Positions 1-64,000 of a stretch of 64,000 bases of DNA are shown here, piece by piece. Below the pieces are notes generated by a model that searched no databases, was not told the origin of the DNA, and worked only from the letters and a program-made list of their open reading frames with translations. The DNA comes from Antedon mediterranea (lineage: Eukaryota > Animalia > Echinodermata). The stretch spans positions 22,767,237-22,831,236 of the forward strand of contig NC_092672.1 in NCBI RefSeq assembly GCF_964355755.1. The letters run 5' to 3'. How positions within the stretch are numbered: position 1 is the stretch's first letter; each line of letters begins with the position of its first letter. A program made the translations under genes and the position numbers.

Positions 1-44
1 AGATTTTATTGCATTTTTACACATTTTAACATTAATTATTTCAG

Positions 45-353
45 AAATCAGTTGTCACGCGATCATTTTTTGTACCACTACGACTTGCTTTTGAGACGTC
101 ACCATCCAGTGAAGTGAAGTCTGTGCATGATGGGCTCTCTATCAGCATCTATTACGACCTTTGTGGACATCTGCCTGACATACTGTTTCCATATTTAGTG
201 ATTGATTTCATTAATGAATATCAGAAGGAGACAGAAGATGAACCACAACTATCCCATAATCATGCTGAGCTCTACATAGACCAATGTCATAATGTGATTC
301 TGTCTCTTGTTCAATTGATAACTAAAGAAGATGAGCGAAAGTTCATGTTAAAG
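45..353 (+). CDS. Gene 1 internal exon, COR-like region of a ROCO/DAPK-like protein (gene starts upstream of the window)
   Basis: tttcAG acceptor at 43-44 and AAG|GTGACA donor; 309 bp, phase 0-0; KSVVTRSFFVPLRL...SISIYYDLCGHLPDILFPYLVIDF...RKFMLK resembles the COR C-terminal part of invertebrate ROCO proteins (recognised from memory, not searched). Confidence 0.7.
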
Positions 354-507
354 GTGACATTAAATCTTAAATTTAAACTACCAATAGTGTAATGTTATGA
401 TTTGGTACTATTAATATGTTATATACAAGTGTGCGACAATAATGCATGCAATAGCTTTCAAATCCTAAAAATAATATGCTACAACAGATCAAGTGAAGCA
501 TATTAAA

Positions 508-556
508 ACTAGAATGGCACTCCGAGAGTGCATACCTCCGCCTACTGTAAAATTCT
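508..556 (-). mobile_element. 3' end fragment of a HINE (same family as 48659-49220)
   Basis: Reverse complement gaattttacagtaggcggaggt...gcactctcggagtgc...ctagtt matches the 3' end of the 48659-49220 element. Confidence 0.7.
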
Positions 557-881
557 TAATGCTGCGTGTGATTGGGCTAATTTCACTACAACAATTTGTA
601 TGCAAGTTTGGTGTAAATGTTATTTAACCAGCCTTTCAACTGACAATAGTTTCAGTTGACTATCAATAGAACAGCAACGACAAAAACAAGAAATTGAAAT
701 TCCAGTTTATTTGTTACTTTGAGACTGCTCGCCAGCTTTTGAAAATGCTCTCCAATCTTTTAAAACTAGCAGGTTTGAAAATAATAATAAAAAGTCCAGA
801 ATTGGCATCCTGAGATCCATAAGATTTATTACACACATAATACACAAATATACTTATGTACTTTAAAATGTTTGTCTTTAG

Positions 882-959
882 GCAACAATTAAAGGCAGAA
901 TGGCAATTGCAGAAACAGCTACCACAGAATGTGAACCTTCTCCTGAAGCATGTAAACAT
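882..959 (+). CDS. Gene 1 internal exon (26 aa)
   Basis: tctttAG|GCA...CAT|GTATGT; 78 bp, phase 0-0; ATIKGRMAIAETATTECEPSPEACKH joins both neighbouring exons in frame. Confidence 0.75.
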
Positions 960-1299
960 GTATGTTATGATTTCTTTTAAAACATGCACCATTGGTGGCG
1001 ACATTCAATATTTTTATTCATCGATAAGTCCAGAAAATACGAATACACCGCACAATGAATACGTAGTACCGGGACGATTCGGCCAGGATACGATTCGTGT
1101 ACATACATCATTTCTGCCAGGGGACATAATTGGCATATATTTCGCATCTTACAAGACTTATTTTCAGTACAGGTTAAAATCTCACACACATAGTTTCCAG
1201 AGGGGTTGGCCATGTTTCAGAAATTCCCACTAGAGGGTGCGCGAGTGAAGCAAACAAACTCTCTAGTTAAAAGGAATTATCAACTTTTTTTTCTTACAG

Positions 1300-1501
1300 G
1301 TTATGTCAACGCTTGAGATGTCTTTCAAACATTCTAAAGATGGTGGTAGAAGGGGCATTAAATTCCATCGATGCATTCCCTGTGATTGTAGTAAGACATC
1401 TGAGAAGAAACACATGCAAGTTCTTGGAGATTTTCAGGAAGAGATGTTGCCATGCAAAGGAGATCGGATGAATGTTAAACGCTACAAGAGGCTATTTGGC
1501 A
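1300..1501 (+). CDS. Gene 1 exon, Cys/His-containing segment before the death domains
   Basis: ttcttacAG|GTT...GGCA|GTAAGT; phase 0-1; VMSTLEMSFKHSKDGGRRGIKFHRCIPCDC...KKHMQVL...LPC...YKRLFG. Confidence 0.8.
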
Positions 1502-2671
1502 GTAAGTTCAGCAATACTAGAGTACAAATTATACAAATCACTGGTGCATTGTATTTCAGATTAAATTTCATGGGAAGGGGCTTTATTTTAGATTTTGGAT
1601 CATTTGCCATAAGTAGCATTTAGTGTATACTTTTACTGCTTCCTTATCTATTATTGTAATAGAAGTGTAGATACATACAGGTAATGATTCAACAAATTAC
1701 ATGTAATAGAATTTAAACAATAACTATGAAGCGGTTAAAATATGTGCAACAAGATCATCATCATCATCACCCTTCATAAATGAATAGAATAAACTTTAAA
1801 ACGTCATTAAAGACAAGCAATTACCCATAATGTTTAATGTCTGGTAAACAAGCATCATGACACTAGCAGTGGCACTGTGGCTTGGTGTATTACTGTACAT
1901 TAGTCCTTGGTTAAATTCATAATACTAAGATGTTTCTCATGACCCAACAACAACACCGCAATTTACATAGACGAGTGATAATGGTAAGCGGTAAACTGCA
2001 TGCTTGTCCCACGTAAGATCTATATCTATCCTGAGTGGGTTTCCACTCAACCGCCATCCACGTTTAAAAAATATAGATTCTGTATTTTTGTTTTTCATTA
2101 CCCCTTACAGTTCCCGCTCATCTGTGTAAATTGGCCTTAAGCCTAATATTGAACCCGCTTTATAAAATATGAATTATGTTGTTCTTGCTTTTGGATCTGC
2201 TGCGTTAAAATTATATATACATACCATAATGGTATGTTAATACAATTTACAGGTTTAAACTACTGTAGTATTGTATGACAAGCAATTGGTCATATGATGT
2301 CAACACAAATTCAACAGTGAGTTTAAACTGCCTAGTTAAATACATGCATTCTTTTTTATTTGTATCAGTATTATTATCATCATTATAAATGCACTTTTCA
2401 TATTAGTGTATCAATAAATAGGCCAGAAAATAAAGTGTTCATTCAAGTAAGCATTCGTAGCTGATGGGGCCATTTATTCAAAAGCCACTGCTGTCATCGC
2501 ACATAATGTTTACACAGAATACCACAATGATCACCTTTTCAAAGCAACATATTTTATTTCGTCATTAGTAGTCGCATTACATGTATGCACAGTATTTGTT
2601 GTGGTTTGTTTCTAAAATGTTAATAATAATTATAATTCTGAATCAAAGAAAAGTATATTCTTATTTTGTAG

Positions 2672-2934
2672 ATGAAAGAACAAGAGAATTGATGAAGCTA
2701 GCAAAAAAGCTAGGCAATGAATGGGTACAACTGGCTGTGTTCCTTGGGTTCACTAAGGCAGAGCTTGATGGCTTTAAATATGGCAATCGTAACATGCTAG
2801 GAGCAATATTCAGCATGCTAGACACTTGCTGCAAGAAGGCAGGTACTAGCAAGTCATGGAATATACAACTCACTAAAGCACTCAGAGAAATTGATAGACA
2901 CGATTTAGCAGATGAAGTCAAAAGTAAGCTATAA
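2672..2934 (+). CDS. Gene 1 death-domain exon 1 (phase-1 donor at 2924, or read-through to stop at 2934)
   Basis: ttttgtAG acceptor; LMKLAKKLGNEWVQLAVFLGFTKAELDGFK...AIFSML...LTKALREIDRHDLADEV is a typical death-fold pattern; AAAA|GTAAGC donor. Confidence 0.85.
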
Positions 2935-3574
2935 ACAGTGTTCTAAAAACTGCTAATAATTTTAGCCCTATCATCAGCATCATTTTCAATTTTTTATAAA
3001 TACATTTTTGTTAAATATGTTTTACGTTTCATTATAGAGTTGATGTCTATAACATAGTATATTTTCACAACTTCCCATACAATACATTTCTTTTTTTTTG
3101 TAACACCATTGTTGGTATTTTAATATTTTTTACGTTTCATTATAAGTCTATAACTTAGTTTTCTTCCACGCCATTCCATTTTGTATTATATTATAGTTTC
3201 TTAGCAGCTTTTGGTCTGATTTTAATAAATAAATAAAACATTGTTCCAACAACAGCAACTAAAACATTGATTGTTTTATACTTTTATACTTTTGTACTCA
3301 TTTTCATGTGCTTACAATTTAGATAAAGAATCTCAATTATTTTCCATGTATTTGGTTTGATAATGAACAACTATTTTGATTTTCAATGAATATATACAAT
3401 TGCCCAGCAGGTAATTTAGTGATATTTTGTTTAAGTAATACTGTAGTAAGACAATGTATTCTCCACATTCAACTTGTTATGAAAAAATGTTATTCCTATT
3501 ACATTAAATTTAATATCAGTGTGTGAAATCTCAAATGTGAAAGAAATAAGAGAAAAATCTTTTTGTTTTCTTAG

Positions 3575-3831
3575 ATGAAGCATCTAAAGAATTAATGGAA
3601 TTAGCCAAAAAACTTGGCAGTGAGTGGGAACAAGTTGCAATATTCCTAGAGTTTGCAAAGGCTGACCTTGATCGCTTTAAGCAAGACAATCATGGTTACT
3701 TGCTAGGAGCAATCTTCAGTATGCTGGATGCATGGTACAGGAAGTCGTCAGGTACTATGTCACAACTCATTGAAGCCCTTAAACAAGCTAACAGAAATGA
3801 CTTAGCAGATGAAGTTAAATGCAGGCTATGA
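3575..3831 (+). CDS. Gene 1 death-domain exon 2 (terminal)
   Basis: ttttcttAG acceptor, phase 1; LMELAKKLGSEWEQVAIFLEF...AIFSMLDAW...LIEALKQANRNDLADEVKCRL*; clear paralog of 2672-2934. Confidence 0.85.
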
Positions 3832-3927
3832 AAACAATGATTTTTTGAATGTCACTGCCTACAACCAGCAGCATCACTGTCATTGAAATAATGTTGACTT
3901 GTGCATTTATCTATTGTGTATATTAAA

Positions 3928-4440
3928 ATTAAATGTCATTCACCAAGGCATTTATTGGTCTTCCTGGTTGTATTCCAACCTTCCAGTTCATTTGTATTGT
4001 TTACAATAACTCAACAGTCTCACAATAGATTGTAAATCAATTAAATGTAATTTACCAAGGCATTGATTGGTCTTCCTGGTTGTATTCTAACCTTCCAGTT
4101 CATTTGTATTGTTTACAATAACTCAACAGTCTCACAATAGATTGTAAATCAATTAAATGTAATTTACCAAGGCATTGATTGGTCTTCTTGGTTGTATTCT
4201 AACCTTCCAGTTCATTTGTATTGTTTACAATAACTCAACAGTCTCACAATAGATTGTAAATCAATTAAATGTAATTTACCAAGGCATTGATTGGTCTTCT
4301 TGGTTGTATTCTAACCTTCTTGTTCATTTGTATTGTTTACAATAACTCAACAGTCTCACAATAGATTGTAAATCAATTAAATGTAATTTACCAAGGCATT
4401 TATTGGTCTTCTTGGTTGTATTCTAACTTTCCAACTCATT
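3928..4440. repeat. 112-bp tandem repeat, about 4.5 copies
   Basis: accaaggca recurs at 3942, 4054, 4166, 4278, 4390. Confidence 0.95.
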
Positions 4441-5170
4441 ATATACTAGTATAATGAAAACAAATATACAGTTGTGTGCACAATTTAAACATTAAATATG
4501 ACCACCTGCAATACCATAAGTTACAATTTACAACGTTCATATGAATTCGTTAAAATATTGGTATGTTGCAACTTGAATTGGATAAATCATATCAACAATT
4601 ATGGCGGCAGTACACAACCACATTGATGGATTGGAAGTTGAAGGATTTTTAGATTTAAAATTGCAACGAATCAAACTGTACAACAGTATGTTTGTAAATA
4701 CAATTTGTTTTGTATCCTTGTTGTCCTTTATTATTAGTATAATACAAAATATGTGTATTTCCAGTTTCAAACTTATTAACATTCACTTGGAAACAGACTA
4801 ATGTATACATTATAAAGTGTAGATCATTTAATCATAATCATAATTAAGAATAAATGTTAGTTACTATAAGAATATTCTGCAATTTTAACGCCATTTTGTA
4901 AACTTTTTTTTATAATTTAATTTTTTTACTGCCATATAATTAAGTTTAGTTTCTAGATGTTTGTTTTACTTTGTTTTTCTGAATAAAGAAACCTTTATAT
5001 ATTAGTCTTTAGATGTGTATGGTGTTAACCAAATTAACCAAATGTATTTCTATGTATAAATTTTTCAAATTATTTTGTTAAAGCTAACTACTTTTCTTTA
5101 CTAAGATACCAGTTATTCCGATATTTACTGTTCAATTCAATTTCGTAACCGATATATGGCTAGAAATACC

Positions 5171-7393
5171 ATTCAACGGCATGGTCCAATCTAATGCATG
5201 GTATTGATGCTTCTATACAATATTCTTATCTGTTAATACATTCAAATACAGTACTATTCAAAGGCATAGTCCAATCTAATGCATGGTGTTGATGCTTCTA
5301 TACAACATTCTTATCTGTTAATACATTCAAATACAGTACTATTCAAAGGCATAGTCCAATCTAATGGATGGTATTGATGCTTCTATACAACATTCTTATC
5401 TGTTAATACATTCAAATACAGTACTATTCAAAGGCATAGTCCAATCTAATGGATGGTATTGATGCTTCTATACAACATTCTTATCTGTTAATACATTCAA
5501 ATACAGTACTATTCAAAGGCATAGTCCAATCTAATGGATGGTATTGATGCTTCTATACAACATTCTTATCTGTTAATACATTCAAATACAGTACTATTCA
5601 AAGGCATAGTCCAATCTAATGGATGGTATAGATGCTTCTATACAACATTCTTATCTGTTAATACATTCAAATACAGTACAATTCAAAGGCATAGTCCAAT
5701 CTAATGCATGGTATTGATGCTTCTATACAACATTCTTATCTGTTAATACATTCAAATACAGTACTATTCAAAGGCATAGTCCAATCTAATGGATGGTATT
5801 GATGCTTCTATACAATATTCTTATCTGTTAATACATTCAAATACAGTACTATTCAAAGGCATAGTCCAATCTAATGGATGGTATTGATGCTACTATACAA
5901 CATTCTTATCTGTTAATACATTCAAATACAGTACTATTCAAAGGCATAGTCCAATCTAATGGATGGTATTGATGCTTCTATACAACATTCTTATCTGTTA
6001 ATACATTCAAATACAGTACTATTCAAAGGCATAGTCCAATCTAATGCATGGTATTGATGCTTCTATACAACATTCTTATCTGTTAATACATTCAAATACA
6101 GTACTATTCAAAGGCATAGTCCAATCTAATGGATGGTATTGATGCTTCTATACAACATTCTTATCTGTTAATATGCTTCTATACAACATTCTTATCTGTT
6201 ATACATTCAAATACAGTACTATTCAAAGGCATAGTCCAATCTAATGCATGGTATTGATGCTTCTATACAACATTCTTATCTGTTAATACATTCAAATACA
6301 GTACAATTCAAAGGCATAGTCCAATCTAATGCATGGTATTGATGCTTCTATACAACATTCTTATCTGTTAATACATTCAAATACAGTACTATTCAAAGGC
6401 ATAGTCCAATCTAGTGCATGGTATTGATGCTTCTATATAACATTCTTATCTGTTAATACATTCAAATACAGTACTATTCAAAGGCATAGTCCAATCTAAT
6501 GGATGGTATTGATGCTACTATACAACATTCTTATCTGTTAATACATTCAAATACAGTACTATTCAAAGGCATAGTCCAATCTAATGGATGGTATTGATGC
6601 TACTATACAACATTCTTATCTGTTAATACATTCAAATACAGTACTATTCAAAGGCATAGTCCAATCTAATGGATGGTATTGATGCTACTATACAACATTC
6701 TTATCTGTTAATACATTCAAATACAGTACTATTCAAAGGCATAGTCCAATCTAATGCATGGTATTGATGCTTCTATACAACATTCTTATCTGTTAATACA
6801 TTCAAATACAGTACTATTCAAAGGCATAGTCCAATCTAGTGCATGGTATTGATGCTTCTATATAACATTTTTATCTGTTAATACATTCAAATACAGTACT
6901 ATTCAAAGGCATAGTCCAATCTAATGGATGGTATTGATGCTTCTATACAATATTCTTATCTGTTAATACATTCAAATACAGTACTATTCAAAGGCATAGT
7001 CCAATCTAATGGATGGTATTGATGCTACTATACAACATTCTTATCTGTTAATACATTCAAATACAGTACTATTCAAAGGCATAGTCCAATCTAATGGATG
7101 GTATTGATGCTACTATACAACATTCTTATCTGTTAATACATTCAAATACAGTACTATTCAAAGGCATAGTCCAATCTAATGCATGGTATTGATGCTTCTA
7201 TACAACATTCTTATCTGTTATACATTCAAATACAGTACTATTCAAAGGCATAGTCCAATCTAATGGATGGTATTGATGCTTCTATACAACATTCTTATCT
7301 GTTAATACATTCAAATACAGTACTATTCAAAGGCATAGTCCAATCTAATGGATGGTATTGATGCTTCTATACAACATTCTCATCTGTTAATAC
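5171..7393. repeat. 85-bp satellite, about 26 near-identical copies
   Basis: Unit attcaaaggcatagtccaatctaatg(g/c)atgg...gtact; period 85 (5341 to 5426). Confidence 0.97.
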
Positions 7394-7636
7394 TTTAAAA
7401 ATTATAAAAGATCAATTATTATCAACCTATTGGTAAGATCAATATATATATATGTCATGTTATAAGCCTGTTATATAATCTGTCAACATTTTTTGTTTTA
7501 GTATTTTATGTTTTTAATATAATCATGTTTGTAATTGTTATTATGTTTTTAGGCATGTAGTACATATCATGTTTGTAATTATTATCGTACGAGTTTGCTA
7601 TTTTTTGGTCATTCTTTCCATTTAAATTGTCAGAAA

Positions 7637-7837
7637 TCAATTGTGATACATCTAGTGAATCACACAAATCGATGAGAACATTTTAGAGATTGGTTACCCT
7701 CTCATTATGCCCAGTCTCTCAGCTGAAATATGTCAGGAGTCAATTGTGATACATCTAGTGAACCGCACAAATCGATGAGAAAATTTAAGAGATTGGTTAC
7801 CCTCTCATTATACCCAGTCTCTCAGCTGAAATGTGTC
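7637..7837. repeat. Tandem duplication, about 103 bp x2
   Basis: tcaattgtgatacatctagtgaa...cagctgaaat present twice. Confidence 0.9.
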
Positions 7838-7999
7838 CTATGTGTTTACATCTCTGATATGATGTTATATAGGCCTATATTCTAAAAAGAGAGATGGGAA
7901 CAAATAAACTGACTCTGAAACAAAAATTATTAAAGTAAAACATGCAAACTAGATTGAAAATGAAAGCCATTTATTCTATGATTGTACACAGCTAATTAT

Positions 8000-8586
8000 T
8001 ATGTTATGATACCATATTATATAGGAATCAGTTGTTAATATGTTATGATACCATATTATATAGGAATCAGTTGTTAATATGTTATGATACCATATTATAT
8101 AGGAATCAGTTGTTAATATGTTATGATACCATATTATATAGGAATCAGTTGTTAATATGTTATGATACCATATTATATAGGAATCAGTTGTTAATATGTT
8201 ATGATACCATTATTATATAGGAATCAGTTGTTAATATGTTATGATATCATTATTATATAGGAATCAGTTGTTAATATATGTTATGATACCATATTATATA
8301 GGAATCAGTTGTTAATATGTTATGATACCATATTATATAGGAATCAGTTGTTAATATGTTATGATACCATATTATATAGGAATCAGTTGTTAATATGTTA
8401 TGATACCATTATTATATAGGAATCGGTTGTTAATATGTTATGATACCATATTATATAGGAATCAGTTGTTAATATGTTATGATACCATTATTATATAGGA
8501 ATCAGTTGTTAATATGTTATGATACCATATTATATAGGAATCAGTTGTTAATATGTTATGATACCATTATTATATAGGAATCAGTT
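8000..8586. repeat. 39-bp minisatellite, about 15 copies
   Basis: Unit tatgataccatattatataggaatcagttgttaatatgt. Confidence 0.97.
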
Positions 8587-9239
8587 TATAAAATGTAGTG
8601 TTAACTATCTGTCGGTTATTTTGTACTCCAAAGCAGATGTATTTTGTGATGTAGTTAAATATCTATGGACGTTTTATTACGAAAGGAAAATTATAAAACA
8701 CATTTTAAATATTTTTATATCACTATTTTGAATATAAAGTATCTAATTTACAGTACTAAATTGTTTATATTTGTATGATAAAATAATTATAAATGAATAA
8801 AAGCGGGATGATATTTCCATGAAATATTTTTAATTACCGTGATAATAATTTGTATAGTTTGAGCTTAATTCATTTTAAATCTGTGTCGTTGTAAGAAGAG
8901 AACACCTCAAGTATTAATCCGCGTCTCTTTGATTGCCGTTTAAATATCACGTCATCGTTCATCATCATTGCCGTTCGTGTTCATTACCATTGTCACTATC
9001 GTCATTATTATCAAATCATTATTCGCCACCATCATTCGAAACTGTATATTAAAATGCAACGTATTTTTTTCGGAATTCTGTGGGTCACCTCATTAGTGCA
9101 CTAGAGAGAAATTTGTACTAATGCGTCTTTAAATTATCTCTAGACTTCAAAAGTATATAATTAAATGCACCGTGCAGCAATCAGTATACTTCAAGAAAGA
9201 GATCCAAATACTTTGAGGAACTGTAAGCACGCCGAAAAA

Positions 9240-10420
9240 AAAAACAACTCATCATGGTGAAGTGAACATGATAAATAGTAAGCAAATACGAATAAAAACA
9301 ACTCATCATGGTGAAGTGAACATGGTAAATAGTAAGCAAACATGAATAAAAACAACTCATCATGGTGAAGTGAACATGATAAATAGTAAGCAAACATGAA
9401 CAAAAACATCTCATCATGGTGAAGTGAACTTGATAAATAGTAAGCAAACATGAATAAAAACAACTCATCATGGTGAAGTGAACATGGTAAATAGTAAGCA
9501 AACATGAATAAAAACAACTCATCATGGTGAAGTGAACATGATAAATAGTAAGCAAACATGAATAAAAACAACTCATCATGGTGAAGTGAACATGGTAAAT
9601 AGTAAGCAAACATGAATAAAAACAACTCATCATGGTGAAGTGAACATGATAAATAGTAAGCAAACATGAATAAAAACAACTCATCATGGTGAAGTGAACA
9701 TGGTAAATAGTAAGCAAACATGAATAAAAACAACTCATCATGGTGAAGTGAACATGGTAAATAGTAAGCAAACATGAATAAAAACAACTCATCATGGTGA
9801 AGTGAACATGATAAATAGTAAGCAAACATGAATAAAAACAACTCATCATGGTGAAGTGAACATGATAAATAGTAAGCAAACATGAACAAAAACAACTCAT
9901 CATGGTGAAGTGAACATGGTAAATAGTAAGCAAACATGAATAAAAACAACTCATCATGGTGAAGTGAACATGATAAATAGTAAGCAAACATGAATAAAAA
10001 CAACTCATCATGGTGAAGTGAACTTGATAAATAGTAAGCAAACATGAATAAAAACAACTCATCATGGTGAAGTGAACTTGATAAATAGTAAGCAAACATG
10101 AATAAAAACAACTCATCATGGTGAAGTGAACATGATAAATAGTAAGCAAACATGAATAAAAACAACTCATCATGGTGAAGTGAACTTGATAAATAGTAAG
10201 CAAACATGAATAAAAACAACTCATCATGGTGAAGTGAACATGATAAATAGTAAGCAAACATGAATAAAACAACTCATCATGGTTAAGTGAACTTGATAAA
10301 TAGTAAGCAAACATGAATAAAAACAACTCATCATGGTAATGTGAACATGATAAATAGTAAGCAAACATGAATAAAAACATCTCATCATGGTGAAGTGAAC
10401 ATGATAAATAGTAAGCAAAT
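9240..10420. repeat. 54-bp minisatellite, about 22 copies
   Basis: actcatcatggtgaagtgaac recurs every 54 bp (9247, 9301, ...). Confidence 0.97.
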
Positions 10421-10604
10421 ACGAATTCCTCCAATTTAACTTATTGGGAAAGATGTAATTTTAATTGTAGATGACCTTTGCTGTTTTCATTTGGTTTTTA
10501 TTGTTCAAATGTTATGATTGTACCGTTAAGCCTAAATTTCAAGCTTTGTTTAAAAATGATATATTGATAGATCTATTTATTGAACGAACAGTAGGCCTAA
10601 TGTA

Positions 10605-10760
10605 CTGTCTACACTATCAAACTATTTTGACAAAAAAGTGTGATGTGCCCAAATATGGTAATGATATTCCCAAATATGGTAGTGATATGACATCATCATA
10701 TCCATATATGGGCACATCACATTTTTTTGTCACATATAGTTTGATGGTGTAGACAGAGCT
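10605..10760. mobile_element. Palindromic MITE
   Basis: ctgtctacactatcaaacta...tagtttgatggtgtagacag; inner gtgatgtgccc/gggcacatcac also pair. Confidence 0.8.
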
Positions 10761-10769
10761 TAATAATAA

Positions 10770-10891
10770 TAACGGAGCGTTATTTGAGGGAAAAATGCCC
10801 CGGGGCGTTTATTATTTGAGGAGGTGGAAGGGTGGGCGTTTATGTCAAACGATGTCTTATTCAAAGGGGGCGTTTATTCGAATAAATACGG
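10770..10891. mobile_element. Fragment of a MITE family with CCG/CGG termini at TA sites (related copies at 26280-26635, 46315-46603 and 42895-43005)
   Basis: ggggcgtttattcgaataaatacgg|ta terminus; reverse-complement terminus ta|ccgtatttatttgaataaa at 26280. Confidence 0.65.
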
Positions 10892-11579
10892 TAGATTATT
10901 TTGAAGTTAATCACTTCCGTAAAAAAACGACAAATGACAAAATAAAATGGTTAAATTCTACCAAAACCCATTGGCTTGCACTTGCAGCAATTTGACTCTT
11001 TATAAAATTACAATTTTTCAGGTAAATTGAATTTTTGTCAAAGTGGATAACTATAATGTGACATTAAAATAGCATCTGTATTTAAAATAATTACATTTCG
11101 ATGATTATGTTGACACCTTAAATAATGAACAAAATATATATTGCGATATTAATTTGATTTAAAAATCAGGATTAGGATATAACATTAAACAAAATAAAAA
11201 AAACATTATCACCACTTAATACGAAACGATTTGGGAAGGCAACTTTAGCTTATGGTCATAAAAGATATCTCTGATTATTTGATGATAAATAGATGTATGA
11301 ATTACTTGATCACAGTCATTCCAAATTACATCTTTCTTGCGTCTTTTAGTAATTAGTTAATAGATTATAATGATTAAGACATGGTTTATTCTTCCAGGTC
11401 TAAAAGTCTGTCGATCGCTTGATGATCGATTGATGACATAATATAGGGCCACATCCCTACCATAGGTCTGCAATATTTATTACATAATAGTATATCCTCA
11501 CTTGCAGTGATCTCAACCATGATCCTGTTTTAGACTGATTTAAAAAAAAAAATAGATAAATTCGTATTATGGGTATTAG

Positions 11580-12010
11580 GCCTACTTTTTTTTAAACATT
11601 TCATTAACATTACGTCATTTCAGTAATTTCCCAGGTACGTCTTCTTAAGATTCCAGGTAATCTCTTTAGACGTGTACTATACTGGTAGTCGTCGGCAGAG
11701 GTCGTAGTAAGACACGTGTGTGTGTGTGTGGCACAAAAAAGTTTTCAGGAATCATGACTGTTTATTTACTTTATTCAGTGGCTTTTGTATAGGATAACAA
11801 TAGGCCATTTCAATACAGGGGCCTAAGCCTATTAATAAGTATTAAGCTAGCAAGACAAGAATGAGTTTAGCCTTAATATAGTAGGCTGTGTAGTAAGTAA
11901 GTATGTAGGCTAACGTTAAGCCCCAGACCCGGCTTCACTAGGGCCTAGCTAGCTGAAATTGAGGTACCTGTCTTTCTTACTATCACAGCAGTTTTCCGAC
12001 ATGCGAGGTA
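11580..12010 (+). promoter_or_regulatory. Candidate promoter and first non-coding exon of gene 2
   Basis: Local rise in GC/CpG, AGGCCT/CTAG cluster like the one near the 5' ends of the transposon genes, candidate donors (e.g. GAG|GTATGC at about 12008); no transcript evidence. Confidence 0.3.
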
Positions 12011-12158
12011 TGCAAGACTTGATAATTTTAAGATTGAATACCTACAACTTAAGCAATAAATCCGTTTAATAACTTGGTAGCAAAAGGGATACATTAGTCA
12101 CTATACAGTGTGTGCCGCAATTGTAAGTAAACCACTGATGGAAGGTATCCCATCCTTT

Positions 12159-12414
12159 AAGTCCCATTCTCTACGTGTTTGGACGTTTTGTAAAAGTAAT
12201 GCATAATATATATTACTTTTAGGTTTAAAAACACGAAACCAGGTCATTCCTTGTCGTAAATGTACGTTTTATGGTAATATGATAAAAAGAGAAAACCAAT
12301 GCACTACTAATCTATTAGAATTGATTATTTTTCAGAGTTATCAGAATAGGATAAGATGAATGTAATTTGTGACCTTATTAAATTAGATCTAAAAAACATA
12401 GGGAATGGGACTTT
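12159..12414. mobile_element. MITE
   Basis: Terminal inverted repeats aagtcccattctctacgt / acatagggaatgggactt. Confidence 0.6.
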
Positions 12415-13417
12415 AGACAGACTTCCTTCTTGATTGTATACTCCCTCAATGGTGGTATTCACAAACATTGTTTTGCCAAATGACTCCTTTGAAAGTACCA
12501 CTACACCATGACATTTATATTAACTAAAAAGACTACTAAAAGTATTACGGTTACCTCTGACTTAATAAAAGTCTTACAGTCCATGTTGATTAGATTGCTG
12601 TAAAAGCTAAACCATTGTATAACTCACTATACGACAAAATTATACATGGTTTGCAAATATTTTTTTCTCAGATTTTGTTTTAACTCCAAAATTGTTCCAC
12701 TCATTTTACCCGATGTCATCCTTTTAAGTTTGTAAAGCTTGGTTTAATACCTTTAGCAGAGCATCATTTCTTACATTTGTATCAGGGAGGTATTTGTATC
12801 ATGGACACATTCTCTACCTTACCAAATTGTTAAGCCCAAACAAACACCATTTAATAAACAACTGACACATAAAATCTATGAGAGTAGTCAGCCTAGACGA
12901 GTACTTACTCTTTGCCTCTTTATTGCATTTAAGGTAAAGATTAATAAGATAATAAATTAACTTCTATAATAATTAATTATGGAAAACTACAGGGATATTG
13001 TAAATTAGAAATGTAAAACTATGAATATATCCACTGTCATGTAACATATACACATCTATGAGGCACACACTGCAGAATAAGTGTAATTTTCAGAATAACC
13101 ATTAATTAATAGTTCTAGACAGTCTTTCTCCTTTTTTGCTGGAGTAGAGGAAGGCCATTTGTCCCTGTATCCCCTCTTTTGATCCTGCATTTGCCCTCAT
13201 CATGGTTTTTCAAGATTAAAAAAACCATTAAAAACCTGTTGAAATACTGGCTGTTCTATTTAACTCAGTTCAACCTTCTTTTAACAATAGTCAATCTTTC
13301 AATTCATGACATTTTCTCACCACAACTCAAACATTCATTATTTGCATACTAATGCCAAGTGCCAAGCCATAATAACATCAATTTCCATAGACAGCTGCCA
13401 ACTATTTTATTTTGCAG

Positions 13418-13532
13418 GTTCATAACTGGGCAGCAGTGCCTCTTGTGGTTGTTACCTTACCACAAAGGCAGAAATAGCAAAGCATTGAAGAAGACTGCTC
13501 ATAAAAGTGTGCCGTACAGACAACATAGTACG
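13418..13532 (+). other. Candidate 5'UTR exon of gene 2
   Basis: Strong ttttattttgcAG acceptor and ACG|GTATGT donor around a 115-bp GC-richer block. Confidence 0.4.
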
Positions 13533-14329
13533 GTATGTTTTTGCTATAGGTCTACAGTATAGCAATGATTTTCTATTGAAACTTGTTTTAATGATACTTG
13601 TATGATTGATATTATGTCTATTAAGTTTCCATATACTACACTTAACAACTTCTTGTGTTTTGTACTACAATTCCAAAGGAAATCATGTGTAGGAGTTTTG
13701 TAAATGAATTGTAAGAATTCTAAAGTGAAATTCAATAGAATACTTGTGTATTGTGCTTCTATATTTAATAAGTGCATAGACCGTGGACACGTTTTTGTGA
13801 TATCATAGTTAGGTACTATTCATTGTGAATACTAATAAAAGAAATATACTCTAAAGAGTTAGACAGTTGGTGCTATGAATTGATTGAATTCAGACAACTA
13901 GAAAGTCAGTCCAGTTATTGTGAATTACCAGATTATTCCATTTTAACCAATAATAATGTAAGTTTGCAATGTAGATGTTATGTAAGTACAGTAAGAAATA
14001 CAGTATATTGCTGATTTTTCAATTTTATAAATTTGATTAATATTAGTTTATAATTTTGATTATTAAGAGTAAGAGTTTTAAGGAAGAAGGAAGCTAAAAT
14101 AAGCTGGTTGAGAATTGAAATGTTTGGATACAAGAGAAGAAAATTAAATGGGTTGTTAAAACAGGATATGTCATTTTTTTTGTCACCAGTATGTAGATTT
14201 AGGAAGACACTTTAATATAGTCTAACTCTATTTCCTTTAACATAACATGTTTGGTAGCCTGATAAGTTTAGTAGACTTCTTAGTCAATGTAAAGAGTGGC
14301 CTACTGTATCTTTTAAGCTGCTTGGTCAG

Positions 14330-15230
14330 TTCTGTAGGTCTGTCAGTCTTTTAAACATGTAACAGGTTAGATCTAGTACACCAATTGATTCCTGTAGGTC
14401 TGTCAGTCTTTTTTAAACATTTAACAGGTTAGATCTGATATACCAATTGGTTTCTGTAGGTCTGTCAGTCTTTTAAACATGTATAACAGGTTAGATCTGA
14501 TATACCAATTGATTTCTGTAGGTCTGTCAGTCTTTTAAACATGTATAACAGGTTAGATCTGATATACCAATTGGTTTCTGTAGGTCTGTCAGTCTTTTAA
14601 ACATGTAACAGGTTAGATCTGATATACCAATTGATTTCTGTATGTCTGTCAGTCTTTTTTTTATTATGATAACAGGTTAGATCTGATATACCAATTGATT
14701 CCTGTATGTCTGTCAGTCTTGTAAACATTTATCACATTAGATCTTATATACCAATTGATTCCTGTAGGTCTGTCAGTCTTATAAACATTTAACAGGTTAG
14801 ATCTGATATACCAATTGATTTCTGTAGGTCTGTCAGTCTTTTAAACATTTAACAGGTTAAATCTGATATACCAATTGATTCCTGTAGGTCTGTCAGTCTT
14901 TTAAACATTTAACAGGTTAGATCTGATATATCAATTGATTTCTGTAGGTCTGTTAGTCTTTTAAACATTTAACAGGTTAGATCTGATATACCAATTGATT
15001 TCTGTAGGTCTGTCAGTCTTTTTTTTTTATTATGATAACAGGTTAGATCTGATATACCAATTGATTCCTGTAGGTCTGTCGGTCTTTTTTTATTATGATA
15101 ACAGGTTAGAGCTGATTTACCAAACCTACAGAAATCATTTGGTATATTAGATCTAATGTGTTAAATGTTTAAAATACTAAAAGACCTACAAAAATCAATT
15201 AATGTACTAGATCTAATGTGTTAAATGTTT
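14330..15230. repeat. About 60-bp minisatellite, about 13 copies, followed by about 2 inverted copies
   Basis: ctgtaggtctgtcagtcttttaaacatttaacaggttagatctgatataccaattgatt; from about 15122 the reverse complement acctacagaaatc...agatctaatgtgttaaatgttt appears. Confidence 0.93.
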
Positions 15231-17084
15231 TATTATTTTTTCTGTCTAAACTTGCAGTCCTCTAGTTACCATACTGAGAATTTTCCTCAAGTAGTAATTA
15301 AATTAAAATACTATTTATTTTTTTGGCTTAAATAGCAATTATTTGCTAATAAAAACTGGGCTAAACTTGTTTCCCTTTAGTACTTTTTAGGGGTTTTATA
15401 GAAATTTAATAACAGAATTCTAAAGAAAATTCCACAGAGTATTGTGAATTGTACAAGTGCATAGACCATGCAAAAGTTGTTGTGACATCATAGCTAAAGT
15501 CAATAAGCATATTATGTGAATGAACACTAAATATGAAAATAGACTGAGGAGTGGTAGGCAGTTGGTGCTACAAATTGGTTGAATTGGTAAAGTCAGTATT
15601 ATAAGTTATCAAGATTTCTAGTCCAAGTTGAGTCCATAATTTGTAAGTTTGCACTGTAGTTCATATTAAAGCAAGAAATACTACCCTAACTATTATCAGA
15701 TTAATTTATTTACAAATCTGATTTGTAATTTACAGTGTAGTATGGAAGGCTGCAATGAGTAGGTTTGAAAATAAACACTGAAATACTGGATTTGGATCAG
15801 AATGCAAACCATTTTTGTAAATGTAAAAATTACACAATTGTGGGATGGTGTTAAGAGTATGGGAGGGGCATGTGCTTTCACCCCTAATTAGGAATGTCAG
15901 AGCCTAAAATCTGGGCAATCCCTAGGCTTTATTGTTTTTTATCCAGTCACCATGCATACAGATTTATGAAGCCAATTAAATTGGACAGAAAAGTATGAGT
16001 CAAATGTAAAATTGTCATATTAAACATTTTTTTGAACGGCAACAGATTCTATGTAAAAGATGCCGAGATTGAATTCATTTTCTTAATTTTGTTTTTCTCT
16101 TTTGTTGGGGCAGTCCCCCTTTTATTGCACATATTATGATAAACAATATGATAAAAGTTATATCTATCTATCAATGGATATTTATGTTATACATTTTTTA
16201 CTGCACTTTTAAATTTTGGCCTATAGGCCTATAACACACACAAATTCCTATTAGGGAGTGCATTAATTGTCTCTTTTATCATAATTAACCTTAAAATGCA
16301 CATTTAATGTTTTTAAAGTTATACTGTATATATGCATTATTTTTACAAAACGTCAACAATTGCAGATCTAGTGTCTTTGACCAATATTAAAACCGATGTT
16401 GTAATTTCATGAATTAAGTCATAGATTGTATACCTTCCAAAACTCCTAAGCGTCAGAATCATTTTTTTGTTAGGTCGTTTTCTGACTTAGTGTATTTATT
16501 ATTATTATCAAGCAAAGTAAGAATGCAGTGGCGCACTCTCCGCATCTCATTCGTAACGATTTGTACAGAGGACACCGTCATACAACCGTGGCCCCTAGGC
16601 CTACCTATTGTTTAGCTGACAGTCAGTAAGCATAAATAAAAGTGTATATACGTCAAAAATGGAACGCCTTGGTTACCTACAGATCATCATCATAGAGGAT
16701 ATGTTAATAATAATATAGTACACTAACTGTGGTAACTGTGTACTGTAGTATACATTATAGCAACCTATTTTTTTCAAGGCCATCCACCCAACTGTATCAA
16801 TACCTATTTATATATTTAATTTCTTCAACAAATTGATGTAAATAAATATTGAGCTATAATAAGCATTAAATTTTGCGCTTTTTTCGGGGCTTCCCCTAGA
16901 TGTACGTTCACAATGAACTTGAACGCAACGCAATAAAAACTAAATACTGAGTGAATGAAATCGGCAACAAAATGTTATATCGTCCTGCAATTAGTCATGT
17001 GTGTTTATTGGAGGGGAAAAGTATGATTGTTTTGCTCATTGGTAGCATGCTACTGTACATATGAGAGTGTCTTTTCCTGCAAAT

Positions 17085-17390
17085 TAGAGGTGCCATTTAT
17101 CATGAATTTTATGTGCGAGAGTACCATTTCCAGCCATCTAGGGTGTCATTTAACATTTTAAGTTCGCTTCGCCATAGGTCCTGTCGACGGCCCTGGACAA
17201 GCACCTTTTTCCACCATGTGCAAACGCTAACTTGCTCGAAGCGCCCTGTTGTGACGGAAATTGGGGAAAATGTCACCCTTTAGTAGGCTAGTACCTCAAC
17301 TCATCCCCAACCAAGGTAGGGCTGAGTTAGTGTGGACTCTCTACAGTTGCGCCCCCTCCCCCCTTTCACAAAATCCTCGATCCGCCCCTG
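17085..17390. mobile_element. Dispersed hAT-like MITE remnant (second copy at about 35321-35485)
   Basis: ggtgccatttatcat...aatttta(t/c)gtgcgaga...gtgtcatttaaca shared by both copies; both end in gatccgccc(c/t)tg. Confidence 0.6.
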
Positions 17391-18362
17391 GAATGCATTA
17401 ATTAATTTATTAATAGTAAAAGCCAAAGTTGTTTTTCGAAATGCTTATTGGCTGATTCAGCAGCTGGTTATTTAATGTATACGTTTTAGTTTTACTTTGT
17501 TGTTTGTAGGTATAGTAATCATTTTGACATACTGTATATCATTTATTTGAATGGGTACATACAGCACAACTTCATTAACTGTATTAATAGTTCATAGTAC
17601 ACAACTGTATTAATAGTTCATAGTACACAACTGTATTAATAATTCATATGATCATTTTCTTTGGTTTTGCCTGTAAACATTCAGTTGGTTTGGTTTTGTC
17701 TTGTCTCTGATTATTAACTACTAATGCCTTGTTTAATAATGGATTTATTCAATACCTAATTACATAGAGTAAGAAAATTACTGTTACCATCTTTTTTTAT
17801 TTTATAATTGCATTATACTGTATTTGGTTTTATAGTCAAACCTGTTTCAAGATCATTATTCATCATGCATACAGATTTACGAAATGTAAAATTGTCTTAA
17901 TAAAAATGCTAAAGTAATTTTTGTGTATTTCTTGAAACACATAAAACGGTTATGTTTTTTAAAGAAACCTATGTTGGATCGCATTGTACTTTATTTCCTT
18001 GCGCCTGTTTTAAACTGTACATGAGACAGTATGCGTTTGTAGTTCTAATCAACTATATGATAAAACAAGGACAACCTATGGTGTAAATTTTACAGAATAT
18101 ATTGAATTGCCCTGGTTATCAGATAAAAGTGTTGGTCTTTTGTACAACAATTTGCATTCAAGTATTAATATAGAAAAAGCATTATATATTTTAGATTTGT
18201 TTGTATTTCAGCATTACCTACTTGTAGAGCTAGAGTTAATATATTATTAATTGATAGAGGACGTATTGGTTACGTTGAGGAAAGTGTTGATAGATGAGAC
18301 ATTGGATTTACTCAACATCATGTTCAGTACTTTTAGTCCTAGTACTGTATTTATATTGATTA

Positions 18363-18763
18363 CTGTCAAAATTAGTGGAAGGGATAGTATTTAGGTTGAG
18401 TTTAAAGCCACAATCTACAGATGATCCCAATGATTGCTTCATTCTTTGCCATTGTGATGAGCTGTCAAATTAGAGGAAGGGATAGTATTTAGGTTGAGTT
18501 TAAAGCCACAATCTGCAGATGATCCCAATGATTGCTTCATTCTTTGCCATTGTGATGAGCTGTCAAAATTAGAGGAAGGGAAAGTATTTAGGTTGAGTTT
18601 AAAGCCACAATCTGCAGATGATCCCAATGATTGCTTCATTCTTTGCCATTGTGATGAGCTGTCAAAATTAGAGGAAGGGAAAGTATTTAGGTTGAGTTTA
18701 AAGCCACAATCTGCAGATGATCCCAATGATTGCTTCATTCTTTGCCATTGTGATGAGCTGTCA
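18363..18763. repeat. 99-bp tandem repeat x4
   Basis: ctgtca recurs at 18363, 18462, 18560, 18659, 18758. Confidence 0.95.
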
Positions 18764-18980
18764 CACAAGTTTCTTTTTATCATTAAGTATCTACCACTAG
18801 TATTCAAATAACTCATAATATTATCATCATGTTTTTATGTCTGTGAAAAGAAGCTGTGTATTTATTAATGCAGTTTACTTTAATATAAAATATTTTTATT
18901 TGAATTGAAAAATTGTTTTTTTTATAACTTAAATAAGCATTATACATTGTTTTTGTATTTTCTTTCAGTTTAGCAATACA

Positions 18981-19031
18981 ATGGTTCTCCATGGAAGGCT
19001 GGTTAATCTTTGTGCAAAAAATGGTCTTGAG
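18981..19031 (+). CDS. Gene 2 first coding exon (MVLHGRLVNLCAKNGLE)
   Basis: tttctttcAG acceptor at 18967-68, acaATGG start context, GAG|GTAGGC donor, phase 0. Confidence 0.65.
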
Positions 19032-19803
19032 GTAGGCAAGTTTACACTGTTTTAGGATAATAGCATTTATTTAGTATAATAGTATTTATATTTAAGTGTG
19101 TATGTATTATTTTTCACTGTAAACTTGTTGCACATCTCATTGAGACTGTGCCTCTGATTTAAAAGAGATACAATAAAAGTTCAGTTCAGTTCAGCATTTA
19201 ACCAGCAACAATTATAGCAATGCTATCACAAACAACTTAATAAATTGTTCTATTAGCTTATGATCTGGAATCAAAAGAGAACTAAAACAAGTAACTAAAT
19301 AAATTAAATAGTGACAACAAATTACAGTAATACAATGAACAAAATAATCACTGTAGTGCTTCTATGCTGTTGGCTCATTTGATGTGATTGTTTTGCTTTA
19401 ATTATTTTACCAGCATAATACATCAACACATTAACATACAATACAACATAGAGATGAAAAATGCTGGGCAGGGGCAACTTAAGTAAAATACATTGCTGTA
19501 AATCAAGTCAGCCAGCTACCCCTCATACAAAAATAAATATAAACAAAATAATTAAATACAAATTTCATTAACATTTTTCTATAAAAATATGTCTACAAAA
19601 TTAATGTAAATACAAAATTTAAGACAAGAAGAAAAAAAACTTATTTATTTGGGCAATCTAATATATTATGATAATATTATAATATAATGGCTGTAATTTA
19701 ATACAACATGGAATGTATTTTGTTGTCTATGTTTACTATAGTATATGTATTTTTAAGAAAAATGTAACTGAATGCATATTGATCTATATGTTTTATTTCA
19801 TAG

Positions 19804-19878
19804 ATTGCAGGGGAAAAAACTGCTGAAGAAATTTGCCATTTCATTGTTAGCAACAATGCTGTCAACATCCAAGACCAG
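19804..19878 (+). CDS. Gene 2 exon, degenerate N-terminal ankyrin half repeat
   Basis: tttcatAG|ATT...CAG|GTATAC; IAGEKTAEEICHFIVSNNAVNIQDQ resembles ankyrin helix 2 plus VNxxD. Confidence 0.75.
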
Positions 19879-20647
19879 GTATACATCAATTTGTTTTCCT
19901 TTGTAATGAATTTGATAATACAACATTAAATTACTTGACACTAATTAAAGTACATCAATAATTGTTCTCTGGTTGCATATTTGCAGTTAACATTCACACT
20001 GATTGTTAAAAGCATCATACTTTTTTTTTCTCAACATAATTGTTTCATCTCTTAAGCAGTTTTAGTGTTAAAAAGTATATTGTGTGTTTATATCTTATCT
20101 TAGCTGTATGTTAGATGGTTTGTATATTGTGTGTTTATATCTTACCTTAGCTGTATGTTAGATGGTTTGTCAATATAATTTAGTACATTAGTCTTTCAGT
20201 ACAATTTGCTTAGACAATTTGATTGGCTAATACCGGATTTGAATAATGGCTTGGTAACTCAATCCCCTGTAATTGTAATTAATTTGAGAATCTGAACAAT
20301 GATATAATTATTCATCTGTTGGACAAATAACTAAATAAACTTTTATTAACATAGAGTAGTAGAAATATATACTTTTCATTTATTAAACTTTATCACTGAA
20401 AAAAAAATACAAGGCACAAGGCAGTGAAAAATAAGTGATGAACAGGTGGCAATCACATCTATCCACGTTTAACCTTTGAACAGATAACAAAACATAAAAA
20501 CACAAACATATAGGCCCTTAAATAATTTCTTACCCTACTACATGTACCAATTTAACTCAGCACCATTTTTATTCAAGTTAAACACAGTGAAATTCTTTGG
20601 TTTAATGAAAAATATTTCCAGGAAAAATGTATAAATACATTAATTAT

Positions 20648-20815
20648 TATATTCCAAGTTTCCTGGACTTTCTGCATTCTCACTCATGATGACGATCAAA
20701 GTATACTGAGAGAAACGTCGAGAAACTCAACAGTTCTTTTCAGAACTAATATACGTAGTGTACCGCAAACTTTATATCAACATTCGATTTCGCCATGCAA
20801 ACCTTCAAACAATAT
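20648..20815 (+). mobile_element. Solo Penelope-type pLTR or retrozyme remnant with a decayed hammerhead
   Basis: ctc-ATGATGAC-gatca...tga-gaGAAACGTC-gag; flanked by the 12-bp direct repeat tacattaattat (20636, 20816). Confidence 0.55.
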
Positions 20816-22333
20816 TACATTAATTATGTTGTTACAATTCATGATAAAAGTACAATTGGGCCCAAAACGATTGAACTGAATGTGATTTTGTGCGTCCCGA
20901 AAAACCCAGCCGAAGCATGTGATTGGTCAGTCATTTTTCTGTCATGATATAATATTTATAACCATCATCTCTCAACAATCTCTCGATCTCACGCTCAGCA
21001 GTGACTTTGACATCGGACACTCAGTATATTCGATCGATTTAAACATGGTCAATAGAAGTAAAATGATCAAAAAATCTGCTATAATTGATAATTAATTGCA
21101 CGATTTTGGAAGTAGGGCCTTTGTTTTTTAAGGTGGGGTGTTCGCTGGTAAAAGGGGGTTCGCGCAAAAGGTGGGGGGGGGGGGGGGTGGTTCGCCCGAA
21201 CCCCAAAAAACCCTCTGGCTACGGGCCTGGATATAAGTAGGCTACGAAAGTTGTTATTTGATCATTTTGTTCCAAAATAAACAAGATGTTTTTGTCATGA
21301 TTTATTGTGATACAGATGTTAAAGCACCGCTCACTCTGTCACCCACTTGATAAACTAATAACGGTTTCCTCCTATGTGTATCGTTCAGATAATAATATAA
21401 TATATATTTATGTGACATACTGTTCTTTACTATTATATTATTTGCATCTTACGTTTTTATGATTAGTACCAATTGTTGTAAAGTGTTTACATCATTACAG
21501 GAGAATTAATGTACATTTCGTTTACAAATAATTAAATATATTGAGTAACTTTTCATTACCCTGGAAGTGATATTTTTGGCGTACATAATTTACAGACCAC
21601 AATAAAACATCACAGAATCAAGATGCATACTCATCAGTCATATGCATAGGTGTCACCCGGGCTTCAATTTCCAGAGGCGTTGGCCATGTTTTCGTTTCAA
21701 AGACGTTTATATTATCCTCATCCTGTAGATACTGAAATTGTTACATATACTCAAAGTGCAGTCGTTTCAGTACATATTAGACAATGGGCTGTTCTGAATG
21801 ATTTTAATCTTCATGTTTCATGTTTTTGAGGGACAATACATCTTTAAAGTATCTCAATTATAAATACAGAACATGGGATAATTTAACTATACTTCATTCT
21901 AATACTATTGACAAAAAATGAATATTATGGATAATCATTAAACTGGACTGACAATACTGAAAAATAAAAATTGTTATATTTTTTTTAGCTCTAATCTCTA
22001 AAATGTTATATTAATCCTCAAAAGACAGTAAAAATAATGGCAGTATGAATTGTATTTTCACTTTAAATCAACTTTTAGACAATTACAAAGCTGTATTTTG
22101 TATGGAGACAATTAAATGGTTATGGTAATTTTCAACATTTTAGTGATTTACTAAAATGTATGCTTGGTTACATAATATAGGCTACAAAATGTTTATTATG
22201 TTATAAAAATAATAATTCAGTTGTTTGATGGAAAATAAGTTTGTTAAGATGAATTGACCAGAACATAGGATAGCTCAGTCACTTTGCAGGTTTAACACAA
22301 TTCTAACATTTTAATGTTTTAATATTTCAATAG

Positions 22334-22432
22334 GATGGTAAATCAGCATTGGCTTGGGCTGCATTATATGGTAATTTAAACATATGCCAAATATTGGTGG
22401 GTGCTGGAGCTAAAGTGAACCTCCAAAATAAA
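22334..22432 (+). CDS. Gene 2 ankyrin-repeat exon A
   Basis: AG|...|GTAAGT, exactly 99 bp, phase 0; DGKSALAWAALYGNLNICQILVGAGAKVNLQNK. Confidence 0.92.
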
Positions 22433-25240
22433 GTAAGTCATTTTATATTATTTAACATTTCAAACAAGTAAAAGTGAATGTAATACTAATTCACTGCATA
22501 TTTTGACAGAGCCTACATTATTGTAAGAATAGGCAGAGTAGTATCAATAGTAACATGTTTACTATTCCCTGATATGTATAACTACAGATATCAAAATGAT
22601 TACAAGTCTGTACATTAAAACTATAGTTTAAAAAAATTACACTATTTGTTGTATTTAAACATTTGTTCTACCAAACATACTGTAGTTGTGCAAGGAATGT
22701 TTATATAGCAATGTATGAATTTAATTATTAAACATTTAAATGTCTCCAAATAATAAGAGGAAAGATATGATTCAAGGTTTATGTCTTTATTGGTCATCAG
22801 GGAAACAATACTAATTCAATTAAAGTATGCAATTGAGGAAAGATAAACAAAGTAATTAAATATATGTAATAGTAATACCTGTACCTTGATTTTACTTTTA
22901 GATCTAAAATATTTTATTCTTAAAATCTATTTTTTAATATCTATTTTTTAATTGAGCACTTTATACCTTAGAAACTTAGACTGGGCAAATTTTATACACA
23001 AATAGTTTTTTTTTATAGATTATTTTTGGGCAGCAGAAACGTCGCAAAATTAAATAACCTATTAAAAATAACGGATTAAAAACACTCAATCCATTGCATG
23101 TTTTAACCGATTATTTCATGTTTTAACCGATTATTGTGGAGCAGTTTTGAGCTGCAACACAAATAGCGATTATTGACCACACTTTGTCCTCTAGAGTATG
23201 GCAAGCCTCACTCACAGAGCATGCTGTTTATTTGCGCGATCGACGACGATCAACAAAACAATGATGTGGACCGAACATTTGATTGTTATTATTTTGTGGG
23301 GGAAAATTATACCGAGAGGATTCTGCATTACAAGTACACCGTTACATATCCCACCCAGTCCAGGCTAACAGTGTTTTGCATGTCCTTTTTTAGGCCTGTT
23401 GTTTTCGGTAGAAATTATATCTCAGCTACTAGGCTTAAGGCTAGGCAGAGTAGAACCAACAACGAAACAAACTTTCTCGCCGACATGCCCTTATTAATAC
23501 ATCATTATTCTGTTGTATGTGGTACGGTAGTAGGCCTAGATGTTTATTTTACAAATAATATAGCTTTACGTAAGAGTTCAATTTTTACTTTTTAATCCTA
23601 CATGTGAGAGTTTTAGGCAGCGATACTGTAGGATGTAAACAAACCAACTCTCATCGGCCTTCCATAACTTGAACTGCGTTGTGGGAATTGATGACATGAT
23701 TGATAAAAAGCGATTACCAGATAACCGATTAACGTTGGAGAACATTTTCAGTTACAATGCAATCAATTCTGTGGTTTGTGGTACTTAGGAAAAATCGATT
23801 ATTTTAATTTTTTCAGCAAAAACAGACCCTAAAAAATTTACAATTTGTTGCTGATGCACTATAGTATATTACAAACAAAATTTACCTCTCTTGATAATCA
23901 GAGGAGTTTCTTGATATTTCATGTTTTTCCGTAAAAAAAAAAAAAGATTTCTGATTTTTTGGATAATTCAAAAAATGTCCTGACAATGTATATTTCTACT
24001 ACTAGTATGAGAATAGATATAGATAAGATAATAGAAAACAAGAATATTGACTTTTAAGATATTTATAGTAAACTACTTTACTTAATAGGGCCCGGGACAA
24101 TACAGTCATTCAGCGTTTGGGTAACAAACTCGCATGATGAATATACATGTGGTAAATTCTTACCAGAGGGGTACATGTACATCAAATGGAATTTCACAAC
24201 AGTCGTTCGGTGTTCGGGCAACAAACTCGCATGATGAATATACACGTGGTATGCCAGAGTGCGTGAAATTGTAATTATTTCTACTTATTTGTCTATATTA
24301 CACGAAAATAACGTTTAAATCCTGTTTAAAAAAATTGTTTTCATTCAGTTTGCCGACGACATTTTTTTTTGGCTTTGATATGAAATATGAATCAATATCT
24401 TTACGATTGACGATTTAGAGACGCTTATCAGCATGTTAACGCAGGTTTCAATCGTGACTTGATTCGTGTTAATGCAAATTGGCGTGAAGATAGTAGGTAA
24501 TGCAACGATACGATTTACTGTCACTCTCGCTTGCGATCAAAATAGGCATAGCATCAGGTAAATTTCGGTTAGTTGTACATTTTGCCAGAGACATGATTAT
24601 TGTATGCGTTTGTGTCGTTTGGAATAATTTGTTGATCACAGCCATGAACTTTTATTGACCCAAATCAATGCACATGTTTACCAACCGCTGAACGAGCACA
24701 TTGTTTGTGTTACGCATTCATCGTCCTCCATTTGTTTTTGGTTAATTCGTGTACCCCAAAAATGACAGTTCGTCGTTATCGAGTCAGTATTAGGCCTAAC
24801 GTTTATTTTCCAATAAATACATTTTCCAAATATCGAAAGCGCATTTATATCAATAAAACATCAATTAGTTAGTTTTATAGAATAATACATCCACTGTAAA
24901 AAAACCTTGTTTGTGGGTTTCCGGCCGTTGTGTGCATAAACTTGTATACGCAGATATTTATATACTTTCTTTGCAAGTATGCCACTGTTTTAAAAGTCTA
25001 GATTTCCAAATAAATTTTTATTAATAATTCATTTTTTGTACTGTAGTATGTATTTAAGTGTATGTTAAGTAATAATTCATGTTTTGACCTAAACAATGAT
25101 AAGCTAGGCCTAGTCTTAGATTTGTTGGTTCTGTGAAATGATACCAAGGTTGGTTAACAACATAGGCGGTAATACGCATTTTCTATGTATTGTTTCACCA
25201 TACAAAAAAACAAGCAATACAGACGGGTTTTAATCACACA

Positions 25241-25791
25241 TACCCCTTTCACACCAAAAGCAAAACTCCAGAGACACACCGGAGTTGACGCCCCGGTGTT
25301 TTGGTATGAAAGGTAAAATCAAGCAACTTTAAGTTTAAAACTGTGGAACATTCTCCGGAGAGCGAACTGTGAAAGGTACTGTACCAACATAAAACTCTGC
25401 GGGGACACCCCGGTGTTTTTAGGTCAAAAGGTCATTCTCACACGATCACTCATTGAATTAGTATTATTTCAAAATACTTTATTTTAATATTTGTAAAAAA
25501 TATATAGCGGGTCTAGAAAATAATAAGTAGTATCAATAAAACATTATATAACTTCTGAGACTTTTGAAAATAATTATTAAATTAAAAATATTGTCAATTA
25601 AAATGATTCTAATGATTTTCGCTATGTAAACAAACAAAATAGAGGGCGACATTTACAATTTCATTTTATAAACCTTGGGGTTGCTAGGTTGGTGTGAAAG
25701 GGATATCTCCAGAGTTTCTCGATATTTTGAATGGTCATAAACCCCGAGGTGTCTCCGGATATTACTCAGGAGTTTTGGTGTCAAAGGGGTA
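25241..25791. mobile_element. MITE (Harbinger-like termini)
   Basis: tacccctttcacaccaaaa ... ttttggtgtcaaaggggta inverted termini; internal gtgaaagg subrepeats. Confidence 0.75.
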
Positions 25792-25888
25792 TAAGTTGGC
25801 AACACAATTTAAGCCTGACATACTTATATATTTACATTTTTTAATAGCAGCCTTTATGGTTTGTATTTATTTTTTTCAAATTTTATAG

Positions 25889-26210
25889 CAACTTCTGTAG
25901 TTTGGCCATGCTATCCCTCCCTATATATAGGCCTAGCCTATATCAACTTCTGTAGTTTGGCCATGCTATCCCTCCCTATATATATCAACTTCTGTAGTTT
26001 GGCCATGTTATCCCTCCCTATATATATCAACTTCTGTAGTTTGGCCATGTTATCCCTCCCTATATATCAACTTCTGTAGTTTGGCCATGCTATCCCTCTC
26101 TATATATATCAACATCTGTAGCTTTGACCTTGGCCATGTTATCCCTCCCTATATATATCAACTTCTGTAGTTTGGTTATGCTATCCCTCCCTACTGTATA
26201 TACTGTATAT
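25889..26210. repeat. About 42-bp minisatellite, about 7 copies
   Basis: Unit caacttctgtagtttggccatgctatccctccctatatatat. Confidence 0.92.
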
Positions 26211-27390
26211 TTCCAAGTTGTGAAGTCTGTACATTTTGCAAATTGTACACTGAATCATTAATACAATAAAAAATAATTACCGTATTTATTTGAATAAATC
26301 TCCCTCTCCCTCATCCTGAATAAACATTCCAAATAGAACATTGTTTGAAAACTACCCCCATCCTATGCATACACACAATATTGTATTGTAACTCATTTTT
26401 ATTTGTAGTAAAATTCATTATCTTCCATGATCTACATTTACCAAATACTTTGATCTATTTTTTATTGTATTTTTTCACTATTTTATATTAATTGTGTTTT
26501 TTTCATATCTAGAGGGTATTTATTTCATTATACAGGCTACCATAAAAGAAATGAATGCCTCTTTCAAATTAACTCCTCTCTCGCAAACACGCCCTTTTAC
26601 AAACCATCTCAAACAATAAACACCCTGGGGGTTTTTAACAGTTGTTTGATTTGCTAAAGCATCGACTCATCTATGTACAGTATTATGAAACCTGCTGCAT
26701 GTTCCTTTTTTACTTTTTTAAACTGTACAATAAAGTTATAGGTGCATATTTTATTGGATACCAAATAAATTGAATAGTGAGAAAAAATAAATAAAGACCA
26801 TTTATTTTTTTTTAGAATAAATCGGCATCCTCAATATTTCTCACATTCAAAATCTACTTTGAATTATTAATTATTTATTATTATTTATTATTCCAAATTC
26901 TTCAATAGACCTACTGTTGCCAACGCTAAAGTTCTTGCAATTAACAGAACTTTTTTTTTTTGGATTTTCTAATTGTGTTATATTATTTATGTTTTATTTG
27001 TTTTGTTTTGAGGAGCCTATTCACCACAAGCTTTGCTTTCTTTTAGGCTCCTCCACTTTATATTTACAGTATATATTTGTAAAGTGAAATAAATAAATGA
27101 AATGAAAATGAAATGAACTTTCCACTTCAATTTTTTATTCATAATACAACATTTTTTTAAATCAAATGTTGTACAGTAAATGCGAGGAAAAAACAGTTTC
27201 TATTTGTTAGCTAAAATTTAAAACCCAGTGTGAGTTTGAAAGCAAAGGCTTGTTTTGTGTACTTAATATAAACTAATGTAGAAATATTACAGTGGTTCAA
27301 TCATGGAGTTAAATTTGTTCTAGAATAGTATTTCTGGAGTTTATTAAATCATCAAGTAATTTGATAAACATTTAACAATAACAATTTATT

Positions 27391-28980
27391 AACTAGAATT
27401 TAATTCGTCACTTTGACGAATTATAGGTGATCATTTTTATCATTTTAATGAAATTAATTTTTTTTAAACATGTACGTACGTTAACATACGATAGGAAAAT
27501 GTTGATGTATGCCATCCTATTATACGCTTATAGTGCTGAGTTATGCCTATTATATGCCATATACAATGTACAGTATATACTGTATATCTATATACAGTGT
27601 AGCATAGGTGAAATTATGGGACACACATCAAGTTCAAATTTTTTGGTATGATGGAATTATCAAAATAAACTCGAAGATGACAATTTCGAAAGATAATGAA
27701 TTGAGCAAATAAATATAAGGATTGGAAGAGAATTTGACACGTAGAAGCGCAATGCGCGCTCTTTGAAATTTGTATAACTTCGACTAAAGAAATTTAAAAA
27801 CTACTTTTTAACTTCAACTGGCCATATGATAACATCACAACATCCGATAGGCTTAATTTTGATATGAATTCATATCTACATTTCATCAGCTTTCATAATA
27901 AATTATAATCTTCAAGGTCACCTTTAATTCTGAGGAGCTATAAGATATTCAAATGTATGGTGTAGCTGAAATTACACGACCTAGGTTATTCAAGTTTTTA
28001 CGCGTGATGACGTCATCACAATAAAAATGTTGACAACTCACGAGAAAGATAATTAATTGAGCAAGCACATACTAAAATATCTGCAAAAATCGGCCTCAAA
28101 TAACGGAGATGCGCTCTATTGAATGTGATAACCCACACAAAAAGATAAAAATTACTAATTTTTAAATTCAAGTGGCCATTTCATGACGTCATACCATTTT
28201 GTACGTCTAATATGTATATATATTTATATCTACAACTTATTGGCTTCCATAATAAGTTAAAAAAATTGGGGTCACCTGCCATTCTGAAGAGTTATATTCA
28301 TTTTAAAAAGGCCTTATTTTTTACCATTTTTAGCACTTTTGTACAATTAATGTGTGCATTTTGTCATTTTTAACGTGCTCGTATAGCGTTATTTTAAGTC
28401 GGAATGGACTCAAAGTCGGAGAATGTACTAAGGATTGTGAGTAGAATATGATGTATACATCAAATTTTATTTTTTACCCTTTTTAAAAATCGCGTGCGCA
28501 AAAATGTGTTTTTGCACAGTAATTTTTTGAAACACGCAAATGGCCTATTTCATGCTCTAAATTGATCAAAACTTAAATTTGAGCTTTTTAAAATTTTAAT
28601 GCGCGATTTCACGCGCATGACCTTGAAACACGCAATTTTTTATTTGCTAATACTTTTACCTTTGACCTGAAGTTTACGTGTAGTGAATTTCATTAATATG
28701 TGATAATGAATTATGGAGATATGATTGACAATGTGATTTCACAAAATGGCGTATACGCGACGTCATGGATGAGTGATCACGCTGAAAAGCTTATTAGGAC
28801 TAAGTTACAGTATTTGAAAGACATTGTAAAATTTTGGTAATCATTTACATTAAACTTTTTGAGATAATTGTTACACAAATTTGTACAGAGAGAAATAAAT
28901 AATAAGAATAAGAAAAAGAAGAATAAAGATTTCATACAATAACAATAGGTGATCATTTTATTCTAAATGATCACCTAAAA
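27391..28980 (-). mobile_element. Non-autonomous Helentron (HINE/DINE-1-like)
   Basis: Minus strand 5' end: ttttaggtgatcattt..aaatgatcaccta palindrome plus a TTC/TTA microsatellite; 3' end: subterminal IR aatgatcaccta, hairpin aattcgtca-aag-tgacgaatt, then ctagtt. Confidence 0.82.
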
Positions 28981-29552
28981 AGTTGTTAAAAAATAAATTA
29001 TATGATGATAAAGTAGAATAATTCTAGATTATTGGGGATAAAAGATTTATGATACTATTAAGCAATTTCCATACAGTAATAGCCTTATTCAGTTTAATTA
29101 AAACTGTATATTTTAATTTTAATATGCAGTTTTTTTTAATTTTTTGTGTTCACATTTATAATTTTTGAATAAATTTGTAGCTTTACAATCTAATTTTGAA
29201 GTGTGCATCCATATCTTTTATGTATTTTTTTTGTAATATTTTCAAACTTTAGCTATCCTTCTACTTATGTACAGTATTATTATACCCCAAAAATAAGTGT
29301 TAAATCAAGTGTGTGATACACTACATGAAACAGTAGCTGTTATATTGGTTCGATGGGGTTTGCTATGTTTTTTGGAGAAAGTTTGTGGGGTTTAGAAATT
29401 ATTTTAAACCAAAATATGATGTTTACCCCAAAAGTAAGTAAATTAGCAATGATCATACAGTTATCATTTTCAACTAGATTTTGATAAATTTGTCTTTTAA
29501 TACAGTAACAATACATCTACCTTTGTATAACCTCTGTACTTAACATTTTCAG

Positions 29553-29651
29553 TATGGATCGTCACCTTTGCATTATGCTAGTAGAGAGGGACACAAGGAT
29601 ATCTGCCATTTTCTAATTCAAGCCGGATCCAATATCCATCTTGTTGATCAA
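29553..29651 (+). CDS. Gene 2 ankyrin-repeat exon B
   Basis: ttttcAG|...|GTAAGT, 99 bp, phase 0; YGSSPLHYASREGHKDICHFLIQAGSNIHLVDQ. Confidence 0.93.
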
Positions 29652-30104
29652 GTAAGTCATACAAACCTATTTATTTAGGTGCATATTGTGATTTTAAAGA
29701 TATACCACTTTTGTTAAAGATGTTTAATTTTTTTAATAACAAACAATAATATATTTTAATATTATAGTTTCATTGAATTAATGTTTACATTTTTCATAGA
29801 ATCTACAAACTCAAATTGAAGATCTTTAATATAAATGATTCTGTCTGATGTCTTATTGTTGTACAGTATTATAGAAAGAATCATTTCCTCTTAGACCTTA
29901 TCTTTATTCATTATACTTATATTTTAACGATTTACATTACTGTATATGTCGCTATTTTTTATTCTTAGACATTTTTTTGGCGCATGATCTTAATTGTGGC
30001 ACTTTTTCTATAAACAATTTCATAGAATTACGATAAGTAATATTAGTAAGGAGATTGACTCAATTTTAAATAAAAACCTGTTTAATTTAAATTGATTCCC
30101 TTTT

Positions 30105-30660
30105 TTATTTGTTATAATAATAATGACATGTCTATTTGTATTGATAATGATTGCAAACTATTATTATGCCGATGACAGTGCCTTATGGTGGCTCATCATG
30201 ATCCAATATACATTTTATATACTGTAAACTAGGGCATGTATGCAACCATGATGCAACTATGTTGCAAGTGGTTGGTTGCAAATAAGTTGTCCTTACACCC
30301 ACAAAACAGAGTGGGAATTTAAAAGAAAATTTTCAAATATTTAGAATTTCAAAGTAATTTTTAATGATTAGACTATCCTTAGTCATGATTTCATTGAGTA
30401 GCTTGGTTTACAAATTGATAACTGTATTTCAAATGAAGACTATAATGTTACATGCCAAAAAGCAATGAATTCAAGACTGACATTTTTGTACAGGCAGACT
30501 AACTTCTTAGACATGCAAAGTAGACACTTTTATGCTCTGCAATAATTCAATGTGTTTTCGACTACTGTATGCTACATCAGTCTGGTATTCTGGTTTAACT
30601 TCACTCCTCAAAATAAACTGTAACCGTAAATAAAATTGTACAGTTTATTCTTCTCACCCA
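30105..30660 (+). pseudogene. Decayed non-LTR retrotransposon (L2/Crack/CR1-group) reverse transcriptase fragment
   Basis: Broken frames give NDMSICIDNDCKLL/YADDSAL, WLVANKLSLH, SRLTFLYRQ and WYSGL. Confidence 0.7.
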
Positions 30661-33600
30661 CTAACAATCAACCACTAATGAAACAATTAACAGTAGAAAA
30701 TGTTGAGTTATTTTGGGAAATATTCTGGATTTTTTTTTTCTAATTTGTTGAACTTCAGTTTTAATCCTATGTGTGTTTGTCAATTCTCTATGTTTTTCTT
30801 CTCTGAGACAAATATGGTACTACATTTTTCGCATGTATGCGCTCATGAACTTTTGTCTGTCCCACTTAATAAAGTTGAATTGTCAAGTTTGTTGAATTTA
30901 GCCTGGTTAATGTCTGTCCGTTCATTTGTTAATTTAATATTTGTACAAATGTAGGACATACAGTATAGGGTCTTTACTTTTTATAGAGTCTATTGAACCT
31001 AGTTTGACTGTCTGTCCATCTTTCTGTTCTCATTTTTAACCTTTGGACTTAGGGTATTTAAAATGAAAATGCCACCTTCGGTTTTTTGCGAGTGGGAGAT
31101 GTGGAAATGATAATTTACAACGAGAGTATCTCCCCAATCCCATATTAGAACAAACTAAATTCCCTTTATCTAATTATAATTTGAGTAGAATATAAAAAAT
31201 GATAATGAAATATAATGAAACACCTAACTTTTTCTTCAAATATGTTAGATACAGAGATGCTGTACTGACAGCTGTAAGTTGCTAACTTTTTTTGTGCAAT
31301 TGTTGTGTATTAAAATTGATTGGGAAAAAAGAAATCACAAAACATTTTAATCTTTTGTAGTTTATTGTAAAGAACATTGTTTTTATTTCATTTTCATAAA
31401 TAGTAGTATACACTTACATATAAATAGAATTCAGTACCGTAATACTTAAAAACATAGGCGTACAATGTTTCAAGCAGTTAAGGTAAGAGGAATCATTGGA
31501 CAGTATTAAACAGTTTAAATTTAAAAGAAAAAATTAAATTTATTGTATTTTGGTTCTCAAACAACAAGTGTTGTTCAGTGACTTTATAGAGATCCTTACT
31601 GCTAGCTGCCAAGAAATGTTTTTCTTGGTTCTGTGAGATTTTGTTTAGTACATGTTGTTGTATCTCTACACATTTCCAAACTCCTTTATTGCTTTATTAA
31701 TCCTTCTAGCTTCATTTTCATTTTGTTTGTCATTTCTGTCATGGTCTGTTTAATGAATAGGAAAAAATATACCATTTAGTCACATGATTTATATATTTAT
31801 ACTTTTATTGTACATGAACGTTATTAGTGAAATGAGGTTGGTTATATTTTGTTAACATATGTACAAAATTGAACTATGGTGAAATGCATGCAGTACATAA
31901 TGTTATTATAAAAAATGTTACACTTTTGTACCAGTAACTTCCATAATGAATGAAGGAATGTTGAATACTTTGATTTGGATGAGGGTGGGGCTACTGATAT
32001 TTTTTACCTACCGGTAATAGCTTACTTAAGATTATTTTATTTTTATTTTTTAATTTTAATTTATCTATCAACTGACAGATATGAAAACCTCCACTAAAAA
32101 GTTGATAAACATGAAACAGTAACATCTTTATCTCATTGTAACATTAAACAACGGAAGCAGGTTAATAATACTGCAGTGTAATTCTTTAATATAATAAACA
32201 GTATGAATATTATTATTATAAAGTGTTGTACATTAAACAAGCATTGCGGATTGTTTGTATATTAGAAATATGCACAAAATTAAATTATGACAAAGTGCCG
32301 GTTTAACTTGGTAACAACAGTTTCTACTAGGCCGACATTACAATTCCTTAATCTAATAAAACAGTGCATGAATCTTATAATGAATTAATGCACATTGCAC
32401 AGGAGGTGGAGGATGGGTAGGGTTAAATGAATTAAGCACAATGGTGGTACTTACCTGACTGAATGTTGAATACTGATTGTTGAATGTGTCTCTCCTGGCG
32501 GAGGGAAACAACAATTTACAAAAGAATGCCATAACATGTGGAGTAGCGTGATTGTTGTTCACCTAGTTGTGTGTGTATGTTATTATAAAATTTATTTTAT
32601 CAAAATATTAAAACCACTTTAAAAATGAAATAAAAAATGTTTACATGGAACTACATGTAATACACAAAACAGTGATATTTATTAGGCCGTCATCCTTTCA
32701 CCCACTAACAAGTTTTACAATAACAAACCTTTTTTCTCATACTTTCTCTCTCTCTCTCTCTCTCTGTAAATGTGACTTATCTCCAACTTTCCGTACGGAA
32801 AGTCTTACGATTACAAAATTGATGACCGGATGGGCACGGACTGATAATTTTAAAAATGAAAATATGTTTTAAGATTAAAATTTACATTTCCATCTGATAA
32901 TTAAGATACTGTCAGGTTAAAACATTGAAGTATAGATAAGTAAACAAAGATTTTGGTTAAGTTTAATTTAGTAGTCAAACCATTATTTATCCAACAAGAG
33001 TTGGCGGACAAACAAACGTAACTCGAATCCTAGATTTCCAACTTTCAAAACATAACAAATATTCTAGTGGTTAAACTGTTGTTATGTTTGGTAATGTATT
33101 ACATTATTGAAAGCTATATTAGTGGTTAATTGTTGTTATAAATGTGTCATTTTAACAGAACAAATACTAAGAGATACATTATAGCATTTATGTTATAAGA
33201 CTTCAGTTAATAGAAGTCCTATTTTGATATTTGTGTCTTTTTTGGTTTTCATTAATTCTAAAAGCAAGTAATATAATTTAAAATACAAATTGCAGAGTTG
33301 TAAAATAAATGTTTCAAACATGCAGTTGCAAATAAAAAAAAGGCAAATTACTAAAAATAATGACAATGCTATGCTATGGGTGGCTGGATCTCAATGGAAA
33401 TAAAGTAAGCAAAAAGCTAAAGTAAAAGTTAAAACAGCCAGACATTTTAATATAGATATCTTCTCTATTGTTTGTGTGTAAATGGACATTTATTTATGTT
33501 TTGTTAATATTTTTTAATTATATGTCAGTCACATATTTTCCATCCTCGTTTTTAGTGTAGGACATTAAAACTGCATTCATTGTCATGTTTTCTGAGCTTT

Positions 33601-36600
33601 CAAAGCCTGTTCTTTAATATCAGTTCAAACTGGAAAACAACATCCTGGTTGAATATTCTAGCACTCGAATATTGTTCAATGTTTTTAATGTCTTGATTTG
33701 TGGTGAAAGGAATGTTTGATAGTTGGTCTTAACAGTGGCAGATCCAGAGGGAGAAAGTAAAGTACTTTCAATTCATTAATTAAAACACATTGTTTCAGCG
33801 CCGTGCTAATTTAGTCTTTATTAGAGGTTGCCATTGCTGTTGCTGTCATCACACAAAATTATTGTTATGGGTGTTTTGCTAAGTGGTATGACACATGTTC
33901 TTTTGCTGTCTAGCTAGATAATTCTGAAGAATATTATCAGCCTAGACAAAGAGCGCACAGGAGAAATATTTGAATACTCATTTAACCAAGCGATTCCTAT
34001 ACTGTAATTTGAAAACAGTCCTGATAGTCTCTCCAAAACATTGGAGAATTTGTGTGTTTGAAAACTACTGAAAAGATGTTCAATTGCATTTTTTGATGAC
34101 TATAAACCCTGCAACCAGTGCATCAGCAGAGCGAGAAAATTTAGCTCTAGAGACTGTAAAAAATTATCTTTGAGGTACCATAATGGAAGATCGACTAAAT
34201 GCATTGTTATTGATGTTTGTTCATCAGGACATTAAACTTAATTACGATGTCATTTAAGTATGTGAATATGTATCCCCGCTGGATGAAGTATGTAGGCCTA
34301 TTTTTATTTATTAAATTTACAGCATTGTTATTACATGTTATTGTTAAGATAATAAAATTAATAAGCAGTATAGAGATTCAGCCACTGATTACCACAGCAT
34401 TGTCATTTTTTATTGAAGTCGCGTCATTTTTTAAAAGTAGTTAATAGGCAGCTTTCGAAACACACAACGCGGTGATTATCGAGATGCGAAAGACTGTGAA
34501 ATCCTACTGCGTATGCGAGAGCAAAGCCAGTTTGTTCGGCCTGCTCATCACGAGACGAGATTTGGCTGATTTGGAAGACACAAGACTTGTACTACTGATT
34601 GTATTTTATTTAGAAAGATATTTAAGAACTGTTGTGTGATGACAATGTGTTATTAAATTTCCTACCAAGGAACACATATTTGGAACAATTTAACAGACTA
34701 TATAAAACAATCCCCCACTTTAAGTTTGTTTAAACAGAGATTAAAGCAATATTATAACAATAGAAATATTTAAGTTAAGTAAATCACATTATGTTATTTT
34801 GGTCTGTTCCTTTTGTTTGTTCTAATTGTTTGATCTTTTTGTTAGGGTTACATGCTTAAGCACTTGTGCTTATTTTGTATCCCATTCCATTATCTTATTA
34901 TTTGTATTGTATTTGTATATGTATTTATTTTGATTATGGAATAAAAATGTCGATGAATTGAATTGAATTGAATTGAAATTAGACCCTAGTAGTAGGGAAA
35001 TGCGATCATCATCATGAATCATGGTGATGGCAGGTGCTTTGGTATTAGCGATCCTGTGACAATGACCTGATCGCGTTTTCATAAAATTGAAACAGTTTAT
35101 AATTCGTGATGCGAAAGGCATGTAAACGGTATCCATGGTTGACTGACTTCCGCGTCTCGCGTCGCCACTTCGAAAGCTCACTATTGCCATACCGGAAGTA
35201 CCTTTATCAGGGAATTCCCCCAGATGGTCACATTGAACGTGTGTTTACAAGCGGAAAAAGTAGACTACGATCTTTTTACCAATTGTTAACACGCTATGGG
35301 AGTGTCATTTCCGGCCAACTATAGGTGCCATTTATCATAAATTTTACGTGCGAGAATACAATTTCCAACCGTCTGGGGGTGTCATTTAACAAAATTTGCT
35401 TCACCACAGGTCCCACCTGTGCCTCATGTACTTGATGACTGGTTGCGTCCCCTCTCCCCTTTACTAGAAGGCTGGATCCGCCCTTGTTTATGATGAGCAA
35501 CAATGCCTGTTTTCTGTGTGGTGTAATTAAAAAGAAGTAAATATGATTGCAACTTCATTCTCCTTGTACCTCCTTTTACACCCCTTGAAAATAAATTACA
35601 TAAATGAATAATTAAATATCAAAATGAATAATTATAAACATAATGTAAGTCCATCATGTACTTCATATTTCATATCATAAAACGCTACCACAGGCACTAA
35701 TAATAGAATTAGAAGCCAGGCATATACAGTAGGCACATTGGTGGGCTAGTTTGTCCTGTCACATCTGGACCGAATCGTCCTGAATTCAACTAGTTATAGT
35801 AGCCTAGGCAGTAAGTAACGTAATGCTAAACATAACCTAGTGTTAATTACATGCATTAGGTGTTTCAAGCTTATTTTTGGCAAGATCGGCGTACATGAGT
35901 TAGAAACATGAACAAACCATACTTACCACCGATTCGAAGTTTGAAATGTGCGCTGAGCACATGCTATCTCTCAATATTTGCTAGCAATGACTTCTTAAGT
36001 GATTTGATTTTGACGCAAGATTTATCGAATGCAGCATTTGACAATTTGCAAATAAATTGGTCTAAAAACACATTTTTCGCAAAAATGTGCCATTCTAACA
36101 TCGATTAATAAATAAAAGGAACTAAAAGGTGTCCCAGCTCTAACAGCGCTAGCGGTTTTATTATATTAGGAGAAGATAGAGTAAATAGGCTTAATTGGTT
36201 ATTGATTAGGCCAAATAAAACCTCCTTTTTAAAAAACTTTTTTTTGTAAAGTTGCCCAAGAAACACCACTGAGAAGATCATTTTTTACTTTTATAACTTA
36301 ATTGCTAAATTGTGTGTGCGGCCAAATATTATTTGAAAGGTGTTAAACTTCTAGACTGGTATTTTGTTTGGATATCATAGATGAAACTACCCCTACAGCA
36401 TCGCAAAGAAGAATAATAATAGTTTTGAAGACTTTTTTTTTTAATTATGATTTTATATCATTAAGTATGTCACGGCAACATTGCCAGTGGGTTTGGTGTG
36501 TTGTGGAGGGTGGACTCAAGACAAGAATAATATACATATAAAACACTATAATATTATATGTCCAGATTATCTACAGGTGAATTATCTTCATGAGTCCATT

Positions 36601-37375
36601 TCCAATTTTACGTCGAAATACAGTACTCTTTGTTCATGTCACTCCCATATTTCCACTCCATCTTATCCATAATTTCTTCGGTGATTTCTCTGATGTTTTC
36701 TAAGCTTAATCTAATTAATTTGCCACTTCTCTATTCTCAAGTGGCACTGTAACACAGACAAATATTACCGTAGTATACAGTTCATTTACGGTACCCTATA
36801 ACATTCATTAGACCAACAATCTATTTTATAAATATAACTATTTACTTACAATGCAGCCTCGTACGCAAATCCCAATTTCATTGTCGTATGGTGACAATGC
36901 TCACTCGCTCCACGTTGTCTACAAAAAGACTGTATGCGCTACTCCGCAGTCTACACAAAACCTCGTTATTCAAATAATTTGCTCATTACCATAATTATAG
37001 TGATCACCTGTTGGATTATTATTATTTTGTGACAAAGTAGTCAAATTTTGAAAAGCATATTTCACAGTTTAAACTTTTTAATCAAAAATACTATGTAGAA
37101 ATGTTGTCATCAGTGACTTAACTATCAATACTGTGCAACTCCTTTTCATAACTTTCTCAGTTGGGTTCACTTCCAGGATTCAACATTTTTTTAAATTACT
37201 ACTTTTCTGAAATATGGTGAGGGACCTAAATGATGTATCTCTACAAAACATTAAAGACCCCCACCCTGCATTGAGTAACTCTTTTAGAACAATTCTGTCC
37301 TTAACATTTCATAGTATGCAAATACAGGTTCCTGGCAAAGCAGCATAAAAGTGGACGTAGTTGTGCAAACATTAA

Positions 37376-37846
37376 GGAGGTTTCGCAACACGGTTATGTC
37401 ACACAAAATTATTCGTTTTCATAAGCCAGTACAAATCTGTTTCGCATGGCAACAAAATATTGAGGGCGCCATCCAAAATCTGACTGCTGTAAATTTGAAT
37501 GAAATGCAGGTACATGTTTCAATGGTTGCCTATAGGCCTAGTGTAGCGAGAGAGGACTTTAAAAACTGCTATTTATCAAAATTGACTTGGCATTTTTACT
37601 AAATTACTTTCAATAAATTATCTATAATTATATTATAATCATGAATCATTTTTTATTCAATGCAAAGCGTGCAAAATAGATAAAAAACTATGACTGGTGA
37701 TTTTAAGCTATACTCGTTTTTTAGTTACGAATATGACTGGTGATATTCGTCAACACAATTACGCTTTACGAATATCAGCTCAAAAGTTTAACAAATGTAT
37801 GACCTATCCGTTTTCGTTATCGTATTCGTAAGGTTGCGAAACCTCC
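37376..37846. mobile_element. MITE (PHIS/Harbinger-like)
   Basis: 14-bp inverted termini ggaggtttcgcaac / gttgcgaaacctcc. Confidence 0.7.
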
Positions 37847-40800
37847 ATATTATTGGTGCCATCATATATCAACATCTTTATAGGCTATGTAGAATCTGTA
37901 GCAAAACTAGCATCGATATGGCTTTTACTTTTTCCAATACTATAAAATGAAAATAGAGAATATTTAATATTCTTAATGAATCACAGGATCAAGTGTAAAA
38001 TTGTATTCAGAGATTTATGGAAAATTATGGTTTCAATTAATGTTTACCCAATTTGTAATAATAACGCTATTAAACAAAATAGGGTGAAGTTTGAACAACT
38101 TAGTGTATAAGTCCTTTTTATACTGTATTCTAATTGATACTATTGTACCACGTCATAATGTTAGCAAACTCCCTGCTTTGTAGCCATACTACAGTTTTTT
38201 CATGAACATTTTCTGATTTTTGTAATACCAATATAAACATGGTCAATTTATTTCATCTAATAGAGATCAATGAAAAAATTAAATAGAGATCTAAAACAAC
38301 AGATGATCACATTTGTTGATTTTAAATTGTCTGCTTTACGGCATATTTAACTGTCTACTGACTGCATATTTAAACATTGATGATTGTTAGAATTCAAATT
38401 ATTCTGCACTCAGATCTTTAAATCACTGGTGCTTATACTTGTACATATACTTTACAGTGGAAACAGGATGCTAATTTGTCAACTTATATTATCTCTAAAA
38501 TACTTTGATAACAAGTAGTATATCAACACTGAAATATTATGAAGAGGGAAGCTTGAATCATTCCAAAATAGGGATAGGCTGCTGTGTAGTGTTCATATGA
38601 CATGTTCAGTTTTGAAATTCACTAGTAAATAATAAAACCTTACTTTCTGTCTATAATAGCATTACTCGTAATCATCATTAGCAAGTAAGGAGAAAAGAGG
38701 GACTTACACCTTCATTTTAAAATTAGTTTGTCATATATCTATATATATACAGCCATGAAAAATAGGAATACCAATACCCAAAAATACAACAAGATGGGAT
38801 TTGTAATTTAATGAATAGAGCACGCAAACAGACAGAAAACATTTTTGTTTTTGGTTATGCATTTTGTTTAATACAATTCAATACCCACATTCTGGATTTC
38901 TGTAGTACATTTATCTTTTCAGTTCATATTTTATGCATACAAAATTGAGAACCACCAATTCATCACCATTTCCACTTACATTAAAGCAATAATTAGTATT
39001 ATAGTATTTTGTTATGATGAACTATTATAATTTTATTTAAAGCAATTTCAGATAAAAGCTATGCATAGAAATCTTTTGAATTGCAATAAATAAACACATG
39101 ACCTTTTTCTACGACAATTAAAAAAAGCATTATAGTGAACAAAAACTATGATTGTATTGTTTTTCTTGAAAAATCAGTAGATCAGAAATATTTAAAAAAC
39201 AATGATTAAAATGAAGTTGCAACAATTTGAATATCATTTATTAGTAGGAATGTACAAAAGCCCTAAACTCATACTTACAGTGAGAGCTCACACATTTCAT
39301 TTTACATACACATGCACTTGAAAATGAAAGTTACACAATGATGACACATTATCTTCAAAACAAATGTAAATGTACTTTACATTAATTGTTTCTCCACTTA
39401 ACTGTTTTCATAGTCACATTATTATCATTTATATGGGACTGTTTTGTACTACAATACTTTATGCTGTTATCAAAATGACTTTATACTATACTGCAATATT
39501 TACATCGATCTTCCTTTCTGGTGAAGTAGACCCTATCATAGAGGCTTACACTATGTATATCAAGGTCTGCTCGCCCTAATTTGGCCAACATTTTCGGCCG
39601 CTATAAATGTATTGGCCACGAAACATTAATTACATTACTCAAAATTTGCGCCACCTTAATTCTGTAGTATTTGTCCATAGTATTTCAAGAACGAATTCTG
39701 CTCATTATAATATTTTTAATTCATTTCCACGTCTGTTCATAACTTGCCTCCAAATGTTAAAGATAGTCTAGTTTTTTCCCTTTCTTCATTTATATATTCA
39801 CTTAAGAAAAACTTGCCTCAAATACCTGTCTGAACTCAATGAAATGTGAAATGTTATTTTAAACTGTTTTTCTTTATTTAAGTTTATTTAATTTTTACAC
39901 TTTAGGGGTGTCATACTTTATTTCATCGTTCACACCAACAGTTGATTGAATGTAATGTTTAAATATTATCTACTCAACAAAAATATGTTCCATTTGTATA
40001 ATGTATAGTAATAAATTAATAAACCTTACATTATTCTTTCTTTGCGCATCTAAATACCTTATAAAGTATGAATACACATGTGGTTGATAACCACAATAAA
40101 ATAAAATATAGATAATTCTAATTGGTACACATACTGGCCCACATCTTTCTGTTTCACTACATCATACTGGTCCTGCCAGTTGAATCTATTTCTACAGAGC
40201 AATCTCACTATTTAAACAAATTCCGAAACTTATTTAAAAGGTGAGATTCTATGGTGTTTTCTGTCTGCAAATAACTTTCTGAATTCCAATAATTCAGACA
40301 ACAATGAATAAAAATATACAAGAAATAATTTTTACTGTAAAAAAAGACTTTCTGAGATAACAGTTTTAATTATTGTTCTTTCTTCATAAAATGATATTTT
40401 CTAAATTGATATTCTATTTAATAATTTAAGAAATAAAGATTTATTATCAATTATTTTTGTTTAAAAATCACAAACATTTCAGTGAACAAAAAATGTATAA
40501 TTTTCCATGAGCCTTCGTTGTACAGCAGCAGCCGACAAACATACACACTAATCAAACAATTGTCATCTATATACACCCCATTCGGCAAAAATATTTACCA
40601 TAGAGAAAGGATTGTTTTGACCATTATTCAATGATATGATGGTAATTATACTTGGCCTCTATGTTGACAGCCAAAACACAGTTATTGTTTATTGAACATA
40701 GGTCTTACAAACTTAATGTCTGCATACTGTACATATCTCAAAGACCCTCTGTGCACATGCCCAGTTTGAGTTTACAAATTCCCATTTAGACTTTCTTACC

Positions 40801-41723
40801 AGACGTGCTTTGGGGTGTGCTCATGCCCAGTTTGTGTTTCTAAATACCCATTTTTTCAGCCTCAGTAATCTATTATAAGCTTCTGCATGGCTAATGCTTC
40901 CGTTCTCTTGAATGTAACTGCCTAAAGGACTGGTGCGAAAATTATTATTTACTTTTGAAAATTAACTTTTTTATTTATTTTATTTACTGAAGTATATAAA
41001 ATGTTGATGGGATAAGCAATGATTATGGAACATACAGCACTTTATTTGTTTATTGGTATACTCCTGGTGAGCATGGTCTACTATGAAAGTTTTAGCCTCA
41101 GTGAATATTATTCACATCCTAATTCCTATACACAATATATTGAACTTTTTGTCTTCAATGTTCATCAAAATAATATATTAATATCAGATTATTTATTTTT
41201 GTTTTAAATTAGTTATATAGGATTTATATAATTTTTTATTAGATAATTGTTAGTTGCATTAAATTTGTTTGAAATGTCAGTATGTATACATATGAATAAA
41301 TAATGTTTATTATTTCTTTTATAATTACTGTATAATGTCTTTTTTCCAGTGATTGTTTTTGTTATATCTTTGAAATAAAAAGAATATAACATTTTTTTTG
41401 GTGTAAATTTTAATCATTTTAATAAGTCAATTCAATAAATATAAAACACTAATAATAAAGATGTTATAAAATCTATTAAAATGTATAAATTTTAATATTT
41501 TTTACATTGATATGATTTGCTTGGTTCTTGGTAGTATTCTGGCATCAGCCAAACCTTCACTCATTTTAAAGACAGGCTTGAGCTATCCAGGGAGGTATGA
41601 AAATGGTCATGGTATTTCTAAAAACTGTCCATTTGATCTAACAAATTTTAAAAATGAAAACATGTTTATACATATATCTGTTATGTGGTTCAAAAAGATG
41701 TCTACAATTAACTTGTTTATCTA

Positions 41724-41828
41724 TTTTAGTCGTGTGCAACGTGACTCTACAGCTCACTATGTTGGTCGGTCGGTAAACACTAACTCAAATTTGCGCACAC
41801 GACTGCAGCCATGTATATGGCCTTGTTT
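41724..41828 (+). mobile_element. About 105-bp mini-HINE, absent from copy B
   Basis: ttttagtcgtgtgc...gcacacgact subterminal IR plus gccat/atggc hairpin plus ttgttt; sits in a T-run. Confidence 0.7.
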
Positions 41829-41969
41829 TTTTATCAGATTAAACTCAACATTAATATTGTTACAATCAATATTTAGACTAATGTGTGTACGTCAAACCTC
41901 TTAAAACGGACAATGTTTTGTTGGTACACTAACAAATCTTTCTTTAGAATAGTGCAGGCCATTTACTCT

Positions 41970-43005
41970 AGGTCCAGAGAATTTGACTTCAGAAATTGGT
42001 TTAGGGTGGTCAAACAATCATTTTTGGCTTGGTTACACATTTTGAAAATGTGGCGAAAGGTCAAAAGGTCAGGTCAAAGGTTATAAGATCAAACAACATT
42101 ATGTCCTTAAATCTCGACAACCACTGGTCACAGCGAGGTAATTTTGGTCTCAAATTGATCAGAAGGTATACATTCATATTCAGTCTAATGAAACATTTTA
42201 GTCGAAAATGACCGGAAATGCCATTTCTGACCTTTGACCCATAAACCAGGGCATGTCTGTATCTCCGTAACTATTGGCCGTAGAGACTTGAATTTGGGCT
42301 CAAATTGTTCGAAATATACATTTAGTTATTTGTTATACACATTTTGAACAATGTTACAAAAGGTCAAAAGGTCAAGGCCAGGGGTTATATGAATTAACAC
42401 AAATAGGTATTTGTATCTCGGCAACCACTGGTCACAGCGAGTAAATTTTGGTCTCAAAATGTTCAGAAGGTATACATTCATATTCAGTCTAATGAAACAT
42501 TTTAGTAAAAAATGACCGGAAATGACATTTCTGACCTTTGACATACATACCAGGGCATCTTCTTATCTCTGTAAGTACAGGTCGTAGAAACTTAAATTTA
42601 GTATCAAATTGTTGGAAATACACATATTTACATTCATTCTAACAGAAAATTTGGATAAAAGATGATCATAAATACTATTAATTACTAATTTTTTAAATGA
42701 AAAACATATCTACCCAACTTATCATTAGACAGTAATGTTATGCAATAATTGATGCTTAATGATTTCATTATACTGTAGGAATTAAAACAAATCCTTTACT
42801 GTTTGTAATAATTGTACTTTTGCTTATAATAATGCTAGAAATTATTGTTGACCCCGAACGTTCAAACATTTTGAGAATGCTAGAAGTAATTTACTGTAGT
42901 TACCCGAATAAAAGCCTCGGGCATTTATTTATTCAGGGAAGGCGTTTATTTTGTTGGGTGTAATAATGGTAACATGTATAATCAAATAAATACACCCCAG
43001 ATATA
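41970..43005 (+). repeat. Left arm of an approximately 1-kb inverted repeat
   Basis: aggtccagagaatttgac...atggtaacatgtataatcaaataaatac is the reverse complement of 46475-47488. Confidence 0.9.
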
Positions 43006-44369
43006 TAAATAAAAAAATAAACCGCTATGGAGAGATTATCAGCATTAACTACTCAACGAAGAACGTCCCATTACCATCACAGAAGGACTATTTACAACGA
43101 CTTATCGAAAAAACCGAGCAATTTTTACGCAGAATGCGATGGAAGGCCCACTTCTTCCTTAATTCCAGTACCACCGCATCATCCAAGCAAACATTTGGCT
43201 TCAAGTCTACCAAAAACCCACCACCGATCGATGAACTATACGAATTTGAAGATGACATACTCCATCTGATACAATCGACAACATTCAAAAACGCAGAAAA
43301 CCCTCTACTCAACAAGTTAAAAACCGACTCCAAGAAAATTGAAAACGAGCCCAAACTTTTAATTGCAGCCGACAAAACCACAAATTTCTACAAACTAGAC
43401 CCACCGACGTATGACAACCTCCTAGAAGAAAACATCACCAAATCATACAAGAAAGCAGAACCTGCACTCGTACAGACGATTCATAGAAAAAACAAAAGTA
43501 TTGCAACAAAATTGAACATCGCTGACAGAGTGGATACAACTGCAAATAAAGATGCTTTCATAACCCTCAAAGACCACAAACCGAACTTCACTAACAAACC
43601 TACTTGCCGATTAATAAACCCGACCAAATCCGAGATAGGCAAGATAAGCAAAACTATACTCGATCGTATTAACAGCAAAATTACATCAAAACTTCGCACC
43701 AATCAATGGAAAAATACCTCATCGGTCATCGAATGGTTTAAGAGCATCGACAAGAAACAACAACACAACTTTATATGCTTCGACATCGTAGAATTTTACC
43801 CCTCTATCAGCAATGACCTGCTGAATAAAGCACTAGACTTCGCTAAAAGATACGATGATATTACCAACGACGAAAGAGACATCATCGTACATACCAAAAA
43901 ATCAGTACTATCACACAAACAGCAACCATGGCAAAAGAAAGGCCCACAGCATTCGATGTGACTATGGGTAGTTATGATGGCGCAGAAACATGTGAACTTG
44001 TTGGAAGCTTCCTGTTACACCAATTACAACAGAAACTAGGAATCAACATAGGACTTTACAGAGATGACGGCCTTGCAGTCACAGACACCACACCTAAAAG
44101 CACAGAAAATATTAAAAAAGACATATGCCAAATATTCAAAGATAACGGCCTACGCATTACCATAGAAGCAAACAAACAAGTCATCAACTTTTTAGACGTC
44201 ACACTCAACCTAGCGAAGAACACATACCAGCCCTACACCAAACCAAACGCCACGTTACAGTATATCCATCAACAAAGTAACCACCCACCGACCATCCTAA
44301 AGAATATACCCGCCGGGATAAACAGGCGACTCTCGTCCTTGTCATCCGACAAGAATTCATTCGACCAAG

Positions 44370-44681
44370 TGAGTGAGTGGCCGAGCGGTTAAGACAGTGG
44401 AACCGCAATTACGTAGCCATAAACATCGGCATAGGTTCGAGGCTCACTCACTCCATGGTTCTGGTGGTAGAACGAGTCTTCTCGGATAAGGACTATAAAC
44501 CGTAGGTCCAGTGTACACATCTAGCTCGTGTGCACTTTAAAGAACCTAGTACATCTTTCGAGACGAGTAGGGGGTTACCCCGGTGTATAGTACATCACAG
44601 CCACTGATCACCAACTGGGCCCTCTGGGAGACCAGTCTTTGACTGAAGAGGTTACGCAGTATAAATATATATTTCAATTCA
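44370..44681 (+). mobile_element. tRNA-headed SINE with a Deu/Nin-like central domain, inserted in the Penelope ORF
   Basis: A box TGGCCGAGCGG, B box GGTTCGAGGC; tcggataaggactataaaccgtaggtcc...gagtagggggttaccccggtgt; removing it restores SFDQ|AAPVYQ; short aag duplication. Confidence 0.88.
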
Positions 44682-45543
44682 AAGCCGCCCCTGTATACCA
44701 GAAAACTCTCAACGACAGTGGATACCAGTACACACTAAAATACGAGCCGGTAACCCAGACAAGACAGAAAAAACAGACAACGAAAAGACATTCTGTGGTA
44801 CAACCCACCGTTCAGCAAAAACGTCAGCACAAACATTGGACAGAAATTCCTATCCCTAGTAGACAAACATTTTCCAAAAGATAACAAACTAAGAAAAATC
44901 TTCAACCGAAACACTATCAAGATTAGCTACAGTTGTATGAACAATATGAAACAGATAATAGACAGTCACAACAAGAGAATACTCAACCAGCCCGAAACAA
45001 CATCCGTGGAAAACACGCAAGAAAACAAAACATGCAACTGCCGACAGAAAAACACATGCCCGCTAAACGGAAATTGCTTACAATCATCTGTAATATACCA
45101 AGCCACAGTTACACGCAAAGACAAATCCACCTCGGAAACTTATATCGGACTTACTGAAAATGATTTTAAAACACGATACAGAAATCACACCTCATCATTC
45201 CGTAATTCACGTTCTAGAAACTCAACAGAACTCAGTAAACATATTTGGACACTCAAGGACAATAACACAGACTATACAATCTCATGGCGCATCTTGACAT
45301 CTACTAAAGCATATAGTAGCGCAAACAAAAAATGCAATCTCTGCCTCAAAGAGAAATTATTTATCATCCGCCACCCTGAATTATCGACATTAAACAAACG
45401 TAACGAACTTGTGTCCGCCTGCCGGCACAGAAAGAAAGCATTGTTACATAACAGCTGACATTCCAAAACATATCACCTGTAAATGCTAATTCTACAAGTA
45501 AATGTGCTTATAAGCAGCGTTGTAATTGATTCTTCTCATTATA

Positions 45544-45592
45544 GTCTCCTGATGAGTGAGTTGCACGACTCATGAAACAAGCCTGTAGAGAC
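45544..45592 (+). ncRNA. Minimal type I hammerhead ribozyme in the Penelope pLTR
   Basis: Stem I gtctc/gagac, CUGAUGA, stem II gtgagt/actcat, GAAAC, short near-palindromic stem III caagcctg, GUA cleavage triplet. Confidence 0.88.
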
Positions 45593-46474
45593 CAAACTGT
45601 AGTTTTTACTTCTTTTCCAGACTTAACGTATAAAAAAAAAATATATATATAATAAGAATAATAACGGGATTAAACCTCATTCTATCCTGGAGGAAGTACA
45701 ATCATGTAATAAAAGGTATCGGAGACCACAATAATAGACCAAGTCATTGTCATTATTAGGTAACACTGTTGCATAATAGTTTTGAATGTCAACGACATAA
45801 CTTATACAATACACGTCTGTTCCCAGTGTAGATAATAAAACAATATATATTTCTGGAGATTTATTATCAATACCACTAGAAACTTTGACATGTTTTAGGT
45901 ACTGAATGCATTGACAATAAAAGCATCAGAAGTTTATCATGATAAAATCATACTACAACACTGTATTTACAATACACAAGGGTGTTTTCAGGAAAGCTGG
46001 ACATATTGTACAATAGTAATGAAACTATGTATTGGCATTTAAAACTATGCAAAAGATTGTTGTCAAATTGTAGAAACAAACAAATAGATGATAGAATGAA
46101 GATCCATTATGAGTGCAATCGTGTCAGGATAATGATGTGTCATTGTTTTATATCATTATACTGGCACCTGGAGGTGAAGATCCATTTAATGGAATCTATC
46201 ACTTTTATTTTATTTTAAAAGACAGAAACATTTCGTTAAAAAGCATAAAGAGGAAAACGAATCATGTAAAGTACCTTTTATCAGTTGAGAAACAAAATAC
46301 AATTATTAAAATTAGAGTATTCCTTAAAATAAACGCCACCATTCCCTCAAATAGAACACCATGTGGAATAAACGCCCCGTCACGTCAACACATTTCATTA
46401 ACTACCATAATCTACAATTTACCAAGCATTTTGACATAATTTTATCACTTTTTGATATTAATTGTGCAGTATTT

Positions 46475-47488
46475 TTTTACATCTAGGTGGTATTTATTTG
46501 ATTATACATGTTACCATATTATACCCCAAATAAAGATGCCTCCTTTCCCCCTAAAAACCATTTTGAACAATAAATGCCTGGGGCGTTTAATCGGATACAT
46601 ATGGCAAGTTACTTCTAGCATTCTGAAAAGAACTGTTGAGCTTAACGTTTCTATCAAAATGTCCTCGGGGACAGCAATAACTAGTACTTGAAATTAAAAC
46701 AATTTAAAGTATCAGTTATTGCATAACATTACTGTCTAAGGATAAGTTGTGTAGATATGTTTTTTGTTTGAAACATTAGTAAGAGTATTTCTGTTCATCT
46801 TTTAACCACATTTTCTATTACAATGAATGTAAATATGTATATTTCGAACAATTTGATACCAAATTTAAGTTTGTACGACCTGTACTTACAGAGATATAAA
46901 GATGCCCTGGTATGTGGGTCAAAGGTCAGAAATGGCATTTCTTATCATTTTTGACTAAAATGCCCCATTAGATGGAATATAAATGCATGCCTTCTGAACA
47001 TTTGAGACCAAAATTGACTTGCTGCGACCAGTGGTTGCCGAGATAAAAGTACCTTTTTTTATTTGTTCAAATAACCCTTGACCTTGATCCTTTGACCTTT
47101 TGTAACATTTTTCAAAATGTGTAACAAATAACAAAACATATATTTCGAACAATTTAAAACCAAATTCAAGTGTCTACGACCAGTAGTTACGGAGATATAT
47201 ACATGCCCTGGGTTGTGGGTCAAAGGTCATAAATGGCATTTCCGGTCATTTTTTACTAAAATGTCCCATTAGACTGAATATAAATGTATACCTTCTGATT
47301 AATTTAAGACCAAAATTACCTCGTTGTGACCAGTGGTTGTTGAGATTTAAGGACATATTTATGTTTGGTCTTATGACCTTTCACCTTGACCTTTTGACCT
47401 TTCGCCACATTTTCAAAATGTGTAACCAAGCCAAATATGATTGTTTGACCACCCTAAACCAATTTCTGATGTCAAATTCTCTGGACCT
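46475..47488 (-). repeat. Right arm of an approximately 1-kb inverted repeat
   Basis: Reverse complement of 41970-43005; ends gtcaaattctctggacct. Confidence 0.9.
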
Positions 47489-48076
47489 CAAAGTGCATAC
47501 GAAAGTTGATCTAGCTACTAGAGTATAAAATAATAGATTTTGCATTACATACAAAATAATATTCCATGTGCAAAGCTTCCAATTGAAATGAAAGTACCAA
47601 AGCAATCGATAAAATAGGATATGCTACACTCACAATAACTTGTACTAGCTAATGCCACCATCACACCATACGGCAATGAACTATTTCTTTGCTCTATGAT
47701 CGCACAAAGGATAATTTAAATATATTGAAGTTTTAAACATGCCCCTGAAAGTAAAAGTTTATACACCAAACCAATCCAGTAATTTAATATTTAAACAATA
47801 TTAAATTTAAAAAAAGTTAAATAATTTAAATACCAGGCAACAACATTTTTATGTAAAAACTGGAATAATAATAAAAATGTATACAAAAGTAGAAATAAAA
47901 TTTTAAAAAGCTAATTTGATAGTATTTGTGTGCATTGCGTATATGATCACACACACAGCAAATACAAGTTACAAATTGAATTTGAAAATTGACACTTAAT
48001 GGATGTTTAATTATATAAAATATTAATTAACCAATAAATATGTAAAAGATGTAACTTGTATGATTTTATATTTTAG

Positions 48077-48175
48077 GATGGACGCTCAGCTTTGCATTTG
48101 GCAGCTAGGACAGGTCACTCAGCCTGCTGTAACCTGCTGGTTGATGCAGGGTCAGACATCAATATCCAAGCCAGA
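48077..48175 (+). CDS. Gene 2 ankyrin-repeat exon C
   Basis: ttttAG|...|GTAAGT, 99 bp, phase 0; DGRSALHLAARTGHSACCNLLVDAGSDINIQAR. Confidence 0.93.
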
Positions 48176-48658
48176 GTAAGTTATACATTCTTTCATAGTC
48201 ATATTTTTTTATATTTTGTATTTTAAATATAATGATCTTTTGAGTAATAATATCTGCATGTTATAATGCTATTTAATGTTTTTATTTAACTGTATTGATG
48301 CTAGAATTGGCATTATTTGGAGTTTTTCAATATATTTTTTTCTCTGATATTTAGTTATAAAAATTGCTATGACACTATACATTTTGTCATGTTTAAACAT
48401 TTCCATTTAACTCTTTATAAAACAATGAAAACTACAGCAACATACTATTGAAATATAATCCTTATTCCAAAGTGTAGATATACAGTAATTAAATCGGAAT
48501 TATGTACACTTCTATTACACAAAACTTCAATTTTTTTTAGTTCATTTTCACAAAACTGTTTAATAACTTTTGAAACACTATGATTTTACCTATATATCAC
48601 ATAGAGGTACAAATGATCAAAGATGCTAGTTGATAGACATATAGACTGTATTCATTTA

Positions 48659-49220
48659 TTACCTCCGCCAAGGAGGTTATGTTTTCACCCCTGTATGTTT
48701 GTGTGTGTCTGTGAACAGCCTGGAGGCCACAGTTTTTATCCGATTCTAACCAAATTTGGACACAATGCTCTATGCCCAAAAAGCTCGGAGGAGTTTGAAT
48801 TTGAGAGGGAAAGGTCATAGGTCAAGGTCACAACTAACAAAAAACTATTTTACTGCCTAGAGACCACAGTTTTGATCCGATTCTCACCAAACTTAGCCAC
48901 AATGATCAATGACACATCATATAATTGTGGTTCAATTTTGAAGGGTCAGGGTCAAAGATCAAGGTCCACAAAAAAAAAAAAATAAATAAATAAAAAAATA
49001 AAAAAAAAAAAAAAACCTCAGTGGGGCTTGAACCAGCGATCTCAACTGTGAGAGGCTGGATACATAACCATTACACCACACTGTCATTCACAACTTTGTA
49101 GTGTGCAGTTAACATATTAACTAATAAAAAAAAATGTTTAAAAAAAAATATTCAGGGGGAATTTTATGTAGGGGAATTTTACAGTAGGCGGAGGTTTGTA
49201 CTCTCGGAGTACCTTTAGTT
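48659..49220 (+). mobile_element. HINE (non-autonomous Helentron) carrying a degenerate antisense tRNA-like segment (49015-49086)
   Basis: ttacctccgccaaggagg 5' end, GT microsatellite, 3' ggcggaggt IR plus gtactc-tcg-gagtac hairpin plus tagtt. Confidence 0.85.
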
Positions 49221-49573
49221 TTATAATTATTATCATACTCATTTGCCATACTCTTTATTCCTTTCAACAACATCACCACCAATCCCAAGAATGATGATGC
49301 AGAATTTGGTTGAGAGCTAAAGTGATCTTTTAATACACACCACGATTATAGTTCTTTGTTATTAGGTTGTAATTATTTTTTCCATATACAATATAAGATA
49401 CAGATAGTATATCTGCCACATTCATTCTTTCTTTACCGTACCTAGTTTTTAACAAATCACCTTACATAATAATTACAGTATCAAACCACTATTACAATGT
49501 CATACAAAATGTAACAAGAAATATTTCTTACAAAAAACGCTGCGTAACTTTTTGACTGGACAGTCTTCATTAA

Positions 49574-51127
49574 TCTAATATAATAGGTCGGCCAATCAAA
49601 ACGCAAGTGAACAATTGGGATTGATAGTATAGACAGAGCTTAAGGATTATATTTAAAAAATGTTTTCTTACATTTTGAAAAAAAGTATTTATTTGTTTAT
49701 AAGCCCAATTTTCCAGTCTTAATTTTACATTTTGAAAAAAAAGTATTTTATTTGTTGATAAGCCCAATTGTGCAGTCTTATTTTACATTTTGAACGAAAG
49801 TATTTATTTGTTGATAAGCCCAATTTTGCAGTCTTATTTTACATTTTAAACGAAACTATTTATTTGTTGATAAGCCGAATTTCCAGTTTAATAATAATGA
49901 CCTTCCACAGTGCTTATACCATATACATTTTACATGATATTGACCGTGGGTTCTTTACGCCTCTGATGCATTTGTTTTTATTGTAGCTTTTTAATAAATT
50001 ATTATAATTATGTTTAGGCCTAATCACACCCAATTTAATGAAACGGTCAGATTCCGATTTCAATTGAACAAAAGTAGTACTGTATTTATTATTCATTGAT
50101 AAGCCAAGGGTCCCATGGCGTTAGCCGATATCTTGAGCATTTGACTCATGTGTCAACCTGTAACACAAATCATTCTTCAAAATCTAAAGAAAGAACCTCA
50201 CACGTCTTTTTTGTGAGTGATACACTATGGATATGCCCACGGAAATAATATGTGGACATTGCAAACAATCATAGGCCTACAGCAGGGAAGAGTTAAATTA
50301 CAATTTAACTCTTCCCTGCCTACAGTAACAAACATAACATGGCTAATAAGCATAAAATTCAGACTTGTTTGTTTTCTAGTGGATTTTTATTTACTTTAGC
50401 ATGTAGAATAAAACTAGTAACAGTGGCTATATTAATAATTATACTGATTATCCTTGATGTTAATCGCGTCTAATAATAAAATGTTTTGTTGTTGATAAGC
50501 CCAATTTTTTAGCCTTGATTTTACATTTTGAACAAAAGTATTTATTTGTTGATAAGCCCAATTTTGCAGTCTTAATAATGACCCTTCCACAGTGCATTTT
50601 ACATGATATTGACCGAGGGTTTTTACGCCTCTATAGCCACTGATCAATACCATAATTAATGTACTTTTTTAAATGAATATTGAAATGTTTCAACATACCC
50701 AATTAAAAAAAACGGTCCGTTTTCGCATTCAATCTTTTAGAGAGGTTGGAGTTTCATTTTGAACGAAAGTATTTATTTGATTGATAAGCCAAATTTCTAG
50801 TCCTAATGATTTGAGATTCAACGGGTTTTGCTTTCAATTGTATAATAACATAATTATATATTATATATAAACAAATCAGGCACAGAACATTAATTCTAAA
50901 CCGCCCGGTGATATACTGAAATTTAATTAATTAATTTGTAACGATAAAGATGAGGAAATCTGTGAGAATGAGAAAAAGTCGCCCCAACCGAGACTCGAAC
51001 TCGGACCGCCTGCTTGATATGCAGATGTCCTAACCATTAGACCACTGGGGCTTTCATGGTATTGTTCGAACTCGATTGGATAGCGACTCTTTAACATTCT
51101 CGGCGTGGTACGGCGGAACAGCACTAG
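49574..51127 (+). mobile_element. Non-autonomous Helitron with about 55-bp internal subrepeats
   Basis: A|TCTAATATAATA 5' end; imperfect hairpin ttctcggcgt..acggcggaa followed by CTAG|T 3' end; repeated ttgataagcccaattt. Confidence 0.65.
50980..51051 (-). tRNA. tRNA or tRNA-like gene with anticodon ATC (Asp-type), inside the Helitron
   Basis: Full cloverleaf: GCCCCAG/TTGGGGC, GTCT/GGAC, TCTGC/GCAGG with loop ATATCAA, CCGAG/CTCGG with TTCGAGT; G discriminator; TTTTT 2 nt downstream; atypical A32. Confidence 0.6.
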
Positions 51128-51455
51128 TCCTCAGTTGTACGCACGCGCACCAGAGATCAAATTGATACGCCCTCATCTTACAGTATTTTTATTCATGAGG
51201 CGGGATATATATATAAATATAATATTAAGTATAATTATGAATTCACCAACACTTTCAGGCCCAATAACAATGATCCCGGGCCCGAGTTTTTGTAGACCGG
51301 ACTTCCATGCAGAGCCACATGTTAAGGAATATGAATCTCTTTATGATTTTAATATGGTTCGAAATGATATTACACAACAACGATTAGACAGCAACTGTGC
51401 AAGAGTCCAACTAATAAAATCGGAATGATCAATTAATTGAACATTTACAGCATAA

Positions 51456-51799
51456 GGCCCATACACTAGGACGATAACGATCGACGATAAATAGACAAAT
51501 GTGCATTTTTAATACATAAACCAAAAGAAATATAAACAATTCCTTTGATGAAAATTATATTTTCACACGTCCAATCAAATGACGTCATGATTAGTAAGAC
51601 CAATAATATCGTGACAATACAGCGATTTTATTGTTTTTATTTGATTGGAATTTGAAAAACATTATTTTTATCAAAGAAAGCATAAATGATTATCCTATAG
51701 GTCTAGAACGAAAACCTTTCTAATTTCTTTTGGTTTATGTAAAAAAAATGAATGCTATATATTTATCGTCCGTCGTTATCATCATAGTGTAATTGGGCC
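51456..51799. mobile_element. Fully palindromic MITE (Harbinger-like)
   Basis: ggcccatacactaggacgataacga / cgttatcatcatagtgtaattgggcc; inner cataaaccaaaagaaa / tttcttttggtttatg. Confidence 0.8.
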
Positions 51800-52596
51800 T
51801 TTATACAAAAAAAAATAAATTGATTACGAAATTACATGTCATTTTCACCTATCACCAAAAAACTAACCTTTTCAACACTAATTAATTGTTACGAAGCCAA
51901 TTTATATTATATATTTCATTAAAACTGAACTTTACGGTAAATGAAGAGTAAGTATCAGTTAATATGAATAATATAACTAGTAGGTCTATGAAGTTGCGTC
52001 CAGACACAGAACTGTGACATTACTATCATAAATGTTGAAACCACTTATAAAACCTTTTTTTAAAGAAAATATAATTGTGTTAGGAGAAGGCTAATAAACA
52101 AATAGATAATGTACAAACCTTTTCCTGGATTAATTAATGGAGCAGGCGTTCCTAATAATCTGCTGCTGCTACCTAGACTGATTGTTCACCTTCTGACGAT
52201 AATTGATTGGACCCCCCCCCCCACCCCCCACGGCATCTGATAACCAAAACAAAAAAATTTACCAGGACTGTTTCAATGATTTAATATCTGACGGCGTATT
52301 ATTATAACATTGGTTATGATTATTTGACAGTGATTTATTATAATACCGGCCTGGTTGACAGCAAAAACGAAGTTATTATTTATTGAACAAGATTTTACAG
52401 ATTTCCGTCTACATCTCAATAATAGAGAGTTTACGAAACACGACGGGAGCTTAGACAACGAGCGATTGACAGTGATAGCCACGCCCACTGGCGACACTGC
52501 GCCTGCGTAAGTAATTTCACCAGTTGTCGTCTAGTAGCAGACAACTGCAAAATTGCTGTTTTGCAGTTCACAGTGCACGAAAAAAAAATACAAACA

Positions 52597-53782
52597 ATGA
52601 CTTCTCAATTAGCTGCCCAAAGTATGTATATTTGGTTATGTTTATATTTAAAATGATCATCAATTAAATAATGGGATCCTAAATAATGTTTGCATCGATT
52701 TCTGATTTATGACCTAATTTAATAATAGATAAAGTTATCACTTAAAATAAAGTGCCATTTGCTGCCTAAAAAAGTAGGCTAGAAAGAATAGGCCGCAGGT
52801 TGGCGCACCTAGGCTAGGCCTAATAGCTATTACTATCTAAGCTTAGGCTACTACTAGGCCTAACTAAACTACGGCCTATTCTATGCCTAGTCCTCCTACA
52901 TATACTAAGTCACTAACTAGGCCTAGCTAGGCTGGGAAGGCCCTCTATTTTTTTACCTCCTATTCATATTGCCACGCTGTGTAGGTAGGCCAGGCCTATA
53001 ATAGGCCTAGGGCCTAGGCCTAGCTAGGCTAGACCTAGGCCTAATTGTTTTTTTTTAAATATAGGTAGGCCTAGGCTAGGCCTATATATTTTTGTGGCAA
53101 TCCAAGTTGAATGTTTAGCCTGGCTAGCATTAGACTAGGCCTAGCCTCTAATGGTAGGCCACCTACCTAGGTTGCCTACTACTGGCCCTAGCCTAGGCTA
53201 GGCCTAGTTAGTAGTATAGTACTAGCTATATGCTAGTAGGCTCGAGCAAGACACACAAATTTAGCTTTTGGCGCAACCCATCCTACTTCTAGAGACTAGC
53301 TAGGTCATACCAGTCATTTTTCATCCAGACCTGTCTACATTGGTTTACCTAGATTTGGTTTGAGGCCTAGCCTATAATATACTGAGCTATAACAACATCA
53401 ATGACAGAATACTTTTATTCTGTAGTGTTATTGATTGATATTATACATACATTTTTTATCCTATTTTAGCAAAAAAAATATCTCCAACTAAGAAGTGGTC
53501 TCCAGAAAAAGATGACCAGTTAGTGAAGGAAATGATACATTGGATCCTTTCCAGTACAGAGAAAGAAGGCAGCAACATGGAAAAGTATGGAAAGACATTG
53601 CAGGCAATCTTTCACCATCTTTCGACTTTAACTTAGATGGAAGAAATGTAAGGGATAGATGGAATCTATTAAAGGACAAGTTGAGGGCAAAATTGAATAA
53701 TGAGATAAGAGGGTCTGGTATCGCTCCATCAGCATTATCAGAAACAGAAGCTGCAATAGAAGATTTGCTAAGTCAGGAGTAA
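52597..53782 (+). pseudogene. Myb/SANT-like DNA-binding gene of the transposon (exons 52597-52621 and 53470-about 53780), frameshifted
   Basis: MTSQLAAQ|TKKISPTKKWSPEKDDQLVKEMI, then a 1-bp shift to LDPFQY...VWKDIAGNL...VRDRWNLL...GSG. Confidence 0.75.
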
Positions 53783-54250
53783 AATGCCTTAAACATAAGA
53801 TCAGAGAGTGGTGATGCAGCCACAGCACGAGCTGCAGGTGAAGAGGTCGTGAGGTGGTTTCCCGAATGATCGTAAAATCAAAACGGTACTGGGTATGACC
53901 AACTAGCGTTATTGTCACCGACTAGTCATCCATTCATATAAGTACTGATGTAGTAGCCTACCTGTACGGTGACCATATAATGTGACCCGAGGCATGACTA
54001 ACTACGACTTTTAGTTGATAGAAGATTGAAAAAATTGTTAATAAGAGTTGTACTGTATGTGGATGTTTAATGAAATTATGTCAATAATGTTTACACACTA
54101 GGCATATAAATAGGGATAAGAAATTGTATTTTTAGGTTTCTTCTATAGCCCTCTCTGTTTTTGATAAAGGTGGTCTCCCATCTAACTTAAAACCATTAAA
54201 AGATTACTTGCTGAGTCCTTTAAAGTGTATATACTGTATAAGGTAATTAA

Positions 54251-54540
54251 TAATTGTGCAATATTAAAAACAATGCAATATCAACAACTTTTAAAGTAAA
54301 CATGCTTATGTATTCTGTAGTAACATTAATATATTTTAATGTTCAATATAAAGTTTAAACAGTTGAGTTCATAATATATTTTAACAAATTGAATACACTG
54401 TATTACACACGGTACAATATTAATTGTGCAATATTAAAAACAATGCAATATCAACAACTTTTAAAGTAAATATGCTTATGTATTCTGTAGTAACATTAAT
54501 ATATTTTAACGTTCAATATAAAGTTTAAACAGTTGAGTTT
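54251..54540. repeat. Tandem duplication (period 170 bp) inside the transposon
   Basis: taattgtgcaatattaaaaacaatgc...cagttgagtt at 54251 and 54421. Confidence 0.9.
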
Positions 54541-54712
54541 ATTTACAGTACTACTATAAATAAAATTGCCCTGAGACTTTACAGTATACCTAACTTACGT
54601 GTATCAATCTGATTGTATAAATATGATCCAATGTATTACTGTATTAAAATTATTAACTTTTAAAAAGGTGTAAAATGATTTATTTTATAATTACTTGTAT
54701 TGCCTGTATAAT

Positions 54713-56083
54713 TTATCGGAAATATTCCTCAAGGGCAGGCGGATCTAATTTAAAGGTTTTGGATGTAATGTTGCCATAAAGACACGTGTGAGCATTTGTT
54801 AACAGACAACAAACTACATAGATCTTCCCAATTGCACTTAAGCCTATTTTTTGGGTTTTCTTGAAGTCCACAAATTTCCAATTTTCTATGATATCTCTGA
54901 ATAGCCATTCAACAGACACCCTAGCCTGGCTCATGGATCTGTTAAAATCCTGTTGACCTTGTGTCAAGTTTCCTTTAAAAGGAGCCTGTAAATGGACACG
55001 AAGGGGATAAGCCGGGTCTCCATAAATGCAGAGAGGATCTCCATTTAGCCGTACGGCATAACGTTCTAACTGTTGTAATAAGTTGGATTCTCTTAACATG
55101 AAGGCATCATGGCGACATCCCTCTATTGGTCCGAACAGGTTTGCGATTAGTCCATTTGGCGTGACAACTGACTGAAATTTTAATGAATGTACACGCTTAT
55201 GGCCATTATATACAATTCTTTGGTGTTCACCAGGCCTACAAATTGGACGCACCGTCCCATCCACGAACCCCCAACAATTGTCAATCGCAGCACCAGAATC
55301 ATAGATTGCAGCAGCAAAACGTTCCATATTGCCAGGTGATAGCCAAGGCTGTCGAAAACAATTGCTAAACAGATGCTCGAATCCGTTATATATGTAATTC
55401 AGAGCCATATTCGTTATCATGCAGAGTTGGGGAATGGGCCTGGCAAACATTGGCACCATATCAATGTACCTGCATGGATATGCAAACCTTTTCAGCAAAA
55501 TGCACAAAGTTTCGATGCCAGTAACTTTAAGACCGTTAACACATTTAACATCATCCTCTATCTGTAGAGCTCTCTGCAGTCGATAAATGTCTTCTTTTCG
55601 AAATCTTTAAATAAAATTGAAAGCATGTGTTGTAACTAAACTAAGTTGAATACCTAGCCTAGCCCTAGTAGTATAAATAAGTAGCCTATATTGGCTATAA
55701 ATCATGAATAGGCCTAGGCCTATAATAATATTAAAAATACTGTATTATAGACAGACCAACAATTTATTAAATCAACTTGGTGACAATAAATTAGCCAAAA
55801 AGATTAGCTCATAATTATGCCAGACAATACTACTTTCTCTAAAGCCTACCCTACTGTCTAACTAAGTCTTAGTAATATGATGAATGATTGGCTTGTGGGT
55901 GACTTATCCCCGGACTTACCTGAAAAACGTATTACATTCGTCGTCATTGTAAGATTCCAGATTAAATTTATTGTAATCATTGTACTGAACATTTAAATTA
56001 TTTCTTTTATTAAGATTATATAAAAGCAAATATTCCTCAGGGTCAATTATATCTTCATTTAATGCATCTTGTACGAAAGCCAT
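54713..56083 (-). CDS. Harbinger-type DDE transposase, 351 aa, two exons (56083-55920 and 55604-54713)
   Basis: MAFVQDAL...ECNTFFR|FRKEDIYRL...LLKRFAYPCR; AG|GTAAGT donor, taaAG acceptor; GFVDGTVRPI, YNGHKRVHSLKFQ, YGDPAY, SVEWLF; no stop codons. Confidence 0.9.
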
Positions 56084-59000
56084 GATGATTGTTTACAAAC
56101 ATATCAAGCCGAGCGTGACGCGACGTCGTCGTCCCATCGCGTATCGTAAACGAACTTTTTAAAGTGGACGACAACCAGCTTTTCACGCATCAGCGCGCAC
56201 TGGTAATCCGTCGTCGTCCCTCTCCGTCGTGTTTCGTAAACTCTCTAATACTGTATTATCAGCAAAGGCTTTCATATAGACTCTCTTCTCCCAGACGTTT
56301 TTTGGGTCCAGCAGCTACCTATAAATTATAGTCGAGTTTCCAAATTCACAAAACTGTCAGCCTTAGATACTAAAGCTACCGCTATGAAACAGCTTATTAA
56401 TGAATGTGTCCTCCTGGGACATAGCTGGCTAGAGCCGCGGCGCGAAAATAAACAAATCATCATTAGCATGGTGATGATTGATCCATAGCAATATTTTTAG
56501 TCTATTTAAAAAAATGTTTATTTCTTAAAATTTATTTAGATATACATACACACATAGTAAATTATAGTAAACAAAAAATAAATGGAAATTGTTTAACACT
56601 AAACAACCTACATTAGAGGTGAAATTATACCACTAAGAAACACAAGAAAGCTGAACTTAGACTTATGTTCTACACAACTGTAACAAGTTCAGAGTGTATC
56701 CAGCATTTAACATTATGACATATTTTAGACCACTGACAATGGTGATCACCAGTGCTTCGCAAAGTCTGCAGTTGTACTTTATATCATGTTTTATTCATTC
56801 ATATTTATCTCCATCATCCAACTTTATCAAACAAAACTTTTTTGAGAATAAACATACAGTAGCTATATGTAAGGTTCAACTTTAATAATTTTAAAAAGTT
56901 TAACATTTTCTAACATTAATGTTAAAATATTACTTTTAAAAGAACTTATTATTATAATTTCAATTTTCAGTACAAGCTATTTAACATTTTTTTTTAAATA
57001 TATGCCAAGTTATTGTAGCATAACTTTATATTTTAATCAATGGATGTAAATGACTTTGCATTATATAAATGTATTACAATTGTTTATAAACTCTTCATTG
57101 TTGTAGATTCTATTTCAGTACAACCTTTTTTTAAAACTAATATTGACCTTGGTTCATCCTTGTTTCAGTGTGATGGTCCTACCTTTTCAATAGAATTACA
57201 TTCATGTTCACAGAGTAAATTAAGATTTATCTCCTTTAAAATTAAATTCAATAAAACTATATCCCATAACAATTTTCCTTTGAATAAATAGATGGAATTA
57301 TTCGTAGTTTATTGATTTGATTCAGACCAATTTCATACACATTTAGCAATATTTTTTTCATTTTTTAACTAATAATATGCATAGAAAATGTTTATTTTAC
57401 AACTACAATACCTCATTAAGTAATTCATTTATTTACTTTTTTATGGCTTTAACTAGTTGAATTCTCTCATGGTACCAATATAAAGTCTTAATCGGCAATA
57501 AATTTCTATTAATCATACATTCTAATAATTTTAATATGTTTCATAATTTTTTGGATTTTATTGTGTTACAATAAAGGAAAAATAAACGGTGTGGGAAAAA
57601 ACATTATCAGATGACTAAATATATGTAATATAACGTTTTAATACATTTCTGGTGTTTTTGTGCAACTTCAAATTTTTATTTTTGTGCTATAGTTTAGTAG
57701 TAAACTAAATTTATCTTCCCATTTCCACCCTTTAAGACAGAATAGTCCAACTTCCCTTTCCCTGTAGTAGAGCACCATATCTTATTTTAATAATTTTTAC
57801 GGTTAATTTTTATTTTCTATGAAAGACAAGAGAAATAAATGTTACTTTGATTTGATTTGATTTGATTTGAAGAATGTTAAATAACAGACAAGGGACATAA
57901 AATTGCTTGTCTACATACACTTTATTCACAGTACACATATGGCTGAATGCACATAACAACATTACTATAAGCCCAACAACTGGGAAACCTTTAACACGTG
58001 GCTTACCTTTCATCGGTCATGCTTTTTAACAACCTACCTTAAACCCCTGCGTTAGCGGCTAATGTAACACCAACCCAGCGAATGCTATGCAGTCCAAATA
58101 GATATTTATTGTACCCACATCTTCGTAAAATATCCTTAACAGCGTGAATAGGACATCTTTCTAGCATGTGGCTACTAGTTTATTTCACTGACTAAATAGT
58201 GCTATTGTGGTTCCATGCCTTAGTACTCTCTATATCAGCATGTATAAAGACCCAGGTATCTGTCTCCAACAATAATGTCCAACCACCAATAGTTCTTGAT
58301 AGTTCAAACCCTGAATTATTTAATATTTTAAATAAACTAAAATTTACACTATGTAGTATTTTTGTAAAAAAAATAATAAAATATGCACTAAATGTTGATT
58401 TTTCTTTTACCTAAACCTTGTATTATTTTAGGTAAATACAGAATTTCATTTACAGTATTGTGGTACAAAACTATGGTACAATCAAGTCCTTCTGTTTCTG
58501 AATTATTTCTTGTAACGTTAAATCTTTGATTAGTTTTACACCTTTTCACCTTCTGTCAATTATCAATTATTTAAGAATTACTGACATTCAGTGACTGAAG
58601 TTTCTCCTTCATCTAATGTTCAAGCAGTATTGTTATAATGTTTTTTTTATTGAGAATTGTCCTATAATTTCACACATAAATTAATTATTCCCTGAGATTT
58701 GAAATCAAAATAAAATGTACATTGACTTATTTAATAATTGCCCTGATTTAATGCACAACTATTAATTTAGATTGTATACTGGCTTTTTCTTTTTATCCAA
58801 ATGTACATATGAAAAACATAAGCACTCATTTTGAGGGCTTGTGATGAGTTTAAAATCAAATAACAATATTATCAAGTTAAAGTTCAAAACAATTTTTTTT
58901 GTAATGGTCAAATGAATACAAAACAGAAAATATATTTAGGTAACATTAATTTGTTTAAAAAGTAGCATGAAAATATAAAATAAATTACAGGAATAAAGGT

Positions 59001-61055
59001 AATAACTATACAGGAACCAAAACTTAAAATAAATAAATAAAATCAACAGAAATATAGACAATAGCATATTATTTTATCAGAAAAGTAGTTGGAGAGATAA
59101 TGATTTTCAATTATTATATAAAAGTTTTTCTGATTAGAAACAATGGTTAAATCAAGACTATTCCACTTGTATTTGGGTTAAAACATCAATTTTTTGGTTA
59201 AAATAATTGCCAAATTCTGCAATCCTCCAAAAAACATAGCAAAACTCATTTAAAAAATAATTGCTAAACCTTTCACCCTCGGATTAGAGGGGGCGTAATT
59301 ACCAGCCCAAACAATATTACAGTACTGTGTCAATCAATGAATTCTACTACAAATAGAAATATGTTGTAAATGCAATATTGTGGGCATGCAATGCATGGTG
59401 GTGGGACATTTACTCAAGGAAATAGTAGGAGGAGGGGGAGGGTTGTTTAATCCAAATGATTTTTCATGAGGGAGTTTATTCGTGGGGGATTATTCAAAAG
59501 AGGGTGTTTAATCAAATTGTCATCTATGTACCCAACCAGGTCCTCATCTCTGAAACCTATCAGCACCACAACCACACAGGTTCAGTACATTTTCTAGTAA
59601 AACGACCCAGCGAATTGGCATTTGATATGGAACACAATCTAAAATGTTTGTCACCGAAGTTGAGCTTGAGTGACAGTCGATACTGAAACACACGTGGAAT
59701 TTGATTTAGTGATTTGAATAAAATAAATTTAATTAATTTCAAACAATGACAATTTATTTAATTTATTTAAAAATTGATATTAAAATATAAAGCATTTTTC
59801 ATTTAATCTGGGGATGGCAATGGGGTAAAAAATAAATAATAATTTAAATATAAGCTAGTAAAATAGTTTGTTTAGCAGAATTGCTATTGAAGTTTACTCA
59901 AGTTCTGCTGTTACCACTATTACATTCTTGAATGATTAATTAACACCAAACATGTTGAGTGCTTTCTGCCTTTTTAGCTTGCATACATGTTGCCATTTAG
60001 GTTAATATCAGGTGAATAGTGGCACCACCTGCAGTTGATTAAATGTATCAGTTAAATGTTCTTGATTATAATTTCCAGGGGATAGACCTATAATCATTGA
60101 TACAACTGAAGTATCTTAACCCTTATCTATCTTATCTAGTTTGTTAACTCTTCTCAAAATGAATTAACAAGGTTCTTCTAGATAGTGTAGTGTTTTTTTC
60201 GTTTGTTTTTTTGATAATTTTAGGTCTTGAAATTTAAAAATGAATATTTGGTTGAAAGAAATGAAAAAATGATGAAAATGAGAGCCTCTGTTTAGGCTGT
60301 ACACTTTTATGTATTTAACAGTATAGCTGTAAAACTAAATTTTCATGATAAATGGTTTATTACATTTTATAGACTATTATGGCTAGTATGGCAGCTATTA
60401 ATTATATAAACAGTTTAGTTTTCTAGTAATACCAAACATGTTGGATAATCATTTGACTAATATCAAAAAAAGTTTATTGTTTAATAATATTATGCTTTTA
60501 TAAATAATCATAGTTTTACTAAATAAAATACCAAAAAGTAATTAATTTATTATTTAAAGTATTTATTATTCTAATACACAACAAATTAGTTTTGCTTATT
60601 ATTAGTCTGTGAATCTTTTTAGTTTCTTTGTAAAAATAGTTATTTCTTGTTTATATTGTTTTAAAAGTATTTGTACTAAAAAAATATTAGTTTAATATGT
60701 AGTATTTTTAATGATTTAATTAACACAGTAGGCTGTGAATCATTTTAGTTGTATGCCTAATTACTGTAATAATATCACAAATTGTTCAATATTATCTTAT
60801 AGTTTAAAAAGTATACTAAAATTTAAGAAATTAAGACTCTTTGTACACATTTTGTAGATCATTGATTTTTTATACCATTGCCACCGCATTTTCGTTCTTT
60901 GAAATACCCATGTTTATACTGTTATATACATTAATATTTTTCTTTTTTAGTAAGTGCCCTCTATGTTTTGATATTTTCCAAAAATGTTATAGTGCATGCT
61001 ATTAGTGTGGACATACTATCATAAAACCTCAATATTTCATTTGTTCAAGTTGAGA

Positions 61056-64000
61056 TGTCATACTTTAATTCATCGTTCACATCAGCAGTTGGTTGAATGT
61101 AATGTTTAAATATTATCTACTCAACAAAAATATGTTCCATTTGTATAATGTACAGTAAGCATTAATAAACTTTACATTATTTTTTCTTTGCGTATCTAAA
61201 TACCCTATAAAGTATGAATACACATGTGGTTGATAACCATAATAAAATAAAATATAGATAAATTGGCCAGACAAATTGGTACGCATACTGGCCCACATCT
61301 TTCTGTTTCACTACATTATACTGGTACTGCCAGTAACTGCTGCTGCTAATAACTTGATCAATTCCAATAATTCAGACAACAATGAATACAAAAAAAAATT
61401 TCTTTTACCATAAAAAAGACTTTCTGAGATAACAGTTTTAATTATTGTTCTTTCTTCATTAAATGATATTTTCTAAATTGATATTCTATTTAATAATTTA
61501 AGAAATAAAGATTTATTATCAATTATTTTTGTTTAAAAATCAGTTGTAAACATTTTGTGTAACATAAATATAGTTTGAATTACTATAGACAATAGTACTA
61601 TGCATATTCTGAGTGGCATTACTCCCTAAGGTTGGAGTGACCCACTCATACCCACAAACATTTCAGTGAACAAAACATATATAATTTTCCATGAGCCTTC
61701 ATCGTACAACAGCCGCCGACAAACGTACTCACTAATCAAACAATTCCTCATCTATACACACCCCATTCGGCAAAAATATTTGAACATTATTGGTATACCT
61801 GATAGTATTATACTCGACCTCTACGTTGAAAGCTGCATAGATATCTCATAGACTCTCTGTGTACATACTCAGTTTGAGTTTACAAATTATCATTTAGAAT
61901 TATCATCCCAGACTTGCTTTGAGGTATCCACATGCCCAGTCCATGGAGGTAAAAAATATTTTTTTTTTTACCTCCATTTCTTCTCCATGTTTCCAAATAC
62001 ACATTTTTCAGCCTTAGTAAACATTAAACATTTTTTTCCGCCTTAGTAAAAACTATAAGCTTTCCCATGGTAAATGTTTCCCAATACTTTCGTCCTTTTG
62101 AATATAACTGCCTAAAGGTGTGGCGCGAAAATTATTGTTTACTTTTTGAAAATTAACTTTTTCATTTATTTCATTTACTGAAGTATAAAAAATGATGATG
62201 GGATAAGCATATAATTATGGAACATACAGCACTTTATTTGTTTATTGGTATACTCCTGGTGAGCATGGTCTACTATGAAAGTTTTAGCCTCAGTGAATAT
62301 TATTCACATCCTATACACAATGTATATCATTCCACTGTTTGTATTCAGTGTTCATTAAAATAATATATTAATATTTATTAGCTTGTTATAAAATCATTAG
62401 TTGTAGGATTTATATAGATACTTTTTAGTTCAATCTGTTTTAAATGTCGGTATATATACATGTGAATAAATAATGTTTATTTCTTTGTTATAATTACTGT
62501 ATAATGATTTATTTCCAGTGATTTTTTTTATATCTTTGAATTAAAAAGAATAACAATTTTTATGAATTTGTTTTAATATAAATTTTATTAATTTTTTGTA
62601 AGTCAATTCAATAAGTATATAATATAACACAAATAATAAAGATCTTAAATTCTATTAAACTGTATAAATGTTAAGTTTGCATTTCTTATGTACTGTATTG
62701 ATTTTCAGATTCAATATTTTTCACATTGATATGATTTGTCACCCATTTTTATTCTCTGACAGGCTTGAGCTATCCAGGGAGGTATAAAAATGGTCATGGT
62801 GTTTCTATAACCTGTCCATTTGATCTAACAACTTTAAAAAATGAAACAAATATGGTTCAAAAAGATGTCTACAATTAAATTGTCCATCTTCTTTTTTATC
62901 AGTTTCAATTCAAGATTAACATTGTTACAATCAATATTTAGACTAATATGCTACACTTGCTAGAACTTGCTAAACTCAACCACCACACCATAGAGCAATG
63001 AACTATTTCTTTGCTCAATTAACATAATGAAGTTACTTAAACATGCCCCTGAAAGTAAAAGTTTGTATGCCAAACCTTAGATAATTTAATATTTAAAAAA
63101 ATTTATATAAATAAAACTAAAATGTGATTGATAATTTAAATACCAGCAACAACATTTTGACATTAAAATTGAAATAATACAAAATTGTATAAAAGTATAT
63201 AACATAATTATCATATTAATAAAAAATTGTATACAAAAGTAGAAATCAAATTCAGAAAACTAATTTGACTTGGTTCATTGCGTATGATTATGCAGTAAAT
63301 AGTTGCAAATTGATTTTTGTAAAGTAACCCTCTGTATAAATTACATAACAAATGAATATGTGTACTGTAAGATATAACCAATATTGTATGTATTTCATAT
63401 TATAGAATGGTTCGACAGCTTTGCATTATGCAGCAGCCTCTGGAGAAACAGACTGTTGCAGCCTGCTGGTGAATGCAGGAGCAGGTGTCAATGTATCAAA
63501 CAAAGTAAGTCATCTTCATTATTATTCATTGTCATTTTTAAATATATAACATTTTATATTTTAAACATAATGATATTTTGGGTAATAATATTTAATGTAT
63601 AAAACTTCATTGATGCTGAAATTGGCATAATTTGAAGTTATTCAATATATTTTTTTTTTTATATTTAGTCATAAAAATTGCTATGACACTACATTAACAT
63701 TTTGTCATGTATTTCCATTGAACAATTAAAACAATGAAAATGATAGTGTCAATTTTACTTAACTAAACTACAGCAACATTCTATATGCACAATTGCAATA
63801 TATCATCCTTATTCCAGTGTTGATATACAGTAATTTAAACAGTATTATGAACACTACAACTTCACAAAATTTCAATTTTTCTTTAGATCATTATGATTTT
63901 GTATATCTTAAAAGTTCATTTTTTAACAATATTTTTTAATAACTTTTGAAACACTATGATTCTACCTATATATCACATAGAGGTACAAATGATCAAAGAT
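61056..64000 (+). repeat. Segmental duplicate copy B (runs past the window end)
   Basis: Colinear with 39909-41882 plus 47619-48624; the last 64 nt match 48561-48624 at 63 of 64 positions. Confidence 0.93.
63406..63504 (+). CDS. Gene 2 ankyrin-repeat exon D
   Basis: tatAG|...|GTAAGT, 99 bp, phase 0; NGSTALHYAAASGETDCCSLLVNAGAGVNVSNK. Confidence 0.93.

Follow-up and report, generated by a model that had tools for sequence, protein, structure and literature searches.

The window analyzed here is a 64,000-nt (64-kb) stretch of the Antedon mediterranea genome. It carries four ankyrin exons, A to D, whose upstream neighbor is a crinoid Roc-COR-death gene. Each exon encodes one Pfam Ank repeat, with scores of 29.7–37.9 bits; we took a 33-residue repeat scoring above the family cut-off (21.1 bits) as defining membership in PF00023. 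A six-frame HMM search of the whole window gave four strong ankyrin matches, all on the plus strand, with the next match at E 0.33, and neither strand of the window held an inverted or inactivated copy of an ankyrin exon. Splice sites and ankyrin framework are intact in exons C and D (Table 1). A weak half-repeat ankyrin candidate lies at 19804–19878.

Table 1. Ankyrin exons and the intron segments of cassettes C and D (window positions).
Feature	Position	Strand	Remarks
Ankyrin exon A	22334..22432	+	99 nt, phase 0; probably same gene; flanks unrelated to B, C, D
Ankyrin exon B	29553..29651	+	99 nt, phase 0; probably same gene; flanks unrelated to A, C, D
Distal upstream intron, cassette C	39885..41882	+	homologous to 61033–62947; left end of shared block
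Insertion, C only	41883..47618	.	5.7 kb; TAAT site, AT doubled
Proximal upstream intron, cassette C	47619..48076	+	homologous to 62946–63405; divergence shoulder adjoining exon
Ankyrin exon C	48077..48175	+	99 nt, phase 0, AG/GTAAGT boundaries
Downstream intron, cassette C	48176..48624	+	homologous to 63505–64000; match still continuing at window end
Upstream intron, cassette D	61033..63405	+	two dispersed-repeat fragments, ~61420–61627 and ~62044–62147
Ankyrin exon D	63406..63504	+	99 nt, phase 0, AG/GTAAGT boundaries; joined to own upstream flank in contigs of runs X5, X9
Downstream intron, cassette D	63505..64000	+	cut by window end

Exons C and D occupy equivalent positions in colinear blocks (39885–41882 with 61033–62947, then 47619–48624 with 62946–64000). 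The shared block is at least 2.9 kb long, and its two copies, starting at 39885 and 61033 on the plus strand, are nearby duplicates in the same orientation. This confirms the multi-kilobase colinearity described in the earlier note, with the qualification that C's block is split by the 5.7-kb insertion. The insertion carries inverted repeats of about 1 kb (41970–43009 and 46474–47488, 81%), with broken reverse-transcriptase frames at 42990–45458 between them; their RVT_1 match (E 0.0014) is below the cut-off. These frames may be Penelope-like.

The similarity between the C and D flanks is far above chance (z 42 and 66, 200 shuffles). The 10 remaining comparisons between exon pairs showed none (z −1.0 to 0.7). 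The flanks are not a common transposable element, an alternative that the earlier note had itself raised, except in two short segments, the only ones with high contig depth; the most identical 100-nt stretch of the flanks (99/100) falls within a high-depth dispersed repeat. Conservation of the introns for function was rejected as unlikely, given their many indels, their repeat fragments, and differences of 5–10% from another organism sampled (hereafter organism C). A search of metagenome contigs for a 26-nt motif common to the two cassettes gave 0 matches.

Whole-flank divergence between C and D ranged from 251/2454 to 319/2449 (10–13%), with 63–103 gap events, over four pairwise settings. When MAFFT was run with stiff gaps, the figure rose to 418/2460 (17%). 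The earlier intron counts of 5/100 and 1/64 could be repeated, but they describe the best patches. The exons differ at 36/99 nt and share 15/33 residues, exactly as counted before. This 36% exceeds the flank values even in the least favorable (MAFFT) alignment (Fisher P 6e-6), and a proper alignment leaves divergence non-uniform across exon and flanks.

A shoulder of divergence adjoins the exon: the 150 nt before it differ at 16–25% (43% under MAFFT) and the 150 nt after it at 13–17%. Farther away the flanks become less diverged (Spearman rho −0.05 to −0.08, P 0.011 to 5e-5), but a distal patch 1.2–1.6 kb upstream is equally diverged at 13–16%. The decay of identity reported within about 150 bp of the exon does exist, but it is modest and varies with the alignment.

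C and D are the closest pair among the four exons, with 36 differences versus 44–51 for the other pairs. For their 33 codons, dN is 0.44 and dS 0.67 (dN/dS ~0.66), compared with a JC distance of ~0.11–0.19 in the flanks. We again found synonymous change in 7 of the 15 conserved codons, whereas 1.75–2.17 would be expected at the G/C-corrected flank rate (P 0.0007–0.003). Silent changes were more frequent directly before a first-position change (5/6) than elsewhere (2/9; Fisher P 0.04, in a post hoc test), a clustering that is missing in the five other exon pairs, which served as controls. All of these exon-level statistics come from one pair of 99-nt exons. Since synonymous change in the exons is above the flank rate and lies beside amino-acid changes, exons C and D look older than their introns, and the earlier view of them as older lineages than their flanks is borne out by the synonymous excess. 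A dS above the flank rate together with a dN/dS of ~0.66 means that selection on amino acids alone is insufficient to account for the exon peak.

Intron conversion with selection on the exons is the best single explanation of the C/D pattern. The full history that we tentatively favor, with slightly less than even confidence, is that an exon-plus-intron cassette was duplicated long ago, that its introns then underwent conversion as selection held the two repeats apart, and that conversion has now largely stopped. Gene conversion would have kept copying intron sequence between the two cassettes, and tracts overwriting the exon would have been rejected by selection; this is likely why the introns are about 3-fold less diverged than the exons. 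Exons C and D would be spliced into one ankyrin array, in which neighboring repeats may require different surfaces. Conversion would have largely ceased, because indels and the 5.7-kb insertion have accumulated and flank divergence exceeds that seen in sampled relatives. The process itself is a known one; here it would probably have acted within a single repeat-protein gene. The earlier note had proposed both gene conversion through the introns under exon selection and a swapping or multiplying of cassettes. The former is retained as the best explanation and the latter is unsupported. Its description of the flanks as recently homogenised conflicts with their 10–13% divergence, 63–103 indels and insertion, and with the closer match of the D flank to organism C contigs than to cassette C.

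Contigs from other samples bear on how recent any conversion could be. Run X5, whose contigs extend into introns, was handled as DNA. Exon D was joined to the D flank in this second sample and in organism C (run X9); these short contigs show exon–flank joins, with cassette order and number outside their reach. Organism C contigs differ from the D flank of the window at 54/758 positions (7% pooled over four records whose cassette identity is not certain), and the C and D flanks, at 10–13%, are not closer to each other as paralogues than to this putative orthologue. Paralogous introns more alike than orthologous ones would be the direct sign of conversion. At variant sites listed with an aligned C base, other samples show the C base in 25 of 26 cases, and it was seen at 7/7 such sites on clearly D-type contigs. 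Agreement between window C and window D, the pattern left by recent conversion, occurred at 1/26. This comparison covers 33 of the 40 rows listed, with 270 more rows beyond those.

It is unlikely that a single duplication without conversion produced the pattern, with positive selection driving fast exon divergence and multi-nucleotide changes dragging silent sites along. This is how snake-venom PLA2 is described (PMC7285919): introns are far more conserved than coding sequence, all codon positions change, and KA approaches or exceeds KS. Cassettes C and D also have introns more conserved than the exon, exon differences spread over all three codon positions (13/9/14), clustered mismatches (18 runs, P 0.02) and no trace of recent conversion. 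However, dN is smaller than dS here, unlike the KA/KS relation of PLA2, and fast divergence leaves the intronic shoulder unexplained. All 6 variable-surface positions differ between C and D, accounting for 12/18 nt there versus 24/81 nt elsewhere, but the five other exon pairs differ at 4–6 of the 6 as well. Since these control pairs differ there too, the surface difference is generic to ankyrin repeats, and we rejected the enrichment as proof of positive selection.

The rates across samples, which are per-contig totals, are divided on this point. In X5, a flank-plus-exon contig has 14/325 differences versus 5.9–9.7 expected (P 0.003–0.12), an excess by which the exon could be fast within species. 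In contrast, the organism C contig, which covers 95 nt of exon D together with 276 nt of flank, shows 25/371 differences, fitting the uniform-rate expectation of 26.4 at the pooled flank rate. Constant acceleration at that rate predicts 36–46 differences (P 0.0005–0.04); at the lowest flank rate, P is 0.13–0.62, which makes this cross-species limit a loose one.

We consider it very unlikely that, after the duplication, one exon was overwritten by a different ankyrin exon through one or a few short conversions with exon-only homology. The peak of divergence is indeed sharp and nearly confined to the exon, and summed contig depth over exon D is 3–4 times that of the upstream bin in X3 and X5, where depth is no copy number. 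The D contig of X5 is unbranched, so the extra depth comes from other contigs lying on exon D. Organism C has no such extra cover on the exon, and overwriting does not predict the intronic shoulder. Of the four exons, moreover, C and D remain most closely related to one another, which rules out A and B as donors. Contig depth was rejected as a measure of copy number because D-like records within X3 alone span ~700 to 3200; C-like contigs in that run reach ~7100 versus ~3100 for D-like ones, about twice as much.

The probability is also small that C and D are long-balanced alleles of one exon, their flanks kept alike by allelic recombination, which unequal crossing-over placed in tandem. Balanced alleles would produce the same peak, shoulder and silent-site excess, and flank divergence would then simply give the age of the duplication. 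No conversion would have followed, in agreement with the variant-site pattern. However, an allelic divergence of 36% would need very old balancing selection, and no single-cassette haplotype was seen among depth ratios too noisy to reveal one.

Least probable of the four is an active Ectocarpus-like system, with cassettes gained, lost or swapped via conserved introns, or alternatively spliced, to vary the ankyrin array of an immune receptor: one repeat per phase-0 exon permits any order or skipping, the neighboring gene belongs to an expanded family, extra contigs lie on exon D, the X5 excess is possible, and the window ends inside cassette D, so further cassettes may follow, but only 2 of the 4 exons share flanks (those of A and B match no other exon's), inverted or dead ankyrin exons were found on neither strand of the 64 kb, the C/D flanks bear the indels and the insertion, exon D stays with its own flank in X5 and X9, and neither a link to a Roc-COR exon nor RNA support was obtained. 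Active shuffling is not supported. The earlier analogy to Ectocarpus "with conserved introns" does not hold for the section of the source that describes the ROCO LRR exons, which has reshuffled, inverted and dead exons instead (PMC3341825); brown-algal ROCO LRR exon shuffling is also treated in PMC11378527. The likeness, as far as these sections go, is one repeat per same-phase exon and a ROCO gene next to the ankyrin exons. The crinoid window differs in having one related cassette pair, without inverted or inactivated copies or traced reshuffling, and any link of its ankyrin exons to Roc-COR is putative.

The preferred reading, intron conversion with selection on the exons, has closer parallels. 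Introns more conserved than exons are well known in animals, as in opsins, RH, frog ATP1A1 and snake PLA2. Primate red/green opsin and RHD/RHCE are presented in PMC3924837 as cases of a divergence peak held by selection under gene conversion. They too are tandem same-strand duplicates with introns more alike than the exon and a peak on one exon, and the fall of C/D divergence with distance from the exon resembles the opsin peak. The unit differs, being probably a single-repeat exon cassette inside one gene rather than a whole gene. Because the C/D flanks are 10–13% diverged and no closer than those of sampled relatives, conversion is not ongoing, unlike in opsin/RH. The R and S paralogues of Leptodactylus ATP1A1 are described as keeping old synonymous differences beside maintained amino-acid differences (bioRxiv 10.1101/2020.08.04.234435), and C/D silent changes likewise sit right beside amino-acid changes. 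That account covers many species, tested residues and 12 sites, whereas here there is one pair, a P of 0.04, and a whole exon that has diverged. Spider MaSp2 and Flag also have intragenic exon–intron repeat units with similar introns, but these introns are given as 94–99.7% identical, with exons homogenised alongside (PMC9779670), versus 87–90% for introns and 64% for exons in the single C/D pair. The C/D pair works like concerted evolution with a divergence peak kept by selection, without being an ongoing member of that class; as the evidence stands, it is a fossil left by a known process. Our literature search, with subscription papers and supplements outside its scope, found no ankyrin case of introns outconserving exons and no crinoid one, and the article sections it covered held no discussion of echinoderm ROCO proteins.

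The pair bears on how repeat proteins gain repeats without erasure or homogenisation of the new copies. If the C/D exon is older than the surrounding introns, dating the duplication by intron identity would give a wrong age, and exon identity would conceal that it took place. Should the exons prove to front a ROCO gene of crinoids and differ from one individual to another, animals would have a counterpart to the candidate immune receptors of brown algae. It is a long shot that crinoids possess an expanded family of ankyrin-Roc-COR-death sensors whose binding surface is built from one-repeat cassettes duplicated, exchanged or alternatively spliced via shared introns, each repeat being kept distinct by selection, with C/D as the first visible pair. 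Such a family would give an animal a DARPin-like library of natural origin, in convergence with the ROCO LRR shuffling of brown algae.

The protein carrying exons A–D was not found in profile, Roc-COR or representatives searches. The exon-profile search gave 5415 matches among 7982 candidates, which were generic ankyrin proteins, with no orthologue among the best 120 listed. The representatives search gave 212 matches; 5 of 146 newly fetched from the 150 listed were ankyrin-like, none of them close (the best identity to any protein fetched was 64%). Matches in the ESM Atlas were all generic ankyrin clusters. The neighboring gene belongs to an expanded Roc-COR family: 24 proteins were found in the Roc-COR search, 15 from A. 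mediterranea and 3 from Anneissia, one of these three being an ankyrin-Roc protein. The ankyrin exons may encode the leading part of a crinoid ankyrin-Roc-COR-death protein. One of the 24 proteins carries Pfam ankyrin repeats, and the ankyrin-Roc protein of Anneissia has 39% identity to exon C.

Scanning the window for exons bounded by AG...GTRAG and searching it in six frames with HMMs recovered four exons, A to D, each 99 nt long, in phase 0 and encoding a single ankyrin repeat. The six-frame search of the window yielded no strong fifth ankyrin exon (next match, E 0.33). Ankyrin genes commonly have single-repeat exons, and from strand, phase and spacing we infer that A–D belong to one gene. 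The matches listed in the protein and sequencing-run searches included no protein or transcript record for them. Ahead of exon A, a candidate half-ankyrin exon with a good acceptor and a weak donor (GTATAC) shows similarity to exon B's second half; it may represent an N-cap exon or a decayed copy, or have arisen by chance. The donor sites after 22432, 29651, 48175 and 63504 read GTAAGTCAT at three of the four exon ends and GTAAGTTAT at the other, and the common sequence possibly survives from older duplications of cassettes with introns that can no longer be aligned.

Features of the window, by position
Feature	Position	Strand	Evidence
The five final exons of a gene with two death domains at its end	45-3831	+	protein matches
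Minisatellite run	3927-18763
Candidate half-ankyrin exon, 75 nt	19804-19878	+	HMM E 0.54
Exon A	starts 22334	+	scan + HMM
Exon B	starts 29553	+	scan + HMM
Exon C	starts 48077	+	scan + HMM
Exon D	starts 63406	+	scan + HMM
Insertion in the C block, 5.7 kb	41883-47618
Transposase open frame, 297 codons	54713-55606	-	DDE_Tnp_4, E 5e-26

An earlier note had described exons C and D as strongly diverged within well-conserved introns. This observation is confirmed, with smaller effect sizes. The exons differ at 36/99 nt with 15/33 residues in common, and silent changes occur in 7 of those 15 codons, exactly as counted there. The colinear blocks extend from 39885/61033 through 48624/64000, the right end being the window end, and the insertion interrupts the C block. 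Flank similarity is confined to the C/D pair (z 42 and 66; −1.0 to 0.7 in ten other comparisons). The intron patches singled out previously (5/100 mismatches at 39911 vs 61058 and 1/64 at 48561 vs 63937) were reproduced but overstate identity: over ~2450 aligned columns, four pairwise settings gave flank mismatches of 10.2, 10.3, 11.7 and 13.0% (103, 87, 73 and 63 gap events, respectively), and a stiff-gap MAFFT alignment gave 17%. Exon divergence was far higher than flank divergence in every alignment (worst P 6e-6). In the 150 nt upstream of the exon, divergence was 16-25% (43% in MAFFT, where this near flank was indistinguishable from the exon, P 0.46), and in the 150 nt downstream it was 13-17%. 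Divergence does fall with distance, but only weakly (rho −0.05 to −0.08) and not smoothly, because divergence is as high as 13-16% in a patch 1.2-1.6 kb upstream.

The insertion is a composite, with ~1-kb inverted repeats containing 300-nt tandem units on either side of a frameshifted reverse-transcriptase element; its site is TAAT, with AT doubled.

We tentatively favor an old cassette duplication in which the introns were converted and selection protected the exon. The duplicated unit comprises an exon together with 2.9 kb or more of intron, and the event would be ancient. Conversion likely maintained intron similarity, and tracts covering the exon would have been purged, leaving a shouldered divergence peak in which long-standing silent differences lie beside amino-acid differences; conversion would since have largely stopped. 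Between exons C and D, dS is 0.67 and dN 0.44. Mismatch rates from the flanks, split by base, predict 1.75-2.17 silent changes in the shared codons, against the 7 seen (P 0.0007-0.003). A silent change directly preceded a first-position change in 5/6 cases versus 2/9 otherwise (P 0.04, post hoc), a clustering absent in the five other exon pairs, our controls. C and D also differ at 6/6 variable-surface positions, as defined by the ankyrin consensus in the available part of PMC4308713; because 4-6 of the 6 also differ in control pairs, we rejected this as evidence for positive selection.

Parts of the D block were found in ten sequencing runs from five studies, and four runs were examined. One contig from organism C (63130-63500) and one from run X5, a second sample of organism A (63144-63468), span flank and exon; therefore, exon D remains joined to the D flank in each. 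Their per-contig totals are 25 and 14 differences from the window. Fast exon evolution without conversion, as available text on venom PLA2 describes (PMC7285919), is unlikely. The X5 contig does exceed the uniform expectation of 5.9-9.7 (P 0.003-0.12), the opposite direction to the organism C contig. For the latter, the pooled flank rate (54/758, four records) predicts 26.4 differences if uniform and 36-46 under constant exon acceleration (P 0.0005-0.04); at the lowest flank rate, acceleration predicts 24-32 and is compatible with the 25 seen (P 0.13-0.62). Replacement of the exon alone from a donor is distinctly unlikely, and old balanced alleles joined in tandem are improbable.

Among 40 variant rows listed (270 further rows lie beyond these), 33 fall within the shared block and were checked. 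Of these, 25 had the C base, 7 a C gap, and in 1 window C equaled window D. Many rows derive from C-like contigs; clearly D-like contigs had the C base in 7/7 rows. No recent C-to-D conversion in the window's lineage was visible in those 33 rows. The flank is low-copy apart from two short segments, which are high-depth repeats with numerous loose ends. At 62739-62741, runs X3, X5 and X6 carry ~34 additional, C-block-like letters; this stretch was apparently deleted from D in the window alone. At exon D (63396-63499), contig depth summed to 3-4x that of the upstream bin in X3 and X5, and not in X9 (organism C), which hints at additional D-like exons elsewhere in organism A.

Selection-limited conversion of this kind is described, in the available portions of the sources, for opsins and RH (PMC3924837) and frog ATP1A1 (bioRxiv 10.1101/2020.08.04.234435), and the C/D pair works alike. 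However, because in the sampled organisms its intron paralogues are not closer to each other than orthologues are, we regard it as a variant and not an ongoing member of selection-limited concerted evolution. In spider silk, by contrast, introns are far more homogenized and exons are homogenized too (PMC9779670, in part). Brown-algal ROCO genes share the one-repeat exons, but the window lacks the inverted and dead exons and the traced reshuffling that the available parts of PMC3341825 and PMC11378527 report. The interpretation in the earlier note is supported in part, its cassette-swapping side lacking these features, and active shuffling or a splicing repertoire is the least credible alternative. 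Our searches of mainly openly available literature turned up no paper on ankyrin exons with this pattern and none on crinoid ROCO genes. A crinoid receptor library of ankyrin-cassette ROCO type seems very doubtful.

The window has the composition of an AT-rich animal contig. The gene at its left end belongs to the Roc-COR-death family, and its five exons reach per-exon identities of up to 95-98% to A. mediterranea proteins, which marks the source animal as a crinoid near Antedon. Its death-domain exons (2665-2928 and 3574-3831) are duplicates of each other, 70% identical. The family is expanded in Antedon (15/24 matches in a Roc-COR search), with variable ends: kinase, DED, ankyrin-like or doubled Roc-COR. 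The very homogeneous minisatellites separating this gene from exon A have units of 112, 85, 39, 54, 60 and 99 nt (90-98% matches), and the transposase frame lies within the C–D intron.
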